Shown here: positions 1-64,000 of the stretch, piece by piece | Position numbering within the stretch: the first letter of the stretch is position 1 | How the letters are laid out: each line of letters opens with the position of its first letter | Assembly: GCA_958296135.2 (NCBI GenBank) | Contig: CATQHZ020000001.1 | Location: 32,001 to 96,000 of the forward strand | Origin: an uncultured Poribacteria bacterium | GTDB lineage: Bacteria; Poribacteria; WGA-4E; WGA-3G | Direction: 5' to 3' | DNA: 64,000 bases | Made by a program: the position numbers and the translations under genes | Notes under the pieces: model-generated | Told to the model about the DNA's origin: nothing | The model's input: the letters and a program-made list of their open reading frames with translations, nothing else | Databases searched by the model: none

Positions 1-884
1 CCAAACGGAGAGCCGGCACTGTAATCGACAGCGATGTGGGTGCGTTCGCCGACACGCCCGTGCAAGCCGAACTGCTGTGACTGCCGCATGTTAAAGCCGG
101 AGGCGCGCGGGACACCGCTTCTGTACCCGCCGTAGCCGCCAAATCCGCCGCCGTAGCTGCTGCCGCCATAGCTGCCGCCGTAGCTGCTGCCGCCGTAGCC
201 GCCGCCGTAGCCGCCGCCGTAGGTGTCGCCAAATCCGGTGCTGCCGTACCCGAAATCGTCGTAACTGTAGGAGGAGGTTAAACCGAGGTCGAGTCCGGAA
301 CTGTACCCGCCGTAGCCGCCGCCGTAGCCGTAGCCACCATAGCGGTTCAGATCGCCGTCACCGAAATAGTGCGTCTTGTTTACCTCCACGGTGACAGATT
401 GGAAGCCGGTGATCTGGAGGTTGGAATCCATAGGGAGCGCGATACCCTTTTCGTCGCGCTTCTTTCTCGGTTTCCACGTGTCAAGTTCGTCGAGTTTGAT
501 AAGCCTGGGGGCATACCTCCATCGGCGGAGGCTTTCGAGGTAAGCGTCTAGCGGCTCTTCTGGCTCCCCAGATGCTTCTTTCTCGTCTGCAGGTTCGTCA
601 TCACCCAGTGTGAGCGGGCTCTGCCAATCCGTTTGCCAAAGAAAAAAAGGGCTTTCTGCCTGGCGCGAACCGGCGTTCGGCATCTTCTGGGCCGATGACG
701 TTGCCGCATCGGGCCGAAAAAACGTTGTTTTTTCGGCCCGGTCTGGTTGAAGCGTTGGGCTCGCGTCGGGCGCGGATTTGGCAGGGGCAAGCAAGGGCAG
801 AAAAAATAGTAAGTGTAAAAAAACCACTACCTTTAAAACCCTTTTAGGGGTGCAATATTTACGGAAGACCCCGGGGGCGTTCAC
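1..884 (-). CDS. 5' part of a large exported protein, possibly SprA/Sov-like, with a Gly/Tyr-rich insert; runs off the window
   Basis: Not in the ORF track. Manual translation from GTG 884 is open to the window edge: signal-like VVFLHLLFFLPLLAPAKSA, then LPMDSNLQITGFQSVTVEV, GGYGG repeats and GFNMRQSQQFGLHGRVGERTHIAVDY, which resembles the SprA N-terminal region. Confidence 0.55.
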   Translation of the reverse strand, partial: MNAPGVFRKYCTPKRVLKVVVFLHLLFFLPLLAPAKSAPDASPTLQPDRAEKTTFFRPDAATSSAQKMPNAGSRQAESPFFLWQTDWQSPLTLGDDEPADEKEASGEPEEPLDAYLESLRRWRYAPRLIKLDELDTWKPRKKRDEKGIALPMDSNLQITGFQSVTVEVNKTHYFGDGDLNRYGGYGYGGGYGGYSSGLDLGLTSSYSYDDFGYGSTGFGDTYGGGYGGGYGGSSYGGSYGGSSYGGGFGGYGGYRSGVPRASGFNMRQSQQFGLHGRVGERTHIAVDYSAGSPF

Positions 885-991
885 AGAAAATGTTCGGTTC
901 AAGGAAGAATGCTCCGATTCTGATTGTTGCGTAATTTGAAAGATATAACGAAAAGCGGCGGATAGAAGTTTACTTAGCTGGAAATAAAAAC

Positions 992-1019
992 TTGACATAT
1001 CGTGACTGATGTGGATAAT
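992..1019 (+). promoter_or_regulatory. sigma70-like promoter
   Basis: TTGACA-N16-GATAAT. Confidence 0.45.
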
Positions 1020-1118
1020 ATGACGTTAATGTCATTCGTATCGTCTCTGTAGGGCAGGGCCAGTGTTGATTTTCACCAATGACATCAAAAACCGAAAACT
1101 AAATCGTCCTGCCGCAAG

Positions 1119-1211
1119 AAACATAAGACTTGACAACGTCAAGACACCCTGGTAAATTAACCTAAACACCCCAAAAAACCTCCGCCGAACGCATTGCGAA
1201 CGACAAAAAAC
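1119..1211 (+). repeat. ~95-bp dispersed repeat (TTGACAACGTCAA core), copy A, abutting ATG 1212
   Basis: aagacTTGACAACGTCAAgacaccctggtaa...ccgaacgcattgcgaacgacaaaaaacATG; aligns with copies B-I. Confidence 0.8.
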
Positions 1212-3179
1212 ATGCAAACAAACGTCTCTGCCTTAACCCGCGGTGTCACGTTCCGAGCCGTCGCGCTGGCACTCATACTTATCCCGATTAACTGCTATTG
1301 GATTATGTATACGGAGATGGTCTGGTGGGGTCTCTTCCCTACCACAATGTCGCTCTTTTTCAATGCAGTTTTCTTTCTTTTTTGCCTCACGTTCCTCAAT
1401 CTGCTTCTGGCAAACACCGTAGACGCAGTTTCCAACCGCGCCTCCCGGAACGGACACAAGCAGGAACGGACGCGATGGGCATTGACGCATAGCGAGCTCC
1501 TCGTCATCTACATCATGCTATGCATGGCAAGTGCCGTCGCATCGCACGACCACGCGCAAGTCCTTATCCCGATGATAGGACACGTCTTCTGGTTTGATAC
1601 ACCCGAGAACGAATGGCGCGAACTCCTTTACCGGTACATGCCAGAATGGGCAACCGTCCAAGACAAACAGATTTTGGAGGGATTTTATGAAGGACAAACA
1701 ACGCTTTACCGCGCCGAAGTGCTGCAGGCATGGCTCGGGCCTGCGTTGTGGTGGACTAGTTTTATCGTGGTGCTTTTGCTCGTGATGGTATGCATCAACG
1801 TCGTCCTACGCAAGCAGTGGACAGAACGTGAGAAACTCGCCTATCCTATTATCCAGCTACCCTTGGAAATGACGCGGCACAGCGGTGCCAACTTCTTCCG
1901 CGGCGGTCCCTTTTGGACAGCCTTCATCCTCGTCTCCCTTTTGAATCTTATCAACGGGCTCAGTTATCTGTTCCCGACGATACCTATCCTCGGCGTGCGG
2001 TTTCGGAATATCAGCCACTTTTTCACGGAGAAACCGTGGAATGCTATCGGGTGGACTCCGTTTTCCATCTATCCGTTCGTCATCGGGCTCGGATTTTTCA
2101 TGCCGTTAGAGCTATCGTTTTCTTGCTGGTTTTTTTACCTGTTTCGCAAGATGCAGCGCATTGTTGGCGCGATTCTCGGCGTGCGAGGACTCCCGGGATT
2201 TCCGTATGACCGGCAGCAATCCCTCGGCGCATATTTGGGGCTCGCCATTTTCGCGCTCTGGGCCAGCCGAAAATACCTCGCCGAAGTCTTCAAGCAGGTG
2301 ACAACGGGACGCTCGAACCTTGACGAATCGGTTGAGCCGATGCGCTACCGGACTGCGCTCGCCGGCATAGTGCTCGGATGCATCTATCTCATCGCCTTTT
2401 CTGTGAAAATAGGCATCAGCATTACGCTCGGCATCGCCTTTTTCGCAATATATTTTGCGCTGTCAATAGGCATCACGCGGATGCGGGTTGAATCCGGTGC
2501 ACCCGCGCACGATTTGCATTTCATGGGCCCTGATTACGCGCTCCCGGCAATTTTAGGCTCACGCCGAATGGGCGGCTCGAATCTCACCGCGCTGTCCTTC
2601 CTCTTCTTCTTTAATCGCGCGCACCGCAGTCATCCGATGCCGCATCAATTAGAGGGATTTCAACTCGCCTCCCGCGCGCGGTTTAATCCGAAGCCGTTGG
2701 TGTGGGCGATGCTGCTCGCCGTGTTCGTCGGTTCGATTGCATCGTTCTGGGCATATCTGCACGATGTCTACCGCTTCGGTTCCGCGGGAAGTTTCGCGCG
2801 GCATCCGTTCAATCGCCTGCAACAGCAACTCAATTTCCCTACCGGCACCAACATTCCTGAAGTGACATTTATGGGCATCGGCATGGGGTTCACCTTCCTA
2901 CTGATGTTTTTACGGATGCGGTTTTTCTGGTGGCCCTTCCACGCCGTTGGGTATGCTGTCTCCGGTGCCGCGGACTGGTGCATGAATTGGCTCTGGAGCT
3001 CCCTCGTCATTAGCACGGTAGCGAAATGGCTCATCATCAAGCAGGGCGGCTTGCAGTTGCATCGGAAGGCGGTACCTTTTTTCCTCGGCTTAATTCTGGG
3101 AGAATTCGTCGCGGGCAGTCTATGGAGTTTTTTCGGCATGGCGACAGAAACGCGGATATTTCCGTTTAAGGATTGGTGA
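1212..3179 (+). CDS. DUF6785/DUF6784-like polytopic membrane protein (putative peptide transporter)
   Basis: Many TM segments; motifs QWTEREKLAYPIIQLP, HPMPHQLE, WWPFHAVGY; paralogue of 51603-53615. Confidence 0.75.
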   Translation: MQTNVSALTRGVTFRAVALALILIPINCYWIMYTEMVWWGLFPTTMSLFFNAVFFLFCLTFLNLLLANTVDAVSNRASRNGHKQERTRWALTHSELLVIYIMLCMASAVASHDHAQVLIPMIGHVFWFDTPENEWRELLYRYMPEWATVQDKQILEGFYEGQTTLYRAEVLQAWLGPALWWTSFIVVLLLVMVCINVVLRKQWTEREKLAYPIIQLPLEMTRHSGANFFRGGPFWTAFILVSLLNLINGLSYLFPTIPILGVRFRNISHFFTEKPWNAIGWTPFSIYPFVIGLGFFMPLELSFSCWFFYLFRKMQRIVGAILGVRGLPGFPYDRQQSLGAYLGLAIFALWASRKYLAEVFKQVTTGRSNLDESVEPMRYRTALAGIVLGCIYLIAFSVKIGISITLGIAFFAIYFALSIGITRMRVESGAPAHDLHFMGPDYALPAILGSRRMGGSNLTALSFLFFFNRAHRSHPMPHQLEGFQLASRARFNPKPLVWAMLLAVFVGSIASFWAYLHDVYRFGSAGSFARHPFNRLQQQLNFPTGTNIPEVTFMGIGMGFTFLLMFLRMRFFWWPFHAVGYAVSGAADWCMNWLWSSLVISTVAKWLIIKQGGLQLHRKAVPFFLGLILGEFVAGSLWSFFGMATETRIFPFKDW

Positions 3180-3255
3180 CGCACGACACCTGTAAGGGCC
3201 GAGAAAGATATCCACCTTTATAGAACGAAATCAGCTGGGATACGCGAAAAAATAG

Positions 3256-3284
3256 TTGACATCCGTGCAAAAATGCGGTATAAT
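3256..3284 (+). promoter_or_regulatory. consensus sigma70 promoter upstream of argF-thrC
   Basis: TTGACA-N17-TATAAT. Confidence 0.8.
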
Positions 3285-3345
3285 TAACATTTCTTATTGA
3301 CACTGTATGGACAGATTTCTCTCTCTGTCCGTTTTCTGGAGACAA

Positions 3346-4299
3346 ATGATGCATCTCATTAACCTCAAAAATTGGACACAAACGGATATTCTGGATACCG
3401 TCGAAAACGGAATTCACATCAAAACCTATCCTGAAAAATATTGGCACGTTGCCCGTGGGACGAACCTTGCGCTGCTATTCCAAAAAACCTCAACGCGTAC
3501 TCGGTGCGCCGGCGAAATCGGAATCACACAACTCGGCGGGCATGCACACTACCTTGACTGGCGCACGACGAACTTCGGACTCGCTGACCTCGGTGACGAA
3601 ATACGCGTCCTGTCGGCGTATGTCGATGTCATCTTAGCCCGGTTCTTGGAACATGCCGACATCGCCACGGCTGCCGAAGCCGCTGATGTCCCTATCATTA
3701 ACGGATGTTGCGACAGGTATCATCCGACGCAAGCACTCGGCGATTTGATGACAATTCAGGAGACCTTGGGTAAATTGGAAGGCGTTAAATTGTGCTTCAT
3801 CGGTGTTCATAACAACGTCTGCAATTCGCTCATCGCCGCCGGGATGAAGGTGGGCCTTGAAGTCACCGTCGTTGCCCCCGAAGTCAACCCCGCCGCCGAG
3901 GATAAGGCTCTCTGGGAAGCGGCAGAACGGAAGGGCACCTACAAGCCTGTCCGACTCGGAGAAACCTCGGGGCCCGGGACCCCGTGCCGCGTGCGGGAAG
4001 CCATCGCCACGAGCGATATCGTCTACACAGACACGTGGATAGACATGGAATTCTTCACCGACCCGAGTTTCGCTGAAGAACGGAAACGGCGTTTGGAAAA
4101 GATGAGTCCCTATCAGTTGAACGCGTCCCTGCTTGAAGGGCACGAGTGCCGGATTATGCACTGCCTGCCGGCGCATCGCGGTTATGAAATCGCCGGTGAG
4201 CTGCTTGACGATGAACGTTCACTCATCTTCCAGCAATCCGAAAACCGCCTCCACAGCATGAAAGCGGTGCTGCTAAAGGTGCTATCCACCGGGGTGTAG
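3346..4299 (+). CDS. argF: ornithine carbamoyltransferase
   Basis: STRTR, HPTQ, YTDTW and HCLP motifs. Confidence 0.88.
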   Translation: MMHLINLKNWTQTDILDTVENGIHIKTYPEKYWHVARGTNLALLFQKTSTRTRCAGEIGITQLGGHAHYLDWRTTNFGLADLGDEIRVLSAYVDVILARFLEHADIATAAEAADVPIINGCCDRYHPTQALGDLMTIQETLGKLEGVKLCFIGVHNNVCNSLIAAGMKVGLEVTVVAPEVNPAAEDKALWEAAERKGTYKPVRLGETSGPGTPCRVREAIATSDIVYTDTWIDMEFFTDPSFAEERKRRLEKMSPYQLNASLLEGHECRIMHCLPAHRGYEIAGELLDDERSLIFQQSENRLHSMKAVLLKVLSTGV

Positions 4300-4355
4300 G
4301 GAGCTGTTCCCCGATAAGGTATTAACTCCTGTTTACAGGAGATAACACTTCAACC

Positions 4356-5501
4356 ATGAAAACCAACTTACATCACCTTGAATGTAGCAAATGCGGGAAA
4401 ACTTATCCGCACACCGTCCCACAGAACGTCTGTCCTCTGTGCGGGAAACCGTTATTTGCGCGCTATTCCCTTGAGACGACATGGAAACGCGAAGCACTTT
4501 CGTCCAGGGCCCCGACGCTGTGGCGTTACCGGGAACTCCTACCGGTCAGCGATGAGGCCGACATCGTCTCGCTTGGCGAAACGATGACACCGCTCATCCA
4601 CGCCAAAAGGCTCGGCGCAGCGGTGGGTTCGCTGACAGAGGTATGGATAAAAGATGAATCGCGCCTGCCGACGGGCAGTTTCAAGTCGCGCGGCTTGGCG
4701 ATGGCGGTTTCCATGGCGAAGGCACTCGGGCTCACACAACTCGCTATTCCTTCTGCTGGCAATGCGGCGACAGCACTCTCACTTTACGCCGCCGCTGCGG
4801 GCATCACCGCGCATATCTTCATGCCGAAGGATACACCCGCTTTTAACAGGATGTCCTGCAGACTCGCGGGCGCGAACGTCACGCTCATCGATGGATTAAT
4901 CTCGGATGCCGGTAGAATTGTAGCGGAACGGAAAACCGCTGAAGGGTGGTTTGACGTATCTACCCTTAAGGAACCTTATCGCGTGGAAGGCAAAAAGACG
5001 ATGGGATTTGAACTCGCCGAGCAATGCGGATGGGAGCTGCCAGATGTCATCATCTATCCTACCGGCGGCGGCACCGGCATTGTCGGGATGTGGAAGGGGT
5101 TCGCGGAATTGGAGGCACTCGGCTGGATTAGCAAGAAACGGCCGCGATTCATCGCCGTGCAAGCGGCGGGCTGTGCCCCGATTGTCAAGGCATGGGAAGA
5201 AGGCTCGCCGGAAGCAGAACCGTGGCCGGATGCGCACACCATCGCAAGTGGATTGCGCGTGCCGCAGGCAATCGGCGACTTTCTCATATTGGCGGCGATT
5301 CGCGAAAGTGGCGGGGCAGCAATCGCTGTCACAGACGATGCTATCCGCGAGGCGATGCATCTGCTCCCAGCAACCGAAGGACTCTTGACGTGCCCTGAAG
5401 GCGCGGCGACTGTCGCCGCACTCAAACAGGCGGTAGCAAACGGAAAAGTCGCGCCTTATGAGCGCATTGTGCTATTTAACACAGGCGGTTATCAGGGATA
5501 G
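4356..5501 (+). CDS. thrC: threonine synthase (PLP fold II, N-terminal Zn ribbon)
   Basis: PTGSFKSRG, SAGNA, EGKKT, PTGGGTG, FNTG; CxxC...CxxC N-terminus. Confidence 0.85.
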   Translation: MKTNLHHLECSKCGKTYPHTVPQNVCPLCGKPLFARYSLETTWKREALSSRAPTLWRYRELLPVSDEADIVSLGETMTPLIHAKRLGAAVGSLTEVWIKDESRLPTGSFKSRGLAMAVSMAKALGLTQLAIPSAGNAATALSLYAAAAGITAHIFMPKDTPAFNRMSCRLAGANVTLIDGLISDAGRIVAERKTAEGWFDVSTLKEPYRVEGKKTMGFELAEQCGWELPDVIIYPTGGGTGIVGMWKGFAELEALGWISKKRPRFIAVQAAGCAPIVKAWEEGSPEAEPWPDAHTIASGLRVPQAIGDFLILAAIRESGGAAIAVTDDAIREAMHLLPATEGLLTCPEGAATVAALKQAVANGKVAPYERIVLFNTGGYQG

Positions 5502-5553
5502 CAAAAAACGCGATAGGCGCGCTTTCAAAGCACGCCTACCGGGAGAAGTTCGG

Positions 5554-6291
5554 TTATTTATCTCGCTCAAGATAATCGTAGGTGGGTTTCCCACCTTCTT
5601 CACTAGCAGCAGGTGCTTCCGGTTTGCCAATGCGGTAACCGACGCGGTATTGGCGCACCGAGATGATCGGATAGGGCCCATCGAACCCGGTGATGGTGCC
5701 CTGCACTTCGACCTCTTTCTCGTTATCGGCGGCATCGATGCGCAGCTGATCGAATTCGGCACTCGCGCTGAAAACGAACTTCTGGTCTTCGCTACCTGCC
5801 GTCATCGCGTGATGGATGTTAGAGGTATCGGGCCGCCAACGCCGCCACGATGGCACATTCCGGATGTAACTCCGGGCGAAGCCGGGGTGTTCAAACATTT
5901 CGCCTCGGATAGTCGCCTCGGTTTTGAGGACGCGGGAATGCCCGAGCCCATGCCGGCCCCGGAAGCGCGAATCACTGAGCTGACGGATAATGTCATGCAC
6001 GTCAAACGTGTGCGTCTCACTGTATTTAGAGACACCTTGCCGCGGTTTGACTTCAACAAGCGTTGTGAAGAGCCGCTTTTTCCCGTTCTTGCCAATAGGG
6101 GTAGAGAAAGTGATGTCTTCGGCATCCGCCCACGGCTCTAACAACCGGCGGATCTGACGAGCGTCCGCGTTGCTAACGACATCGGAAATCTCTATCTTCA
6201 ACGTTGCCACTTCAGCCATGCTCAACGCGCTAATTCCGACAAGCAGAAGTAGCACGGCAAAGGTGAAGCAGTAGAAATGTGTCCGTTTCAT
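5554..6291 (-). CDS. hypothetical exported protein
   Basis: Signal peptide MKRTHFYCFTFAVLLLLVG; GGAGG-type SD upstream; 245 aa. Confidence 0.7.
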   Translation of the reverse strand: MKRTHFYCFTFAVLLLLVGISALSMAEVATLKIEISDVVSNADARQIRRLLEPWADAEDITFSTPIGKNGKKRLFTTLVEVKPRQGVSKYSETHTFDVHDIIRQLSDSRFRGRHGLGHSRVLKTEATIRGEMFEHPGFARSYIRNVPSWRRWRPDTSNIHHAMTAGSEDQKFVFSASAEFDQLRIDAADNEKEVEVQGTITGFDGPYPIISVRQYRVGYRIGKPEAPAASEEGGKPTYDYLERDK

Positions 6292-6446
6292 TGGGACTTC
6301 CTCCCTTTGAACATTTCAGGATGGACGCAGCACTTCCGCCGTAGGCGCAATTCAAAACCGCGCCTACCAGCACGTGTCAATTTTTGCGTCGCTCCTGCAG
6401 TCTTTACCTTAATTATACACCATTCTCTAAAAAAAGTTGCAAAAAA

Positions 6447-9400
6447 ATGTCAGAACCGATTTACAACAACCGTTCCCTCTTTTCGAGTTATTATCTTGAG
6501 AAGGTAGTGACGGAACAAACCGATGCATCGCTCACGGATGTCTATGAACAGATTCAGCGACTCTACGCGCCCATCGCTGCGGATGCGTCTCGGCTGAACG
6601 AGGCACAGACAGAGGAGCTGTTCATTCGTCCCGTGCTCCGAATCCTCGGACACGCCTTTGTAGTGCAACCGATGCTTCGCACGGCGCAAGGCACGAAGCA
6701 ACCCGATTACGCCTTCTTCGCTGGCACCGAAGCGGTGGAGAAGGCGCGCCCATCGCTCAATACCGACGATTTTTTCAACACTGCTACCGCTATCGGTGAC
6801 GCGAAGGCATGGGGCCGAAATCTCGACCGGCGGTTGGACGGACCCGGCGACGCATTCTCGAATAGCAACCCAAACTATCAGATCGATTTCTACATCCGAA
6901 CAGCCGGACTGACGTGGGGGGTGCTCACCAACGGAAAGCAGTGGCGGCTCTATCATCGCAATACCAGCTACAAATTGGATAGTTTCTACGAAGTAGACCT
7001 GGGAGAGGTGCTAACTGATGACGACGTAAACGCTTTTCGCTATTTTTACTACTTTTTCCGCAAAGAGGCGTTCGCTCAAGAGGTTGCCGCTCGTCCCGTA
7101 GGGCGAAGGGCTGTCCCTCGCCATGATGTCTCAACCTTTTTAGATAACGTATTAACTGGCAGCGCACGCTACACCGTCGCCGTTTCGGATGACCTCGGGG
7201 ACAGAATCTATTCGGCGTTAGAGGCACTGATTAACGGATTTCTCGCCTATCCCGATAACCAGCTAATGAATAGCTGCCCCCCCCCACTTCACTTGCATTA
7301 ATACAATTAAACACCGAGTTGGACACTCTCCACGAAAATTGCCTCATCCTGCTCTATCGGCTCCTATTTATTCTGTATGCCGAAAGCCGCGGGCTGCTGC
7401 CGCTTGAGGATGCAGATTACCACGCAGCCTATAGTTTGGATGCGCTTGCCACCGAGGTCCACTCCGAACTTGATGCCCAGACAGAAATGCCTGCGCTGCG
7501 GAGTGACTACTGGGCGCGCCTCCAAGATTTGTTCCGGCTCATTGACAAAGGATGGGAGGAACGTATTCCGCAATATAACGGCGGGCTGTTTAATCCGGCG
7601 CGCCACCCGTTTTTAGAAGCCGCTAAAATCGGGAACGACGTGCTTGCCGAAGTCATTAATCTGCTCACGCGCACGAAGGCGAAGGAACGCATCGCCTACC
7701 AAGACCTGGCGATTCAGCACCTCGGCAATATTTACGAGGGATTGCTGGAATATAACGTCAGCGTGCAGGATGCACGGTTAGAAACCGCGCCTACGGAGGT
7801 GCGGTTAGTTCGCGACAAAAAAGAACGTAAGGCGAGCGGCAGTTACTATACCTCCGATGCAATCGTTCGCGCGATGGTTGAAGACGCGCTCGAACCGCTC
7901 TGCAACCGCAAGTCTTATGAGGAGATTCTCCGGCTCAAAGTGTTGGATCCGGCGATGGGCAGCGGGCACTTCCTCGTCGGCGCGATTGATTATCTCGCAC
8001 TCCAGTTGGCGACACACCCCGACGCGCCGCCTGTCCCTGCGCGCTTGGAAGGCGCGCCTACTGATAAGTTTGCAGACGACACGGACACCGAAATCGCCTA
8101 TTGGCGGCGGCGCATCGTAGAAACCTGTATCTACGGCGTAGATCTGAACCCGATGGCGGTGGAGTTGGCGAAAGTGTCGCTTTGGCTTCACACCGTGGCG
8201 AAAGACGAGCCGCTCTCCTTCTTGGCTCACCATATTCGTTGCGGGAATTCGTTGATTGGGGCGGATATCGCCGAGCTCGCCAATCTGCCAGTCTTGTCCA
8301 AACGTCGTCGCGCCGCCGAAACCCCGCAAACCGCGCTCACCATGGATTTCGGATGGACGGATACCGTCTCCGAAGCAGTGGGGCATTACCTCGTCATTGA
8401 GACGATGGAGAGCCAGACCGCGGACGATATCCATGCGATGGAGCAAGAGTTGCAGCTCGCGCAGCAGCGGCTCAGCCATCATAAGGCAATCGCGGATTTC
8501 TGGATGAGCGTCCATTTTGGCAATGCCGTTACGCCCGGCGATTACCGCGCGCTCACCACGGAAGAGACAGACGCACCTCTCCACGCGCTTGTCTATCAAG
8601 AAGCACGGGCATTGGCGGAACGCTACCGCTTTTTCCACTGGGAGATTGAGTTTCCTGAAGTCTTCCGCGATGCATCGGGACATGCATTGGCGAACCCCGG
8701 CTTCGATGCCATCATCGCCAATCCACCTTACGGCGCGAAGCTTGACTCGCACGAGAAGGCTTATCTCAAACGGGTTGCAAAAGAGACGCAGAATTTGAAC
8801 AGCGCGGCACTTTTCATTGACGCTGCTAAAAACCGCTTGCTGAAATCGGACGGTGTGCTTGCCTTCATCGTGCCGAAGTCGCTGTTGTATGTCGAAAGTT
8901 GGCGGAGTTTAGCGTTCGCGTTGCTCGACAAAACGCGGGTTTTGGTTGACGTTGAGGCGGCGTTCAAAAACGTCAAATTGGAGCAAGTGTTTTTCATCTA
9001 TGACATGCATCACGCTGCGGATTTTTACACGGCGCGCAAATTTGTCGATGAGACATGGATCCGCACCGTCGAAATTCCCACGTCCTATGTCAACGCCTTT
9101 CAAGCGTGGATTTGCGATGTATCGCCGGAAGAAATTCGTCTGGGGGAACGGATAAATCGCATTGGGACGTTTATGCGGGCTATTTCTCAGACGACTCGCG
9201 GTTTGTCTGTAGAGAGACTGCTGAAGCCTTCGGGTGATATTGCGTTAATCGGCGGCAAAAACATAAACCGCTACGGAGTTGAAGGCGTGAAAGGCTTTCT
9301 AAATAACGAAGCCCTTGACCGGACGAATAAGAAAGTGCAATCGCTACTTCAACCCAAAATTATCTCTCAGAAAATCGTAACGACGAGGAAGATTAACGCT

Positions 9401-9772
9401 ACTGTTGACAAAGCGGGGGATATATTGGGCGTGAATACCGTCGAAAATACCTTTATCACAGATGCAAACTTTCATCCGAATTTTATTGTCGCCTGTTTCA
9501 ACGCCACATTGGTGAATTGGTATGTCCACCGGTTTATCTATTGTTCGGCGAGGATGACGATGTTTTTTGACAACTACTATGTCGGCAAAATCCCGATTCC
9601 GGTTGTAAGTCTCGCGGAACAGCAGCCTATCGTTGAATTGGTAGAACGGGTTCTGGCGGCGAAACGGGAGGACCCGGATGCGGACACGTCTGCGCTGGAG
9701 CGGGAAATTGACGCGTTGGTTTACGCGCTTTACGGCGTGACGGACGAGGAGATTGCGGTTGTGGAGGGATGA
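6447..9772 (+). CDS. Type IIG/Eco57I-like restriction-modification fusion, frameshifted at poly-C9 (ORFs 6447-7301 and 7319-9772)
   Basis: N-terminal PDY...GDAK nuclease motif and LTNG.QWRLY; MTase GSYYT, DPAMGSGHF, NPPY; TRD-like C-terminus. C10 or C7 at 7277-7285 joins the two frames without a stop. Confidence 0.85.
7277..7285 (+). repeat. poly-C9 homopolymer at the R-M frameshift
   Basis: agctgCCCCCCCCCacttc. Confidence 0.9.
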
Positions 9773-9813
9773 CGCGGGCTCAGTGTGCCCGCGTCATGCG
9801 TTAGGGGTTGGCG

Positions 9814-10164
9814 TTAGGGGCCGTTATTTCGATGGGGTACCAGCATCCGTGTGACTTCATCGAGAGTTGCTGCTTGTGCGGCGGTGCGCAACAGCTGGTT
9901 GAGATGTTGCACATCGGTGATGCCCTCAAACAAGGGCTTTAGAAATTGCACATCCCTGTCTTGGAAGCGCGCGTCCAAGACATTCATGAGGGCATCGATA
10001 GCAGTGCCTCGCGCGCCTTGTTCCCTGCCGCGCGTCATGCCGAGTTCAATGCCTTCTTCTCGGCCTTCTTCCCGGCCGATTTCTTTTCCCTGTTGTAGTG
10101 CCTCGTGACGTGCTTCTTCCAGGGGCTGCTGCATGAGGCGTTGGAAAATGGATGTATGTCTCAC
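9814..10164 (-). CDS. free-standing copy of the Rpn C-terminal domain (RpnS-like)
   Basis: Near-identical to 10243-10617 minus one 24-bp repeat; own GGAGG SD and GTG start. Confidence 0.75.
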   Translation of the reverse strand: MRHTSIFQRLMQQPLEEARHEALQQGKEIGREEGREEGIELGMTRGREQGARGTAIDALMNVLDARFQDRDVQFLKPLFEGITDVQHLNQLLRTAAQAATLDEVTRMLVPHRNNGP

Positions 10165-10242
10165 GTTGTCCTCCGTAGTGCGAGTTCTGCCGAACCTGCG
10201 CGGTTTGAGATGCCCCGAACGCTAACGCCGCGGGTTGTTGCG

Positions 10243-11304
10243 TTAGGGGCCGTTGTTTCGATGGGGTACCAGCATCCGTGTGACTTCATCGAGGGTTGCT
10301 GCTTGTGCGGCGGTGCGCAACAGTTGGTTGAGATGTTGCACATCGGTGATGCCCTCAAACAAGGGCTTTAGGACTTGCACATCCCTGTCTTGGAAGCGCG
10401 CGTCCAAGACATTCATGAGGGCATCGATAGCAGTGCCTCGCGCGCCCTGTTCCCTGCCGCGCGTCATGCCGAGTTCAATGCCTTCTTCCCGGCCTTCTTC
10501 TCGACCTTTTTCCCGGCCTTCTTCCCGACCGATTTCTTTTCCCTGTTGTAGTGCCTCGTGACGTGCTTCTTCCAAGGGCTGCTGCATGAGGCGTTGGAAA
10601 ATGGATGAATTTCTCATATCTTCCTCCGAAATAATTGAGTAGATTGTCTCCGGGGCGTAGGCAAGATTGCCGAAAATCCCCGTTGACATCAGTAAATTGT
10701 CGATACTCGCCGTATCTAGCGGCAGTTGCCGCGTCGTCGCGACGCACTGCCGCAGCCACGTGACACTGCTGACTCCCGCCGGCGGTTGCATCAACGGCAC
10801 AAACGGCATTAAACCGGGCAGTTGCGTCTCCAGAATCGGACCGCCGTCGAGTTCATAAAGCCGAATCACTTCATATTCCGAGATGAACCGTTGTCCAGGA
10901 ACGTGCACATTTTGATAATAACTGCCCGGATCCCGGCGTCCGGCAGGGCGTTGAAAGTAGATAACATACGAGCGGATGGGGAGTTCGGTGTCTTCGTAGC
11001 ATCTCCCACGGTAGCCAGCAATCCGGCGTTCTATCGGGATTGGGTAACTATCATACATCTGATATTCGCGATGGATGAGCGTTGGTTCGCCGACTAGCGA
11101 GATTTTCGTCAGGCTATCCATGCGGCGCACATCCATAGCCGGGAGTTCTATATCAAGATGCTCGATGAATTCAAAATCGGATGTGCCGAGTAGCAGGCGC
11201 AACATATCGTTTGGGAATGCACGCGCCGAATGCTTCGCAGCAACATCGTATCGGTTTGCTGGCAAATTGTCCCAGTCAAAAGGGTTCTGAATGTCATTTT
11301 CCAT
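10243..11304 (-). CDS. Rpn/YadD-like PD-(D/E)XK nuclease (putative transposase family)
   Basis: RRMDSL...IHREYQ, YEVIRLYE, GLMPFVPLM; C-terminal GREEG repeats; internal SD+ATG at 10617. Confidence 0.75.
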   Translation of the reverse strand: MENDIQNPFDWDNLPANRYDVAAKHSARAFPNDMLRLLLGTSDFEFIEHLDIELPAMDVRRMDSLTKISLVGEPTLIHREYQMYDSYPIPIERRIAGYRGRCYEDTELPIRSYVIYFQRPAGRRDPGSYYQNVHVPGQRFISEYEVIRLYELDGGPILETQLPGLMPFVPLMQPPAGVSSVTWLRQCVATTRQLPLDTASIDNLLMSTGIFGNLAYAPETIYSIISEEDMRNSSIFQRLMQQPLEEARHEALQQGKEIGREEGREKGREEGREEGIELGMTRGREQGARGTAIDALMNVLDARFQDRDVQVLKPLFEGITDVQHLNQLLRTAAQAATLDEVTRMLVPHRNNGP

Positions 11305-11403
11305 ACACGTTAGTATACAATAGATGCGAGGTTGCAATCAAGTTTTTTGCGAATTGTTTGCGTTGAAGCATGACACGGGAACCGTGCGCGCGTCCATGTC
11401 TAC

Positions 11404-11920
11404 TTACTTGCTGGTAGATGCTGTTGCGGCTTTGAACACGGCATCAAGTGCCCCGAAAAAGACCGGCAAGCCAGCCACATTGAACCGGGTAACGTTGCGG
11501 GTAAAGACATCGCCGACAAGATGTCCAAATTGCCAATGCTCACCATCGGTGACAATGCCATAAACCGGGATATCCGCATCGGTATTGATTTTTTGAGCGG
11601 CTACCAACTCGGCGAGGCATTGCCTCCAACCCATGTCAAAATCGTTCTTCTTTGCTTTCACGAGAAGTATCAGTGGGCTGCCAACAACGAGAGGCCCCAA
11701 TTCAGACCGCGTAGCAACAAGGTACTGGTGTGCCAGTCAAAGTATCATCGTAACCGATGGATTCACCTATCCAGAGCGCATAGTCTTTGGCGTATGCCTT
11801 ATAAACTTCCAATAAAATCGGGAAGATAATTGCCTCACACCGGGCTGCCTCTGAGCCAAAAACAGCAATGTGCTGTTGTTTAAACGCAAACTCTTGCAGA
11901 AAATGATCCGACGGTTTCTA
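11404..11920 (-). pseudogene. degraded PD-(D/E)XK (HsdR_N-like) nuclease gene
   Basis: Upstream frame SEAARCEAIIFPILLEVYK...GTP shifts near 11725 into YLVATRSELG...VKAKKNDF...YGIVTDG; no start codon after the SD; expected EAK reads KAK. Confidence 0.65.
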
Positions 11921-12287
11921 CCTCCTTTCAAATTAGGATACCACATTTTTCTCCAAAAATCAAGTCAGCGGCATTTAGTTTTCAGTGTTCAAGCTCCGAG
12001 TGTAAGGGCGGATTGCCATATCCGCCCGTGTTTTCGCGCGGCGGACAGCTCTAGTAATCTTTCCTGATAGGTTATCCAAGAACTGAACGATTCTGCATGA
12101 AAATGAAATTCCTTGAAAAAGGAGCGCGAATATGTTAACATTAAAAATAACACGATTTTTTAGGGCGTTGCTCACAGCGAGCAGGACGATTTCGTTTTCC
12201 CCAGTCTCGATGCAGATGCATCGTTGAATCGTTCCGCGCCGCGAGCGCGCCGCTTGACACGTTTGAATGAAAAAGGAGATACCAGTC

Positions 12288-13223
12288 ATGAAGAAAATGT
12301 TTTGGATAGTAACGATGCTGTCTGTGCTCTGTGTTGCCACCAGTTACGGGCAGTATAACGGCGAGTGTTGGGTTGTAAGCGAAGGCACCACGGTCTATAA
12401 GTTGTATTCAAATGGGAACGCCGATCCGCAGGTGATTCCCAACTTACCGCAAGCGAGTGCGGCTGAAGTGAATCCGGCCGATGGTGTCGTGTGGATTGCT
12501 GTCTCGGCGGCAAATACCGTCTATCGGTATAACCCAAACAGCGGCGAGTTTCTGGCGATTCCGGATATCAACCGGCCGAGCATGATAGCCATTAATCCCG
12601 CAGACGGTTCGGCGTGGATTGCCGGGTTTGATGCAGTCAAAAAGGTATCCGGCGATGGTGCCCAGGTACTCGCGACAATAGAGGCACACGAGCCTGCTGT
12701 GGCAGTGAACCCGAAGGACGGTTCCGCATGGATAACGAATGCCCGCGGTCCGATTGCGCGTTACGATGCCACGGGGAATAAAATCGCTGATGCGCCGCCG
12801 ATGGGCGAACCGAAAGGCGTAACGGTTGACTACCAAGGAAACGCCTGGGTCGCGGACAGCCAACACAGCGTCCTCATGCGAGTTTCACCTGATGGCCAGA
12901 AATTGGTGGAGATAACCGATATTCTGAATCCTACGTCACCCCGTATCAATGTGAAGGATGATAGCGTGTGGGTAGTCTCGCAACAATCGATGCTGGTAAA
13001 TTTATCGAAGGATGGGACAAAAGTGACTGAATTCCCCGCTGGGATGGCAATCGTCGCGATAAGTGTCTCGCCAACCGATGGGGCAATTTGGGTGGCAGAC
13101 CTGCTCGGTGCAACGTTCACCGGCGAAGTGAGTAAATACTCGGCAAGCGGCCAAAAACTGTTTCCTAACCCGATTCCACTTCTACAACCTTCCTCCGTTT
13201 CGGTTGGGTATTGGGAACCATAA
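12288..13223 (+). CDS. exported beta-propeller protein (NHL/Vgb-like repeats)
   Basis: Signal peptide; repeated V/INPxDGxxWI/V blades. Confidence 0.75.
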   Translation: MKKMFWIVTMLSVLCVATSYGQYNGECWVVSEGTTVYKLYSNGNADPQVIPNLPQASAAEVNPADGVVWIAVSAANTVYRYNPNSGEFLAIPDINRPSMIAINPADGSAWIAGFDAVKKVSGDGAQVLATIEAHEPAVAVNPKDGSAWITNARGPIARYDATGNKIADAPPMGEPKGVTVDYQGNAWVADSQHSVLMRVSPDGQKLVEITDILNPTSPRINVKDDSVWVVSQQSMLVNLSKDGTKVTEFPAGMAIVAISVSPTDGAIWVADLLGATFTGEVSKYSASGQKLFPNPIPLLQPSSVSVGYWEP

Positions 13224-13264
13224 AAAATGCGCGCTGCCAAAGCGCGCAAAGGGGGCACACCATC

Positions 13265-15691
13265 ATGATTAGACACTGCCTTTGCCGCATCGCTGTTTTT
13301 ATTGCTGTTGCTGGCGTGCTTTCCGGACGCGCAATCGCGCAACTCCCCGATTTTCACGTTGACGCGGACAGCATCACCTTTTCTAATCCGGCACCCGTTG
13401 AAGGCGAAGAAATCATCATCTGGGTCCGTGTGAAAAACGTGGGGGATGCCACCCCGACGATGAACGAAGACCTGGTGGTTAACCTTTATGAAGGCGACCC
13501 GAGGAAGACGCAACCCCTTCAAATTCTATGCAGGGATGTCATTTTAGAGTTAAAACCCGGAAAATCTGGGCGCGTGAAGGCGCGATGGCGGCCACCGCCC
13601 GGGCAAGCGGAGATTTATGCTGTCGTCAATCCTCCCGGGGATGCGCACATTCAGGAGGCTGACGCTGGCAATAACGTCGCGCATACGACGCTCGTCGCAG
13701 AAGCATTGACATTCCCCGCCGCGACACCCAAGCAAATTGAAAAGGCGATAGCCAGAGGTGTCGCTTGGATAGAAGCGCAGCAAGGCAAACATAGCCGCAC
13801 CTGTCTGCAATGCGGGGCTGTGAACCAGCTCATTCTGTCCTGCATCACTTGCAACGCGAACCTGAAGGGATTGGCAGAGAATTTTATACCGGGCTCTATG
13901 TGGAATTTCGGCGAAGACCGGACGCAGGAAACCGCGCTGGCATTGCAGGCACTGCTCGGAGCCGGACGAACGCTAGACTCCACCGCTGTCCAAAAAGGGC
14001 TCACGTTTCTGTTGGAACAGGATTGGAATGAATTTTCGGTATACCAATATGCAGTGGTAATCCCAGTTTTAGTGGCGACGCAGGATCCTACCTATAGGGC
14101 GCGCGCCCAATTTGCGGTGAACCAGCTCGTCAAAAAGCAGCTCCCAGTGAAGAATAGCCAATTTGCCGACCCGAGAGACAATGGTGGCTGGGGATATGGC
14201 TACACCGCCGATGGCGCGCACATGAACATGGTTATCTACGCGCTCTACGCCGCGAAACAAGCAGGACTTGAAATTCCGCAGCAAACGTGGGAACGCGCAG
14301 AAAAGTGGGTCCGCCGAAACCAGATTGAAACCGGGGGGTGGCTCTATAATCTCGTTGACGATGGCTCACCGTGGGCGATAGGTGTCTACGGCAGCATGAC
14401 GGCGACCGGATTGTGGGCCCTTCGCGCTTGTGGGGCCCCCGTTGAAGATGCGCAAATCCAAAAAGGCATCGCGTGGGTGAGGAAGTATTGGACGTTAACG
14501 CGAAATCCCGGTGCTAATTCATGGCTTTACTATTATCTGCTCTCGTTGCAACGGTTCTGCGACATCCCGCCGATGCAGGAAACGCTTGCAGGGCACGCAT
14601 GGTATGATGAAATGTCCAGCATGATGGTAGCGCGTCAGGAGCCGAATGGCAGGTGGCAAGGCGCGGAGAGCGATTTCTTGACGACATGTTTCGCGGTGAT
14701 GTCTTTAAGCCGCGCGCTTGTCGGGCCGACACAACCCAATATCGGCATTGTGCCGCGGAGCCTGCGGTTTTCGCCGCCTGCGCCGCGCGTCGGAGAAGCA
14801 GTCCGCCTCAGTGCAACGCTCAGAAATACCGGAACGCCTTTTGATGGAATTCTTAACGTCGGATTTTACGTCGATGAGGGGGAGGTTGCGACAGCAGAAG
14901 TACTTTGGACTCCCACCCTCGGCGAAACATCGATATCCGCTGACTGGGTACCCACGACGGCAGGCGACGTGACAGTTGCCGCACAGATAGAGACATCCGA
15001 TAACAGTGCCGTTACGCACAGCCTGTTTACAGCGGACAATATGGCGACAGAGGCACTCACTGTCTATCCGCAATCCACGGCGGCGACAGACGCGCAACTC
15101 GCTAAGCCTCAAAAACTTGGAGAGAACCTTTATCAGCTCGGCAGTGTCATTTTTGATACCAACAAACGCGAGGTCCGCGTGCTGGGCGAGATTAACATTG
15201 TGGGTGCGGATGCCAATATTGAATTCTTCGCCTGCGGCAAGCTTGGCAAAACGCACGAAAGTGTGCTCATCCTTCACGCTGAGCCGTTTTATCTATTTAC
15301 GGCATTGGGCCTGCTCGCTCTTGAGCCAGGCATGAATCTCGTTGACGAAGGCGATGCGCGGCAACCAGAGGGCTCACTCGTTGAAATCTGGGTAGAATGG
15401 GAACGCGCGGATGAGATTGTCTCACGCCGAGCGGAGCAGTTGATGTGGAATGCCTTCCAAGAACGGCCGATGCAAGAAACGCCGTGGGTTTTCACCGGTA
15501 GCAGGATTATCAACAATCAGTTGACTGCGCAGCTTTTTCATAACATCATCGCTGTCTATCGCGACCCGGACGCGCTTTTCAATCATCCGCTGCCCACCGG
15601 CACCGACGACAACACCTACCGTGTCAACACGGATGTGATTCCGCCGCAACGCACAAAAGTGACGGTGATTATTCGGCCGGTGGATGCTTAG
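13265..15691 (+). CDS. secreted multidomain protein: CARDB, Zn ribbon, prenyltransferase-like alpha/alpha barrel, CARDB, YdjY-like domain
   Basis: VRVKNVG...DAGNNVA; CLQC...CITC; GGWGY, GGWLY, QEPNGRW; EFFAC...HES...WVFTGS. Confidence 0.65.
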   Translation: MIRHCLCRIAVFIAVAGVLSGRAIAQLPDFHVDADSITFSNPAPVEGEEIIIWVRVKNVGDATPTMNEDLVVNLYEGDPRKTQPLQILCRDVILELKPGKSGRVKARWRPPPGQAEIYAVVNPPGDAHIQEADAGNNVAHTTLVAEALTFPAATPKQIEKAIARGVAWIEAQQGKHSRTCLQCGAVNQLILSCITCNANLKGLAENFIPGSMWNFGEDRTQETALALQALLGAGRTLDSTAVQKGLTFLLEQDWNEFSVYQYAVVIPVLVATQDPTYRARAQFAVNQLVKKQLPVKNSQFADPRDNGGWGYGYTADGAHMNMVIYALYAAKQAGLEIPQQTWERAEKWVRRNQIETGGWLYNLVDDGSPWAIGVYGSMTATGLWALRACGAPVEDAQIQKGIAWVRKYWTLTRNPGANSWLYYYLLSLQRFCDIPPMQETLAGHAWYDEMSSMMVARQEPNGRWQGAESDFLTTCFAVMSLSRALVGPTQPNIGIVPRSLRFSPPAPRVGEAVRLSATLRNTGTPFDGILNVGFYVDEGEVATAEVLWTPTLGETSISADWVPTTAGDVTVAAQIETSDNSAVTHSLFTADNMATEALTVYPQSTAATDAQLAKPQKLGENLYQLGSVIFDTNKREVRVLGEINIVGADANIEFFACGKLGKTHESVLILHAEPFYLFTALGLLALEPGMNLVDEGDARQPEGSLVEIWVEWERADEIVSRRAEQLMWNAFQERPMQETPWVFTGSRIINNQLTAQLFHNIIAVYRDPDALFNHPLPTGTDDNTYRVNTDVIPPQRTKVTVIIRPVDA

Positions 15692-15919
15692 GAAGTCTAC
15701 CTCGGTCTTGTCTTCCCGTAAGGCGAGGGCCTGTCCCTCGTCTTACCGTGTTCTGCCGTTATTGGAAAACGAAATCGTTTTGGAAATAGCACGGCATTGT
15801 GGTATTTTCGCGCCGTATATGTTATACTTAAGTCTCGCGTGCAAGGTGCTCAAGATTGGGACCCCAACAGGTTTTAGCCAATATAAATGGCTTGCACGTG
15901 CCGTTAAAGGAATATCCAA

Positions 15920-16426
15920 ATGGCAAGAGATAAAGACATAGTCGAGAAGAGAGTGCCTGTCTTCAGTTTCAGGCAGGGAATGTTTCTTGCAGACCTTATT
16001 TTCTTTCTCGTGCTGATAGCGGGCTATACTCACATGGTAGGAAGATATGAGTTCGCCAAAGGCAGGGAAAGTTCTGTTGAAACGATAATCGCCATCGTAG
16101 GACATGTTGGAGAGTTTATTTCGGTGGCTTTCGTTTTAACCTTGTTTTTTGAAATCGGAGGGTCTCTTATCATGATACTGTGGAACCTCTACAAGAGGGA
16201 ACAAGAGAAACGACTCAGGGAAGTGACGGCCGAAGTGACGGCCGAAGTGACTAAGAGAGTGACTAAGAGAGTGACGGCGGAAGTTGCTGCGGAAGTGACG
16301 GCGGCAGTCACCACGGAGAGAGATCGGGCGTGGACAGAGTGGAACACCCGGCGGATGGCGGCAGAGGCAAGCGGTACCCCTTTTCATGAACCGCCGCCGA
16401 CTTCGCCACAAGTTGCCCCGGAATAG
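15920..16426 (+). CDS. membrane protein with VTAE/VTKR repeats and a W..W..RR...G.PF.EP C-terminus
   Basis: Two TM segments, 12-bp tandem repeats; homologous to 23833-24369. Confidence 0.7.
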   Translation: MARDKDIVEKRVPVFSFRQGMFLADLIFFLVLIAGYTHMVGRYEFAKGRESSVETIIAIVGHVGEFISVAFVLTLFFEIGGSLIMILWNLYKREQEKRLREVTAEVTAEVTKRVTKRVTAEVAAEVTAAVTTERDRAWTEWNTRRMAAEASGTPFHEPPPTSPQVAPE

Positions 16427-16556
16427 CGAACGGTTTCCCGCCCCGCTTCTGTGCGGGGGATCGGATGAATCTCTGTGGAGCGGGAGTTCTTCTCGCTCCA
16501 TAACACAATGCGGAACAACTATTCCGCCCAGATTTTAGGGGCTAAAAATAGCATCG

Positions 16557-16650
16557 AAAACGTAGTCATCGACAACGTCAATGACAAGTTACGCAAAGGA
16601 ACGTTATTGCTCCAACCCACCTATCCGAACGCTTTACGCCAAAATAAAAA
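16557..16650 (+). repeat. ~95-bp dispersed repeat, copy B, abutting the holA ATG
   Basis: aaacgtagtcaTCGACAACGTCAAtgac...ccgaacgctttacgccaaaataaaaaATG. Confidence 0.7.
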
Positions 16651-18069
16651 ATGAGACAGAAAACTGAAAACAAGCCCCCCAATATCCTGCGGGAGATTCA
16701 ATCAAACAAGGTGAAGCCGGTGTATCTGCTCTGTGGCGAGGAGAGTTTCCTCATTGAGGGAACGCTCAAGCAGATGCTGGATACCCTACTGACACCCGAC
16801 ACGCGCGATTTTAACCTCTCCTTTTTAGAGGGAACCGCTGTCACAACGCGCGAAATCCTGAGCCAGGTCGGTCTCTATCCCGTCATCTCCAAGTGGCGGG
16901 TTGTCGTGGTGCGCGACCCGCAGTTTTTCAAGACGCAGAAGCGTGCGACGCCGATAACGCTCATCCGCAATGCTGTCAAATTGGAGAATGCGGATGCCCA
17001 AAAATGTATCGTGACGATGGCGAAACTGTTGGAAGTTACACCGCAACAGCTCGCCGAACGCCACGCAGATTTCACAAACGCTGTCGACGCAGTTATTGAT
17101 GAAGTGGGCGATAAATTAACCGCGGACGAGCGCGCGTTCCTGGAGCGGCTACCGCAAATCGCCGAAACGGTAGACGTTTCTTCTGCGGATACCAGGGATG
17201 CTGACGATGCAGAATTGCTGTTTGAATGGCTCCAAGGCGAACTCCCCAAAACGAGCGTGCTGATAGTGACGGTGCAGGGTGCTGTCAACGAACGGAACCG
17301 CCTCGTGAAGCAAATCCAAGAGGTGGGCCGCTATGTCTCCTTCCAACCGTTTTCTGGGGCCGCTTCAGGGGGGAACGTCACTCGCGACCCGCTCTATAAA
17401 AAAGTCTCGGAGAAGTTCGCCGAATTTGATAAGCAGATAACGCCCCGCGCCTACAACCAACTCCGCACTCGCACCGGCGGCGACATGCACACCATCGCCG
17501 AAGCCATCAACAAGATTGTGAATTTTGTCGGCGATAAACACCAGATTGACGAGCAAGATGTACGGAATATGGTAACGCAAAATACCTTTGACAGCATTTT
17601 CGACCTTACCGATGCAATCGGTAGGCGTTCTGTCGCGCAAGCACTGAAAAGCCTTCACGAAGTGTTAGCCAGCGGCGAACCACACATTAAGGTGCATACG
17701 CTGATTATCCGCCAACTCCGCCTGGCACTGCAGGCGAAACTCGTCTCGGCAAAAGGAAACCGCAAGCAAATAGGGCGCAGAATGCAGTTTGATACGTTTG
17801 TAAACGACATTTTTAAACCGCTCTCCCACGAAATGGCGGATTTACTCCCAACAGCCGCGGATACGAACGTCCTGAAGCAACGGCCCTATGCCGCCTACAA
17901 AATTTTTCAGACGCTCCATGCTTTCACCGTTGAGGAACTTATGGCTGCTCTTCAAAAGGCGTTGGAAGTGGACACCCAATTGAAAACCAGCCAATTAGAC
18001 GCTACCTGCATTTTGGAGCAATTGGTGTGTGAGTTGTGTGAAAGCCCGAGGGGCCGCAGGCATCCTTAA
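16651..18069 (+). CDS. holA: DNA polymerase III delta subunit, with an internal insertion
   Basis: PVYLLCGEE, DFNL, IFDLTDAI, D..LKT..LD...LE.L. Confidence 0.85.
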   Translation: MRQKTENKPPNILREIQSNKVKPVYLLCGEESFLIEGTLKQMLDTLLTPDTRDFNLSFLEGTAVTTREILSQVGLYPVISKWRVVVVRDPQFFKTQKRATPITLIRNAVKLENADAQKCIVTMAKLLEVTPQQLAERHADFTNAVDAVIDEVGDKLTADERAFLERLPQIAETVDVSSADTRDADDAELLFEWLQGELPKTSVLIVTVQGAVNERNRLVKQIQEVGRYVSFQPFSGAASGGNVTRDPLYKKVSEKFAEFDKQITPRAYNQLRTRTGGDMHTIAEAINKIVNFVGDKHQIDEQDVRNMVTQNTFDSIFDLTDAIGRRSVAQALKSLHEVLASGEPHIKVHTLIIRQLRLALQAKLVSAKGNRKQIGRRMQFDTFVNDIFKPLSHEMADLLPTAADTNVLKQRPYAAYKIFQTLHAFTVEELMAALQKALEVDTQLKTSQLDATCILEQLVCELCESPRGRRHP

Positions 18070-18178
18070 CCGAGCCTATTTTTTACTATCCTTTTCGCGT
18101 CGAGAAGACTCTATCTCATAGCAAAGAAAATAACCCGGTTGAGTCTACGTAGTTCTGATAGAAAAAGGAGGATTTGGC

Positions 18179-18412
18179 ATGTCACAAATCATTCTCATTA
18201 TTGCCATTATTTTTGGTAGCGTTACCGTGACGACGCTCGGATGCGTGTGGATGGGGACATCCTACTACGCAAAGAAACGCGGATTAACAAAAGGCGCATC
18301 GCAACACGAGATAGAGGCACTTCAGAAGAAGGTGAACCACGTGCAACAAGAAGTGGTAACCCTCCGGAAAGAGGTGAAACGCCTCATCAAAATCGCCAAG
18401 GGCGGCGGGTAA
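18179..18412 (+). CDS. small single-pass membrane/coiled-coil protein
   Basis: AGGAGG SD; TM followed by heptad pattern; shares VW..TSY...K.G with the next gene. Confidence 0.7.
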   Translation: MSQIILIIAIIFGSVTVTTLGCVWMGTSYYAKKRGLTKGASQHEIEALQKKVNHVQQEVVTLRKEVKRLIKIAKGGG

Positions 18413-18426
18413 GGGAGGGATATCGC

Positions 18427-18768
18427 ATGGGATTGCTGCTACTTCTCATTTTTCTTGGGCTGATGCTCTTTTTTATCGTTGAGTTTGTGGCCGTGATTAC
18501 CGCCGTTGTGGCTATCGTTGCCGGTGGGACAATGCTCATCGTGTTGGTGAGCGTCTGGCTGTGCACCTCGTATTTCCTCAGGAAATCGGGTTACGAGCCG
18601 GGCGGCGCGCGAAACGCCTATCGCCAAGTTGAATCCGATTTGGACGGGGTGATTGCGGATTTGCAGGAAGTCCGCTTTGAATTGGACGAGGTTGCGCCGC
18701 TCTTGCAGGACCTGGAATTTATCAGATATGCCCGCCAGGACCGCAGAACCGGCAAAAAATCTTCGTAA
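18427..18768 (+). CDS. small membrane/coiled-coil protein, paralogue of the preceding gene
   Basis: GGAGG SD; hydrophobic N-terminus; VWLCTSYFLRKSG. Confidence 0.65.
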   Translation: MGLLLLLIFLGLMLFFIVEFVAVITAVVAIVAGGTMLIVLVSVWLCTSYFLRKSGYEPGGARNAYRQVESDLDGVIADLQEVRFELDEVAPLLQDLEFIRYARQDRRTGKKSS

Positions 18769-18903
18769 TCGTCCGGATGAAGGACAGCTGTTCCTCACCG
18801 TTCCAAGGGTGTTCCGCAGTCCCGTAGGGCGAGGGAAAACCCGGCGAGCGCGAATCGCCGAGGGTTTCCCTCGCCAGGCATCGAGCGTGACAGGAAACGT
18901 CTG

Positions 18904-18930
18904 AACGCCTTGGGCTTCGGGCGTTTTTTG
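18904..18930 (+). terminator. putative intrinsic terminator
   Basis: aacgcc...ggcgtt stem followed by a T run, between convergent genes. Confidence 0.5.
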
Positions 18931-18983
18931 TTGGTTGAGAAATCGCGGGGAACAGGCCCCCGCGCTACGAACTTGTAGATGCG

Positions 18984-20312
18984 TTAACCCCGCAATTCCT
19001 GCTGAATCCGCGCAACAACCTCCGCTCTCGCCACAGTCTGCTGCTCCCGAGTAGCAAGATTCCGAATCGCAACCGTCCCCGCCGATACCTCATCTGAACC
19101 AAGGATGGCGACGTAAGGAATGCCCCGGTTGTCCGCGTATTTTATCTGCGCGCTGATACGGGCAGGCCGGAAATAAACCTCGGTGCGCACACCGTTTTGG
19201 CGCAAAAGTGTCGCTAACTTCAGAGACGCCGGCATCAACTCGTCGTCGAAAACGGATACCAATACGTCTGTCACCGTCTTGCCGATGGAAGGCGGGAACA
19301 TGTCAAACGCCTCCATCACGTCAATAATCCGTTCGATGCCGAAGCTGGTGCCGGTAGCAGGGTAACTCTGCTTGCTGAAACTCCCGATCAGTTCGTCGTA
19401 TCTGCCGCCGCCGGTGATGCTCCCGATTTTCGGTTCTTTGACGACTGTTTCATAAATCGGTCCGGTGTAGTATTCCAACCCGCGCACCATCGCCACGTTG
19501 ACCCGGTAGCATTCTTCGGGAATACCGAGCATCGTGAGGTAGCCGATGAGCCGCTGCAATTCCGCGATGCCTTCTCGCGCCGCCGCCGAATCGCCGAGTT
19601 GCTCACCGAACGCGCTCAGCACCGTCTCTGCATCGCCTTCGATCTGGAGCAGCGGGAGCAGCTTCGCGATGACAGGTTCCGGAATTTCGTTTTGGCCCAA
19701 CTCCGCCCGAACCCCGTCCAACCCGATCTTGTCCAATTTATCGATAGAACGGTAGAGTCCACCGAGTTGCTCGGCTGGCACCCCGGCGAATTGCCCGATG
19801 CCGGTGATGAGCTGCCGGTCGTTGATATTAATCTCGAATTGCTTGAAACCGAGGCGTGACAGCACCTGATAGATGAGACTCACATTTTCTGCGTCCGCCA
19901 GCATGCTCTCGCTGCCGACGGTATCGGCATCGCACTGATAGAATTGGCGGTAGCGTCCCTTCTGTGGGCGTTCGGCGCGCCAGACCGGGGCGATCTGGTA
20001 TCGCTTGAACGGTTTCGGCAGCTGCGGATACATGGCGATGACGCGGCAGAGCGGCACGGAGAGATCATAGCGAAGGGAGATGTCCTCCTTCCCGCCGCTG
20101 TGTCCTGCCTGATAAATGAGTTTTTCGGCATCCGGGCCGTATTTGCCCATCAGCACTTCGGAGAGTTCCAGCGCGGGCGTTTGTAGCGGTTCAAACCCGA
20201 ATGCCTCAAAGACTTCTTGAACGGTATTAATGACGTAGTGTCGGCGGAGCATCTGTTCGGGTAAGATGTCTCGCATCCCGCGCGGCACGCGCGGTTTGAT
20301 AAAGGTTGCCAT
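18984..20312 (-). CDS. hisS: histidine--tRNA ligase
   Basis: PRGMRD, LRYDL, WRAERPQKGRYRQFYQCD, RGLEYYTG, GGGRYD, anticodon-binding domain; start set at MATFIK after AGGAG SD. Confidence 0.95.
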   Translation of the reverse strand: MATFIKPRVPRGMRDILPEQMLRRHYVINTVQEVFEAFGFEPLQTPALELSEVLMGKYGPDAEKLIYQAGHSGGKEDISLRYDLSVPLCRVIAMYPQLPKPFKRYQIAPVWRAERPQKGRYRQFYQCDADTVGSESMLADAENVSLIYQVLSRLGFKQFEININDRQLITGIGQFAGVPAEQLGGLYRSIDKLDKIGLDGVRAELGQNEIPEPVIAKLLPLLQIEGDAETVLSAFGEQLGDSAAAREGIAELQRLIGYLTMLGIPEECYRVNVAMVRGLEYYTGPIYETVVKEPKIGSITGGGRYDELIGSFSKQSYPATGTSFGIERIIDVMEAFDMFPPSIGKTVTDVLVSVFDDELMPASLKLATLLRQNGVRTEVYFRPARISAQIKYADNRGIPYVAILGSDEVSAGTVAIRNLATREQQTVARAEVVARIQQELRG

Positions 20313-20428
20313 GGGTTCCTCCTTTGTGGTATATGAACCGTCTTGGTCCGTAGCGCGGGGACCTGTCCCCCTCGCTCGCCGGGCCCTACGGGACTGCAGG
20401 ACGGTTGTTGTTAACCGCCTACCGGCTG

Positions 20429-21232
20429 CTAGATGTGCCCGGGCAATGCCTGGCTCCGCCGCCGGCGCAGCCCCTTCTCCAACGTCTGCTTGAATTCCGC
20501 AATCTTCGCCCCTTTCCACGAGTCTTTCAGCGATTTCGGGTTCGCAATCAGGGTAGATTCGGATTCTCGCAGCAGCTCGATTACCTTGAGTTCGTTCGCC
20601 ATGAGCGTCCGCCGGGACGAGGTGGAATTGTCGATGATGGCATCCGCTTCTTCGGGCGGCTTCCCTTCGGTTGCGCCGAAAGAGAGCATCAGCGTGATGG
20701 GCGACTGATAACTGCCGCGCGTATTGAGCCGCTTCCACGGTGTCAGGATAGCGGGGGCAATTTGGTTATCTGTCTTCTCAAGGATGTATTTCTCGGCGAG
20801 GTTGAGATACTCGGTGGAGATGCGGATGCTGTTAGAAAACGCGCTGGCGAGGGGCGCGCAAGAATCGGCGAGCTGCATCAGCTCTTCAAACGTGTTGATG
20901 TCATCGCGTTCTTGGCGCACTGCCAGCACAATGTCAATGCGCCCGTATTCTAGCGGCAAGATTTCTTCAACTGCCGCGTCTGCCTCCTCTGTCCAATCTT
21001 GTCCGGTGATGCCGATGTCATAGAAATCGTCCATCCCGACGTAGACAGGAATCTCTTGTGGGCGCGATATCTTGATTTGCAGTTCGCTGTCGTTGCGAAA
21101 GGCGGCGCGATACAACCGGTCTGTCTCCGTATACCCGTTGACATCGTAGCCGGCGCGTTGGAGCATTTCAAGCGTTTCGCCCTGCAGGCTGCCTTTGGGC
21201 AAAAGTAGGTTCAGTTTTTTTTCTGTTTGCAT
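20429..21232 (-). CDS. hisG: ATP phosphoribosyltransferase, short form
   Basis: LPKGSL, RPQEIP, DIGITGQD, GATE, DAIID; no C-terminal ACT domain. Confidence 0.85.
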   Translation of the reverse strand: MQTEKKLNLLLPKGSLQGETLEMLQRAGYDVNGYTETDRLYRAAFRNDSELQIKISRPQEIPVYVGMDDFYDIGITGQDWTEEADAAVEEILPLEYGRIDIVLAVRQERDDINTFEELMQLADSCAPLASAFSNSIRISTEYLNLAEKYILEKTDNQIAPAILTPWKRLNTRGSYQSPITLMLSFGATEGKPPEEADAIIDNSTSSRRTLMANELKVIELLRESESTLIANPKSLKDSWKGAKIAEFKQTLEKGLRRRRSQALPGHI

Positions 21233-21474
21233 CAGAGGGCTTCCTCGTAGTCAGTTCGTTTGAGTCTGTAGGCCGGTCTTCCTGGGCCTGATGTTCCGTG
21301 AATCGTCGAGCCCGGGAGGCTGCGCCTCCCGGAAGTTATATGACATTAACTTGATTCGCATCGTCTCTGTAGGTGGAGATGCACCAAATCTGGATCCGTT
21401 CGGGATTAGGCGAGCCCGAAGGACAGCGGAAAACTGGATATGACAGACGCAGGAAAAATCAACTTCATTTGGTA

Positions 21475-22902
21475 TTAAAGATCGGCGATAGCGACAACCT
21501 CTGCCTTGTCTGTCTTCAGTTCGATTCGGCGAATGGGTTGAGCTGGGGCTAAGCGGAGCACGTATTCATAGTTCGCTTGCACAGCATAATCGTGCTGCGC
21601 TTGAGCATCGCGCGCCATCAGATCTACCTCCACAATCTTGCCGGCGCGCCGCAGTTTTTCAGCGAGACGTTGCGCCTCCGCCGTGAGTTCCGGCGAAGTT
21701 GTCGCGATGAAGTAATCGCGTTTCGCGGAAACCGTGGCGTTCTCCGTTTGGGCAAACGCCGCCATCAGCGAGTCAAATTGAAACGCAAACCCCGCACCGG
21801 GAACCGAAGGCCCGCCGAACGATTCAATGAGGCTGTCGTATCTGCCGCCGCCACAGAGCGGCAACTGCGGTTCCGCCAATTCAATTTGGAAGACATTGCC
21901 GGTGTAGAAATCAAACCCGCGCGTGAGCCCGAGGTCTATCTCAAAATCGGTGATGTCGTGATTGTGAAGTGCATCGCAGAGGGCAATCAATCCCTGTTTC
22001 TCCGTGTCTGCGATGCCCTGGAGATATGTGTCCCACGCCGCGAGGACTGTCTCCTTATCGCCACGAATTTTCGATACGTTGATGCAGTTCTGCCCGACAT
22101 TGGTTGGGAGCAGAAAATCGTGAAACCATTTATACCGGTAAGTGGCACCCGCTGTTTGCGTCAAATTTTGGACCCAGATACGGGTGAGTGACTGTGTAAA
22201 GAGGTCTGGATGTTCCGGCTCCACTTTAAGAATGCCATCATAATCCGGCCCCTGCATCCGCCCTAACGCCTTGTGATGTTCGCGGAGGACTTCCGCACGG
22301 TGCGGCGGACGCTGGATGTCGGCTACAAGTTCGGCGAGTGTCTCCAAATCTAAGATGATTTCCCCGAGGTCCCGCGGATGGAGGCCGACCGGTTTTAAAA
22401 TCTGCCGGAAGATGCCGGGCGCGCCGATTTTCAGTTTCGTATTATGAATGTTCAATTTTTCCAAGATTCGGACAGGAAGTGTGATGATTTCCGCGTCCGC
22501 GAGGGCTGATGCCGGCCCGATGAGCTCCACGCCTGCCTGCCGGAACTCCCGATGTGCCGATGCTGACGCTTGCCGAACGCACTGCCCGATATAGTAGAGT
22601 TTATACGGATAAGGCTGGCATTGCAGTTCGCCGTTCGCGATAAGCCGGCACACGGGTGCAGTCAGTTCCGGGCGCAAGGCGTAATCGACTCTGTCTGAAC
22701 CGACGAACGTAAACATTTTTTGACGGATTTCCTCGCCGGATTGCGCCGATAACAGCGCGAAGGATTCAAACAGCGGTGTCTGCACCTGCGCGTATCCGTA
22801 TGCCTCAAACGTTTCACGAACGACATTTTCAACGAAATTTCGTTGAACCATCTGGTCTGGCAAAAAATCGTTTGTGCCGGCCGGTTTGGTAAATTTTGCC
22901 AT
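21475..22902 (-). CDS. hisZ: HisZ-like ATP-PRT regulatory subunit (HisRS paralogue)
   Basis: LRPELT, REFRQAGVELIG, GGGRYD; motif-2 loop degenerate; precedes short hisG. Confidence 0.72.
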   Translation of the reverse strand: MAKFTKPAGTNDFLPDQMVQRNFVENVVRETFEAYGYAQVQTPLFESFALLSAQSGEEIRQKMFTFVGSDRVDYALRPELTAPVCRLIANGELQCQPYPYKLYYIGQCVRQASASAHREFRQAGVELIGPASALADAEIITLPVRILEKLNIHNTKLKIGAPGIFRQILKPVGLHPRDLGEIILDLETLAELVADIQRPPHRAEVLREHHKALGRMQGPDYDGILKVEPEHPDLFTQSLTRIWVQNLTQTAGATYRYKWFHDFLLPTNVGQNCINVSKIRGDKETVLAAWDTYLQGIADTEKQGLIALCDALHNHDITDFEIDLGLTRGFDFYTGNVFQIELAEPQLPLCGGGRYDSLIESFGGPSVPGAGFAFQFDSLMAAFAQTENATVSAKRDYFIATTSPELTAEAQRLAEKLRRAGKIVEVDLMARDAQAQHDYAVQANYEYVLRLAPAQPIRRIELKTDKAEVVAIADL

Positions 22903-23036
22903 TTTTTGTATGGCCTCCTTAATAGGACTGACGCATATCCTATCTCCCCGTAGGCGCGCTTTCAAAGCGCGCCTACGGGGGTGTTCTGCGTCTGTGTCTT
23001 GCTTACGGGTATCTCCCTACCAGCGGTGTGCCACTT

Positions 23037-23120
23037 AAAAAAATCCCCGGCAAACGGTGCACCTTATCTCTGGCGCGCAGCTATCGCGCTGCACAGAGGA
23101 GAGCGGTTAGTTTGCCGGGG
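23037..23120 (-). terminator. attenuator terminator of the his leader
   Basis: CCCCGGCAAAC...GTTTGCCGGGG stem followed by ATTTTTT on the minus strand; the loop holds a second hairpin. Confidence 0.65.
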
Positions 23121-23184
23121 TTTGCACAAGCTAGGCTTGCGTCGTGTCCACGAAGGTGTTATGCATCATCCTAATCCGCTCTGC

Positions 23185-23232
23185 TCAGGCATGGACCGGA
23201 TGATGATGAGGGGTGAAAAATAGCGTTTGCAT
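23185..23232 (-). CDS. hisL: his operon leader peptide MQTLFFTPHHHPVHA
   Basis: 15-aa ORF with 4 His codons between promoter and terminator; downstream GGATGATG can pair with CATCATCC. Confidence 0.8.
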   Translation of the reverse strand: MQTLFFTPHHHPVHA

Positions 23233-23267
23233 GATTTTTTTTTTTGCTTCAATAAGCAATTTATTAT

Positions 23268-23331
23268 ATTATACCCTATTTCAGAGCAAATGTCAAATTT
23301 TTTGACATTTTTCGGGTGAGTGTGGTATACT
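23268..23331. promoter_or_regulatory. back-to-back sigma70 promoters
   Basis: Minus strand TTGACA(23296)-N17-TATAAT; plus strand TTGACA(23302)-N18-TATACT. Confidence 0.75.
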
Positions 23332-23546
23332 ATATGCATCTATAGGGTAAGTGCTCCTGAAAATTCAGAATGAGACCTGGTTATTTTCCAACCTGCCTCC
23401 AGCAGCTAAGAGGGGCCCCTTCTTCCGTAGGGCGATGGTCCGGCGATAGCGAATCGCCGAGGGTTTCCCTCGACTTGCCATGCTCGCGGGGACAGTGGAC
23501 ATCTCTGCAGCGAGGCGGCAGAGAGGACAAAGTTAAAGTAAGGTAG

Positions 23547-23701
23547 CGTGCTTTCGCGAGGCGACACACGCACGTTTGCTGTAGGCGTGACCGTGCTTTC
23601 GCGAGGCGACACACGCGCATTTTCTATAGGCGTGACCGTGCTTTCGCGAGGCGACACACGCACTTTTGCTGTAGGCGTGACCGTAACGGCTCCCGCGCTA
23701 C
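23547..23701. repeat. three 45-bp tandem repeats ending in a GTAG-type REP arm
   Basis: cgtgctttcgcgaggcgacacacgc...taggcgtgac at 23547, 23592 and 23637. Confidence 0.9.
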
Positions 23702-23832
23702 GTTTCGGAGAGCGGCATCGTCCTGTCGTCTGCTAAAAAACTTGACATTCTGCGCGAGATGCGCGAGACTATTCTTACATCGCCTGGTGCTGCTTCTGTC
23801 TGGGCGGTGAACTGGAAGGAACTGCAACCTGC

Positions 23833-24369
23833 ATGAAAAAACAACAATCTAACGATACGGCACAGGACAGGGTTCCGTTTCTCGGTGTGAAACGTCGCTG
23901 GGTAGGCTATGCGTTGTTCATCTTCGTCCTCAGTCTGCTTGTCTATGCGGGTTTCTCGACTGCAGAGCAGCTCAGTACCGCTGGTTGGCGTGGTTTCCCA
24001 ACCGTCCGCGCCATCCTACATGATACGTCGCAGTCTCTACCGATGTTGGGTGTTGCGCCTATCGTTATTCTGGTGATATGGGAGTTTCTGATGATTCTGT
24101 ATGAAATTGTGAAAGAGCAGATAGAGGCGCGTCAGCGTTCTCGCATTGCCGCCCATGAGGCGCGCGGCGAGGAGCGGGGTATCAAACTCGGCGAGGAGCG
24201 AGGTATCAAACTCGGCGAGGAGCGTGGTCTTGAACGCGGTCGGGAATTGGAGCGCGATGCTTGGGTTGACTGGTTTGAACGCCGGCAAGCGGCGGCGGCG
24301 GCGGGCGAACCGTTTACCGAGCCGAATCCCGCCGAAAAACAGAACGGCACCTCGCCTCCTGCGCCCTAG
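23833..24369 (+). CDS. membrane protein with GEERGIKL repeats
   Basis: Two TM segments, 24-bp repeats, C-terminus RDAWVDWFERR...GEPFTEPNP. Confidence 0.75.
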   Translation: MKKQQSNDTAQDRVPFLGVKRRWVGYALFIFVLSLLVYAGFSTAEQLSTAGWRGFPTVRAILHDTSQSLPMLGVAPIVILVIWEFLMILYEIVKEQIEARQRSRIAAHEARGEERGIKLGEERGIKLGEERGLERGRELERDAWVDWFERRQAAAAAGEPFTEPNPAEKQNGTSPPAP

Positions 24370-24431
24370 CACCAATTCGCCAGGGCTTAGCGGTATTTAG
24401 TTTTCCGCACGATACGTCGCAGTCTCTACCG

Positions 24432-24734
24432 ATGTTGGGTGTTGCGCCTATCGTTATTCTGGTGATATGGGAGTTTCTGATGATTCTGTATGAAATTGTG
24501 AAAGAGCAGATAGAGGCGCGTCAGCGTTCTCGCATTGCCGCCCATGAGGCGCGCGGCGAGGAGCGAGGTATCAAACTCGGCGAGGAGCGTGGTCTTGAAC
24601 GCGGTCGGGAATTGGAGCGCGATGCTTGGGTTGACTGGTTTGAACGCCGGCAAGCGGCGGCGGCGGCAGGTGAACCGTTCACCGAGCCGAATCCCGCCGA
24701 AAAACAGAACGGCACCTCGCCTCCTGCGCCCTAG
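24432..24734 (+). CDS. tandem duplicate of the 3' part of the preceding gene (start 24432 or 24480)
   Basis: 24022-24408 is repeated at 24411-24773, lacking one 24-bp unit. Confidence 0.6.
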   Translation: MLGVAPIVILVIWEFLMILYEIVKEQIEARQRSRIAAHEARGEERGIKLGEERGLERGRELERDAWVDWFERRQAAAAAGEPFTEPNPAEKQNGTSPPAP

Positions 24735-24848
24735 CACCAATTCGCTAGGGCTTAGCGGTATTTAGTTTTCCGCTGTCGAATTTTCTTGACATTTTCCGCA
24801 AAAAGGGTATATTGTCTTAGTAAAGGTAGGAGCGATGGGAGGAAGTCA

Positions 24849-25481
24849 ATGGGATTTCCAGTTTACGATTACCGCACAGATATCCGAAATGTGTTGGTGA
24901 CACCACAGATTCGCTCGCGGTTCTTGAAAATGGAGCCGGGACAAAGCGCGCAGCTTCATAGCCACGACCTCGGGCACGAGATTTTCCTCATTTTGGAGGG
25001 CCGCGTTGAATTTACAATTGACGGCGAGACCGAGGAGCTCGGCCCAGGGCAGATGTGCATGGCTTTGGCAGATCAACCGCACTCGGTGCGCGTCCTCGGC
25101 GACGAACCGATAACGATGTATCTGTCGGTTACGCCGCACATCCATCCGACTCACACGCCGCGTGCAGAGTCCGGTGAACGGCTTCCGCATAATTTCGCGC
25201 CTGCGCGCGCCTACGATGTGGCGCCGGATATGCAGATATCCGTGGCGGAACTCGTCACGCGGCAGGGACATGCGGCGCAATTATTGGCTGAGCTCACCGA
25301 AACGTGCGCGGAAGTTCAGCAAGAAATGGGCGCGCAGCTCACGGAGGCACTCGCGTCAGGAGATACTGCTGCAGCGGAAGCCGCGCGCAAGGCGATGTGG
25401 GAGGCACTTTATCCGGTTTACCGTGCCGTATCCGAATTGGGTGCTGTTTGGAATGTGCTTGCACCGCGCGCGACATGTTAA
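24849..25481 (+). CDS. cupin domain protein
   Basis: HSH...HEIFLILEG...GPGQ...PH. Confidence 0.8.
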   Translation: MGFPVYDYRTDIRNVLVTPQIRSRFLKMEPGQSAQLHSHDLGHEIFLILEGRVEFTIDGETEELGPGQMCMALADQPHSVRVLGDEPITMYLSVTPHIHPTHTPRAESGERLPHNFAPARAYDVAPDMQISVAELVTRQGHAAQLLAELTETCAEVQQEMGAQLTEALASGDTAAAEAARKAMWEALYPVYRAVSELGAVWNVLAPRATC

Positions 25482-25492
25482 TTGTGCTTTTT

Positions 25493-25744
25493 TTTGTTGC
25501 ATTATCTTTATATTTATGGTATAATTAAAGGGAGCATGAGAATAAGTTGACCTTTATTGCGAACGTCTGGAAAATTATCTCGCGCAAATGCGATTTGTCT
25601 TGACAATTTTCTGGAATTTTTGTTGCATTATCTTTATATTTATGGTATAATTAAAGGGAGCATGAGAATAAGTTGACCTTTATTGCGAACGTCCGGAAAA
25701 TTATCTCGCGCAAATGCGAATTGCCTTGACAATTTTCTGGAATT
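25493..25744 (+). repeat. 126-bp tandem duplication of a promoter region
   Basis: Two near-identical units, each with TTGCAT-N17-TATAAT; a further TTGACA-N17-TAAACT starts at the end of unit 2. Confidence 0.9.
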
Positions 25745-25947
25745 AAGGTAAACTTCTATTTGATAAGAAATCGACGTTTGAGAAGTCCGCTGTCGCGCGC
25801 GTAACGGCAACACGCCGGTGGTGAAACGCTCTTGGCTTACGTTATGCCGAAGCCGTGGAGTGCGTCTCTCACACGTGAAATTCGCTCGCGTTGTCCGCAA
25901 GGGCGCGCGAACGCCAAAATGGCAATTACATGAGTAAGGAGTATCTA

Positions 25948-28743
25948 ATGAAAAATCAGCTTTTGACTGGGAAAATCTTGTTTTCCTTATTAGCTGTTGT
26001 GATGTGTTTGGGTTTCACAGCGATGAGTCACGGCCAAGCCGTCGTCTCTGTAGAGCCTGCTGAAGTAGCCTCCCCGGCCGCCGGGGAAGAACTGATGGTG
26101 AGTATTAACATCGCGGGTGCTGCAGATGTCGCCGGTTATCAGATGACGGTGAATTTCGATGCAACGGCCCTCGCAGTCGGTGAGGGTAAAGCGGCTATCG
26201 GAGATTACCTTCCCGCTGGAGCATTTCCTATCGTCACGCCTGGCGAGGGTAGCGTCACAATCGCGGCGACTTCTCTGACAGGCGCGGCCGCGGCTGCCGA
26301 TGGCACACTCGCTACAGTGACGTTTACGGTTGTTGAGGCAAAGGCCTCCGCGATTACATTGACGGATGTCACGCTCTCGAATGCTGCCGCAGACTCGTTG
26401 GCAGTCACATCCATGGATGGCGCGGTGACCGCCGCTGCAGCTGAAGCACCCGCTGAAGGCGAAGAGCCTGCCGAGGGTGAAGAACCCGCTGAGGGCGAGG
26501 AACCTGCTGAGGGCGAGGAACCTGCTGAGGGTGAGGAACCTGCTGAGGGTGAGGAACCTGCTGAGGGCGAGGAACCCGCTGAGGGTGAGGAACCCGCCGA
26601 AGGCGAGGAACCCGCTGAGGGTGAGGAACCTGCTGAAGGCGAGGAACCTGCTGAGGGTGAGGAACCCGCTGAAGGCGAGGAACCTGCTGAGGGTGAAGAA
26701 CCTGCTGAGGGCGAGGAACCTGCTGAGGGTGAGGAACCTGCCGAAGCTGAGATGCCCACCAGCCAAATGTTTGAAGTTACCCTGACGAACCTCACCACGG
26801 GTGAAGCTGGAGCAGGGGGACAAATTCTTTCACCGCCCATATTTGTTGCGCACGCCGCTGGCATTAATCTCGCCCCAGTGGGCGAAGCTGCTAGTGAGGC
26901 AATCGTCGCCCTCGCTGAAGGTGGCGATGTGTCAGGGCTCGCTGCTCTGGCAACAGCCGCGGGGGCATCCTTTGTCGTTGCAGATGGCGCTGTCCCGCCC
27001 GGTGGGAGTGCCACCGCTACGGTAACGGCTGACACAGCCAACTCCTCGCTCTCTGTTGGAGCGATGTTGGTGTCCACGAATGATGGATTCATCGCGCTTA
27101 CCGATTTTGCGCTCTTCGATGCAGATGGCGCGCCCGTAACGATGAGTCTTGACCTCAGTGCTTACGATGCTGGCAGTGAAGAAAATACGGAGATGGGATC
27201 AGACATCCCCGGCCCGATCGGTTTAGATGCCGCGGCAGACCCCGAGGGTAGCAACGCGCGTGTCCCAACTGAAGGCGGCGTTATCGCTGCACACCCAGGC
27301 ATCCAAGGCGGGGCCGAGGTCGGCGAAGCATTCGCATGGACAGAACCCACAGCAATGCTGACGATTACGCCTGTTTCGGCTCCAACGCCGGTGGAACCGA
27401 CAGAACCGACGGAACCGGTGGAACCAACGGAACCAACGGAACCAACGGAACCGGTTGTCGTAGAGCCCACGATGCCTGCAGAATCCGGCTTTGATGTCGC
27501 ACTTGAACCGGGATTGAACATGATTTCTATCCCGTTGATGCCGGAAGAACCTTACACCGCGAAATCGCTCGCGGACATGTTAGGTTCAACGATTGTCATC
27601 AAACTTGATGCTACCACGCAGAGCTTTGTCGGCTACACCGTCGCCGAAGGCGATGACGGGTTTGCCATTGACGGCGGACGCGGTTATATCGTCAATACGC
27701 CGGCTGGTGGTGTCGTGACGTTCACCGGAAGTGCCTGGTCCAACCCGACAACGGAAGAACCGGCTGTGGTGGAACCACCGGCAGATGATGATCCTGTTGT
27801 TGTTGTGGAACCACCGGCAGATGATGATGCCGCTGTTGTGGTGGAACCACCGGCAGATGATCCTGCTGTTGTGGTGGAACCCCCGGCAGATGATGATCCT
27901 GTTGTTGTTGTGGAACCACCGGCTGCCGATGATCCTGTTGTTGTGGTGGAACCACCGGCAGATGATGATCCTGCTGTTGTGGTGGAACCACCGGCAGATG
28001 ATGATGCCGCTGTTGCGGTGGAACCTGCTGCCGAGGAACCTGCTGCTGACGATGCCGCTGTTGCGGCGGAACCTGCTGCCGAGGAACCTGCTGCTGAAGA
28101 GGCTGCACCCGCTGCACCCGCACTCTCCACCTATAAGAGCGCGTGGGCGTTCATCGTCACAAGCGACTTACAGGGCATGGAAGCCGGCGCATCCTACACC
28201 GTCATCGCAGAGAACCTGCGCACCGGTGCTGTCACGAGTCAGCGCGTCAGCAGTGACGTGAAACGCTCCGCTGCTGTTTGGGCAGACATGAATCGTAAGA
28301 GCGTCGTGGAAGCCGGCGACAAAGTCGAAATCACGCTCCATGATGAGCGCGGTGCCGTCGTTTCCGGGCCCTTCCAGCGCACTGTGACAACTACGGATAT
28401 TCGGAATGCGTTCCTGACGCTGCAACTGCGCGTCGGTGATGTGCAACCGAAGGATACCATCCTTGCACAGAACTTCCCGAATCCGTTCAACCCAGAAACT
28501 TGGATCCCCTATCAGTTGAACCAAGCAACTGAAGTCACGATCCACATTTACGACGCAGCCGGCCGTTTAGTCCGGACGCTCAACCTGGGTTGGCAGCCGA
28601 CTGGCTCTTATATGACTGCCTCTAGCGCAGCCTATTGGGATGGCCGAAACGAAGTCGGTGAACGTGTCGCGAGCGGTATCTATTTCTATACCCTCCAGAC
28701 ACAGGATTTCACTGCTACGCGCAAGATGGTCATCCTGAAGTAG
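25948..28743 (+). CDS. secreted protein: cohesin, (AEGEEP)x16, Spondin_N, acidic Pro-rich repeats, FlgD-Ig/T9SS-like C-terminal domain
   Basis: VAGYQMTVNFD...GTLATVTF (cohesin); LSPP...AEGG...MLVSTNDGF...YDAGSE (Spondin_N); QNFPNPFNPETWIPY...SGIYFY. Confidence 0.8.
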   Translation: MKNQLLTGKILFSLLAVVMCLGFTAMSHGQAVVSVEPAEVASPAAGEELMVSINIAGAADVAGYQMTVNFDATALAVGEGKAAIGDYLPAGAFPIVTPGEGSVTIAATSLTGAAAAADGTLATVTFTVVEAKASAITLTDVTLSNAAADSLAVTSMDGAVTAAAAEAPAEGEEPAEGEEPAEGEEPAEGEEPAEGEEPAEGEEPAEGEEPAEGEEPAEGEEPAEGEEPAEGEEPAEGEEPAEGEEPAEGEEPAEGEEPAEGEEPAEAEMPTSQMFEVTLTNLTTGEAGAGGQILSPPIFVAHAAGINLAPVGEAASEAIVALAEGGDVSGLAALATAAGASFVVADGAVPPGGSATATVTADTANSSLSVGAMLVSTNDGFIALTDFALFDADGAPVTMSLDLSAYDAGSEENTEMGSDIPGPIGLDAAADPEGSNARVPTEGGVIAAHPGIQGGAEVGEAFAWTEPTAMLTITPVSAPTPVEPTEPTEPVEPTEPTEPTEPVVVEPTMPAESGFDVALEPGLNMISIPLMPEEPYTAKSLADMLGSTIVIKLDATTQSFVGYTVAEGDDGFAIDGGRGYIVNTPAGGVVTFTGSAWSNPTTEEPAVVEPPADDDPVVVVEPPADDDAAVVVEPPADDPAVVVEPPADDDPVVVVEPPAADDPVVVVEPPADDDPAVVVEPPADDDAAVAVEPAAEEPAADDAAVAAEPAAEEPAAEEAAPAAPALSTYKSAWAFIVTSDLQGMEAGASYTVIAENLRTGAVTSQRVSSDVKRSAAVWADMNRKSVVEAGDKVEITLHDERGAVVSGPFQRTVTTTDIRNAFLTLQLRVGDVQPKDTILAQNFPNPFNPETWIPYQLNQATEVTIHIYDAAGRLVRTLNLGWQPTGSYMTASSAAYWDGRNEVGERVASGIYFYTLQTQDFTATRKMVILK
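26452..26739 (+). repeat. 16 x 18-bp coding tandem repeat (AEGEEP)
   Basis: gcYgaRggYgaRgaRccY units with synonymous variation. Confidence 0.95.
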
Positions 28744-28798
28744 TTCTCGTCGTCGGGGCGGTATTGCCGTTTCTAGCCGCCCCACCGACAAGAAGCCA

Positions 28799-28845
28799 AA
28801 AACGCCCCGCCGCAACGGTTTATCAACCGGCCGGGGCGTTTTTTT
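28799..28845 (+). terminator. intrinsic terminator
   Basis: aaaacgccccg...cggggcgttttttt. Confidence 0.65.
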
Positions 28846-28968
28846 AAGACAGATTTTTGTTGTTCGCCAGACGTTTGATAACGTCTCTTGTGCAATAACC
28901 GTTTGCAAATAAAATACACATTTCCATTGCGGTTTCTTTGAAACTGCAATGTTGATAGGAGAATCTTG

Positions 28969-30060
28969 ATGACGTTAAAACATATCGTCCCTCTTTGCGC
29001 TATCCTCGCCCTCATTTTCGTAGGAGCGACCGGGAGCGTATTCGCTTTCTCTTTCGGCCCGTTAGATGAGAAAACGGGTGCCCCGAATGAAGGCACTTGC
29101 GCAGAATGCCATGTCGGCAATGACTTGGACTCCCCAGACGGGTCACTGACACTGGTTGACATCCCGGGAACTTATATGCCTAGTGAAGTGTATGAGATTG
29201 TCGTGGAGTTGGCACACGCTAATCAAAGCCGTTGGGGATTTGAAATGACGGCTCTCGATGCAGATGGCGCGAAAGCCGGCACCTTTGAACTCGTAGATGA
29301 AGCAAATACGCAGTTATCCACAGCAAATGACAAACAATACGTCAAGCACACAGCCGCTGGAACCGCGCAGGCGAAGTGGACTATTCAATGGACTGCCCCG
29401 GATACCGACATCGGGTCCATTACGTTCTACGCCGCAGGAAACGCCGCCGATGGCAAAGATGGAGCGGCGGGAGATTATATCCACACCACATCGGCTGAAT
29501 CAACGCCGCCTATCCCCACCGTCGCAGGCGTTTCATTAGAAGCCGACAGCATGGCGCAGTCAACGATGGATGCCACCGCAGGCGTAACGTATACTCTCAC
29601 CGTCACAAATACCGGGAATATGGCAGATACGTTAACGCTTGAAGTTTCGCCAGAAGTCGGCGTTGATGGCAGTGTCCTCGGCAAACTCAGCCAGGCATCC
29701 GTTGAACTTGATGCCGATGCAACCGCAGATGTCACATTGACAGTCGCTGGCGATGAGTTGACAGCCCCGGGCGATTATGAAGTCACCGTAACAGTAACTT
29801 CGGGCACTGATGATACGAAGACAGCGGATGTCGTAACGACAACAACGATAGAGATGCCGCCGATGCCTGAGTTCCCCGCTTGGGATCTCAATGAGGATGG
29901 CATCGTCAATATCCAAGATCTTGTCCTCGTCGCGGGCCAATTTGGGCAATCTGGGGCAGACCTGGCTGGCGATGTGAACGGCGATGGCACGGTGAATGTG
30001 TTGGATCTCGTCACAGTCTCTTCACATTTCGGAGAAGAGACAGCTGCACAAGCCCAGTAA
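28969..30060 (+). CDS. secreted protein: Reeler-like (choice-of-anchor V) domain, Ig-like domain, type I dockerin
   Basis: TGAPNEGTCAECH, WGFEMTA, GTF, WTAP, ITFYAAGNAADG; dockerin DLNEDGIVNIQDLV...DVNGDGTVNVLDLV. Confidence 0.78.
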   Translation: MTLKHIVPLCAILALIFVGATGSVFAFSFGPLDEKTGAPNEGTCAECHVGNDLDSPDGSLTLVDIPGTYMPSEVYEIVVELAHANQSRWGFEMTALDADGAKAGTFELVDEANTQLSTANDKQYVKHTAAGTAQAKWTIQWTAPDTDIGSITFYAAGNAADGKDGAAGDYIHTTSAESTPPIPTVAGVSLEADSMAQSTMDATAGVTYTLTVTNTGNMADTLTLEVSPEVGVDGSVLGKLSQASVELDADATADVTLTVAGDELTAPGDYEVTVTVTSGTDDTKTADVVTTTTIEMPPMPEFPAWDLNEDGIVNIQDLVLVAGQFGQSGADLAGDVNGDGTVNVLDLVTVSSHFGEETAAQAQ

Positions 30061-30257
30061 TCCCAAATCAAATGCGGCAGGATCGGATGAAGTTTCTGAG
30101 GCTATAACCGCTTTGGAAGGGAGCGCGATGGTCTGTCCCCGCGAACGTGACACGGCGAGGGACAGGCCCTCGCCCTACGGGAAGGGGAGGCGGCATTAAA
30201 CATAGCCCGATTTCGTTCTTAACCTTCGGATGATCTTGCGCTACAATAGGAGCGAAC

Positions 30258-31325
30258 ATGGCAGCTAAATATCGCGTTGGAATTATCGGATGTGGCGGCA
30301 TCGCCAATGCCCACGCGCGTGGGTATCAAGGCGTTGAACAAACCGAGATTGTCTCCCTGGCAGACCCGGTCCAAGCCGCACTTGACAAGTTTTCACACAC
30401 CTACGGTGTGCCGAGCGAGCACTGCTATCAGGACGCGCGCGACATGCTGGATAGCGAAACCCTCGATGTTGTGAGCGTCGCGACGTGGCATAAACTTCAT
30501 GCGCCGATGACAATCGCTGCCTGCGCGCGGAGCCCGAAGGCTGTCCTTTGTGAGAAACCGATGGGTGTCAACCTCGGCGAGTGCGATGAGATGTTAATCG
30601 CCGCGAACCGGAACAACGTCAAAGTTGTCATCGGGCATCAGCGCAGATTTAATTCGGCGTGGACAGACGCGCGCAATCTCATCGCCGCTGGCGCAATCGG
30701 GGAACCGCGCCAAATTGTCTGCCAGGGTGGGCAGGGGCTTTTGAACGACTGCTCACACCTTTTTGATATGATGCGCTATGTGCTCGGAGATCCGGCACCG
30801 CAGTGGGTCATCGGGAACGTAGAGCGCAAAACCGAACGGTACGAGCGCGATATCCAAATCGAAGACCGGAGTGCCGGGATTATCGGTTTTGAAGGTGGAT
30901 GCATCGGCATGCTCCTGCAGGAAATCGGCAGACCGAATTATCAGGGCGGCATCGTCTACGGCACAGATGGCATCGCCGACGTAACCGAGGCACGCGTCCG
31001 GCTCCTGAATAATAAAGCAACGGATTGGGAGGAACGTCCCTCCGATGGTACGAACCAGCACGTCGCGCAGGCGGCCGAATTAGTCAGTTGGATTGAAGAC
31101 GGCCCTGAGCATCGCGGTGAGGCAAAACATGGGCGCGCCGCCGTTGAAATTATCATGGCCATCTACGAGTCCACGCGGATGCATGAAGTGGTGCAATTGC
31201 CGTTGCGGACGCACGCCAATCCGCTTGATTTGATGATTGAAAACGGCGATTTGCCGATTGAACGCCCCGGGCGTTACGATATTCGGGCGTTTTTGTTGCA
31301 CGGCGAATCCATGACACCCGAATAA
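30258..31325 (+). CDS. Gfo/Idh/MocA family oxidoreductase
   Basis: GIIGCGGI, CEKP, GHQRRF. Confidence 0.9.
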   Translation: MAAKYRVGIIGCGGIANAHARGYQGVEQTEIVSLADPVQAALDKFSHTYGVPSEHCYQDARDMLDSETLDVVSVATWHKLHAPMTIAACARSPKAVLCEKPMGVNLGECDEMLIAANRNNVKVVIGHQRRFNSAWTDARNLIAAGAIGEPRQIVCQGGQGLLNDCSHLFDMMRYVLGDPAPQWVIGNVERKTERYERDIQIEDRSAGIIGFEGGCIGMLLQEIGRPNYQGGIVYGTDGIADVTEARVRLLNNKATDWEERPSDGTNQHVAQAAELVSWIEDGPEHRGEAKHGRAAVEIIMAIYESTRMHEVVQLPLRTHANPLDLMIENGDLPIERPGRYDIRAFLLHGESMTPE

Positions 31326-31441
31326 TACCGTAGCCTGTCCGTTACCCGTAGGGCGAGAGCCGTCTCTTTAGGAAACCTGGCAGCCTTTAGGCAGATAACG
31401 TCTTAGTTGCATAGAAATGTGTTTTTTTTTGTTAGAAAAAC

Positions 31442-31470
31442 TTGACAATGACGATAGAATAGGGTATAAT
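31442..31470 (+). promoter_or_regulatory. consensus sigma70 promoter
   Basis: TTGACA-N17-TATAAT. Confidence 0.75.
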
Positions 31471-31564
31471 AGCACCAGGAACCTAACAAAAGAGGGATTT
31501 ATTGTGCAACCTATCGAGATAACGACACCGAAGCCACGCTACAACTCATGAGGCTGAGAAAACC

Positions 31565-32809
31565 ATGCAAATTACACAAGGCGTTAGCGTTGGGTTGGCG
31601 GCACTGCGGCGCAACAAATTGCGCTCCGTGCTCACGACGCTAGGGATAGTCATCGGCATCGCGACCGTTGTCGCCGTGGTGTCTCTCGGCGGCGGTGCTG
31701 AACAGATTGTGTTGGCCGAGTTGGAGAAAATGGGTGCCGCTAGCATGATTTACTGTTTTCGGCCAGGCTATATTAAAAGAGATGATGGCGTGTATGTGCG
31801 GAATACTACTCCCGAACAATTGGAATACGAGGACGGTGACTTTATCCTTGAAAATTGTCCTAATGTCGCCAACGTTTTAATTGCTTCCGAACGGGAATTT
31901 TCTGTCAAGCATAAACGGACGGCTCAGTCTCTCCAAGTTGATGGTGTCACCCCTGCTTACCAAGATGTGGAGAATTGGTATGTGAAACTTGGCCGGTTTC
32001 TGTCCGAGGACGACATTGAGCGAAGCGATACCGTCTGTGTTATCGGTTCCAAGGTTCGCAAGGACCTGTTTCAGGGCGCAGATCCGATTGGACTGGAACT
32101 GAAAATCGGTGACGAACGGTTTACCGTCATCGGTGTGATGGCGGAGAAGGGGAGTCAAATGTGGCAAGGCGGGTGGGATAGCCGCGTGATAATTCCCTTC
32201 TCCACGATGCGGACTCGGTTCCTCGACCCGGGGTGGCCCGGTGTCGGCTATATCCGTGTCCAAGCCAAGAGTTTTGAACAAGTCGATCAGGCACTGATGG
32301 AGCTCAAAATCGCCCTGCGGCAGCGTCACATCTCTGAAAAATACTTTGAATTTTTCACGCTAAAGGAAGCTATCAAGCAGCTGAGCTCGACAAGTCGGAC
32401 TATCCAAATTTTGCTAGGGGGTGTCGCTACGCTCGCGCTGTTCGTCGGCGGCATCGGCATTATGAACATCATGCTTGTCTCCGTGACGGAGAGAACCGGC
32501 GAAATCGGCTTGCGTAAGGCGGTTGGGGCAAAGCGGCTCGACATTCTCACCCAGTTTTTGATTGAGTCCATTGTGCTCAGCCTTTGTGGTGGGGTTATCG
32601 GCATCTTTATCGGAGTCGGCCTTGTCTTTGGAACCGTCACAGTGCTTACAACGTTCGTCATGAAAGGGATAGCCTGGCCCGTTGTTGTCTCCGTGCAAGC
32701 GACGCTCATCGCGTTTGGCGTTTCGGCGTGCATCGGGATATTCTTTGGGCTCTATCCTGCAAACAAAGCTGCCAACCTGATGCCAACAGAAGCATTGCGC
32801 CACGAATAG
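31565..32809 (+). CDS. MacB/FtsX-family ABC transporter permease
   Basis: RSVLTTLGIVIG, GGIGIMNIMLVSVTERTGEIGLRKAVGA. Confidence 0.9.
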   Translation: MQITQGVSVGLAALRRNKLRSVLTTLGIVIGIATVVAVVSLGGGAEQIVLAELEKMGAASMIYCFRPGYIKRDDGVYVRNTTPEQLEYEDGDFILENCPNVANVLIASEREFSVKHKRTAQSLQVDGVTPAYQDVENWYVKLGRFLSEDDIERSDTVCVIGSKVRKDLFQGADPIGLELKIGDERFTVIGVMAEKGSQMWQGGWDSRVIIPFSTMRTRFLDPGWPGVGYIRVQAKSFEQVDQALMELKIALRQRHISEKYFEFFTLKEAIKQLSSTSRTIQILLGGVATLALFVGGIGIMNIMLVSVTERTGEIGLRKAVGAKRLDILTQFLIESIVLSLCGGVIGIFIGVGLVFGTVTVLTTFVMKGIAWPVVVSVQATLIAFGVSACIGIFFGLYPANKAANLMPTEALRHE

Positions 32810-32884
32810 TTTACGTCCCGGCGAGGGCCAGGCCCTCGCGCTACGAACTGTTGGCGGTTTTCTGTATCCTAAGGAGTCAACTCT

Positions 32885-33913
32885 ATGCCAAACCAAACTT
32901 CCACCGTGCGCGCCGCTGTCATTGGACTTGGGTGGCCCGGGATGCAACATCTCAAAGGCTACATTGCCGATGCCCGCGCCGAAGTCATCGCTGTCTGTGA
33001 GTTGGACAAAGCGCACGCACAGCAGGTAGCGGCGCAATACAACATCCCGCATATCTACACAGACCACGGGGAGATGTTGGCAAACAAGGAGATTGATGCT
33101 GTCAGCGTCTGTCTGCCAAATTTCCTCCACGCGCCGATGACGATAGATGCCTTAAACGCGGGCAAACATGTGCTGTGTGAGAAACCGCCGGCGTGCAATG
33201 CGGCGGAGGCACAAGCGATGGCCGATGCCGCGACGCAAAACGGAAAAACCTTAATGTATGCGCTTGTGCAGCGGTTTGGCGGCAGCACGCAGCGACTCAA
33301 ACAACTCATTGACAATGGCGAACTCGGCGACGTTTATTTCGGGAAAGCCGGATACGTTCGCCGACGCGGTATCCCTATCGGCAAGGGAGGATGGTTTGTT
33401 GATAAAGCACGCGCGGGCGGCGGCGCGCTCATCGATATCGGTGTCCACGCGCTAGATTGCGTCTGGTGGTTGATGGGCTCCCCGAAACCGGTTGAGATTA
33501 TGGGTGCGGCGTATTCGCACTTTGGGCATCTCGTCCCCGATAACGTCAAATACGATGTTGACGATGCCACCTTCGCGCAAATCCATTTTCAAAACGGCGC
33601 GAGCCTCGTGCTTGAAACGACATGGGCCCTGAACCTACCAGGCGACAATTACATCAAAATCGCAGGCACGAAAGCCGGCGCAAGCCTCAATCCGTTCACG
33701 CTTTACACTGAAGAGAACGGAAAAGAGGTAGATAAACCACTTGAAGCACCCGATAGGAATAGTTTTGACGAAGAAGTGAAACACTTCGTGGCATGCTTAG
33801 TCGAAGGAAAAGAGCCTATCTCCTCCGCCGAGCAAGGTGTCATCCTGATGCAGATGCTTGATGCGATTTACGAGTCTGCAGCGAAAGGCGGCTCCGTGCA
33901 AATTCGGACGTGA
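32885..33913 (+). CDS. Gfo/Idh/MocA family oxidoreductase
   Basis: IGLG, GKHVLCEKP, GGGALIDIGVH. Confidence 0.9.
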   Translation: MPNQTSTVRAAVIGLGWPGMQHLKGYIADARAEVIAVCELDKAHAQQVAAQYNIPHIYTDHGEMLANKEIDAVSVCLPNFLHAPMTIDALNAGKHVLCEKPPACNAAEAQAMADAATQNGKTLMYALVQRFGGSTQRLKQLIDNGELGDVYFGKAGYVRRRGIPIGKGGWFVDKARAGGGALIDIGVHALDCVWWLMGSPKPVEIMGAAYSHFGHLVPDNVKYDVDDATFAQIHFQNGASLVLETTWALNLPGDNYIKIAGTKAGASLNPFTLYTEENGKEVDKPLEAPDRNSFDEEVKHFVACLVEGKEPISSAEQGVILMQMLDAIYESAAKGGSVQIRT

Positions 33914-34725
33914 AGACGTTCTATCGCACACTCCTTGTCTATCTGGCGTTTGCGCGGACATCGTTTCAGAAACGGATGCAGTATCGGGTGGCAAACCTCG
34001 CGGGATTGACGACAAATTTCTTCTTCCTTTTGGTGCATATTTTCGTCTATACCGCCTTCTATGCCGCCTCGCGCGAGCCGCAGCCCCTCAACCTAACGGA
34101 AGTCCGCACCTACATCGTGCTGTGCCAAGCGTTCATCATGCTGATGCCGCTGTGGGGTGGCCGCTCCGAAATTGCAGACACAGTGAAAGATGGCAGCGTC
34201 GCGCTCCAACTTGTCAAACCGGTTGACTTTCAAGCCTATTGGCTCGCCGATGCGTTGGGCAAGGCGTTCTACTACCTCCTCATGCGGAGCCTTCCTGCCT
34301 ATTGGCTCGGTAAACTTCTCTTTGGGACCGTCCTGCCGCAGCAGCTTGGCACCTATTTCGCGTTCGCGGTTTCAATGCTCATCGCCATTTACCTCAGCAC
34401 CGCAATAACGATAACTACCCGTAGTATTGCGTTCTGGACGCTCGATGTGACAGGCGTGAACTACATCGCTCACACCGTCATCACCTTCTTTTCCGGACTA
34501 TTTGTACCCATCGCGTTATGGCCCGAGTGGCTCGCGGATATCGCAAGATGGCTGCCCTTTGAAGGCCTCATTGATATTCCGTTCAGTATCTACCTCGGCA
34601 CACTCACTGGCGTGGATATCTGGCAGGCGATAGGCAAACAGGTGATGTGGACGCTCGTTTTTATCGGGCTCGGGCGCGGCATTATCACCCGTGGGTTTTC
34701 CCGGCTCGTCATCCAAGGCGGCTAA
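33910..34725 (+). CDS. ABC-2 type permease (DUF990-like)
   Basis: YR, DG...L.KP, FSG..VP, C-terminal IQGG. Confidence 0.8.
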   Translation: MKTFYRTLLVYLAFARTSFQKRMQYRVANLAGLTTNFFFLLVHIFVYTAFYAASREPQPLNLTEVRTYIVLCQAFIMLMPLWGGRSEIADTVKDGSVALQLVKPVDFQAYWLADALGKAFYYLLMRSLPAYWLGKLLFGTVLPQQLGTYFAFAVSMLIAIYLSTAITITTRSIAFWTLDVTGVNYIAHTVITFFSGLFVPIALWPEWLADIARWLPFEGLIDIPFSIYLGTLTGVDIWQAIGKQVMWTLVFIGLGRGIITRGFSRLVIQGG

Positions 34726-34765
34726 GGGCGCAGTTGGAAACCGCGCCTACGGAATTCATTCTGCA

Positions 34766-35551
34766 ATGCACCACCTTGCACTCTACTTGCATTTCGTGAA
34801 ACTTCGCATCCGCGCGCAGATGGAGTATCGCCTCTCATTCCTCTTTGAGTTGTTCGCGCAAGCCTGCCTCGCTGTCATTGACTTTTTCATGATTGCGATG
34901 CTGTTCGGCCGTTTCAAACAACTGGCGGGGTGGACGCTCTGGGAAGTCGGTTTGCTTTACGGCATGGTTGGCATCTGCTTCGCGCTTGCCGAAATGTTTG
35001 CGAGAGGCTTTGATCTCTTTCCCGATAACGTTGTGCGCGGCGAATTTGATACCATGCTGATTCGGCCCCTTGATACCTTCTTTCAAGTGTTGGCGCATCA
35101 GTTTATTCTCCGGCGGTTAGGGAAACTCTTACAAGCACTTGTTATCTTGCTCATTGCGGGTTCACAGGTAGCCATCGCGTGGACGTTCCCCAAAATTGCG
35201 TATTTGTTCATCGCGCTAGTTGGAGGCACCTGCTTCTTTATTGGGCTCTTTGTCATCGGCGCAACAACCTGTTTCTGGACTATCCACTCGCTTGAGATGA
35301 TTAATATCTTCACGAATGGCGGCATTTTTATGGGAAGTTACCCGTTTTCGATTTACCGGCGATGGTTTCGGCTTTTTTTTACCTTCGTTATCCCACTTGC
35401 GTGCGTCAACTATTTTCCATCGCTGTTCTTGCTTGGCAAGTCTGCGTCAAGAGGTGTGCTTGTCGCACCGTTTGTTGGATTCATTTTCCTCGGGGGCGCG
35501 ATGCTCTTTTGGAGATGGGGCGTGTTGCATTATCAAAGCACGGGACATTAG
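34766..35551 (+). CDS. ABC-2 type permease (DUF990-like)
   Basis: GEFDTMLIRP, YPFSIY, C-terminal YQSTG. Confidence 0.8.
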   Translation: MHHLALYLHFVKLRIRAQMEYRLSFLFELFAQACLAVIDFFMIAMLFGRFKQLAGWTLWEVGLLYGMVGICFALAEMFARGFDLFPDNVVRGEFDTMLIRPLDTFFQVLAHQFILRRLGKLLQALVILLIAGSQVAIAWTFPKIAYLFIALVGGTCFFIGLFVIGATTCFWTIHSLEMINIFTNGGIFMGSYPFSIYRRWFRLFFTFVIPLACVNYFPSLFLLGKSASRGVLVAPFVGFIFLGGAMLFWRWGVLHYQSTGH

Positions 35552-35605
35552 CCGGGGCGCAGCAGCACCGCCGGGAGCGCGGTTCCAAATCGCACCTTAC
35601 GGAAA

Positions 35606-36619
35606 ATGGGAAAACCGATGATAGAAGTTCGCAACCTCAGCAAAACCTTTAAAGTCTATCACCACCGCAAAGGGTTTTTTGGCACGTTCGCCAATCTCTT
35701 TTCGCGCAAACATCGCATCGTCCAAGCGGTAGAGAACGTCTCATTCACCGTGACGCGCGGCGAAATCGTCGGATATCTCGGACCGAATGGCGCGGGAAAA
35801 TCGACAACTATCAAAATGCTCACTGGCATCCTCGTCCCCTCGTCAGGCAGCGTTACCGTGAACGGTTATATCCCGCATCGCCAACGGAAGGAGAATGCGA
35901 AGCGCATCGGCGTTGTCTTTGGACAACGTTCGCATCTGTGGTTCGATTTGCCGGTGCAAGAATCGTTTGAATTGCTCCGGCGTATCTATCGGATTCCACA
36001 GGAGCAGTATCGGCACAATGTGGCGATGTTTGACGAGTTGCTCGGGCTCGGCGCGTTTTTTCAGACACCCGTCCGCCAGCTCAGCCTCGGACAACGGATG
36101 CGCGCAGACCTCGGGGCCGCCCTCCTCCACAATCCCGATGTCCTGTTTCTTGATGAACCGACTATCGGATTGGATGTCGTCGCCAAATCGCGTATCCGCC
36201 AGTTTATCCGCCAGCTTAACGCTGAACGGCAGGTTACGGTGGTGTTAACAACGCACGACCTGGATGATGTAGAGCAGCTCTGCAACCGGGTAATTCTCAT
36301 CGATGATGCGCGCCTCCTCTTCGATGGCGAGCTCGCCACACTTCGGCGGATGCTTTCAAAAGAACGGCTGCTCAGTGTCGATTACGCTGAGGACTACTCG
36401 GACGTTCGCATGCCTCACACGCGCCTTGTGCATCGAGAAGGCACCCGCGTTCAGTATCGTTTCTCTCCAGAAGAAATTCGCACGGCAGCACTCATCGGCG
36501 CGCTCCTCCAAAAATTCAATATTGTTGACATTTCTCTCCAAGAACCGGATATTGAGGAGCTCATCAAGACTGTTTATGAGGATAATCTTATCCTTCGGGA
36601 AACCTCCAAGCTGATTTAG
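35606..36619 (+). CDS. ABC transporter ATP-binding protein
   Basis: GPNGAGKST, LSLGQ, FLDEPT. Confidence 0.92.
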   Translation: MGKPMIEVRNLSKTFKVYHHRKGFFGTFANLFSRKHRIVQAVENVSFTVTRGEIVGYLGPNGAGKSTTIKMLTGILVPSSGSVTVNGYIPHRQRKENAKRIGVVFGQRSHLWFDLPVQESFELLRRIYRIPQEQYRHNVAMFDELLGLGAFFQTPVRQLSLGQRMRADLGAALLHNPDVLFLDEPTIGLDVVAKSRIRQFIRQLNAERQVTVVLTTHDLDDVEQLCNRVILIDDARLLFDGELATLRRMLSKERLLSVDYAEDYSDVRMPHTRLVHREGTRVQYRFSPEEIRTAALIGALLQKFNIVDISLQEPDIEELIKTVYEDNLILRETSKLI

Positions 36620-36831
36620 TTTTCCGATACTGCGCCTTTGCTGGCAGGACGATTCCGTTCTCTAGTGGTTCGGAACGTAAGGTGGATTTCTCTATCCCCC
36701 GGTCGGCTTCCCCAATTATTTTCTTTGTCTTCATCTGATCTGTTCAGGCTCAATTGCACCCGGACTACAGAACCACACAAATTTGAAAAATAGTGTAGAC
36801 TGGGGATAAATTTAAACGTGGAGATAAAGGA

Positions 36832-37104
36832 ATGAGATTCATTACAGACACAAAACGGGCGAAAAACCTGCTATACGCCGGTTGCTTGTTAATAATCATT
36901 GGAGGGACAGTAGATTTGATCACCGGCAATACGCTTGCATGTCTTGTTTTTCTCAATCTAGGTAGCTTGCTGGCCACGCTGTCATTCAAATCGGAGAAAT
37001 TTATCAAGTTGCCGCGTCCCCTGATTAATTTTTTCCTGTGGGCGACCGCGATTTCGATCTGCGGAATGATTATGGGGGTAATCTTCTTCCCGGGAGCGCT
37101 GTAA
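36832..37104 (+). CDS. small hydrophobic membrane protein
   Basis: About 3 TM segments, GGAG SD; followed by a hairpin. Confidence 0.55.
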   Translation: MRFITDTKRAKNLLYAGCLLIIIGGTVDLITGNTLACLVFLNLGSLLATLSFKSEKFIKLPRPLINFFLWATAISICGMIMGVIFFPGAL

Positions 37105-37125
37105 ATCATCGGCAAATAAACAATA

Positions 37126-37158
37126 GGGGCACTGAAACACTTAGTTTCAGTGCCCCTT
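37126..37158 (+). terminator. hairpin, putative terminator
   Basis: ggggcactgaaac-actta-gtttcagtgcccc. Confidence 0.5.
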
Positions 37159-37244
37159 CATGTCCGGCATAATACCCTTACCACTGAACCAGAAAAGAAT
37201 AATCATTTGCGTGTTTTTCTCACCCCAGGAAATAAGAGGGAAAA

Positions 37245-39641
37245 ATGCCGATACGATCACAACTCGGGCACATAGGTCCATGGATCTTGATTGGTACCAT
37301 TCTGCTTATCGCCTTCTGGATTCGGATTCAGGGCGTAAACACGCTCCCCGATGAACAATTCACTGGCACCGATCCCTATCTCTATTATTGGCAAGCCCAG
37401 ATTATCTCTGAGAACGGACAACTCCCAGCCCGTGATATGCACCGCTGGCTGCCCTACGGCAGAGACTTAGGGCAAACCCTGAATCTCTATTCCTACGTTC
37501 TCGCTTATGCCCATAAAGTCATCGCGCTGTGTTTTCCGAGTATATCGCTTTATCTCGTCACCGTCTACTCGCCTGCTGTTTGCTTTATCATTGGGCTCGG
37601 AGTGCTTTGGGTATTCTTGGCGCGCGCTTTCAGTCTGCTCTTTTCAAGTATGATAGGCACACTTTTGGCAACTCTCCCTGGCACCATCGACCGCAGTGCT
37701 GCTGCATTCAGTGACCGGGACAGTTGGTGCTGGTTCTTGGGTGTGCTCGCCATCACAACCTATCTCACATCACTACAAACGCGATGCCCACGCAAGCGAC
37801 TTCTTTTTACAATCGTGAGTGGTGTTACCATGTGCCTCGGCGGCATTTCCTGGGAAGGCTTTGGTGTCTTTCTCAGCATCATCCTTTGCGTGGAACTGTG
37901 GAAATGCCTAACGTCCAAAACAGAGGAAGGTTTGGGATACTATCTCATCTGGACGTTAACGTTCGTGCCGACGCTGTTCCTTGCATCGCCGACCTATCGA
38001 AGCGGGGAAGGTTTTGCAACACACCTCTTTGCCTTCATGCTAGGGCCACCCGTGGCCCTGTTAACGCTTCGCGTGCTCCGGCACCTGCTGCTAACCAAAA
38101 CACGCCTGGCTGTGCATCGGACGCATGGACGTGTCCTTGCAATCGGCTTGACGTTTGCAAGTCTCGCAATCGCGCTCTGCTACGTTCTCAGTCAAATGGA
38201 TACCTTTGCCAATACCACCGTTCCGTTGAGTCAAAACAAACTCATGCAAACTATTGGAGAACTTGAAAATCCTGATTATAGTTACTGGAAATTCAGATAC
38301 GGCAGCGTTTTTATCATAGGGAGCATCGGTGCCTTCGTTGCGAGCATCCGCCTTTGGAAAAAACTGGGGCTCGTATTGACGGTAACGCTTGCCCTCTTCA
38401 CGCTCACCACCTTTTTTCGAAACGCACTTGATCCAGTTTGGGGCGAATCACTCGGCAATATCTTTTTCGGTATTGCTTGTGCAGCCTGTGCTATTGGGCT
38501 CCTGCTTGTGGCATCACAGCGAACAGATCCGCCCCAAAATGAACTCCCATTTGTCGCCGCTGTTGCATGGTTTCTTCTGTGGGTAGCCCTTTCGCGCGAT
38601 GCATTGCGCTATGACTTCTTCATCGGATTTCCGGTCGCTTTCTTTACTGCAGACCTCATACAATACTTGTCTCAGACGTTCAGCAAGAAACTGAGACACT
38701 CAGTTTACATAACTGATAAGTTTCGGAAGGATGTACAACACATCCCCCTAAAAATCGGATTTGCCTTCTTACTCCTCGCTTTGCTTATGTTCTGGCAGCC
38801 TATGGGTGCTCACACAAAACGTTCCATTTACGCGGCGGCAACGATGCGGGCACCCATCCCCGGAAACACGCGCACCCTTCAAGCGTTCCGCTGGATGCAG
38901 GCAGAACTGCCACAAAATGCCATTGTCGCTGCGAGCACAGGATATGGCGGGCAACTAAACGTCCTCGGCGGTGTCAAAACCATCACCGACCCAGACCACT
39001 TTATACAGAACTGGATATACCTTTATTATCGACATGTCTTCTGTACCCATGAAGGGAGAGAGGCATTAGAATTCCTAAGAACACACGGAGCGACACACCT
39101 CATGTTAACAGAGAAGGATTTCCGCAACAGCGGTGTCCACGCAATGCTTGGGAACTATGACGCGCCTGCGGCAAGGTTTAAGCCGAGACAACTTCAAGTC
39201 ACCGAAAAAAGCGTTGGGGGGCCTCAACGCCTCGCTGGCCTGAGACAGACACCGTTTGCAGCAATCACGTACGAGGCAGTGAACCCTGCGAGCATCAGGG
39301 CGCGTCTGAAAACCGGGAAAATCGTAAACCTCCCTTATGTCGCGTTCAAAAAAACCCAACGTGAATCATACCTAATAGATACCGAGGAGGAATATCCATA
39401 TGGAGGTCTGGCACTCTATTTTGACGAACATACGCAGCTTCAGAAAGCCTATTATATACCTAGTGCCGGATGGAAAAGTCTCGCCTGCCGTCTCTACATT
39501 CATGGGCACATGCAAAACGTTTTCGTCCCTATATATCCTACGGATAATTTCGGAGCAGCAGACGTGAAGGTTTGGGAGCTCCACTATCCTCCAGACATCA
39601 AACCAAACCCCAAATACCTTGCAACCGAACCGGAGGAGTAG
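37245..39641 (+). CDS. STT3/AglB-like GT-C membrane glycosyltransferase
   Basis: GTDPYLYY, FSDRD, SWEG, TIGEL, many TMs; C-terminal W...LP..A.VAASTGYG in place of WWDYG. Confidence 0.7.
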   Translation: MPIRSQLGHIGPWILIGTILLIAFWIRIQGVNTLPDEQFTGTDPYLYYWQAQIISENGQLPARDMHRWLPYGRDLGQTLNLYSYVLAYAHKVIALCFPSISLYLVTVYSPAVCFIIGLGVLWVFLARAFSLLFSSMIGTLLATLPGTIDRSAAAFSDRDSWCWFLGVLAITTYLTSLQTRCPRKRLLFTIVSGVTMCLGGISWEGFGVFLSIILCVELWKCLTSKTEEGLGYYLIWTLTFVPTLFLASPTYRSGEGFATHLFAFMLGPPVALLTLRVLRHLLLTKTRLAVHRTHGRVLAIGLTFASLAIALCYVLSQMDTFANTTVPLSQNKLMQTIGELENPDYSYWKFRYGSVFIIGSIGAFVASIRLWKKLGLVLTVTLALFTLTTFFRNALDPVWGESLGNIFFGIACAACAIGLLLVASQRTDPPQNELPFVAAVAWFLLWVALSRDALRYDFFIGFPVAFFTADLIQYLSQTFSKKLRHSVYITDKFRKDVQHIPLKIGFAFLLLALLMFWQPMGAHTKRSIYAAATMRAPIPGNTRTLQAFRWMQAELPQNAIVAASTGYGGQLNVLGGVKTITDPDHFIQNWIYLYYRHVFCTHEGREALEFLRTHGATHLMLTEKDFRNSGVHAMLGNYDAPAARFKPRQLQVTEKSVGGPQRLAGLRQTPFAAITYEAVNPASIRARLKTGKIVNLPYVAFKKTQRESYLIDTEEEYPYGGLALYFDEHTQLQKAYYIPSAGWKSLACRLYIHGHMQNVFVPIYPTDNFGAADVKVWELHYPPDIKPNPKYLATEPEE

Positions 39642-39647
39642 ACACTC

Positions 39648-40256
39648 ATGCTAGCCAATAGCATCACCCTCTTGAGAGTCCTATTGACTTTCCTCGTCAT
39701 CTCGCTGTTCCAACGCAATGTCTATGTTGACATCATAATTCTCGGAACAATCGCCCTTATCTTCGCGCTGGATGCCGTTGACGGTTACGTGGCGCGCCAA
39801 CGGAACAAAACATCAGATATCGGTGCGATGCTTGATGTCGTCGGCGATAGGATTATTGAGAACACCTTCTGGATTTACTTTGCGGTTCACAAGATAATTC
39901 CGCTTTGGATTCCGGTGACAGTCCTGGCACGCAGCATCCTGACAGACAACGTGAAAAGTCACGCCATGAGGGACAACACCCGGCAGCTCTCCGCATGGGC
40001 GCGCGTCCTCACGCAGTCGCGCCTTTCAAGGGGCAGCTACGGATGCGCAAAGGCATTGACGTTTCTCTACCTTGGCGGCGTGATGTTCTTGAAACAGGCC
40101 AACGTCCCGTTTGGGCGTAGCCATCACTTTGAACTCGCGGGCGTGATTTTCTCCATTGTCACCGTCGCGATATGTCTCATTCGTGGGCTGCCTGTCGTGG
40201 TTGATGGCTGGCACTCTCTTAACTCAAATCAGAGCAACCCCTCAAATTTACCTTGA
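39648..40256 (+). CDS. CDP-alcohol phosphatidyltransferase
   Basis: ANSITLLR; DAVDGYVAR...GAMLDVVGD. Confidence 0.88.
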   Translation: MLANSITLLRVLLTFLVISLFQRNVYVDIIILGTIALIFALDAVDGYVARQRNKTSDIGAMLDVVGDRIIENTFWIYFAVHKIIPLWIPVTVLARSILTDNVKSHAMRDNTRQLSAWARVLTQSRLSRGSYGCAKALTFLYLGGVMFLKQANVPFGRSHHFELAGVIFSIVTVAICLIRGLPVVVDGWHSLNSNQSNPSNLP

Positions 40257-40323
40257 CATCCCGAATTGCATGTGTTAAACTATCTTCAAACTTAACTTTC
40301 TGGAAATCAGAAGGAGAATCAAA

Positions 40324-41082
40324 ATGAATTGCAGAAATACCGTAGTCTGTGTGCTCAGCCTGCTGTTGACTGCGCTTTGGTATGTCAACGCGGCGAATGC
40401 GCAAGACTTCGTAACTGACGGCCTCGTCGCCATGTATACCCTTAACGAGGCCGACATTGATGGCAAAGTCGTCAAGGATGCCCTCGGCAAGCAGGATGCC
40501 AAGATGATTGGCAAACTCAAGTCGGTTGAAGGACCGATGGGGGACGCGTTGGAGTTTGAAGGGGATGCCGAGAACTACGTTGAAATCCCCGCCCTCGGTG
40601 CGTTCGAGAAGGTGTCAATTGAGTGCTGGGCCCTGGAGGGCCAGTTTGGCGGCATCCAAGGTATCGTCTCAACGTGGCAGTGGGCGGCGGGCAAAGTCCA
40701 CTTCAAGTTTGAGGGCAACCAAATCCAGGTGCATAAAAACGACGGTGTCAAGATTAGCTTGAACGCCGAGACAGAAACCTGGTATCACATCATTTACACC
40801 AGCGATACCAAAGAGGATGAGCTCAAGCTCTACGTTGATGGCGAGTTGGTGGACGAAGGCACCGCCGGCGGCACGCCTGAAAACATGGACGAACGCCGCA
40901 TCGGTAGTGAACACGATGGCAGATTCCTGATCGGGATGATAGACAATGTCCGTATCTACGACAGGATTCTTGATGAAGACGAGGTGATGCAGAACTTTGA
41001 ATCCGAAAGCGATTCTTTGCCTGTGGAACCTGCCGGGAAACTCTCAACGACTTGGGGCTACCTCAAGGGCTTGAGAAACTGA
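40324..41082 (+). CDS. exported LamG/concanavalin-like protein
   Basis: Signal peptide; WYHI, LYVDG, GMIDNVRIYDR; C-terminal PVEPAGKLSTTWG. Confidence 0.85.
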   Translation: MNCRNTVVCVLSLLLTALWYVNAANAQDFVTDGLVAMYTLNEADIDGKVVKDALGKQDAKMIGKLKSVEGPMGDALEFEGDAENYVEIPALGAFEKVSIECWALEGQFGGIQGIVSTWQWAAGKVHFKFEGNQIQVHKNDGVKISLNAETETWYHIIYTSDTKEDELKLYVDGELVDEGTAGGTPENMDERRIGSEHDGRFLIGMIDNVRIYDRILDEDEVMQNFESESDSLPVEPAGKLSTTWGYLKGLRN

Positions 41083-41145
41083 TTTTCTGTCCGTTTGCCT
41101 CCGGTAGGCGCGCTTTCAAAGCGCGCCTACGAGGAACTCAAAACC

Positions 41146-42078
41146 ATGCCCTCAATTAAAAAGGCGATTATTCCTATTGCAGGCTACGGCACACGCCTCT
41201 TCCCCGCTACCAAAGCCGTGCCGAAAGCACTCTTTCCTATCATCGCACAAGATGGATTTGCCAAGCCAATTATCCAACTGATTATTGAGGAAGCATTAAC
41301 GGCGGGGATAGAAGAGGTGTGTCTCGTCGCGCAACCGCAGCAAGTGCAACCAATTGCCGACTATTTTTCCCGCACCGTTCCCGCTGCCATCCGAGAGAAA
41401 GCAGCATTGGCGATGGCGGCGGACAGGTTAGAGGAAATCGGCGAACGGTTGCACTTCGCTATTCAGGCTGAGCCGCAAGGATTCGGGCACGCCATCTATT
41501 GCGCCAAAGAATTCGCTGACGGTGAACCTGTCATGATTTTGCTCGGAGATCATCTCTATCTGTCAGATACGGATGCTTCGTGCGCGAAGCAGTTGGCAGA
41601 CATCTACGCGCAGGTAGGCACCTCCGTGACGAGTCTTGACGTTTGCGATGAAAGCGAACTTCATTTCAACGGAATTGTGCATGGGCATCAACGTGCGCGG
41701 TTACAAAGCGCGCCTACCGGCACCGCCAAGAATAGACTTTTCCGCTTAACCTACATCGCCGAAAAACCGACAGTAGACGTTGCGCGGGAAACACTGCGCG
41801 TTGAAGGGCTGCCGCCACAGCAATACCTCTGTAATTTCGGCATAGATCTGCTCACACCGCTCTTGTTTGACATCTTGGAGCACAACTACCGAAACAACAT
41901 TGTGACGCACGGCGAGATTCAACTGCGCGATGCAATGGCGGAGATAATCCGGCGCGAAGGGATGGACGGTTACCGCGTTGCGGGCCAGCGTTACGATACA
42001 GGCAATCCACAGGAATTGCTCAAAACGGTGCTTGCTTTTGGCAACCGCAGTCCTTATCGCGGGAGTATTTCGTCGTGA
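41146..42078 (+). CDS. GalU-like sugar-1-phosphate nucleotidyltransferase
   Basis: KAIIPIAGYGTRLFPATKAVPK, Q.EPQGFGHA, LLGD, GEIQL, RYDTG. Confidence 0.85.
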   Translation: MPSIKKAIIPIAGYGTRLFPATKAVPKALFPIIAQDGFAKPIIQLIIEEALTAGIEEVCLVAQPQQVQPIADYFSRTVPAAIREKAALAMAADRLEEIGERLHFAIQAEPQGFGHAIYCAKEFADGEPVMILLGDHLYLSDTDASCAKQLADIYAQVGTSVTSLDVCDESELHFNGIVHGHQRARLQSAPTGTAKNRLFRLTYIAEKPTVDVARETLRVEGLPPQQYLCNFGIDLLTPLLFDILEHNYRNNIVTHGEIQLRDAMAEIIRREGMDGYRVAGQRYDTGNPQELLKTVLAFGNRSPYRGSISS

Positions 42079-42105
42079 TGAGGGATTGCGCTCAGTAACT
42101 CGCGC

Positions 42106-42543
42106 CTACCGAGAAATCACGTCAATTCCGTGCCGTTTCAGCAGTGCCGCTGTCACCCCATCGCCTGTTGTCAGCGTGCCAGAGAATGTCCCGTCATAAA
42201 TGTGCCCACAGCCACAGGAGGGACTCCGCGCTTTCAGGATAACCCGCGTCGCGCCGTGCGATTGGGCAACGCGCAAAGTCTCGTGCGCGCCTCGCAGGTA
42301 TGCGTCTGTCACGTCCGCTCCTGCCGCTGTCATGACTTTTGCGGTGCCGGCGAGCACCGCCTCGCCATCGCCGCCGACAATTTCGGCTGGCGGCCGCGGT
42401 GTGGGCAAATCTCCCAATTCTTCCGGGCAGATTGAGATGAGCGGATCCGTTTCGTGCTGTTTTATCGCGGCAACGTCTCGGCTATGCTCACCGTCGTAAC
42501 GGCACCGAACACCGAGCAGGCACGCGCTAATAAGTGTCTTCAT
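42106..42543 (-). CDS. DUF523 / 2-thiouracil desulfurase family protein
   Basis: SACLLG..CRYDG, CPE, KARSPSCG. Confidence 0.88.
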   Translation of the reverse strand: MKTLISACLLGVRCRYDGEHSRDVAAIKQHETDPLISICPEELGDLPTPRPPAEIVGGDGEAVLAGTAKVMTAAGADVTDAYLRGAHETLRVAQSHGATRVILKARSPSCGCGHIYDGTFSGTLTTGDGVTAALLKRHGIDVISR

Positions 42544-42626
42544 GATGAACGCCCAATCCATTCAGGGCTGACAGCCCTAAAAAGAGATTCGGTTGCTAGA
42601 TAACCCCTACTCTTGTCCATCCTGCT

Positions 42627-43247
42627 TCAGACATCGTCTCTTGGTGCTTTTTCTTCTTTCCATGTATTGACTTGTTTCAGGATGCAGTCCGTTTTGCCTG
42701 ACTTCAGCAGCAGATACGTTTCCTCAAGCCGATGCAATATGGACTGCAGGAGCGCGCCGCGGCACACCTCTGAATCGGCGTTTGCGGCTATCCGCACCGA
42801 AGTCGCCGTAGCGCGCAGCTGCGGTGGAAACTCTTCTTCCGTGATATTTACGTTGACACCGAAGCCGAGCACAAAAAAGGGGTGACGTTGCCAGTCTGAC
42901 GCTAATTCGGTGAGGACACCGGCGATTTTCTTTTTTCCGATTCGGACATCGTTCGGCATTTTGATGCGCGTTTCTAGGCGCGTCTTCGCGTAAATCGCCT
43001 GCGCTATGCTGAGGGCCCCGATGAGATTCGGCAGCGCAATCTCATCGCGCAGCAACCGGTGCCTCAGGATAACCGAGGCAAGGATGCACTTGCCGCGCGG
43101 TGCCGTCCAATGCCTACCGTATCTGCCTCTGCCAGCGGTTTGGTATTCCGCGAGGATGAGCGTTCCCTCTGGCGCGCCAGCCTTCCCGCGTGCCAGAGCG
43201 ATGTCGTTTGTGGATGCGACTTCGGTGTGGCGTTCAATCTGAAACAA
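42627..43247 (-). CDS. birA: biotin protein ligase (no HTH domain)
   Basis: STN, QTAGRGR, KMPND, KKIAGVL, GFGVN. Confidence 0.88.
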   Translation of the reverse strand: MFQIERHTEVASTNDIALARGKAGAPEGTLILAEYQTAGRGRYGRHWTAPRGKCILASVILRHRLLRDEIALPNLIGALSIAQAIYAKTRLETRIKMPNDVRIGKKKIAGVLTELASDWQRHPFFVLGFGVNVNITEEEFPPQLRATATSVRIAANADSEVCRGALLQSILHRLEETYLLLKSGKTDCILKQVNTWKEEKAPRDDV

Positions 43248-43318
43248 CGTCTTTGTCCTCTTTGGCCCGTAGCGCGGGGGCCTGTCCTCCGCGAGCGTGG
43301 TGTGGCGAGTGACGGTAC

Positions 43319-46297
43319 CTACTCAATGCCGAGTTCACGGAGATGCTCATCTGCCTCTCGTTTCCACTGTTCCGGCGGGTTTAATGCCAAGAACCGTTTC
43401 CACTGCTCCCGCGCCTGTTCCCGTTTCTCCCGGTATTCATACATGAGCGCAAGGTTGTAGTTAGCCGTCAAGTTCCCCGGGTCCAGTTGGATAACGCGCT
43501 CAAACTGCTCCGTCGCTGCGCCGAGTAAATCCATGCTGAAGAGCGTATTGCCATAATTGAGCAGCGTCGGCACGTGCGATTCGTCTAAAGCGAGTGCCTT
43601 CTCCAATGTCTCTTTGGCGGCGTTGTAATCCAATGCATGCGCGTAGTAGAGCTCACCGAGGTTTTGATACGTCCCGATGGCTATGTCATCGGTTGCATCT
43701 TGAATCAGTGCCGCTTCCTTCTCATACTGCGCGATTGCACCTTTCCAATCCTGTTCCCATGCCGCAATTTTACCGAGGTGCAAATGCGCGCCCCGGTAGT
43801 TCGGGGAGAGCGACAGCACCTTTTCAAACGCCGCTTTCGCCAACCGGTGCCGGTCTATCTCCAAATAGATGACACCCACCGTGTAGTGTGCCTCCACGTT
43901 TCTCGGCTGCAGTTCTGCCACCTGCTTGAAATCCTCCAGAATCTGGCTGTAGCGATAGAGCGTTGCGCCAATCTGCTTGTAACGCAGTGTCAGCATGCCG
44001 CGATGGAAGTAGGCATCGACATAGCCTCCGTTGAGAGACAGCGTTGTGGTATATTCGGTCACGGCGAGTTCCGCGGGTTCATGATAGTCGTCCCCGAGGG
44101 TTTCTGCGTGTCTATCCAGCAAGCGCGCATACCGATAGTGCCACTCAAAGTTCTCCGGCGCGTAATGATTCGCTAATTTGTAGTGATGGAGAGCGCGCTC
44201 CCAAACATAGGGTTCGCGGGGGACAGGCTCCTGCGCTACGTTACCTATTTCTTGACCGGGAGGAGAGCCCGCCCGTTCCCGATTTTCTCCCCGGTTCTCA
44301 AAAATACCCGCGAGCAGATAGTGAAGTTCCGGATGGTTCGGCTCCAATTCTAATGCTGGCGGATAGACGCGGATGAGGTTTTCTTCGTCGTTGCGTTTGC
44401 GATAGATGGCACCGAGTCGGAAAAACGGTTCAGCGTTAGTCTTGTCGAGAGCAATGGTGTTTTCATACTGCGCAATGGCGTTGTCAATATCGCCTTTCTG
44501 TTCAAATAGGATGCCGGCTTGGTAGTGCGCGGTGACATTATCGGGTGTCACGCGTGTGGTTTCAAGAAAGGCTGCCAATGCTGCATCGGGTTGATTGAGT
44601 GCCAGATACGCCTGTGCAGAGATATAGTGTGCTTCGGCGTTATCGGGTTCCATCGCAATGATTTGCTTTAAGGCCTCCACAACTTCCCCATGCGCGCCAG
44701 CTTCACGGTAAATGTGAACCATCTTAAAAATCACATCGGGCCGCGCTGCGTCCAATGCCAGCGTCCGTTTGTAAAAGTGGAGTGCCTGCTTAGTATCGCC
44801 GAGTGCCTCGTAGCTCTGGCCGAGCAGATAGGTGGCGGCGATGTCCTCGGGGAAAAGCAAGAGGTGCGTATTGAGCGGCTCAATCGCATGGGGATAGTCT
44901 GCATCGTCAAACGCGTGCTGTCCCTGTTCGATGAACATGTCCGCCACTGCCGGATTTAATTCGATGGCACGTTGGAAGTAGGTGCTTGCTGTCTCCGCAT
45001 CCCCTTGTCGGTGGTGGAGTTCGCCGAGTTTGAGGTAAACGTCGTTGAAATGTCCTACCGGCAGTTCCATCTCTAGATACCGAGGTTCCGCCGCTATGAT
45101 TTCAAGCGTTTTCTCATAGTACGCGATGGCCCCTTCAATGTTCCCCGTGTCCGCTTCAAGGATGCCTGCGTAAAAGGAGACGCGCGCATCATCCGGTAGC
45201 ACAGCCCTCGCTTTGTCTAAGATTTCTGTCATTCGCGAGGCGTTCGGCGCGCGTTTTTCGTTTGATGACGTTGTCAAGCCTGGCATCCCTGTCTCGCCTT
45301 CAAAATAGGGCCGCAGCGGCTCAAAAAAAGCGTTCTCCAGACTGGGCATCAGCGCGAGTGCCAGCCGATAGTGATGGACAGCCGTCGCCGTATCGCCTTC
45401 CGCATAGAGCAGGGCGGCGAGGGAAAAATGGATAGGCGCGTTTTCTTTTTCAATTTCCAAGGCGCGTTGATAGAGTTGTATCGCGCCGGATGCATTGCCG
45501 CCATCCCTGAAGATATTGGCGAGTTCCGCAACTGTTTGTGCCGAATAGGGCTGATATTTCGCGCCTTTCGCATATTCTTCCAGGGCCGCGGCAAAGAAAC
45601 CTTCGGTGGCAAGCACCTGTCCGAGCTTGAAATAGGCGGGTGCGAATTTCTTTTTCTGCTGGATAAGTTTCTCGAACGCCTCCCGCGCGCCGTTCGTATC
45701 GCCTTCGGCGAACGCGACTAAGCCGAGTCCATAGCGCGGGTATTCCCACTTCCGGTTTAACTGGTGCGCTGTCTCAAACGCCGTGCGCGCTTCAGCGGTG
45801 TTCCCCGCTTTCAGGTGAATCTCGCCGATGCGGTAGTAGACAGGATAGTAGTTCGGATTGAGTTGGAGGCACGCCTCAAATTGCGCGAGGGCATAGGCGT
45901 TCTCGTTTTGCTGCTGATAGACACCGCCGAGGTTAAAGCGCGCCCAAAACAGCCCCGGGTCTAGCTCCAGGGCGCGGTGAAAAGCGGTGACGGCCGTCGC
46001 CAGTCCCGTGTCGGTGCCGTGCAGCGCGTGCGCGTAGCCGAGGCCGTAAAAGAAAGCCGCGTCTGTTTCGCGACGCGCTTTTTCTTCGAGATACAGCGTC
46101 CGGACTGCTGCCAGATGTCCCCGTTTTTCCCATTTGATGGTAAAGTCGCGATGTTTTTCGGTTGGTTTTTTCTTCTCGCGCAGCACCTTCGCGAAGTCCT
46201 TTTGCATATCGGTGTGCCATTTCTCTGCGGCGAGCCCTGGCATCACGAGCGTGAGAAGGAGTAGCGATGCCAAAAGCCAGCTCTGTGTGATTTTCAC
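43319..46297 (-). CDS. large exported tetratricopeptide-repeat protein
   Basis: Many TPR units; GTG start after GGAGG SD; signal peptide. Confidence 0.85.
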   Translation of the reverse strand: MKITQSWLLASLLLLTLVMPGLAAEKWHTDMQKDFAKVLREKKKPTEKHRDFTIKWEKRGHLAAVRTLYLEEKARRETDAAFFYGLGYAHALHGTDTGLATAVTAFHRALELDPGLFWARFNLGGVYQQQNENAYALAQFEACLQLNPNYYPVYYRIGEIHLKAGNTAEARTAFETAHQLNRKWEYPRYGLGLVAFAEGDTNGAREAFEKLIQQKKKFAPAYFKLGQVLATEGFFAAALEEYAKGAKYQPYSAQTVAELANIFRDGGNASGAIQLYQRALEIEKENAPIHFSLAALLYAEGDTATAVHHYRLALALMPSLENAFFEPLRPYFEGETGMPGLTTSSNEKRAPNASRMTEILDKARAVLPDDARVSFYAGILEADTGNIEGAIAYYEKTLEIIAAEPRYLEMELPVGHFNDVYLKLGELHHRQGDAETASTYFQRAIELNPAVADMFIEQGQHAFDDADYPHAIEPLNTHLLLFPEDIAATYLLGQSYEALGDTKQALHFYKRTLALDAARPDVIFKMVHIYREAGAHGEVVEALKQIIAMEPDNAEAHYISAQAYLALNQPDAALAAFLETTRVTPDNVTAHYQAGILFEQKGDIDNAIAQYENTIALDKTNAEPFFRLGAIYRKRNDEENLIRVYPPALELEPNHPELHYLLAGIFENRGENRERAGSPPGQEIGNVAQEPVPREPYVWERALHHYKLANHYAPENFEWHYRYARLLDRHAETLGDDYHEPAELAVTEYTTTLSLNGGYVDAYFHRGMLTLRYKQIGATLYRYSQILEDFKQVAELQPRNVEAHYTVGVIYLEIDRHRLAKAAFEKVLSLSPNYRGAHLHLGKIAAWEQDWKGAIAQYEKEAALIQDATDDIAIGTYQNLGELYYAHALDYNAAKETLEKALALDESHVPTLLNYGNTLFSMDLLGAATEQFERVIQLDPGNLTANYNLALMYEYREKREQAREQWKRFLALNPPEQWKREADEHLRELGIE
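45222..45288 (-). repeat. shortened dispersed repeat, copy C, in frame within the TPR gene
   Basis: ggcTTGACAACGTCAtc...ccgaacgcctcgcgaatgacagaaa, translated as GLTTSSNEKRAPNASRMTE. Confidence 0.6.
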
Positions 46298-46514
46298 GGT
46301 TTTTTCCTCCGAGTCAGTTTTTGGTTGTTTGCGATAGGATAAGGTGGCGTGCATTGTCCGCAAAAGCACACCGCGTTCCGAAATGAATCAATATAGTTCC
46401 CGAACAGAGCAAGTTCAAATGAAGGTTCAAAATAATTGGGTAATTTTTCGCAGGGGTGCTGGCTTAGCATGGGGACTGAGCGACGGTTGCAGAAATAACC
46501 CAAATTAGCATCAG

Positions 46515-46608
46515 AAACGTAGGCATTGACAACGTCGATGACGGTTCTACGTCAACACACGTGATTGCACCAATCACCCTAACCGAACGTATTGCGACGA
46601 ATAAAAAG
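46515..46608 (+). repeat. dispersed repeat, copy D (intergenic)
   Basis: aaacgtaggcaTTGACAACGTCGAtgac...ccgaacgtattgcgacgaataaaaa. Confidence 0.72.
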
Positions 46609-46610
46609 CC

Positions 46611-48899
46611 TCATTGAACGAAAAGAAAAGCGCGCGAGGTGATGAGTGCCCAAAGCAGGTCTTCGCTTCCCTCACGCCGCGTTGGACTGTCCGCAAGGTA
46701 GGCTGTCGCCGTGGCGAGTTCCGCCGCTGTCGGAAAGCGGGACAAGGTGCGGAGATACAGTTCCGTGATGAGTTCCCGATTCTCGCGGTGTGTTTTCAAC
46801 AGGCGAGTGAGGGCTCCGTCCCGATGACGCAACTTTTTCTGCACATAAGGTGCGTTGATGAGATGGAGGGCCTGCGTCAGCGTCGGTTCCAGTTTCGAGG
46901 ATAAGTCACCCAGGAACTCCCGCTCGGAACGGCCAAACAGCGACAAGAAGCGTGAACTGACAGGCAGAGGCAGTTGCACAGTGCGCGTGCCCATCGGATA
47001 CCGTCCATATTTTTCCTGTGTGCCAGTTACGTCGTTGAGCACATCAAGCAGGGTGTGCGCGTTCATCGGGCGTGGGAAGAACCGCGAGAAGAACCTGTCA
47101 TCCAATTCATTCGTCTCGTTCGGCACGGCGGAGAGTTGATACATTCGCGAATTGAGGATTTGCCGGATGACATGCTTCGGACTGAACCCGCTTTCCACAA
47201 AATCAGCGGCGAGTGCTTCGAGGAGCCCCTCCACACTTGGCGGCGTTGTGGCGCGCATGTCGTCTACGGGTTCAACGATGCCCCTGCCGAAGTAGTAGCT
47301 CCAGATGCGATTGACAGTGGCTCTAGCGAAGTAAGGGTTCGTACCCGAGGTCAGCCACTCGGCGAGGCGTTGTAGCACATCGCCTTGATAGTTTGCAGGC
47401 AACGTTGCACCAGCGAGGAACGTCGGCTGCGCGACTTCACCGCGGTTGCCCTGCACGGACTGATTGATGACGCGTCCCGTCGGATTATAGTAGACAACCT
47501 GTTCGTTGTAGAGTTCACCCGCGCGGGTGCCGACTTTTCCAGTGAAGGCGGCGAAGTTCCAATAATCGTCGGTTGTCCATCTATCAAACGGGTGTTTGTG
47601 ACATCGCGCGCAGCTAAGCCGGATACCGAGGAACACTTGTGCCGTCGTCTCGGCTCTGCCAGCGGGTTGCCGCTCGATGCGGTAGTAGTTAGTCGCTCCG
47701 TGTTGATAAGTGCTGCCCCGCGCCGTGATGAGTTCCCGAACGACTGCATCGTAAGGTTTATTCTGCGCGACGGTGTCGCGCACCCACTCGTGAAAGAGCG
47801 TCGCGCCGCGTTCGCCGAACGCGCCGTTGCCCAAGTCGCGGGGATGGATGCGTAGCATATCGGCGAGTGCCAAGGTGCGGACATCCACCCATGCGGACGT
47901 ATCAAGGAGTTTGTCGATGCACCGGGCGCGCTTGTCCGGGTGTGTATCGGCAAGAAACGCGCGGACTTCTTCCGGTGTCGGTAATCTACCGACGGTATCC
48001 TGATAGAGCCGGCGCAAAAACTCGGTATCGGTGGCGAGAACCGAGGGCTGAACGTTCAGTTTCTTCAGTTTCGTGAAGACCAGCTCGTCGATATAATTGA
48101 CAGGCGTTGGAAAGTCTGCATCGGATACGATTGCCTCGCGGGGCAGCGTGATGAACGCCGCGGTTACCACGCCGAGGTAGCGCGCGAGGATGGCGGTGCC
48201 GCCCCAGCGGAGCCGGGCGACTTCCCCAGTTGCGTTGACTTCTGCGATGGCCGGGTCCTTCGATTCATAGACAACTTGCGCGGTGACATCTTCGACGGAG
48301 CCGTCTGTCCAGTGCGCGAGCACTTTCAGGGATGCAGTTTCTGTCGGCGATGTCAGCACCACCTCGCTCGGGTGGATTTCCAGTTTCGCGAGGCGCGGTG
48401 CGTCGGCAGGAAACGGCGCGCCGGCTCGTATCCAGCGCAGCATCGTTAACGCCTCATCAGAACCGGGCTCAAACCGCACGCCGCCTTCGTGCGGCACCTG
48501 TCCGGTCGGCTTGAGGAGGAAGAGGCTCCGTGCCGGTTCGAGCAGGTTGACACGTCTGCCGCGGTTGTGATGGACAATCGGTTCGTAATCGGATTCAGGG
48601 TTAAGCGTGAGCAGGGAGAGGTTGAACCCGCCTTGCCCACCGAATTTGCCGTGACACATGCCGGCGGAGCACCCCTGTTTATCCAAAATCGGGGCGATGT
48701 CTCTGAGGAACTGTGGCGTTTCACCGGTGATGTTGGCGTGCGCGGATGCCAGCGTCACAGTGAACAGCAAGAGAACGGAAGCCACAAACTTAGCCCTCGG
48801 AACGTAGCCATTGACACCGTCGATAACGGCCCTGGGAAGACACCTTTGAAATGACCAGGGTTGCTGTGCGAACGCGTTGCGAAATACAGAGAATTTCAT
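46611..48899 (-). CDS. DUF1549/DUF1553 planctomycete-type protein with an Ig-like domain
   Basis: GCSAGMCHG, FLRR, CARCHKHPFDRW, NPYFARA.VNR.W, EDLLWAL. Confidence 0.88.
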   Translation of the reverse strand: MKFSVFRNAFAQQPWSFQRCLPRAVIDGVNGYVPRAKFVASVLLLFTVTLASAHANITGETPQFLRDIAPILDKQGCSAGMCHGKFGGQGGFNLSLLTLNPESDYEPIVHHNRGRRVNLLEPARSLFLLKPTGQVPHEGGVRFEPGSDEALTMLRWIRAGAPFPADAPRLAKLEIHPSEVVLTSPTETASLKVLAHWTDGSVEDVTAQVVYESKDPAIAEVNATGEVARLRWGGTAILARYLGVVTAAFITLPREAIVSDADFPTPVNYIDELVFTKLKKLNVQPSVLATDTEFLRRLYQDTVGRLPTPEEVRAFLADTHPDKRARCIDKLLDTSAWVDVRTLALADMLRIHPRDLGNGAFGERGATLFHEWVRDTVAQNKPYDAVVRELITARGSTYQHGATNYYRIERQPAGRAETTAQVFLGIRLSCARCHKHPFDRWTTDDYWNFAAFTGKVGTRAGELYNEQVVYYNPTGRVINQSVQGNRGEVAQPTFLAGATLPANYQGDVLQRLAEWLTSGTNPYFARATVNRIWSYYFGRGIVEPVDDMRATTPPSVEGLLEALAADFVESGFSPKHVIRQILNSRMYQLSAVPNETNELDDRFFSRFFPRPMNAHTLLDVLNDVTGTQEKYGRYPMGTRTVQLPLPVSSRFLSLFGRSEREFLGDLSSKLEPTLTQALHLINAPYVQKKLRHRDGALTRLLKTHRENRELITELYLRTLSRFPTAAELATATAYLADSPTRREGSEDLLWALITSRAFLFVQ
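48801..48896 (+). repeat. dispersed repeat, copy E, read antisense as the DUF1549 N-terminus
   Basis: aacgtagccaTTGACACCGTCGAtaacggccctgggaag...gcgaacgcgttgcgaaatacagagaa. Confidence 0.65.
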
Positions 48900-51442
48900 G
48901 AGAATATCTCCTTAAAAACTTCGGTGATGTGTTCCACGAAGAGGAACGTCATTCCCGATTGAATCTCTTCCGGAATCTCGACAAACTGTTTTTGGTTCTC
49001 ACGTGGGACGATAATCTTCTTGATGCCGGCCTGTTTGGCGGCGAGGATTTTCTCCTTGAGCCCACCGATGGGCAAGACTCTGCCGCGGAGCGTAAGTTCC
49101 CCTGTCATCGCGATTTCTGGGCTGATGCAATGGCCTGTGGCGACAGAGGCAAGGGCGGTGGCAATTGTAATGCCGGCAGAGGGGCCATCCTTGGGAATCG
49201 CACCCGCGGGGACATGGATGTGGATGTCGGCATCCAACACGCCCGAGTCAAACTGGAGTGTATCCGCCTGCGATTTGACGTAACTGAGCGCGGTTTGTGC
49301 GGATTCCTGCATAACATCGCCGATTTGTCCGGTGATGCGGAGCGTGCCGCTGCCATCCGCGCGCCTCGCATGCATCGTGACTTCCACAAATAGGATTTCG
49401 CCGCCGGCTGGGGTGACAGAGAGCCCGGTGGCGACACCGATGTCCGCCTGACGCCCGGCAACCTCGGCAGAGAACTTCGCAGGGCCGAGGTAATCCGGAA
49501 GGCTCTCGGCTGGAATCGCGGCCTCCGCCGCTTCGCCTTCGGCGACGCGGCGTGCCACTTTTCTGCAAAGGGTGCCGAGTTCGCGCTCCAAGTTGCGCAC
49601 GCCGGCCTCGCGGGTATACGCGCTGATGACGGTATCAATCGCCGCATCGTCTACCTGCAGTTGGGCCGCTGACAAACCGTTCGCGGTAAGCTGGCGCGGC
49701 AGAAGATACTGCTTAGCAATCTGCAGTTTCTCGTTGGCGGTATAGCCGGCGAGCTCTAGCGTCTCCATCCGGTCGCGCAGCGCAACGGGAATCGTGTCAA
49801 GTTGATTCGCCGTAGTGATGAACATCACGTTGGAGAGATCGAACGGCACATCAAGGTAGTTGTCGGTGAAGGCGTGGTTCTGCTCCGGGTCCAGCACTTC
49901 AAGCAGGGCGGCACCCGGGTCGCCGCGGAAATCAGAGCCGAGTTTGTCAATCTCATCAAGCATGAAAACCGGATTGTTGGATTCGGCGGTGCGGATGCCT
50001 TTCAGAATGCGCCCCGGCATTGAACCGATATAGGTGCGACGGTGTCCGCGGATTTCTGCTTCATCGTGCATACCACCTAGGGACACGCGGACGAACTTCC
50101 GGTCCATGGCGCGGGCGATGGAGCGGCCGAGTGAGGTTTTGCCTACCCCCGGCGGACCGACGAAACAGAAAATGGGGCTTTTCAGTTCGGGCGCGAGGCC
50201 CCGTTCAGTGCCACCGTTACTAGAGCCGGAAGACTTGACAACGTCCATACCGCCCGGTAAGTCAGCCGTCTCTCCCTCGGTGGTGTCCGACGAACGCTTT
50301 ACACGAGTCCGAAGCATTTGCACGGCGAGGTGCTCGACAATCCGCTCTTTGACCTTCTCTAAGCCGTAGTGGTCTTCATCAAGAACGGTTTGCGCAGCGC
50401 GTAGCTCCAGCGCATCTTCGGTGCTCACCTGCCACGGCAGATTGAGGAGCCAATCGAGGTAATTCCGCGAGACGGTAGATTCAGGGGAGAAGGACTGCAT
50501 CTTGGTGAGGCGGTTGAGTTCCTTTTCCGCTGTTTGCTTCGCCTTTTCGGGCATCTCGGTGTTTTGGAGTTGCTCCCGGAGTTCCTCCATTTCCAGCCCG
50601 AGGTCTTCTGCCTCGCCGAGTTCAGTCTGGATAGCTTTGAGTTGTTCGCGGAGGTAGTATTCGCGTTGCCCTTTGTTAATAACGGCTTGCGCGCGGTTTT
50701 GGATGTTACTCTCCAATTCGTGCAAATCGAGCTCGCGGGCGAGGATGACAGCCAGCGCGTTCAACCGCTTCGTCACAGACACTGCCTCTAAAATCCGCTG
50801 CTTATCAGCGGGTTTTAAGTCAAGCACAGCGGCGACGTAATCGGCAAAGCGGCCGGGCTGCTCAATGTTTTTGGTGAGGCTGCCGTATTCGTCGGGGTAG
50901 CGGGTGGACATGGAGACAATCCGCTGGAACATTTCGTCGTTGCTGCGGAGGAGTGCCTCGACTTCCATGTTGGTTTTGCCCAGGTCTTCTTCTCTGTCGC
51001 GTGCTTCGCTGTTGACGACAGCGACGCGCGCGGTGATAAAGGGTTCCGTGGAGAGAATTTCTTCAATCGCCACCCGCTCGCGTCCGTGCGCGAGGAAAAG
51101 GACATCCTCGTCCTCTTTCTTATAGCGGAGGATATGGATGAGACTGCCGATGGGGCTCAGGTCTGGTGCTGTGATATTTTTGATATCCTCAGACGGGATG
51201 TCCGGATTCGGGCGGAAGATGCAAAGCCCGCGCTCGCTCTTCATGGAGGCCTCAAGCGCAGCCTTCGCCATGTCGCCGGAGAGCGCGACGTGGTGCGGCG
51301 GAAACGGCGGCACTGGCGGCATATACGGAAAAACCACCAGGTCATCGAGCGGCAGGATGGGGAAGTCCCTGTTCGGTTTCTCTTTGGGTTCGCTGTTTTC
51401 GCGATGTTCGTTCTGTGATATTTCTCTCTCTAGTGTTTCCAT
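48896..51442 (-). CDS. lon: ATP-dependent Lon protease
   Basis: DHYGL, GPPGVGKTS, LDEIDK, PKDGPSAG, IGGLKEK. Confidence 0.95.
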   Translation of the reverse strand: METLEREISQNEHRENSEPKEKPNRDFPILPLDDLVVFPYMPPVPPFPPHHVALSGDMAKAALEASMKSERGLCIFRPNPDIPSEDIKNITAPDLSPIGSLIHILRYKKEDEDVLFLAHGRERVAIEEILSTEPFITARVAVVNSEARDREEDLGKTNMEVEALLRSNDEMFQRIVSMSTRYPDEYGSLTKNIEQPGRFADYVAAVLDLKPADKQRILEAVSVTKRLNALAVILARELDLHELESNIQNRAQAVINKGQREYYLREQLKAIQTELGEAEDLGLEMEELREQLQNTEMPEKAKQTAEKELNRLTKMQSFSPESTVSRNYLDWLLNLPWQVSTEDALELRAAQTVLDEDHYGLEKVKERIVEHLAVQMLRTRVKRSSDTTEGETADLPGGMDVVKSSGSSNGGTERGLAPELKSPIFCFVGPPGVGKTSLGRSIARAMDRKFVRVSLGGMHDEAEIRGHRRTYIGSMPGRILKGIRTAESNNPVFMLDEIDKLGSDFRGDPGAALLEVLDPEQNHAFTDNYLDVPFDLSNVMFITTANQLDTIPVALRDRMETLELAGYTANEKLQIAKQYLLPRQLTANGLSAAQLQVDDAAIDTVISAYTREAGVRNLERELGTLCRKVARRVAEGEAAEAAIPAESLPDYLGPAKFSAEVAGRQADIGVATGLSVTPAGGEILFVEVTMHARRADGSGTLRITGQIGDVMQESAQTALSYVKSQADTLQFDSGVLDADIHIHVPAGAIPKDGPSAGITIATALASVATGHCISPEIAMTGELTLRGRVLPIGGLKEKILAAKQAGIKKIIVPRENQKQFVEIPEEIQSGMTFLFVEHITEVFKEIFS
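50228..50318 (+). repeat. dispersed repeat, copy F, antisense and in frame within lon
   Basis: aagacTTGACAACGTCcataccgcccggtaagtcagcc...cgaacgctttacacga; coincides with a ~35-aa extra segment before Walker A. Confidence 0.7.
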
Positions 51443-51537
51443 TTTTTCTCCTTTTGCATGGCTTTCGGCAAACGTGCCGGGAAGCGTAGACGTTTTCCTA
51501 CCAGGTCCCATCGATGTTGTTGATGTTTACGTTTTCT
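51443..51537 (-). repeat. dispersed repeat, copy G, abutting the lon ATG
   Basis: aaacgtaaacaTCAACAACATCGAtgggacctggtagg...ccgaaagccatgcaaaaggagaaaaaATG. Confidence 0.6.
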
Positions 51538-51602
51538 GTCCTTGCCCGAACTACAGAAAGGGAGGACTGAATCACTCTGGGCTTTATCGGCAGAGGTGTT
51601 TT

Positions 51603-53615
51603 TTACGGCCAAAACTGATAGAGCGTCGTATTGGCCACAATGCTGCCGATGCTCCAGAGACTGCCGCACAGATAGTCACCGAGGGCGAGCCCGAGGAACA
51701 GGGGCACTGTCCGTCGATACGCCTTGAGTCCGCCTTGGTGCAGCACCAGTGCCTTCGCTATCCACGCGACGAAAAGGCAGCTCCAGAGGTTGAACATTCC
51801 CCAACTGTTCGCCATCGCATAGCCGAGCGGATGCAGGGGCCACCACAAAAATCGGGTGCGTAGCACCATCATCCCGACAGCAAAGGCACCGCCGCCGCCT
51901 ATGAAAGCGAGCGCGGGCACATCCGTGCCTTGCGGATAATTGAGCCAGTTTTCGAGCTGCCGATACACGCCTCTGCCGAATCCCAATGCCCACGGGCCAT
52001 AATAACCCGTCTCGGCACCGTGCCGATAATAACTATCAAGCAGCAGCCAAAAGACGCTGACTGCGCCTACGGCTGTTGCGATGAGGATAGCGGCGGCGAT
52101 GTGCCGGGGATTGATGTCCCGCCGCTCGGCTATTTTGAACGCCTCCAACTGTTGCGGCATCGGATGCGCGCGGTATGCCCGGTTGAAAAACATGTAAAGC
52201 GAGAAAACTGCCTTTGTTCCCGGGGTCAGCCGTTGTGTGCCGAAGGCTGTCACTAACAGCCCGTGCGCATCGATGCGGTGCAAGTCATGGACGAGGAACC
52301 CGAGTTCGGCGCGTAACCGGGCAATCATCGTCGCGAGCAGAAAGTAAATCCCGAAGAAAAGGGGAATCACCCAGAGCGACATGCCGGCTTGATACGAGAA
52401 TACCGTCAAAAAGAGCATGCCCGCGACGCTGCCGAGAGCGGCGAGGCGATAGGGCATCGGTTCGCGCTGCATGTCCGCGCCACCCTCTCGGATGCCAGCA
52501 AGAATACGTTTGAGATGCGCGCGCCCTACCCACGCGGCACTGCCCAAGAGGGCGAGATACGCGCCGAAGGCTTGTGCATCGGCGTACGGAAAGCCGGGCA
52601 GGTTTCGCACGCCGAGAATGCTTCCTCCCATGAGTTGAAACTTATAGAGCCAATAGAATACCCAGCATGAAAACAGCAAATCAAGCGGAATGAGATAGCT
52701 GATGCCAATGGCGAACGGATAAAACGAGAGCCGCACGCCGCCCATCGCATCCCAGGGTCTGCCCGTAAAATAGTGATGTATGTTCTGCCGTTTGACGGGC
52801 AGGTAAGGCACCGCCGGGTAAATGGAGTTGAGCAGATTCACGATGCTAATTCCCGCGGCGATGCTGAAGCCTACCCACATTAATTTGTTTTGAAAAAAGC
52901 CTGTCTGTGTATCTGTCATCGCGAGGGGCAGTTGGATAATCGGATACGTCAGCCGCTCGCGCTCTGTCCATTGGAGCCGGACGAAAGTGTTGATGCACAG
53001 CATGACACCCATCAACACGAGGATAAAGAGCGTCCACCACGCGGCGGGCCCCGCCCACGCGCGAAGATGTGCCTTTTCGTAAAGGGTGGAATTCCCTTCG
53101 TAATAGCCGTGTAGGACGCGGGCATCCTGCACGGTGAGCCAGGGCGGCAGCTCTTTCCAAAAGAGCTGCGCCCATTCGTTCTCGGCGGTGGCAAACCGAA
53201 ACGGATGCCCCAGAATCGTGACGAGAATCTCCATCATATCGTGCGAGCAGAGCGAGGAGACGATGCACAAGATGACGTAGAGCGTGAGCAATTCGGCACC
53301 CGAGAGGTATTTCGTCTGGGCCGCACCGGAAATGCGCTGAACCCTGGAGAGGTGCCGTGAGAAAACCGGCACCCCGGCCATCCATACAAAAAACCGCTTT
53401 GAGAGTTTGCCTATCATCGCGCTCAGCACCATCAGCCAAAAGATGATAAAAATGACGTTTGACAGCGGATGGATGAGGGTCGGGTGTGTATAGCGGACTA
53501 CCTCCAGTTGAATAATCCAGAAAACGTTAAGCGGTATCAGGATGAGAGCGACAACAAGCACCTTGGGCGTGAGACCGCGCTGAAAAGTGTCAGGGCCGAA
53601 TCCATCCACGTTCAC
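51603..53615 (-). CDS. DUF6785/DUF6784-like polytopic membrane protein
   Basis: Paralogue of 1212-3179; QWTERERLTYPIIQLP, HPMPQQLE, WWPLHPLGY; start codon uncertain. Confidence 0.75.
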   Translation of the reverse strand: MNVDGFGPDTFQRGLTPKVLVVALILIPLNVFWIIQLEVVRYTHPTLIHPLSNVIFIIFWLMVLSAMIGKLSKRFFVWMAGVPVFSRHLSRVQRISGAAQTKYLSGAELLTLYVILCIVSSLCSHDMMEILVTILGHPFRFATAENEWAQLFWKELPPWLTVQDARVLHGYYEGNSTLYEKAHLRAWAGPAAWWTLFILVLMGVMLCINTFVRLQWTERERLTYPIIQLPLAMTDTQTGFFQNKLMWVGFSIAAGISIVNLLNSIYPAVPYLPVKRQNIHHYFTGRPWDAMGGVRLSFYPFAIGISYLIPLDLLFSCWVFYWLYKFQLMGGSILGVRNLPGFPYADAQAFGAYLALLGSAAWVGRAHLKRILAGIREGGADMQREPMPYRLAALGSVAGMLFLTVFSYQAGMSLWVIPLFFGIYFLLATMIARLRAELGFLVHDLHRIDAHGLLVTAFGTQRLTPGTKAVFSLYMFFNRAYRAHPMPQQLEAFKIAERRDINPRHIAAAILIATAVGAVSVFWLLLDSYYRHGAETGYYGPWALGFGRGVYRQLENWLNYPQGTDVPALAFIGGGGAFAVGMMVLRTRFLWWPLHPLGYAMANSWGMFNLWSCLFVAWIAKALVLHQGGLKAYRRTVPLFLGLALGDYLCGSLWSIGSIVANTTLYQFWP

Positions 53616-54684
53616 CTTCAAGGGATACCTCCGTGTTGAACTGCGCGCACCGCTGCTGATAGGCACGCAACGTCTCGATGGCTACCTCGCCGTGGAGCGG
53701 TTGCGGTTGATAGGTGGCGTGCGGTGTCTCTGTCACAATCGGAATTAACTCAATGGATGCCAGCACGCCGTCCGTCCACGTCGCCTTGGGGATGACAAGG
53801 TGCGTGTGCTGTTTGTCGTAAACGTCGTAGATGAAATCAGCGAGGCTATAGACAATAGGTTTTCCCTGATAGAGTTCTATCCCACCGAGGGTATGCAGCT
53901 GTTGGCAGAGCACCATATCGGCACCTGCGTCAATGAGCGCGTGGGCGAAGAGTTGTTGCCGGCCGAGGGCAGATTCGCGTTGCGTCGCATCGGGGGAGGC
54001 GGTACCCCAGTGCAGCCAGACGATGATGCGTTCGGCGTTTTGGCGTGCCTGCGCAACAGCGTTTACCATGTCGCTGTAAACGGCATACGCGACCGGGTCT
54101 GCCGTATACCGCGCAAAGTCAGTCTGCCGGTAATAGGCGAACAACGCCACCTGTTTTTCGGTGCCTTTGATAGAAACCCACGCCGGCCGCCGCGCTGCAG
54201 CTGCTGTCAGCCCGGCACCTATCGGTTTGACGTTGAACCCCTTGAGTTCGGCGAGGGTGTCTTGGAGTGCTTCCAAGCCGAAGTCCATGAGGTGCGGCGT
54301 GGCAAGGGAGACAGCATCAAACCCTGCATTCGCGAGGGCGCGGCCAAGCCCGGGTGCAGCGCGAAAAGGATGCTTGATACCAGGGCGCGGTTCACCTCTC
54401 TCCGAGATGCTGGTGTTGAGCGACGCGGTGGCGATGTCAGCGGATTGAATGAGGGGCGTAGTACCTTCAAAGAAGACGCGCGCACCTTCGGTTTCAATCA
54501 ACGGTGTCAACCGCGCCCCGACGGTGATGTCACCGACAGCGAGAACGGTTATCTCCTCGGCGATGGCGGCGGGGCATAAGCATACAAACGTAAGGCTTGA
54601 CAACGTCAAGACAGCCTGGTAAGTCAACCTTCTCTGCACAGCAGCAGCGGAACGACGCAGTGCGAAAGACAGAAAATGGCGCAT
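53590..54684 (-). CDS. CapA/PGA_cap family metallophosphatase-fold protein
   Basis: AVGDI, HLMDFG, LHWG, LIDAGAD, YSL; some metal ligands substituted. Confidence 0.8.
   Translation of the reverse strand: MRHFLSFALRRSAAAVQRRLTYQAVLTLSSLTFVCLCPAAIAEEITVLAVGDITVGARLTPLIETEGARVFFEGTTPLIQSADIATASLNTSISERGEPRPGIKHPFRAAPGLGRALANAGFDAVSLATPHLMDFGLEALQDTLAELKGFNVKPIGAGLTAAAARRPAWVSIKGTEKQVALFAYYRQTDFARYTADPVAYAVYSDMVNAVAQARQNAERIIVWLHWGTASPDATQRESALGRQQLFAHALIDAGADMVLCQQLHTLGGIELYQGKPIVYSLADFIYDVYDKQHTHLVIPKATWTDGVLASIELIPIVTETPHATYQPQPLHGEVAIETLRAYQQRCAQFNTEVSLEGERGWIRP
54586..54677 (+). repeat. dispersed repeat, copy H, read antisense as the CapA N-terminus
   Basis: aaacgtaaggcTTGACAACGTCAAgacagcctggtaagtcaacc...gcagtgcgaaagacagaaaatg. 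Confidence 0.8.
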
Positions 54685-54696
54685 GGGGTGCCTCCG

Positions 54697-55311
54697 TTAC
54701 GCTTCGGGCTCTTCTGGGAGTGCGAGGACTTCGTCAAGATCGATGTCACTCAGATGTTCTTCTTTGAGCTGCGTGCCGAGAATAATAAGCGCATCGGCGA
54801 GCGTAAGCCGGTCTACTTTGCCGATGTCAAGTGTCTCAGTTTCGGCAGCCAGGTCTGCGCGGAGTGCCTCGTGGTTGCGATGCGTCTGCTCGCGCATTCG
54901 CTGCGTCTCAGTGCTGAGCCGGTCGATTTGCGTTTGGAACTCGCGGGCGAACTCGTTGATGAGGGTGGACAACTTCTGCAAGTCGTCTTCGCCCTGATGC
55001 GTAATGCCGTTGAGCCGCGCATCGATGCGCGCATCAATCAGTGCCTCAATCCCCTGCGGGAGTTTCCGAATTTCCGCTTTGAGTGCTTCGACTTCGGCGA
55101 GGACCTGTTTTTCGAGCGCGGCCAGTTTTTCGTCGGCGCGCTTTTCGCTCTCTTCTACCTCGCGGCTGAGCGCGCGCAGCCGTTTGTTAACACTGCGGAT
55201 ATAACTACCGATGATGCTTTCGCGCAGGTAAGATTCGATTTCCTGCTGCCGAGATGCGGGTTCCTGCTGCGTCTCAGTCGCCTGCGATTGCGGAGTGCTG
55301 GGTGTTTGCAT
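54697..55311 (-). CDS. coiled-coil hypothetical protein
   Basis: Heptad-rich; KVDR..LA..L C-terminus; GAGG SD. Confidence 0.7.
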   Translation of the reverse strand: MQTPSTPQSQATETQQEPASRQQEIESYLRESIIGSYIRSVNKRLRALSREVEESEKRADEKLAALEKQVLAEVEALKAEIRKLPQGIEALIDARIDARLNGITHQGEDDLQKLSTLINEFAREFQTQIDRLSTETQRMREQTHRNHEALRADLAAETETLDIGKVDRLTLADALIILGTQLKEEHLSDIDLDEVLALPEEPEA

Positions 55312-55323
55312 GGTTCAATTCCT

Positions 55324-56391
55324 CTACGGATAATTATAGAGATTTTCGGGGGGTTCCGTTTCGGTATCGAGAATTTCTGTCCCGGTGTCGCGGTGTCCCC
55401 CCGCGTCTGTTTCAATGCGATTCGCTGCAAATTCGCGCAGGATACAGCTGACAATCTCCTCCGTATACGCCTGCGCGTCGATGTTCTGTTGATTCGCCTC
55501 CCATGCCATTCGGGCGGCGGCTTCAAAATACTCCGCGTGCTTGTAGGCATCAAGCAAGTCTGCACCACGTGAGAAGGTGCCATGTCCTACCCAATACAGG
55601 ATGTGGCGCGGCGAATTGGGCGCGTTCTCGAACAACCGCAGGCTCTCGTAAGAGAGTTCGGGGATGCCGGGTGCACGCTCTTGCACAAATCCGATGCCGC
55701 CGGACGCGTCGTAGATAATGGGCGTTTCCGGTTCATAGCCGCGGAGAAAGGCGTAAAACCGGTCGGGATGCCCATGCGCGGTGCGCGAGATAAGGTTCAA
55801 GAACTTCGGTTGCAAGTGGACGAGCGCGGTGAAGCCGGGGGTGTCCACCAGCCGCTCAAAAATGAGGAGGTAGTGGAACATCTCACTCGTCGGCTTCGGT
55901 GCGGCTGCGCTGGTTTGCGTTAAGTCTGCCGCTGTCGGTGTGCCAAGACGCATGCGGTAGTGGGTGCCGTCTGGTTCCACTTCAATTACCGTTAAATTGA
56001 GCGCGGGATGTTCCGCTGCTATCATGTCGAGTCGCGCGCCGGATTTGGTGAGGAGCACGTGTTTCCCCGCGAGTCCGGGGACGACAATCTGTGGGGGTAG
56101 CGGGTAGCGCGGTGCCGCGTCATACGGGATGAGGCATGCCGCGTCGGCCGGTACCGCTAACATCGCGCCCATGTTGCCGGCGGATGCCCAGAGGTAGTGA
56201 TGTGCGTGTGCGTGCGCGCCTACCCAGCCCATCTGTCCAATGAGCGTGCCTGCCTCGCTGTCCGGCGATATCGGCCGAAGAGCGGGATGATAGCCGCGCT
56301 CGCGCCACCGCGCCTCACGATAACTCTGAGGTGAAGGTGCCGTCAACGCGTGCGTCAAATAAGGATTTGCTAACGGAAACTGCACTTGCAA
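55324..56391 (-). CDS. class II aldolase/adducin family protein (rhamnulose-1-phosphate aldolase-like)
   Basis: W...GN, LTKSG, SEMF.Y, VH, W..HG, E.AA. Confidence 0.6.
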   Translation of the reverse strand: MQVQFPLANPYLTHALTAPSPQSYREARWRERGYHPALRPISPDSEAGTLIGQMGWVGAHAHAHHYLWASAGNMGAMLAVPADAACLIPYDAAPRYPLPPQIVVPGLAGKHVLLTKSGARLDMIAAEHPALNLTVIEVEPDGTHYRMRLGTPTAADLTQTSAAAPKPTSEMFHYLLIFERLVDTPGFTALVHLQPKFLNLISRTAHGHPDRFYAFLRGYEPETPIIYDASGGIGFVQERAPGIPELSYESLRLFENAPNSPRHILYWVGHGTFSRGADLLDAYKHAEYFEAAARMAWEANQQNIDAQAYTEEIVSCILREFAANRIETDAGGHRDTGTEILDTETEPPENLYNYP

Positions 56392-56565
56392 TAGATGTCC
56401 TTACGAGAGTTGTTAACTTTAATGCTATTATACCCTATCTGTTTGGGGTTTGTCAAGTTTTTCTTTGCAATATTCATCTGAATAGGGTAAAATCTGCTAT
56501 AATTCAAATGAGTTGTCACAACGTAGGGCGGGGTTTGTTCCTCGCAATGCTAAATGAAGTAACAG

Positions 56566-56656
56566 ACATGCAAGACTTGACAACGTCAAGACGGCCTGAG
56601 AAGACAACCATCTTATCCCTAGAGGAGTTGATCCGCGCATGGCGAACGACAAAAAC
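56566..56656 (+). repeat. dispersed repeat, copy I, abutting the fumC ATG
   Basis: caagacTTGACAACGTCAAgacggcctgag...gcgcatggcgaacgacaaaaacATG. Confidence 0.8.
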
Positions 56657-58045
56657 ATGACGAGAACTGAAACAGATAGCATGGGCACACTCCACGTGCC
56701 CTCCGATAAATATTGGGGTGCGCAGACGCAGCGCGCGCGCCAGAATTTTCACATCGGTGATGAACGAATACCGCGCCCCGCTTTATGGGCCCTCGGCACA
56801 ATTAAACAGACGGTCGCGCATGTCAATGCCGCCCTCGGTCTGCTTGAACCGCACCTCGCCGAGACTATCGGTGCCGCTGCACAAGAGGTGATTGATGGCA
56901 CGCTAGACGCACACTTCCCTCTGCCCATCTGGCAGACCGGCAGCGGCACGCAGACGAACATGAATGTCAACGAAGTCATCGCCAACCGTGCGATTGAGAT
57001 GCTCGGGGGTGAGATAGGCAGCAAGCACCCCGTTCATCCGAATGATCACGTCAATAAATCCCAATCGACGAACGATGTGTTCCCGACGGCCATCCATCTT
57101 GCGATGATTCGGCAGATTCGGGAGCATCTCTTACCGCGGCTCGCCGCACTGCGCGAGGCGTTCTCTGATAAAGCCGCTCTCTTCGCCGATATTGTCAAAA
57201 TCGGCAGGACGCATTTGATGGACGCGACACCGCTCACGCTCGGGCAAGAGTTCAGTGCCTATACCCAACAACTTACAGCCGCCGAAGCCCGCATTGAAGC
57301 GGCATTGCCCGGACTCTGCGAACTGCCCATCGGCGGCACGGCCGTCGGCACCGGGCTCAATACGCATCCCGATTATACAGCGAAGGTGGTTGCACAGTTG
57401 GCGGCGACGACAGGGTATCCACTCAAGCGCGCCCCGAATGCGTTTGAAGCACTTGCCTGCAGGGATGCTGTTCTCAATGCAAGTGCCGCTTTGAAGACTC
57501 TCGCCACCGCGCTCTTTAAAATTGCGAACGACATCCGCTGGCTGGGGTCCGGCCCCCGGTGTGGGCTCGGAGAGTTGCAGCTCCCGCCGAATGAGCCGGG
57601 GAGCTCCATTATGCCCGGCAAAGTCAACCCAACGCAGTGTGAGGCAGTGACGATGGTGTGCGCGCAAGTAATGGGCAACGATACCACGCTAACGTTTGCG
57701 AATGCAAGCGGCGCGTTGCAACTCAATGTCTTCATGCCGGTTATCGCCTATAACGCCTTGCAATCCATCCAGCTCCTCGGCGACGCAGGCGACTCTTTCC
57801 GAAAGAATTGCGTTGAAGGCATCGTGCCGAACCGAGAAAAGATCGCACAGCATCTCTCCGAATCGCTCATGTTGGTGACGGCCCTCGCACCGCATATCGG
57901 CTATGATAGTGCTGCGAAAGTCGCACAGTATGCGCATGAACACGGCTGCACCCTCAGGGAGGCAGCCGTCGCGCTGGAAGTATTAACCGCCGCCGAATTT
58001 GACACGCATGTCGTGCCAGCGGAGATGACGAAGCCGAACTTGTAG
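56657..58045 (+). CDS. fumC: class II fumarate hydratase
   Basis: [33 protein letters not shown]. Confidence 0.95.
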
Positions 58046-58102
58046 TATCCCGCCGATGGAATCATGGCGAGGGTTCCCCTCGCCATGCCGTGAACATTTT
58101 CC

Positions 58103-59566
58103 CTATAAAATCAACTGCAGCGTCGGTTGTAGCGGTTTGCCGGTGTAAGGATTTTTCATATCCGGCAGCCGCAGCCGCTTACCTTCAAAATGCGCTTGGA
58201 GCGACCAGGGTTGCACGCGGGGATACGTCTCTGTTCCCACGGTGACGGTGCCGAGCCGCAGGAGTTCCGCCTGCGCGTGCCGTGATGTGACAGGGTTCAA
58301 CGCGATGAATATCCCCATCGCCGCCTTCTCCCGTTCCAATGTCCATAAGAAATCGCGAAGTTGGCTCAAGTGGAATCTCCCACCTTTGACTTGCGCGAGC
58401 ACCAGTTTGGAGCCGCTGTCATCGGGCTGCAGGAGCGTGTGGCCTCTGCCATCGATGCCGCCATCGCCGGTTTGGATATCGTTCGGCGCGAACCCTTGTG
58501 AGGCACAATTCAATGCCCAGACCTCAAAGTGACGTGGATTTTCCCTGGCCAACTGCGCCGCTGCTGCAAAATCGGCTGGAATACCACTCGTCGGAATGGC
58601 TCTCCCCGGAAAGCGGTTTAACTTGATGACTTCCAATGCATGCGGCGAGATGTCGATGCCTATCCATTTGCGGTTCAATTTATCCGCAGCGGCGATTGTG
58701 GTACCACACCCACAGAAGGGATCCAGCACGATGTCGCCTTCATTAGTGGAAGCCAGAATGATGCGTTCCAAAAGTTTCAACGGCTTCTGAGTAGGATATC
58801 CAAGATATTCTCGGCTCCGCGTGGCAGTCTGAAAGGAGTGGATGTCATCCCATACATCGCCGTAGGGGATGCCGCCTTCATCTTCATAGTAGCGTCTATT
58901 GCCGCGTTGACGATACCGCCGGCCGTCCTCGTCTGTTTGCGTGAAGCTGCGCGCCATATATTCCGCTGAATAGGGTTCAAACTGCTTGTTGAACGTCGCC
59001 CGGTCCGATTTGACGTAATAGAGGATAGTGTCGTGGTCCCGAATCCAATTTGATGCTCGGCTTTTGAAACCCGAACGTGATTTCATTTGCCACACAATCT
59101 CACGGCGAAAATTTTCCGGTCCAAAGATGCAATCCATGAGCAACTTGAGGGGATGCGCCGCTGTCGCATCGCAGTGGAGGTAGACGCTGCCTGTCGGTTT
59201 GAGCAACCGATGCAGCACAGCAATGCGTTCCGCCATGTAGCTGAGATAGGCGAGCATGCCGCCTTCGCCCGGCCATTTGGCAAACGCTTCTATCACCCGA
59301 TGCGCGGGATGCGCGGGTGCATCGAGCAGATTAGCGACGCGCTCGGCGGCAGTGGCATTCCATCGCCAGGAGTCATTAAAGGCTTGGAGTTGTGCGTCGC
59401 GTGTGCCGCGATTGTCCTCGCTGGTTTCGTAAAGTTGATGATATTTGGCGTTGCTGTTAAACGGCGGATCGAGATAGCAGGTGTCGATGGTTTCATCGGG
59501 CCACTGTTGCAGCACTTCGAGGCAATCATCGTAATGTAAACTGTTAAGTTCAGGGAGTTTGAGCAT
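58103..59566 (-). CDS. N4/N6 DNA methyltransferase fused to an Mrr-like endonuclease domain
   Basis: DPPF, YPTQKP, DPFCGCGTT; C-terminal DGGIDG...QVK. Confidence 0.82.
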   Translation of the reverse strand: MLKLPELNSLHYDDCLEVLQQWPDETIDTCYLDPPFNSNAKYHQLYETSEDNRGTRDAQLQAFNDSWRWNATAAERVANLLDAPAHPAHRVIEAFAKWPGEGGMLAYLSYMAERIAVLHRLLKPTGSVYLHCDATAAHPLKLLMDCIFGPENFRREIVWQMKSRSGFKSRASNWIRDHDTILYYVKSDRATFNKQFEPYSAEYMARSFTQTDEDGRRYRQRGNRRYYEDEGGIPYGDVWDDIHSFQTATRSREYLGYPTQKPLKLLERIILASTNEGDIVLDPFCGCGTTIAAADKLNRKWIGIDISPHALEVIKLNRFPGRAIPTSGIPADFAAAAQLARENPRHFEVWALNCASQGFAPNDIQTGDGGIDGRGHTLLQPDDSGSKLVLAQVKGGRFHLSQLRDFLWTLEREKAAMGIFIALNPVTSRHAQAELLRLGTVTVGTETYPRVQPWSLQAHFEGKRLRLPDMKNPYTGKPLQPTLQLIL

Positions 59567-59781
59567 GGGAGACCTCTTGTGCGGGATCATCTGAGCTCTT
59601 CCCAGATCAGCATCGGGCTCCCGATGTCACTAACATCGGAGGGTTGCAAGCCCTAACGACTCAGGTGAATTTAGTATTAGAGTTGTAGGCGCGCGTTGTA
59701 AGCGCGCCTACGGGTGCCGTTGCACGGAACAAAGCCTCGCGCAACGGCACCCGAGACCGGTCCAACTCAGGCGAGCTGGAC

Positions 59782-62700
59782 TTAGGGACCCGGTGTCTCC
59801 ACGGGTTCGTCGGTGTCAACCTCCGTGATTGCCAGATTCTGGAAATCGTCAAACCCACTTCCTGCAGGGATGAGCCGGCCGAGGATGACGTTCTCCTTCA
59901 ACCCGAAGAGCTTGTCTGTCTGTCCCTTGACAGCGGCATCTGTCAGCACCTTCGTCGTCTGCTGGAACGAGGCGGCGGAGATGAAACTCTCTGTGCTGAG
60001 TGAGGCGCGGCTAATGCCTTGCAGAATGGGTTCGCCGGTAGCGGGTTCCCCGCCTGCATCGGTAACCAGCGCGTTGACTTGGGCGAATTTCCAGCGTGGC
60101 ACCTCACCGTTCTCGTGGAAGGGCGTATCGCCGGGTTCAAGCACGCGCACCTTCGTCAACATTTGTTTGACGATGGTCTCGAGGTGCTTGTCGTTGATGG
60201 CCCGTCCGCCGTAAACCTTTTGGATTTCCTCAACGAGGTATGTCCAGACTGCTTCCTCGCCTTCAATGGCCACATCTTCAATGAAGACACGCCCGATTCT
60301 GAGGATATCGTGCGGGTTGAGGTATCCATCGGTGAGCGGTTGCCCCGCCTCAACCCGGTCGCCTTCGGTGACGCGTCGTTTTTCGTCAGGAATGGCGTAG
60401 AGGCGGCTTTCGTGCCCTTCATCAACGATACGGTATGTCGGCACACCCGCTTTGGTGCCAGCGGACTCAATGAATCCCTCAATCTCAGCGATTTCTGCCG
60501 CGTCCTCACGTTTTGGACGACGCGCCTCAAAAAGGTCTGTCACGCGCGGAATCCCTGCAACGATGTCCATGTTCGCAGTCTTTTCATGGAGTTCGGCAAG
60601 GGTTTGTTCCACTTTGATAGGCTCGCCCTCTTTGACAGAGAAGGAGTAACCGGCGGTGATGAGATGCGGCACCCGATGCCCATCGGCCGTCTCTACCTCA
60701 ATGTGCATCCGCAGTGCAGGTTCATCGGTATCAAATCCGGGGTAGTGGTCGAACGCGCTTTGGTATTCGACTTCGGATAATTCGTCCCCTACCTTATACG
60801 GACAATTCGGGTGATGCACAGCCGTAACGGTATACTTCCGGAGGGCACGGTAGGCCGCCGCGGTGAGGATTTCGGCCCTATCAAAGGGAAACTGCGTCTT
60901 CGGTTCGTCGACGTAGACCTGATACTTCTCGCAGGCGGCCTGATAGTCGGTTTCAGAAAGATTCTGTTCGACTGTCATGCCGCACTCTGGGTTGAGAACT
61001 GCCTTAACCTGCCAGAATTTCACGAGGCGCGGCTTCTCCCACAGCGAGACAGGGCGCTCTAAATTGTCAACGACGTGCTTATAGCGCGCTACCACAGTGA
61101 AGTCGGCCTTCGCATCGGCCTTCGCATCGGCCTTCGCATCGGTTGACGCGTCTTCTGGAAGCCCAATTGCCGCCACTTCTGGTTCGTCCGGAATGACTCC
61201 AAAGAGGGGTTCAACGTCGAACCCTTTGAATTTCTGTTGGAGTTTCTTGTACTCCTTATCCGTGAGTTCGTCGCCGCTTTCAACGGGGAGTCCTGGGTGA
61301 TAGACAGCAAGCACGCGATGTCGGGGGATGCCCTTATCCTTAATCGTCGGTTCCGTTTTGCGCCGCGTTTTGTCTCGCGTCTCCATTTTGCGTCGCGCCT
61401 GATACTCCGCTTCGGTGAGTCGCTGGACAGGTTCGGCAGCTAAGGGTTGCCACGTTTCCAATTCCGCCTGCGTTAGGATATCGCCCGGCTTAACGCCTGG
61501 AGAGTCCTTTTGCGCTTTCTTGTAGGCGGCGTTGGAAATATCCTGTCCAACCTCCAGTTTGCAGGCGGAATGGAAAACTTCGGTAACGCGCCAGACGTGC
61601 TTGGAGCCCTTCCCGGTAAAAGCGGGCCCTGTTAACGCTTCTGCGGTGAACCCAGGCTTCGCTTCGGTGACGCGAGAGTAGTGCCCTTCGGGCACATCGT
61701 AGGAGTGTTCGACATCAAACGCTTTGAACTTCCGGCGGTATGCCGATGCCTCCTTGGGTGTCATCAGTTCACCCTTCTGCAAAGGGCTGCCCGAGCAATG
61801 AACGGCGGCGATGCGATTGAGGCGCGTGGCTTCAAGCGAACCAACGTGGGCTTCAATGCCACGGAATTGATTCCGCCCCTTTTTTGCCTCGACATCGCTC
61901 ATCAAAGTGCCAGGGGCAAGTGTGCATTCGGGATGATGGATATAGGTGACGCGATGCCGCAACTTCTGGACATCAAAACCCATCCAGCGTGCAAGCATTG
62001 CGTCTTTATCCGTTGTCGTTAAATCCTGACCCGGTTTCAACGGGCAGTCACGATGATGCACTGCCGTGACGTGGTGCAACACTTCCGAGACTCTCTCGGA
62101 TTCAAAGGGCCGATAGTTGGCACACGCTTCTTCGTAAGCATAGCGCGTCAGCATTTCGCCGGCGTGCAGCGGGGCGTTTGCGTCGATAACGTAGACAGGG
62201 TTCGGGGCTTCCTCGAAAGGCGTAAACCACGGGGAAATCTCCCCTGCGGCAACTATCTGTCCGATTTCATAAGGGAAGTCCGGGTGCGCGCTCTCGGTGA
62301 TACGGTAAACGCGTTCAAAAGGCGTGCCTTCCGCAAGGGATGTATCAGCAGAAACCAGGTCTCCCGCCATTGCAGGTGACGTGTCTACCGGCATCGCTGT
62401 CTCCGCTATATCTTCAAGCGACTCCACAGCCGTTTCCGAACTGGGCACCAATTCTTCAACCGACTCGAAAATCTCGCCGGTTTCCGGGATACGGTAACAC
62501 CATTCGCCATCAAAGCCGTTCCGAATCTCTGCCTTGTGCTCCCCGATTTCTGCTTCGGTAAGCAGGTCCCCGGGGCGAACGTTGACAGCAGCAAGCTGGA
62601 CATCCGCTATCTCGCGTTTTTCGGTTGCAAAGCGAGGCAGACCGTAGGTGATTCTCGCTTGATGCCACTGTGCAGCAGAAAGCCGGTCGCCGACTTGCAA

Positions 62701-64000
62701 GTGGCAATCTTTCTCGTGAACAGCGGTTACCCGATGCTGCCATGCCTCAGTATCAAAACCTTTGTAACGTTGCGCGTTTTCGGAGAATTGCTTCTCGCTC
62801 AGCAGCTCATCTACGTTCAAGTGGCACTTCGGATGCGTGACGCGCGTGACTTTGTAGGCTGGCGCGTCGAGGTTCGCACGGTTTCCGGCGTTCGACAGGC
62901 TATTGGGACTTGTGGAACCGCCTTCTTCCGATGCTGCAGTGGCATCGGGGTGCTTTACTGGGGAAATCCCGGGGCCCGTGGATATCCAGAGTTCGCCTTC
63001 CTTGCGGACGGTGATGCCGGGGTGGAAATCCCGGAAGCGGACGGTGCCGCTCGCTTTGGCAAGAATTTTGCGCTGGCGGGCATCGGAGACTTCCTCTACT
63101 GCACCGCCGGTGTGGAACGTCCGCATCGTGAGTTGCGTACCCGGTTCACCAATGGATTGCGCGGCGATAATCCCGATCGCCTCGCCGACAGAGACGCGGA
63201 GGTTCGTCGTCAAATCGTACCCGTAGCATTTCGCGCACGCACCCTCCTCTGTTTCGCACGTGAGCACGGAACGGACGCTGACCTTTTTTATCCCACTCTC
63301 TTCAATCCGCTGCGCGGCCGCTGGAGTGATGATGGCATCTGCAGCGACAAGCAGTTCGTCGGTGACAGGATGTAGGATGTCTTCAGTAGCTGTCCGACCC
63401 GTAATTTTAAAACCGAGTTCTCCGCCTTCGGTGGCAAATTTCTTAATGCCGTGGAACGTGCCGCAGTCCTCTGCCGTAACGCGCACGTCTTGCGCAACAT
63501 CTACCAATTTGCGCGTCAGGTAACCTGAGGCTGCTGTCCGCATCGCCGTGTCAACCAACCCTTTTCGGGAACCATAGGTGGAGTTGAAATAGTCGATTAC
63601 GTCTAAGCCATCGCGATAAGAGGTGGTAATTGGCGGCAGCAAAATTTCACCGCTCTGCTTCGCTTTCAGGCCGATAATCGCACTGATTTGCATGAACGGA
63701 TTCTTCCGGGCCCGCGCACCGCTATCCGCCATGATATGCACAGGACTGAAACCTTCGACAAGCCCACCATGCTTGCTGAAGTACTCGGATAACTCAGCCG
63801 CTGAGTTCGCCTTCAGGAGTTCAATGGCATTCCCACGTTCAACCAGGTGCGTCTCCAATTCGGGCAGCGTGGCGAACATAATGTCTTCCATCTCGTTGAG
63901 CGCCTTAAACCACAAGCGGATCTGCTCGTTCTCGAGTTCTTCCGTATCGGCGGTTGCAGCGGGAGCATTGAGAAGCGCATCGATCGCCTTCTGTGTTCGT
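59782..64000 (-). CDS. rpoC: RNA polymerase beta' subunit, 3' part (frame open to the window edge), with a giant trigger-loop insertion
   Basis: MADSGAR, RKGLVDTA, SGYLTR, AAQSIGEPGTQLTMRTFH, LFEAR, SAASFQ, GLKENVILGRLIPAG. Confidence 0.95.
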   Translation of the reverse strand, partial: RTQKAIDALLNAPAATADTEELENEQIRLWFKALNEMEDIMFATLPELETHLVERGNAIELLKANSAAELSEYFSKHGGLVEGFSPVHIMADSGARARKNPFMQISAIIGLKAKQSGEILLPPITTSYRDGLDVIDYFNSTYGSRKGLVDTAMRTAASGYLTRKLVDVAQDVRVTAEDCGTFHGIKKFATEGGELGFKITGRTATEDILHPVTDELLVAADAIITPAAAQRIEESGIKKVSVRSVLTCETEEGACAKCYGYDLTTNLRVSVGEAIGIIAAQSIGEPGTQLTMRTFHTGGAVEEVSDARQRKILAKASGTVRFRDFHPGITVRKEGELWISTGPGISPVKHPDATAASEEGGSTSPNSLSNAGNRANLDAPAYKVTRVTHPKCHLNVDELLSEKQFSENAQRYKGFDTEAWQHRVTAVHEKDCHLQVGDRLSAAQWHQARITYGLPRFATEKREIADVQLAAVNVRPGDLLTEAEIGEHKAEIRNGFDGEWCYRIPETGEIFESVEELVPSSETAVESLEDIAETAMPVDTSPAMAGDLVSADTSLAEGTPFERVYRITESAHPDFPYEIGQIVAAGEISPWFTPFEEAPNPVYVIDANAPLHAGEMLTRYAYEEACANYRPFESERVSEVLHHVTAVHHRDCPLKPGQDLTTTDKDAMLARWMGFDVQKLRHRVTYIHHPECTLAPGTLMSDVEAKKGRNQFRGIEAHVGSLEATRLNRIAAVHCSGSPLQKGELMTPKEASAYRRKFKAFDVEHSYDVPEGHYSRVTEAKPGFTAEALTGPAFTGKGSKHVWRVTEVFHSACKLEVGQDISNAAYKKAQKDSPGVKPGDILTQAELETWQPLAAEPVQRLTEAEYQARRKMETRDKTRRKTEPTIKDKGIPRHRVLAVYHPGLPVESGDELTDKEYKKLQQKFKGFDVEPLFGVIPDEPEVAAIGLPEDASTDAKADAKADAKADFTVVARYKHVVDNLERPVSLWEKPRLVKFWQVKAVLNPECGMTVEQNLSETDYQAACEKYQVYVDEPKTQFPFDRAEILTAAAYRALRKYTVTAVHHPNCPYKVGDELSEVEYQSAFDHYPGFDTDEPALRMHIEVETADGHRVPHLITAGYSFSVKEGEPIKVEQTLAELHEKTANMDIVAGIPRVTDLFEARRPKREDAAEIAEIEGFIESAGTKAGVPTYRIVDEGHESRLYAIPDEKRRVTEGDRVEAGQPLTDGYLNPHDILRIGRVFIEDVAIEGEEAVWTYLVEEIQKVYGGRAINDKHLETIVKQMLTKVRVLEPGDTPFHENGEVPRWKFAQVNALVTDAGGEPATGEPILQGISRASLSTESFISAASFQQTTKVLTDAAVKGQTDKLFGLKENVILGRLIPAGSGFDDFQNLAITEVDTDEPVETPGP

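Follow-up and report, generated by a model that had tools for sequence, protein, structure and literature searches.

The window analysed here, 64,000 nt of an uncultured Poribacteria bacterium (contig CATQHZ020000001.1, positions 32,001 to 96,000), contains divergent copies of an element of about 95 bases, some ending at the start codons of unrelated genes and others lying within proteins. The question is whether such copies are operator sites, portable promoters, structured RNAs or members of a dispersed repeat family.

A repeat family enriched in two further assemblies

A sequence-only reading had listed nine copies in the window, and all nine proved to be real. A covariance model recovered each of them with 50.7-91.1 bits (E 1.5e-9 to 5e-19); the model was built from those same nine copies, so the recovery is circular for them, but independent support came from the core, the 3' blocks and blastn. 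The core TTGACNNNGTCAA (at most one mismatch) occurred 11 times in the window against 1.86 expected, a number reached in none of 100 shuffles, and the 3' blocks were enriched independently (10 against 2.9 expected and 10 against 4.4 expected). By blastn, the window copies showed 77-81% identity to copies in other genomes over 84-95 nt. These results showed that the similarity extends far past the 13-bp core, which supports a dispersed repeat, as described earlier, that is non-coding and not a plain operator. The Rfam search that had been proposed returned no family match at gathering thresholds or at E up to 1, and no plasmid or phage match to the element was found.

The 17-mer CTTGACAACGTCAAGAC matched 86 loci, with about 70 expected by chance according to our own arithmetic, and more than one match was found in only two genomes, Poribacteria AGPOR5, whose 12 matches lay in 11 loci, and OZ251518.1, with 9 in 8 loci. 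Among the assemblies searched, enrichment of the family was confined to these two Candidatus Poribacteria assemblies; 30 of 31 covariance-model matches fell within their 19 loci, and 11 of the copies found there by the model had not been selected by the 17-mer pattern. As found here, the repeat appears to be restricted to sponge-associated Poribacteria. Since the exact 17-mer occurred only 9 times in a 5.66-Mb chromosome, scattered from 1.13 to 4.95 Mb, the genomic copy number may be tens rather than hundreds. The subfamily proportions are biased in the set of 40 copies used below because 19 of these were chosen by the subfamily A pattern.

Architecture of the element

The unit measured 88 nt in tandem arrays, which exist for this element, and 73-101 nt as found, and consisted of a head resembling a repetitive extragenic palindrome (REP), a middle stretch that was its most variable portion and a conserved A/C-rich tail. 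The head contained a G[TC]A(A)G tag followed by a stem of 8-9 bp with an invariant AAC loop, and the tail of about 60 nt closed in an A-run; it reads ..CGAACGCnTTGCGAAnnACAAAAA in window copies and ..GAACAACCGCTAGGAACAACAAAAA in those of the two other genomes. The copies fell into two subfamilies, A with the tag G[CT]AAG and B with a head of GTAG followed by TCATCGAC-AAC-GTCAATGA. The palindromic core with similarity beyond it had been recognized before, while the two subfamilies and the REP-like GTAG tag had been overlooked.

The stem pairing was kept through double changes. Pairing was found in 81.5% of cells compared with 63.8% in shuffles (0 of 500 as high), seven of the nine stem pairs had changed on both sides, and slid registers were at most 47% paired. 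The arm variants included CTTGAC/GTCAAG, ATCGTC/GACGAT, ATCGCC/GGCGAT and AAAGAC/GTCTTT. A dimeric DNA-binding protein would account for this covariation just as well, and the wobble pairs did not point clearly to either strand (2 sense, 8 antisense, 14 plain mismatches). Inspection of the consensus by eye revealed no terminal inverted repeat beyond CATG.

The 3' end is flush with ORF boundaries

Five sense copies in the window ended at start codons. The subfamily A copy at 1116-1221 (plus strand; model match 1116-1213, 91.1 bits), with the hairpin CTTGAC-AAC-GTCAAG at 1129-1143, ended at ATG 1222 of the DUF6785/DUF6784 gene, and the subfamily B copy at 16555-16650 (plus; match 16555-16654, 70.9 bits) at ATG 16651 of holA, encoding DNA polymerase III delta. 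On the minus strand, a subfamily B copy with a degenerate stem and a tail turned AAGGAG-like (51443-51537; match 51440-51537, 72.5 bits) ended at ATG 51442 of lon. Two further subfamily A copies on the plus strand, at 54583-54675 (match 54583-54678, 82.6 bits) and 56563-56656 (match 56563-56660, 82.3 bits), ended at ATG 54676, which opens a 298-aa ORF lacking any Pfam match, and at ATG 56657 of fumC, respectively; an earlier in-frame ATG of fumC is present at 56639, within the element. The distances of 82, 82, 81 and 80 nt from core start to ATG reported for DUF6785, holA, lon and fumC were reproduced, and the fifth sense copy, 79 nt from the ATG at 54676, had been missed. Pfam matches of the window ORFs (DUF6785/DUF6784, DNA polymerase III delta, TPR, PSCyt2/PSD1 (DUF1549/DUF1553), Lon, PGA_cap and fumarase) agreed with the gene identities given earlier.

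Two subfamily B copies on the plus strand finished at stop codons instead. The copy at 46512-46612 (79.4 bits), antisense to both neighbouring genes, was flush at its 3' end with the DUF1549/DUF1553 stop codon 46611-46613 (offset -1), and the antisense copy at 48797-48897 (80.3 bits) with the Lon stop codon 48896-48898 (offset -1). A weak copy at 28849-28937 (minus; 29.8 bits, E about 1e-4) with the tail ..GGCGAACAACAAAAA had no hairpin and sat in the spacer of two plus-strand genes, and a covariance-model match at 648-745 (minus; 22.5 bits) was probably due to chance.

Across the 40 copies, 19 ended at an ATG opening an ORF of at least 140 codons, compared with 452 of 20,000 random positions (2.3%; P 4e-21), and five, all of subfamily B, abutted an opposite-strand stop codon, compared with 185 of 40,000 (0.5%). 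Subfamily A had 16 start-flush and no stop-flush copies, and subfamily B two and five (Fisher 6e-4). The A-rich 3' end is thus flush with an ORF boundary, a start codon in sense copies (mostly A) and a stop codon in antisense copies (B); only the start-codon half of this rule had been seen before. The ATG itself seems not to be part of the unit, since antisense copies finish flush with stop codons and sites lacking the head (see below) retain both tail and ATG; here the earlier reading as a start cassette needs revision.

Copies inside proteins

Only two of ten window copies lay inside genes, most copies being extragenic. As had been stated, both were in frame: an internally deleted subfamily A copy at 45219-45300 (minus; match 45219-45291, 50.7 bits), sense within the TPR gene (GTG 46297 to 43322), and a subfamily A copy at 50221-50319 (plus; 74.1 bits), antisense within lon. 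Judging by the intact conserved ORFs, both are translated. In the TPR gene, DNA alignment with locus L073 showed about 74 nt against 29 nt in the orthologue, a net gain of 15 codons, and this insert was absent from all 19 aligned orthologues examined. The roughly 28 residues encoded by the lon copy separate ..LAVQML.. from the Walker A strand ..PIFCFVGPPGVGKT; the insert was absent in 14 of 17 aligned homologues, and the three closest had shorter, related inserts. These absences support the earlier idea that the element is a source of new peptide sequence.

The element also overlaps N-termini, as had been claimed. The copy at 48797 covers codons 1-34 of the longest DUF1549 ORF (ATG 48899, preceded by AAGGAG), and the opposite strand of the copy at 54583 overlaps the first approximately 34 codons of the longest CapA (PGA_cap) ORF, starting at 54684 and preceded by GGAGG. 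This N-terminus of the DUF1549 ORF was common to only one of 17 aligned orthologues.

Turnover and spread

Related genomes that are 80-92% identical differed by the gain, loss or exchange of copies. The DUF1549-TPR spacer holds an antisense B copy in the window and a sense A copy in L073, and the element precedes one gene (X) only in locus L001 and another (Y) only in locus L023. Such sites, filled in one related genome and head-less in the other, show turnover; both head-less sites retain the tail TAGGAACAA.AAAAA.ATG and may be head deletions, not virgin sites. Solo tails are rare elsewhere.

No transposase was found among the 44 window ORFs or among the 68 ORFs scanned in the Poribacteria loci (18 of 19, all except L073), and no target-site duplication was detected (4.45 against 4.21 of 10 positions agreed, which 818 of 5000 permutations equalled). 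Movement or copying of the unit would depend on recognition of its hairpin by an enzyme or recombination process with genes located elsewhere. Alternatively, the element could be non-mobile, its copies arising solely through local duplication and through gene conversion among neighbouring leaders. Seven of nine window copies lie within 11.5 kb, neighbours belong to the same subfamily, single 4-kb loci hold four (L037) and five (L014) copies, and the L001 and L023 copies, which precede adjacent genes, are 92% identical including the variable middle; the tandem arrays and the missing target-site duplication also fit. We nevertheless regard purely local spread as unlikely, since window copies occur at 1 kb, 16 kb and 45-57 kb, chromosomal copies span 1.13 to 4.95 Mb, and copies have arrived in frame within unrelated genes (Lon, TPR).

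Leader RNA, promoter, operator or structured RNA

The sense copies would be transcribed as the last approximately 95 nt of leader or intercistronic RNA, supplying a 5' hairpin and then an A/C-rich, unstructured stretch for ribosomes to land on, in which a Shine-Dalgarno sequence is slight or absent, while antisense copies 3' of a gene would present a hairpin and a U-rich run resembling a terminator. The antisense strand of the holA copy at 16555 looks terminator-like. This leader reading is consistent with the unrelated functions of the downstream genes, with two copies located between neighbouring same-strand permease genes that probably form one operon, and with the 10-30 nt before the ATG, which were unpaired in five of eight folded sense copies; other window genes have AGGAG-type sites. 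Against it, whole-element folds were no stabler than shuffles (z -2.2 to +0.5).

In some copies TTGACA-N14-TGn-TAAnnn would also fire as a promoter. A stronger version, a portable sigma-70 cassette with -35 TTGACA, a 17-nt spacer, TG and -10 TAAnnn in each sense copy, places the transcription start some 50 nt upstream of the ATG. Of 24 heads of subfamily A, 23 had TTGACA, 22 had TG at -15/-14 and 21 had A at -10 position 2. The reported TTGACA-N17-TAAATT is indeed present at 1130-1158, with TG upstream, and passes a promoter scan; a head-to-head pair in locus L005 fills the entire 224-nt divergent spacer, one copy reading TTGACA-N17-TAAAAT with TG; and apart from CapA coding sequence, nothing but the copy at 54583 precedes the 298-aa gene. 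However, 19 of the 23 TTGACA were fixed by the search pattern (unselected heads, 6 of 7), and TTGACA doubles as the left arm of the covarying hairpin, being lost in the ATCGCC and AAAGAC variants. The final T of the hexamer 17 nt downstream was found in only five of 24 copies, and because the other 19 lack it, promoter activity is a candidate function only. The same genome has TTGACA/TATAAT sites, full at 56456-56427 and near-consensus at 992-1019. Moreover, three copies are preceded, at a distance of about 70-115 nt, by separate promoter-like sites, namely the site at 992-1019 (11/12) before copy 1116, a weak one (9/12) before copy 56563 and a -35/-10-like pair, seen by eye, before the L001 copy, and two copies stand between the same-strand permease genes. 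The portable-promoter claim is thus weakened, and we hold a cassette in every sense copy to be possible but doubtful.

Whether TTGAC-N3-GTCAA could be the site of a dimeric transcription factor, its flanks reflecting common descent of regulated leaders, was also considered. The perfect palindrome with a nearly invariant centre (GAC-AAC-GTC) suits such a protein, and symmetric half-site changes are what paralogous dimers would need. A regulon is nevertheless highly improbable: the downstream genes (lon, holA, fumC, truD, thiF, tsaE, recN, ABC permeases) share no common pathway, copies are also found within genes, behind stop codons and in tandem arrays, similarity covers about 90 nt, and at least five stem variants would require five regulators. 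A cis-regulatory RNA (riboswitch-like) or small RNA folding over the whole length would explain the constant position in leaders and a second small stem, CTGC(A)..(T)GCAG or CTGCC..GGCAG, noticed by eye in about half of subfamily A. It is rather improbable too, as RNAalifold recovered only the 6-bp core helix, the fold z-scores were those given above, the middle stretch is the most variable, Rfam gave no match and copies occur in both orientations relative to genes.

Comparison with known repeats

GTAG REPs have a terminal tag, a 6-13 bp stem and a 2-3 nt loop, are associated with RAYT transposases and have also been described from phyla of the PVC group (Di Nocera et al. 2013, PMC3733652). 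The Poribacteria element resembles them in its head of GTAG-type tag, stem and short loop, in subfamilies defined by complementary stem changes, and in copies within genes, at N-termini and providing or abutting stop codons (PMC3733652). Unlike REPs of 20-40 nt, which lie mainly downstream of ORFs (PMC3733652), its 88-100 nt unit has a head fused to the conserved tail of about 60 nt, lies mostly immediately upstream of start codons and is mostly single and not a head-to-head dimer; no RAYT gene was seen in the window ORFs and 18 of the 19 loci, and subfamily A carries the tag G[CT]AAG.

The earlier analogy with Rickettsia palindromic elements (RPEs) holds in that in both cases short repeats have inserted in frame into genes and lengthened real, otherwise conserved proteins by peptide segments (PMC10969869, PMC3733652). 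Each RPE is described as carrying an ORF for a conserved peptide (PMC10969869, PMC3733652), whereas the translated Poribacteria copies use both strands and several frames and thus encode no such peptide, and the element is mostly extragenic. Neisseria has Correia repeat enclosed elements of about 100-150 nt, likewise dispersed and usually found shortly before genes; they contain sequences resembling sigma-70 promoters, and as part of co-transcribed leaders they influence what becomes of the mRNA (PMC2649163, PMC10969869). The Poribacteria element shares the sigma-70-like sequences, and leader co-transcription is proposed for it too. Correia elements have inverted repeats at their boundaries and are bound by IHF and RNase III (PMC2649163, PMC10969869), whereas the Poribacteria element showed no terminal inverted repeat or target duplication and holds its 3' end in a fixed register with the start codon. 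Similar to bacterial interspersed mosaic elements (BIMEs; PMC2817692), it is composite, joining a REP hairpin to other conserved motifs, and occupies intercistronic operon spacers; BIMEs alternate REPs of opposite orientation, whereas the Poribacteria element combines a single hairpin with a directional tail.

Taken as a whole, the copies are probably best explained as a Poribacteria-restricted family of short interspersed repeats. As a small dispersed repeat of the REP/MITE-like type the family is of a familiar kind, and we rate its placement rule as the unusual part.

Occurrence and spread of the element

All nine copies of the element, a dispersed repeat of about 95 nt, that were claimed in the sequence-only reading of the window were recovered by a covariance model at 50.7-91.1 bits, a result that is circular in that the model was built from the same nine. 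Two weaker matches were found at 28849-28937 (29.8 bits, without the hairpin) and 648-745 (22.5 bits), the latter probably by chance. With one mismatch allowed, the 13-nt core was matched 11 times in the window against 1.86 expected, two 3' blocks of the element were each independently enriched about 2-3 fold, and blastn alignments between window copies and copies from other genomes extended over 84-95 nt (77-81% identity). These three measures agreed, and therefore the outcome set beforehand as speaking against a repeat family, namely that nothing aligns outside the core, does not hold. Seven of the nine strong window copies lay on the plus strand regardless of gene orientation. GC skew was positive over 8-56 kb of the window, and a replication-strand bias of the copies is possible, which is not significant with nine copies.

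When 185,579 species genomes were scanned once for the core 17-mer, 86 loci were obtained, about 70 being expected by chance by our own arithmetic. Several matches were found in only two genomes, Candidatus Poribacteria AGPOR5 (12 matches at 11 loci) and the 5.66-Mb chromosome OZ251518.1 (9 matches at 8 loci). Of the 31 matches of the covariance model in the 86 loci, all but one fell within the 19 loci from Poribacteria; these 30 included 11 copies that the 17-mer pattern had not picked. The 17-mer also occurred once each in about ten Solidesulfovibrio/Desulfovibrio genomes (L007, L009, L024, L029, L030, L044, L061, L076, L077, and L083 of the 86 loci), none with a covariance-model score; these are presumably one conserved site unrelated to the element family. 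Locus L073 of OZ251518.1, alone among the other loci, was orthologous to the window (44344-48550, 80-86% nucleotide identity), and the source-named homologues of the Lon, DUF1549 and TPR proteins were all from "Candidatus Poribacteria"; the window DNA therefore belongs to a related Poribacterium. The Poribacteria DNA analysed came to about 140 kb (window and 19 loci, 140,499 nt), and extrapolation from a density of about one copy per 7 kb conflicts with the 9 exact cores in 5.66 Mb.

The possibility that the family is a known Rfam motif found no support, since the Rfam search was empty at the gathering threshold for the whole window and at E up to 1 for 45000-57000. No match was obtained when a subfamily A copy was compared with plasmids, and a subfamily B copy with phages, by blastn, and a literature search, judged partly on titles and the beginnings of abstracts, found no relevant publication on Poribacteria repeats.

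Structure of the element

In an alignment of the 40 copies (window and 19 loci), each unit showed a head and a tail separated by a variable middle, and the head distinguished subfamilies A and B. The head hairpin of subfamily A consisted of G[CT]AAG followed by (G)TCTTGAC-AAC-GTCAAGA(C) and GGCCTG, and that of subfamily B of GTAG followed by TCATCGAC-AAC-GTCGATGA, with a stem of 8-9 bp and the loop AAC. The stem carried paired changes (ATCGTC/GACGAT, ATCGCC/GGCGAT, AAAGAC/GTCTTT, GACATCGAC/GTCGATGTC, and GCATTGAC/GTCAATGC). On 21 distinct rows, 81.5% of the stem cells were paired versus 63.8% in shuffles, none of the 500 shuffles reaching 81.5%; double changes were present at 7/9 stem pairs, and slid registers were at most 47% paired. 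The tag was GTAG in 5/9 subfamily B rows, the others being GTAA, CGAG (twice), and CTAG, and in subfamily A it was GCAAG or GTAAG with the final G base-paired. The tail differed among genomes and ended with an A-run in every case. On visual inspection, about half of the subfamily A copies may have a second leader hairpin.

The tandem array before recN (locus L045) had a unit of 88 nt with the junction ..AAAAACATGCAAGTC.., from which the element ends were read by eye as CATGCAAGTC.. and ..AACAACAAAAACATG, the palindromic CATG being their sole common part. No terminal inverted repeat was seen by eye. A target-site duplication was not detected either, the agreement of the ends being 4.45 within copies versus 4.21 of 10 between copies (equalled in 818/5000 permutations). 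No transposase domain was present in the 44 window ORFs or in the 68 ORFs of 18 Poribacteria loci. The predicted RNA fold of the whole element was not more stable than that of shuffles, and the wobble pairs of the stem, 2 in the sense and 8 in the antisense orientation, were too few to show which strand folds; a protein-binding site on duplex DNA would explain the palindrome equally well. A Crp/Fnr-type box was ruled out by the centre of the palindrome, which is 3 nt in the element and 4 nt in such boxes, and an integron attC core was ruled out because its core motif does not fit.

Two further repeat families were observed in the window. One, GTAGGCGCGC-TTTCAAA-GCGCGCCTAC, was built like a classical GTAG REP (repetitive extragenic palindrome), with a tag and a perfect palindrome; the repeat finder gave 9 copies, some of them weak, among them 5510-5543, 6338-6371, 7765-7798, 22947-22980, 41101-41134, 41688-41721, and 59682-59715. 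The other, CCCGTAGGGCGAGGGCCTGTCCCTCGCC, consisted of GTAG and an 8-bp stem and was located at 7091-7125, 15711-15753, 30143-30184, and 43262-43291 of the window and at about 700-900 and 2040-2300 of locus L023, whose leaders were filled by arrays of this family where locus L001 carried the element, or nothing. A 950-aa protein carrying cohesin, FlgD-Ig, and Por_Secre_tail domains contained long tandem repeats in frame at 26378-26809 and 27732-28115 (periods, 18 nt and 33/36 nt), and a GCC/GTA-rich repeat with a 12-15 nt period (124-343) lay inside a 332-aa ORF (3-998, minus strand) without a Pfam match. Local segmental or tandem duplications were present at 9811-10628, 24019-24773, 25491-25742, and 23547-23684 (429-nt spacing at 92-96% identity; 365-389 nt at 96-98%; 126 nt twice; 45 nt three times). 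Two neighbouring histidyl-tRNA-synthetase-like genes were located at 18984-20738 and 21475-22965 on the minus strand, and the second, which is without the anticodon-binding domain, may be HisZ-like.

Placement at ORF boundaries

The feature of the element most worth following is its flush register with start and stop codons. Nineteen of the 40 copies ended within 3 nt of an ATG opening at least 140 codons, compared with 2.3% of random positions in the same DNA (P = 4e-21). Eight further copies narrowly missed this rule: one had a TTG start at the same offset, two had their start behind a duplicated tail, one was the first unit of a tandem array, two had the ATG displaced (14 nt early in one, 17 nt late in the other), and two preceded short ORFs. 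Another five of the 40, all antisense copies of subfamily B, had the stop codon of the neighbouring gene 1-2 nt from the 3' end of the model, which was the case for 185/40000 random positions. Subfamily A (27 copies) included 16 copies flush with a start and none with a stop, while subfamily B (10 copies) included 2 and 5, respectively (Fisher 6e-4); since an A-type search pattern had selected 19 of the A copies, the subfamily proportions are biased and the context is not.

In the window, the distances from core start to ATG claimed earlier were reproduced for the DUF6785 gene (82 nt), holA (82 nt), lon (81 nt), and fumC (80 nt), the gene identities agreed with Pfam, and a fifth gene, a 298-aa ORF at 54676, had the element at its start with a distance of 79 nt. 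The lon ORF (51442-48896) was bracketed by inverted subfamily B copies at 51440-51537 and 48797-48897, flush with the start at 51442 and the stop at 48896-48898, and an 89-codon ORF at 1988-2450 of locus L037 was bracketed likewise by one subfamily A and one subfamily B copy. The predicted start sites of fumC (56639 versus 56657) and lon (51511 versus 51442) were moved by the element copies, which is relevant to annotators. The DUF6785/DUF6784 membrane protein had two paralogues, 1222-3179 and 51603-53666, and the element preceded the start of the first only.

The register could come, which we consider rather unlikely, from an "ORF-boundary cassette", a mobile unit that a hairpin-recognising enzyme would set exactly at a start or stop codon, its A-rich 3' end directed into the ORF; many unrelated genes would thereby gain the same kind of leader at one end and the same kind of hairpin/U-tract at the other. 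No description of a flush start/stop register was found for REPs, MITEs, or RPEs (Rickettsia palindromic elements) in the portions of the literature compared, and the 2024 MITE review (PMC10969869) is without the words "start codon". A new insertion specificity is indicated if the register reflects targeting rather than selection.

Copies translated within proteins

In-frame copies had been proposed inside Lon and the TPR protein, and the orthologue alignments bore this out by showing an insert in both. In Lon, the residues encoded by an antisense copy (about 28) immediately preceded the Walker A strand, and the insert was absent in 14 of 17 aligned homologues (picked from 119 other listed matches). 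The three closest homologues (81-83% identity), the only ones in the list exceeding 815 aa, had shorter inserts with shared residues derived from the element tail; the insertion therefore predates this small clade and has been trimmed since. In the TPR gene, 74 nt stood in place of 29 in L073, and the 15 extra residues were absent in all 19 aligned orthologues (of 105 other matches). On these alignments, the TPR insert is taken as a lineage-specific gain.

The longest ORFs of DUF1549 and CapA passed through antisense copies, with AAGGAG (DUF1549) and GGAGG (CapA) upstream of the ATGs. The element-encoded N-terminus of DUF1549 was common to one of 17 aligned orthologues (82% identity), and the rest were unrelated and mostly shorter. 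Lon and DUF1549 read their copies in antisense, with frames that differ across the tail, CapA in another antisense frame, and the TPR protein in sense.

Turnover between genomes

The spacer between DUF1549 and TPR contained, in the window, an antisense subfamily B copy against the DUF1549 stop and, in L073, a sense subfamily A copy with an additional tail that runs up to the TPR start. Where AGPOR5 and OZ251518.1 are 88-92% identical, adjacent genes differed, with the element before the FAA-hydrolase gene only in locus L001 and before the ABC ATPase gene only in locus L023. The L001 and L023 copies were 92% identical, the variable middle included, and both head-less sites kept the last about 18 nt, TAGGAACAA.AAAAA.ATG. 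Either the movable part may end before the tail or the head may have been deleted, and the rarity of solo tails elsewhere leaves both readings.

Promoter, leader and terminator readings

Any promoter, leader, or terminator role of the element is a putative one that we infer from sequence. A portable promoter was proposed in the sequence-only reading; one of the sigma-70 type would contain -35 and -10 hexamers, the latter with A at position 2 and T at position 6. In favour of it, TTGACA was found in 23/24 subfamily A heads (19 fixed by the search pattern; 6/7 among the unselected heads), TG at -15/-14 in 22/24, and the A at position 2 of the -10 in 21/24, and at locus L005 two head-to-head copies occupied the whole divergent spacer. 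Against it, the final T (position 6) was present in 5/24 copies only, and only the copy at 1130 passed a promoter scan. In addition, the TTGACA also forms an arm of the stem that covaries, three copies had separate promoter-like sites about 70-115 nt upstream, two copies lay between same-strand neighbouring permease genes that are probably one operon, and full-consensus promoters occur elsewhere in the window, which also indicates that the organism uses canonical sigma-70 sites. Sites of this kind were observed as TTGACA-18-TATAAT before the class II aldolase gene (56456-56427, minus strand) and as a TTGACA..TATAAT pair in an inverted repeat (31436-31471).

Owing to the evidence against the promoter, a leader was ranked first. 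Sense copies would be transcribed as the proximal about 95 nt of a leader or intercistronic RNA, which would give the hairpin and then an A/C-rich tract before the ATG. The last 10-30 nt before the ATG were unpaired in 5/8 folded sense copies, and the A/C-rich tract of most copies was without the AGGAG-type sites seen before other genes. Antisense copies would present the hairpin and then a T-rich run, and a scanner called them terminator-like at 1143-1129, 16585-16565, and 54610-54596.

Comparison with known repeats and implications

The element is filed as a variant of known repeat kinds, and it departs from each of them in some defining features. By build it is closest to GTAG REPs and BIME-like composites. 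According to the consulted part of PMC3733652, GTAG REPs carry a GTAG tag, sometimes degenerate, beside a stem of 6-13 bp with a 2-3 nt loop; complementary changes set their subfamilies apart, they occur in the PVC group, and most have no conserved flanks. The element head matches this description in stem, loop and subfamily changes, and in the tag for only part of the copies. GTAG REPs also go with a RAYT (Y1/HUH) transposase flanked by the repeat, and no transposase domain was seen in the ORFs of the window and of the 18 Poribacteria loci. In contrast to a REP unit of 20-40 bp without such flanks, the element showed similarity over 84-95 nt, a conserved 60-nt tail, and a unit of 88-100 nt, and whereas REPs are mainly downstream of ORFs, in spacers of convergent or unidirectional genes, its copies were flush upstream of a start more often than flush with a stop. 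By position before genes, the element is closest to Correia elements, the MITE-like elements of Neisseria, as far as the excerpts of PMC2649163 and PMC10969869 describe them, but the terminal inverted repeat and target-site duplication of MITEs and Correia elements were both missing, the former as judged by eye. By behaviour in coding DNA it is closest to RPEs, whose in-frame insertion in conserved genes is matched in Lon and TPR. The analogy with RPEs breaks down at the peptide, because RPEs carry a single conserved element-encoded peptide (PMC10969869, in the part consulted) while the translated copies of the element were read from either strand and in more than one frame.

With Lon and the TPR protein, two dated cases are added in which a repeat has given rise to linker sequence in a protein. 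Since Poribacteria are uncultured sponge symbionts without genetics, a leader module that recurs in them offers direct access to their gene expression, and it could supply candidate parts for heterologous expression.

Follow-up and report, generated by a model that had tools for sequence, protein, structure and literature searches.

At the far end of the window, by which we mean the whole 64,000-nt stretch of Candidatus Poribacteria DNA analyzed here, lies rpoC, the gene for the β′ subunit of RNA polymerase. Its 5′ end is cut by the window edge and the gene runs on past it, such that the open reading frame within the window encodes the C-terminal 1405 amino acids (Pfam RNA_pol_Rpb1_5, E = 1.7e-52; NCBIfam rpoC TIGR02386, E = 1.7e-155) of a protein that, in the genome, has 2106 amino acids counted from the first Met. 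The trigger-loop motifs TFHTGG and DIVAGIPRV are separated by 845 amino acids (2535 nt), exactly the gap noticed in an earlier reading made from the sequence alone, and the flanking strings and example module that it quoted are likewise present in the translation. The inserted segment has a computed mass of 94.3 kDa, a net charge of −32, and a pI of 5.6. By position (after TFHxGG, before DIxxG[IL]PR, and between the trigger-loop helices), it is an SI3 or β′In6 insertion, as that reading had proposed, and it occupies the same site as the 193- to 203-aa SI3 of the outgroups, the sister families within the phylum. Its composition is not the SBHM/HABAS repeats of such insertions: one split sandwich-barrel hybrid motif (SBHM) is formed by the flanks alone, and the ~750 amino acids between these flanks consist of helix-containing units of ~42 amino acids and linkers (Table 1).

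Table 1. Features of the β′ trigger-loop insertion and neighboring rpoC elements (residues numbered on the full-length protein)
Feature	Window position	Strand	Residues	Basis or remark
rpoC (β′), C-terminal 1405 codons plus stop	59782..63999	−		Translation, Pfam, NCBIfam
Trigger-loop N-terminal motif TFHTGG	63103..63120	−	995-1000	
Trigger-loop insertion, 845 aa	60568..63102	−	1001-1845	
N-terminal half of split SBHM	62959..63102	−	1001-1048	AF2 beta strands, pLDDT 86-93
Linker 1, low complexity, predicted disordered	62869..62958	−	1049-1078	pLDDT <50 at model residues 64-90; composition
Module 1	62734..62865	−	1080-1123	Family HMM 58.6 bits; leave-one-out 43.6 bits
Module 2	62617..62745	−	1120-1162	HMM, orthologues, leave-one-out
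Degenerate module without first strand	62491..62583	−	1174-1204	15.6 bits
Linker 2, strongly acidic, predicted disordered	62317..62490	−	1205-1262	Net −14 over 58 aa
Degenerate module, first half only	62257..62316	−	1263-1282	13.0 bits
Degenerate module	62092..62190	−	1305-1337	20.4 bits
Module 3	61954..62085	−	1340-1383	HMM, leave-one-out; in three-module AF2 model
Module 4	61837..61965	−	1380-1422	HMM, leave-one-out; in three-module AF2 model
Module 5	61693..61824	−	1427-1470	HMM, structure comparison
Module 6	61465..61602	−	1501-1546	HMM, leave-one-out
Two half-modules (helix part only), then basic stretch	61387..61485	−	1540-1572	
Module 7 (example of the earlier reading)	61195..61329	−	1592-1636	HMM, orthologues, leave-one-out
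Linker 3, acidic, with (DAKA)n run	61099..61194	−	1637-1668	pLDDT, composition
Module 8	60889..61023	−	1694-1738	HMM, leave-one-out
Module 9, top-scoring copy	60706..60843	−	1754-1799	72.8 bits; leave-one-out 55.4 bits
C-terminal half of split SBHM	60568..60705	−	1800-1845	Biotin_lipoyl, Foldseek, profile
Trigger-loop C-terminal motif DIVAGIPRV	60541..60567	−	1846-1854	
Native β′-bD7	60028..60150	−	1985-2025	Second native sLC-fold element of β′

The two ends of the insertion are the halves of one SBHM, a feature already recognized in the sequence-only reading. The C-terminal half gives a weak match to Pfam Biotin_lipoyl (E = 0.011) and a Foldseek match to the small domain of cytochrome f (probability of 0.97 to 0.98), and the split motif as a whole aligns weakly to the second SBHM of the outgroup SI3 (profile positions 105 to 130 for the N-terminal half and 151 to 195 for the C-terminal half). 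Nested within it are nine clear modules and about four degenerate ones, each of ~42 amino acids, split by three disordered linkers that are acidic or of low complexity. Each clear module scores 23.1 to 55.4 bits against an HMM built from the other eight, compared with a best score of 2.8 bits or less in 200 shuffled inserts, and the partial or degenerate copies score 13 to 20 bits against the family-wide HMM; this agrees with the earlier estimate of some 10 to 13 degenerate modules. Pairwise BLASTP of the insert against itself returns no match at E ≤ 1e-3, and its DNA has no long direct repeat, the sole tandem being a 12-nt unit repeated 3.3 times at positions 61103 to 61142 that encodes the (DAKA)n run of linker 3, from which we conclude that the copies are old and diverged. 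The pairing of a module with half-modules is seen again in TPR proteins found elsewhere.

Many modules carry an H-P-x-C turn, and the earlier reading had taken the recurrent His and Cys as possible metal ligands. His is indeed 2.5-fold enriched in the insert (34/845, against 9/560 in the rest of the RpoC part in the window), His and Cys occur in 75% and 64% of 1156 modules, respectively, and both residues are kept in 37 to 47 of 48 orthologues of modules 1, 3, and 4. Against a string of metal (zinc) sites that would render the array metal dependent or redox sensing is the fact that each module offers at most two semiconserved candidate ligands, rather than the three or four conserved Cys/His of a zinc knuckle or ribbon, and that no module holds a conserved four-ligand set. 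Where Cys is missing (36% of modules), the residue in its place is mostly L, T, I, or S; among the 48 orthologues of module 7, 46 have Leu there, which is what a buried position would be expected to show. The residue equivalent to the "His" is Asp in native bD2 and Asp/Glu in module 2, and the array-less outgroups keep a lone Cys without any His. Metal binding by the modules is thus poorly supported by the residue patterns, and we consider it improbable.

Profile comparisons identify the modules as probable diverged paralogues of the β′ clamp mini-domain bD2 and not as SBHMs. When the insert-only module profile is compared by hhalign with the β′ core alignment from which the insert was removed, it yields a single match, at columns 159 to 195 (probability of 96.5%, E = 7.1e-10), corresponding to bD2; the next best among the 1236 core columns has a probability of 0.07%, and neither the jaw SBHM nor the query's native bD7 matches the modules. 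An HMM of the query's nine modules gives 103 matches before the trigger loop in homologues (maximum of 33.5 bits, median of 21.7 bits), and the insert-only family HMM also gives 103 matches N-terminal of the trigger loop at iE < 1e-3, 95 of which begin at residues 150 to 174, and only three C-terminal of it. In three β′ proteins of array-less outgroups, native bD2 is the sole positive-scoring match (28.6 to 36.6 bits with the family HMM; 19.3 to 23.1 bits with the query-only HMM), and a D-P-x-C-P-L turn is common to the modules and to this bD2. The query's own bD2 matches weakly (12 to 13 bits), the motif having been lost in its clade, and in some relatives, the bD2 site itself carries one or two further modules in tandem. 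Across all PDB sequences, the sole match to the module profile at E ≤ 10, residues 142 to 162 of Bacillus subtilis β′, is marginal (E = 0.091). The bD2 segment is termed an sLC ("small left claw") domain (CATH 3.30.60.280) and shares one CATH superfamily with bD7 (PMC11515920); of the native sLC elements of β′, only bD2 shows profile similarity to the modules.

The predicted fold points to the same group of domains. AlphaFold2 (AF2) models of the whole insert (mean pLDDT of 78.5, with module blocks mostly at 79 to 95) and of three modules (pLDDT of 76.1) have pTM values of 0.48 and 0.41, and in both, DSSP assigns to a module a long strand that leads through a turn into a short one, followed by a helix of 10 residues and a third strand. 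Among 48,161 chains compared by VIA-align with the three-module model, the top four are all β′ or β″ (Z = 5.2, 4.7, 4.7, and 4.4), of which only the fourth (5uh7_B, rmsd of 3.7 Å) touches the bD2 region. In a second structure comparison, each of the 50 entries listed is a β′ chain matched at its bD7 (Z = 4.7 to 5.6; rmsd of 1.4 to 2.5 Å over 40 to 51 residues), with matched ranges of 1161 to 1211 in Mycobacterium tuberculosis, 1375 to 1425 in Thermus thermophilus, 1251 to 1310 in Escherichia coli, and 1074 to 1124 in B. subtilis; within the model, module 5 gives the closest superposition. These Z scores of 4.4 to 5.6 fall short of the value of about 8 regarded as safe by the comparison tool; for a domain of ~45 residues, this is to be expected, but the scores do not amount to proof. 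The predicted module thus has the size (~40 to 45 aa) of an sLC domain and superposes, at low Z, on solved sLC elements, and the models resemble the sLC positions of β′, although the best structural matches are to bD7, whereas the sequence match is to bD2. Together, the profile and model evidence bears out the suggestion of the sequence-only reading that a clamp segment of β′ was copied and amplified within SI3.

Two other origins of the modules appear very unlikely. One is that they derive from BEAN/BBM2, the usual insertion of the β subunit that occurs once in β′ as bD5. In RpoB of the same genome, five module copies occupy the SI1 site and are followed immediately by a canonical BEAN-like segment, and half of a BEAN has a similar strand, strand, helix order with a G-D/E turn (PMC11515920). 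The modules and the BEAN-like segment are, however, distinct neighbors in RpoB, hhalign finds no second match in the β′ core, bD5 included (probability of 0.07%), and the structural top is bD7, not bD5. Judged by two antiparallel bracket elements (helix-strand-strand and strand-strand-helix) and a T-G-D/E signature, and in a comparison confined to β′-bD5, the modules have one helix per unit and no bD5 profile match, yet they do contain a G-[DE] turn. The other, to which we give no more credence, is that the likeness to bD2 reflects convergence or chance in a short, newly arisen strand-turn-helix repeat. The modules are short, the PDB match is marginal, the structural Z is low, and the query's own bD2 reaches only ~12 bits; against this are the single match among 1236 core columns at E = 7e-10, the 29 to 37 bits and shared turn of the outgroup bD2, and the extra tandem copies at the bD2 site of relatives.

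Still less credible is the view that the insert is an ordinary SI3, more diverged but built of SBHM (HABAS) repeats like those of E. coli (two) or cyanobacteria (nine). The location is the SI3 site, both ends are SBHM halves, and the trigger-loop insertions described in the accessible parts of the literature are all given as SBHM/HABAS (PMC11515920; 10.1101/2021.01.27.428476). An SBHM is all-beta with a GD-box-like strand, whereas in the predicted models, each ~42-aa unit has no more than three strands, together with one helix of 10 residues; in the core alignment, the module profile matches no SBHM, and the best structural matches are sLC positions. We therefore reject ordinary SBHM repeats as the identity of the modules.

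The array is confined to one family of Candidatus Poribacteria (f1), in which 107 of the 111 other genomes, many of which consist of a single contig, have it with conserved order and content and with 5 to 18 module matches each. Exactly one match is present in 11/11 genomes of family f2 and 24/29 of f3, and none is present in the 24 genomes of families f4 to f11; sister families have an SI3 of ~200 amino acids and a single native bD2 only. Both motifs were found in 117 of 121 proteins, and in these, the insert measures 618 to 1202 amino acids. It is under purifying selection, with dN/dS of 0.27 to 0.29 against two genomes of the same genus (modules, 0.25 to 0.30; linkers, 0.55 to 0.65; β′ core, 0.09 to 0.21), noting that dS is close to saturation in some of these comparisons. 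The assembly, which the earlier reading had left in question, is upheld by contigs from four runs of one sample (possibly the source sample), each of which spans the stretch with 0 mismatches. A Gre N-domain was matched in none of the 176 genomes of the phylum, with or without the array, so that its absence does not single out the array; the domain was matched in nine control genomes, and a Synechococcus control was without a match. The nuclease-fold domain PF18741 lies inside rpoC-sized frames in 8 of 112 family genomes, and foreign domains can therefore land in rpoC. That the segment is itself an intein, mobile element, or assembly error absent from the mature enzyme, as its unusual size and these PF18741 cases might suggest, has a negligible chance of being correct given the open frame, the conservation, selection, and contig support above, the lack of any intein, Hint, or homing-endonuclease family in the protein at E ≤ 1, and junctions (Ala as first residue; Asn-Met at the end, then Asp) without the Cys/Ser/Thr and His-Asn signature.

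We put at roughly 0.8 the probability that the segment is an SI3-site trigger-loop insertion of β′, particular to one Candidatus Poribacteria family, with a bD2-derived array inside a split SBHM; its architecture and origin considered by themselves, the split SBHM with an array of bD2-derived modules, are in our judgment highly probable. Under this reading, the clamp element bD2 would have been copied into SI3 and then amplified in the ancestor of the array-bearing family, with a single split SBHM retained as the base and ~13 mini-domains of ~42 amino acids nested within it. The 94-kDa array would be translated as part of β′ and have no catalytic role, being carried by the trigger loop as an arm on the enzyme surface that has to move at every folding of the loop, and by analogy with other SI3s, it is likely to be a noncatalytic regulatory or structural arm. 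For its presence in the mature enzyme and its movement with the loop, the purifying selection on the insert offers indirect support. In E. coli, Si3 is anchored to the trigger-loop helices, can adopt more than one position on the shelf and jaw, and touches a factor that is bound within the secondary channel (PMC6970531); in cyanobacteria, Si3 swings as the trigger loop folds, and it shields the site of Gre/DksA (PMC10895346). The array may similarly tune elongation and pausing and, like its E. coli and cyanobacterial counterparts, may present a surface for docking or shielding close to the secondary channel and downstream-DNA channel; any particular contact, for example one that shields the secondary channel, is doubtful.

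Set beside known systems, the insertion shares with the E. coli SI3 (β′In6; 188 aa, two SBHMs) its location within the trigger loop, its SBHM base, and its attachment to the trigger-loop helices. In size, the SI3 of the array-less sister families is like that of E. coli, whereas the 845-aa insert has one detectable, split SBHM, and its bulk is tandem sLC-type mini-domains and disordered linkers. Like the cyanobacterial Si3, it is a very large SI3 nested inside a split SBHM in a Gre-less lineage; the building block, however, appears to be sLC here and SBHM there, the Poribacteria insert is longer (845 aa, reaching 1202 aa in relatives), its β′ is not split, and disordered acidic linkers divide its array, in contrast to the cyanobacterial Si3, which has been described as well ordered. 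In some algal plastids, rpoC2 is longer still. Rare β′ variants with extra sLC domains have been noted, with insertions within bD2, bD4, bD5, or bD7 that occur in a small number of Firmicutes and DST species; among the cases in the accessible text, none is in the trigger loop (uD5) or forms an array of 9 to 17 copies (PMC11515920). In the literature covered, a self-derived clamp array of about a dozen copies is an architecture not described before for the trigger-loop site. Relative to the native bD2 and bD7 domains, the modules share the profile of the former and superpose, as predicted models, on the latter. The mycobacterial MtbSI and the Thermus β′ insertion at the bD2 site are likewise lineage-specific elaborations tied to the same clamp element, but those are different folds inserted into bD2, whereas in Poribacteria, bD2 itself appears to have been copied elsewhere.

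The insert belongs to the RNA polymerase beta' subunit: it lies in frame, is under selection, is built of modules and sits at the trigger-loop tip. The trigger loop is the catalytic element that moves in all cellular RNA polymerases. The rpoC ORF that contains the insert runs past the window edge, and its translation within the window corresponds to the C-terminal 1405 residues of beta' (TIGR02386 of NCBIfam, E 1.7e-155; RNA_pol_Rpb1_5 of Pfam, E 1.7e-52, in two separate stretches); the full frame in the genome has 2116 codons, or 2106 aa counted from the first Met. The coordinates, flanking strings and example module given in the sequence-only reading all agree with the sequence, and the insert has a mass of 94.3 kDa and a net charge of -32. 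Its layout combines a sandwich-barrel hybrid motif (SBHM), split between the two ends, with repeated modules and linkers.

Position of the trigger-loop insert in rpoC (window coordinates) and its layout from N end to C end
Feature	Position	Strand	Description
rpoC ORF	59782-63999	-	5' end beyond window edge
TFHTGG	63103-63120	-	Trigger-loop motif before insert
Trigger-loop insert, exactly 845 residues	60568-63102	-	Between TFHTGG and DIVAGIPRV
DIVAGIPRV	60541-60567	-	Trigger-loop motif after insert
Insert element 1			SBHM N-half at N end, four short strands
Insert element 2			Linker 1, low-complexity
Insert element 3			Modules 1-2 and one decayed copy
Insert element 4			Linker 2, acidic, 58 aa, net -14
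Insert element 5			Two decayed copies
Insert element 6			Modules 3-7, some beta-rich spacers and a basic stretch
Insert element 7			Linker 3, acidic
Insert element 8			Modules 8-9
Insert element 9			SBHM C-half at C end, five strands

Each of the nine copies in the module seed alignment scores 23.1-55.4 bits against an HMM of the other eight, and none of 200 shuffled inserts exceeds 2.8 bits, so the repeats noticed from the sequence alone go beyond chance. About four partial copies (13-20 bits) come to light with a family-wide HMM in addition to these nine clear modules, and two helix-only half-modules are also present. The modules are detectable by profile methods only: pairwise BLASTP of the insert against itself returns no match at E <= 1e-3 and DNA repeat finders detect no long direct repeats in it, which together indicate that the module duplications are old. 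The sole recent DNA-level repeat within the insert is a perfect 12-nt tandem of 3.3 units at window 61103-61142, encoding the (DAKA)n run of linker 3.

In an AlphaFold2 model of the insert (876 residues, from an input alignment of 48 homologues; mean pLDDT 78.5, pTM 0.48), the module blocks mostly score 79-95, and pLDDT is below 50 in three stretches (model residues 64-90, 236-274 and 655-678). Each predicted module opens with a long strand and a turn of ~11 residues; a short strand and a 10-residue helix follow, and the closing strand is often continuous with the first strand of the next module in the models. The two insert flanks behave as one split SBHM. Pfam Biotin_lipoyl matches a flank weakly (E 0.011), and Foldseek matches the SBHM flank to the cytochrome f small domain (probability 0.97-0.98 over 41-47 columns, 30-32% identity) and to plastid beta''; for the whole 876-residue model, Foldseek finds nothing at E <= 0.001, and the only believable local match is at this flank.

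Measured against two same-genus genomes, the insert has a dN/dS of 0.27-0.29 and its clear modules 0.25-0.30, with 0.55-0.65 in the disordered linkers and 0.09-0.21 in the beta' core; these figures are rough because dS is 0.4-1.2. Contigs of four runs from one sample each span 60400-63300 with no mismatch, two of them having one or two single-base insertions; this sample is possibly the source of the assembly, so its contigs are not independent support, which comes instead from the presence of the insert in >100 other genomes. An intein can be dismissed, since the window's beta' matches no intein or Hint family and the junction residues of the insert are unlike those of an intein.

Searches by sequence place the module within beta' itself. 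The nine-module HMM (window's protein only) has one match outside the insert, at residues 174-194 of the same protein, and in homologues it has 103 matches before the trigger loop (maximum 33.5 bits, median 21.7). An insert-only family HMM built from 1156 modules also has 103 matches N-terminal of the trigger loop (iE < 1e-3), 95 of which start at residues 150-174, and only 3 C-terminal of it. With hhalign, the insert-only profile has a single hit in an insert-free beta' alignment of 1236 match columns, at columns 159-195 (probability 96.5%, E 7.1e-10; next alignment, 0.07%), and the nine-module profile finds one hit at E <= 10 among all PDB sequences, Bacillus subtilis beta' 142-162 (E 0.091). 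The matched beta' columns are the clamp element beta'-bD2, the same place as the E. coli clamp segment to which the sequence-only reading had likened the module. As described in the available text of Alvarez-Carreno et al. 2024 (PMC11515920), beta'-bD2 is a "small left claw" (sLC) of ~40 aa (CATH 3.30.60.280), and bD7, near the beta' C-terminus, is a second copy homologous to it. The bD2 of the window's own protein (full-length residues 159-199) has lost the D-P-x-C-P-L turn, has a longer hairpin and scores 12-13 bits against the module profile, versus 36-40 bits for the bD2 of most relatives.

In a structural alignment of a three-module model (residues 1336-1472, pLDDT 76.1) with 48,161 representative chains, RNA polymerase beta' or beta'' takes all four top places: tobacco PEP (Z 5.2, rmsd 2.1 A, 46 residues), cyanobacterial beta'2 (Z 4.7), Mycobacterium tuberculosis beta' (Z 4.7, rmsd 1.6 A) and 5uh7_B, a clamp-insertion fragment of M. 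tuberculosis (Z 4.4, rmsd 3.7 A). In a second, Foldseek-ranked comparison, every one of the 50 entries listed is a beta' chain that matches at bD7 (Z 4.7-5.6, rmsd 1.4-2.5 A, 40-51 residues). On an absolute scale such Z values are low, and the insert models are predictions. Neither SBHM proteins nor those with BEAN (the BBM2 domain) are among the listed rows of the structural comparisons, an absence that excludes neither. The module is nearest bD2 by sequence and nearest bD7 by predicted structure; the weight lies in the agreement of independent sequence and structure searches on the two native sLC elements of beta'. In the ESM Atlas the three-module piece reached a best score of 0.81, and its EF-hand leads, lying under the shuffled-sequence level, were discarded.

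The sequence-only reading had also proposed that recurrent His and Cys residues in the modules could bind metal. Across the 1156 modules, the His position of the turn is His in 75% and Asp in 18%, and the Cys position is Cys in 64%, Leu in 14%, Thr in 6%, Ile in 4% and Ser in 4%. Modules 1, 3 and 4 keep both residues well among orthologues; in module 2 the pair is Asp/Glu and Cys, as in native bD2; in module 7, His is present in 48/48 orthologues and the Cys position is Leu in 46/48; and the outgroup bD2 has a lone Cys, without His. With just two semi-conserved residues per module, one of them exchangeable with Leu, the proposal is poorly supported, and the pair fits better as a turn-capping and a buried residue than as a metal site; metal sites might still form between modules.

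All five organism-named homologue hits are "Candidatus Poribacteria bacterium." Among the query and 120 listed homologues, the 117 in which both trigger-loop motifs are found have inserts of 618-1202 aa and 9-17 profile matches per protein. We scanned the nine-module profile over 176 genomes of the phylum: 107 of the 111 other genomes in the window's family have 5-18 matches, the exceptions being one with a single match and three with none (81%, 90% and 83% complete). Exactly one match each occurs in 11/11 genomes of family f2 and 24/29 of family f3, and none in the 24 genomes of families f4-f11. Three of four beta' proteins fetched from outgroup genomes (total length 1411-1434 aa) have an SI3, the usual insertion at this site, of 193, 198 and 203 aa. 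The only positively scoring module match in these three is native bD2, which already has the D-P-x-C-P-L turn of the modules. The fourth (L013, from genome G011 of family f4) has a different trigger-loop insert, charged and 369 aa long; it lacks sLC modules, and a Lys/Asp-rich segment is repeated within it. Because outgroups lacking the array have a motif-bearing bD2, the polarity is clear: the native motif predates the array, which arose in the ancestor of one family. The outgroup SI3 profile gives very weak alignments with the window's beta' (-0.5 and 1.7 bits, profile positions 105-130 and 151-195), a suggestion only that the SBHM retained in the insert may be the second of two outgroup SBHMs; on this weak profile alignment, the family appears to have lost the first. 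The insert is a well-dated case in which a domain was copied within its gene and amplified, in an enzyme that is essential and evolves slowly, and the array is a sharp sequence marker for one Poribacteria family. Sister families of the same order with an ordinary SI3 of ~200 aa offer a natural comparison that bears on how a huge trigger-loop load affects elongation, pausing and proofreading.

Within the window's genome (51,721 six-frame ORFs of at least 50 aa), modules occur only in rpoC and the adjoining rpoB. RpoB, encoded directly upstream of rpoC (G000:C1:98375-102940, - strand; locus L020:3346-3969), has five tandem modules (23-38 bits) at frame residues ~232-425, the beta-lobe SI1 site, followed by a canonical BEAN-like segment. 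Such copies number 3-6 in six of nine family genomes checked and are missing from three, so the RpoB array is younger than the beta' array and dispensable for it. A predicted complex of the beta' array (residues 1079-1800) with the RpoB array scores 0.00, which is uninformative for or against binding. Elsewhere in beta', homologues P0071, P0057, P0074 and P0100 carry 1-2 additional tandem modules where native bD2 lies (aa ~145-300), and P0025 has three near the C-terminus, after the trigger loop (aa 2074-2192).

Among 1.84 billion representative proteins, the nine-module profile retrieves 27 at E <= 0.001: fragments of beta' and beta, three TPR proteins whose modules are genuine, and two hits that we rejected as spurious because the family-wide HMM does not match them (P0127, a 3144-aa WW-repeat protein, and P0146). 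The TPR-repeat proteins, from public metagenomes (P0132, 938 aa; P0133, 837 aa; P0139, 452 aa), contain 2-4 modules that alternate with half-modules, a pairing also seen at window 61387-61602. The module therefore exists outside RNA polymerase too, although no TPR protein with a module is present in the window's genome.

A restriction-endonuclease fold, PF18741 (REase_MTES_1575), lies inside beta' in 8/112 family genomes (E 1e-15 to 1e-27, exceeding the curated cut-off). In two of three proteins examined it is within the trigger-loop insert (P0012, aa 1385-1476; P0104, aa 1158-1259), and in P0025 it follows the insert (aa 1899-1991); in this family it is usually part of a protein of ~1570-1860 aa, and it is absent from the window's beta'. 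Directly downstream of rpoC, where ribosomal protein genes are often found, is a gene for a 495-aa N6/N4 DNA methylase (window 58103-59590, - strand; PF01555, E 7e-49), and then one for fumarase C (56639-58045, + strand). Contig C2 of the same genome (143,886 bases) has 36.8% G+C versus 54.4% in the 5.0-Mb chromosome contig and could represent a plasmid, a phage or contamination from binning.

In the available text on E. coli (PMC6970531), flexible linkers connect Si3 to the trigger-loop helices; Si3 rests on the shelf and jaw, is able to turn through 121 degrees and touches a factor in the secondary channel, with the beta lobe-Si1 as the facing wall of the downstream-DNA channel. That on cyanobacteria (PMC10895346) describes a Si3 that swings widely on trigger-loop folding and covers the Gre/DksA site. 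By analogy, we consider it probable (about 0.7) that the poribacterial array is a non-catalytic arm on the trigger loop: because each nucleotide-addition cycle would set it in motion, it would influence the tuning of elongation and pausing, and it would offer a docking or shielding surface. Any specific contact of the array is doubtful at best. A Gre/DksA link was dropped as an explanation for the array. The GreA/GreB N-terminal domain is found in 0/176 genomes of the phylum (nine control bacteria matched), and because these include families with an ordinary SI3 and no array, its absence is not attributable to the array; the window's genome (94.7% complete) has no DksA/TraR zinc-finger match.

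A more elaborate reading, which we regard as quite unlikely as a whole, would have the clamp mini-domain proliferate as a building block in one family: 9-17 copies would have entered the trigger loop, some genera would have gained others in the beta-lobe SI1 site, beside native bD2 and close to the C-terminal end of beta', and TPR proteins would contain it as well. In this genus, the ~94 kDa arm on the trigger loop would face the shorter RpoB array on the opposite channel wall, the two forming a gate at the downstream-DNA and secondary channels that would take over the control of pausing and cleavage in a phylum with no Gre factor found; foreign domains, the nuclease-fold domain of 8 relatives among them, would also use the insert as a landing pad.

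We found no published account of the poribacterial insert in the openly accessible main texts searched, and the name Poribacteria is absent from the main text of PMC11515920 as available. The published descriptions consulted, that text among them, give trigger-loop insertions only as SBHM (HABAS) domains: most Gracilicutes have two, many lineages 2-5 and cyanobacteria nine. They mention extra sLC domains only in other parts of beta', and only for a few species of the Firmicutes and DST. The poribacterial insert shares its insertion site and an SBHM base with SI3 but differs in the repeated building block: in place of stacks of a single SBHM fold, the site carries a block from the enzyme's clamp, the sLC module, amplified about a dozen times. 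It also exceeds in size the cyanobacterial Si3, which a 2024 abstract calls the largest known. The site and the principle are known; what is new is the building block, its origin in the enzyme's own clamp element and the record size of the insert.
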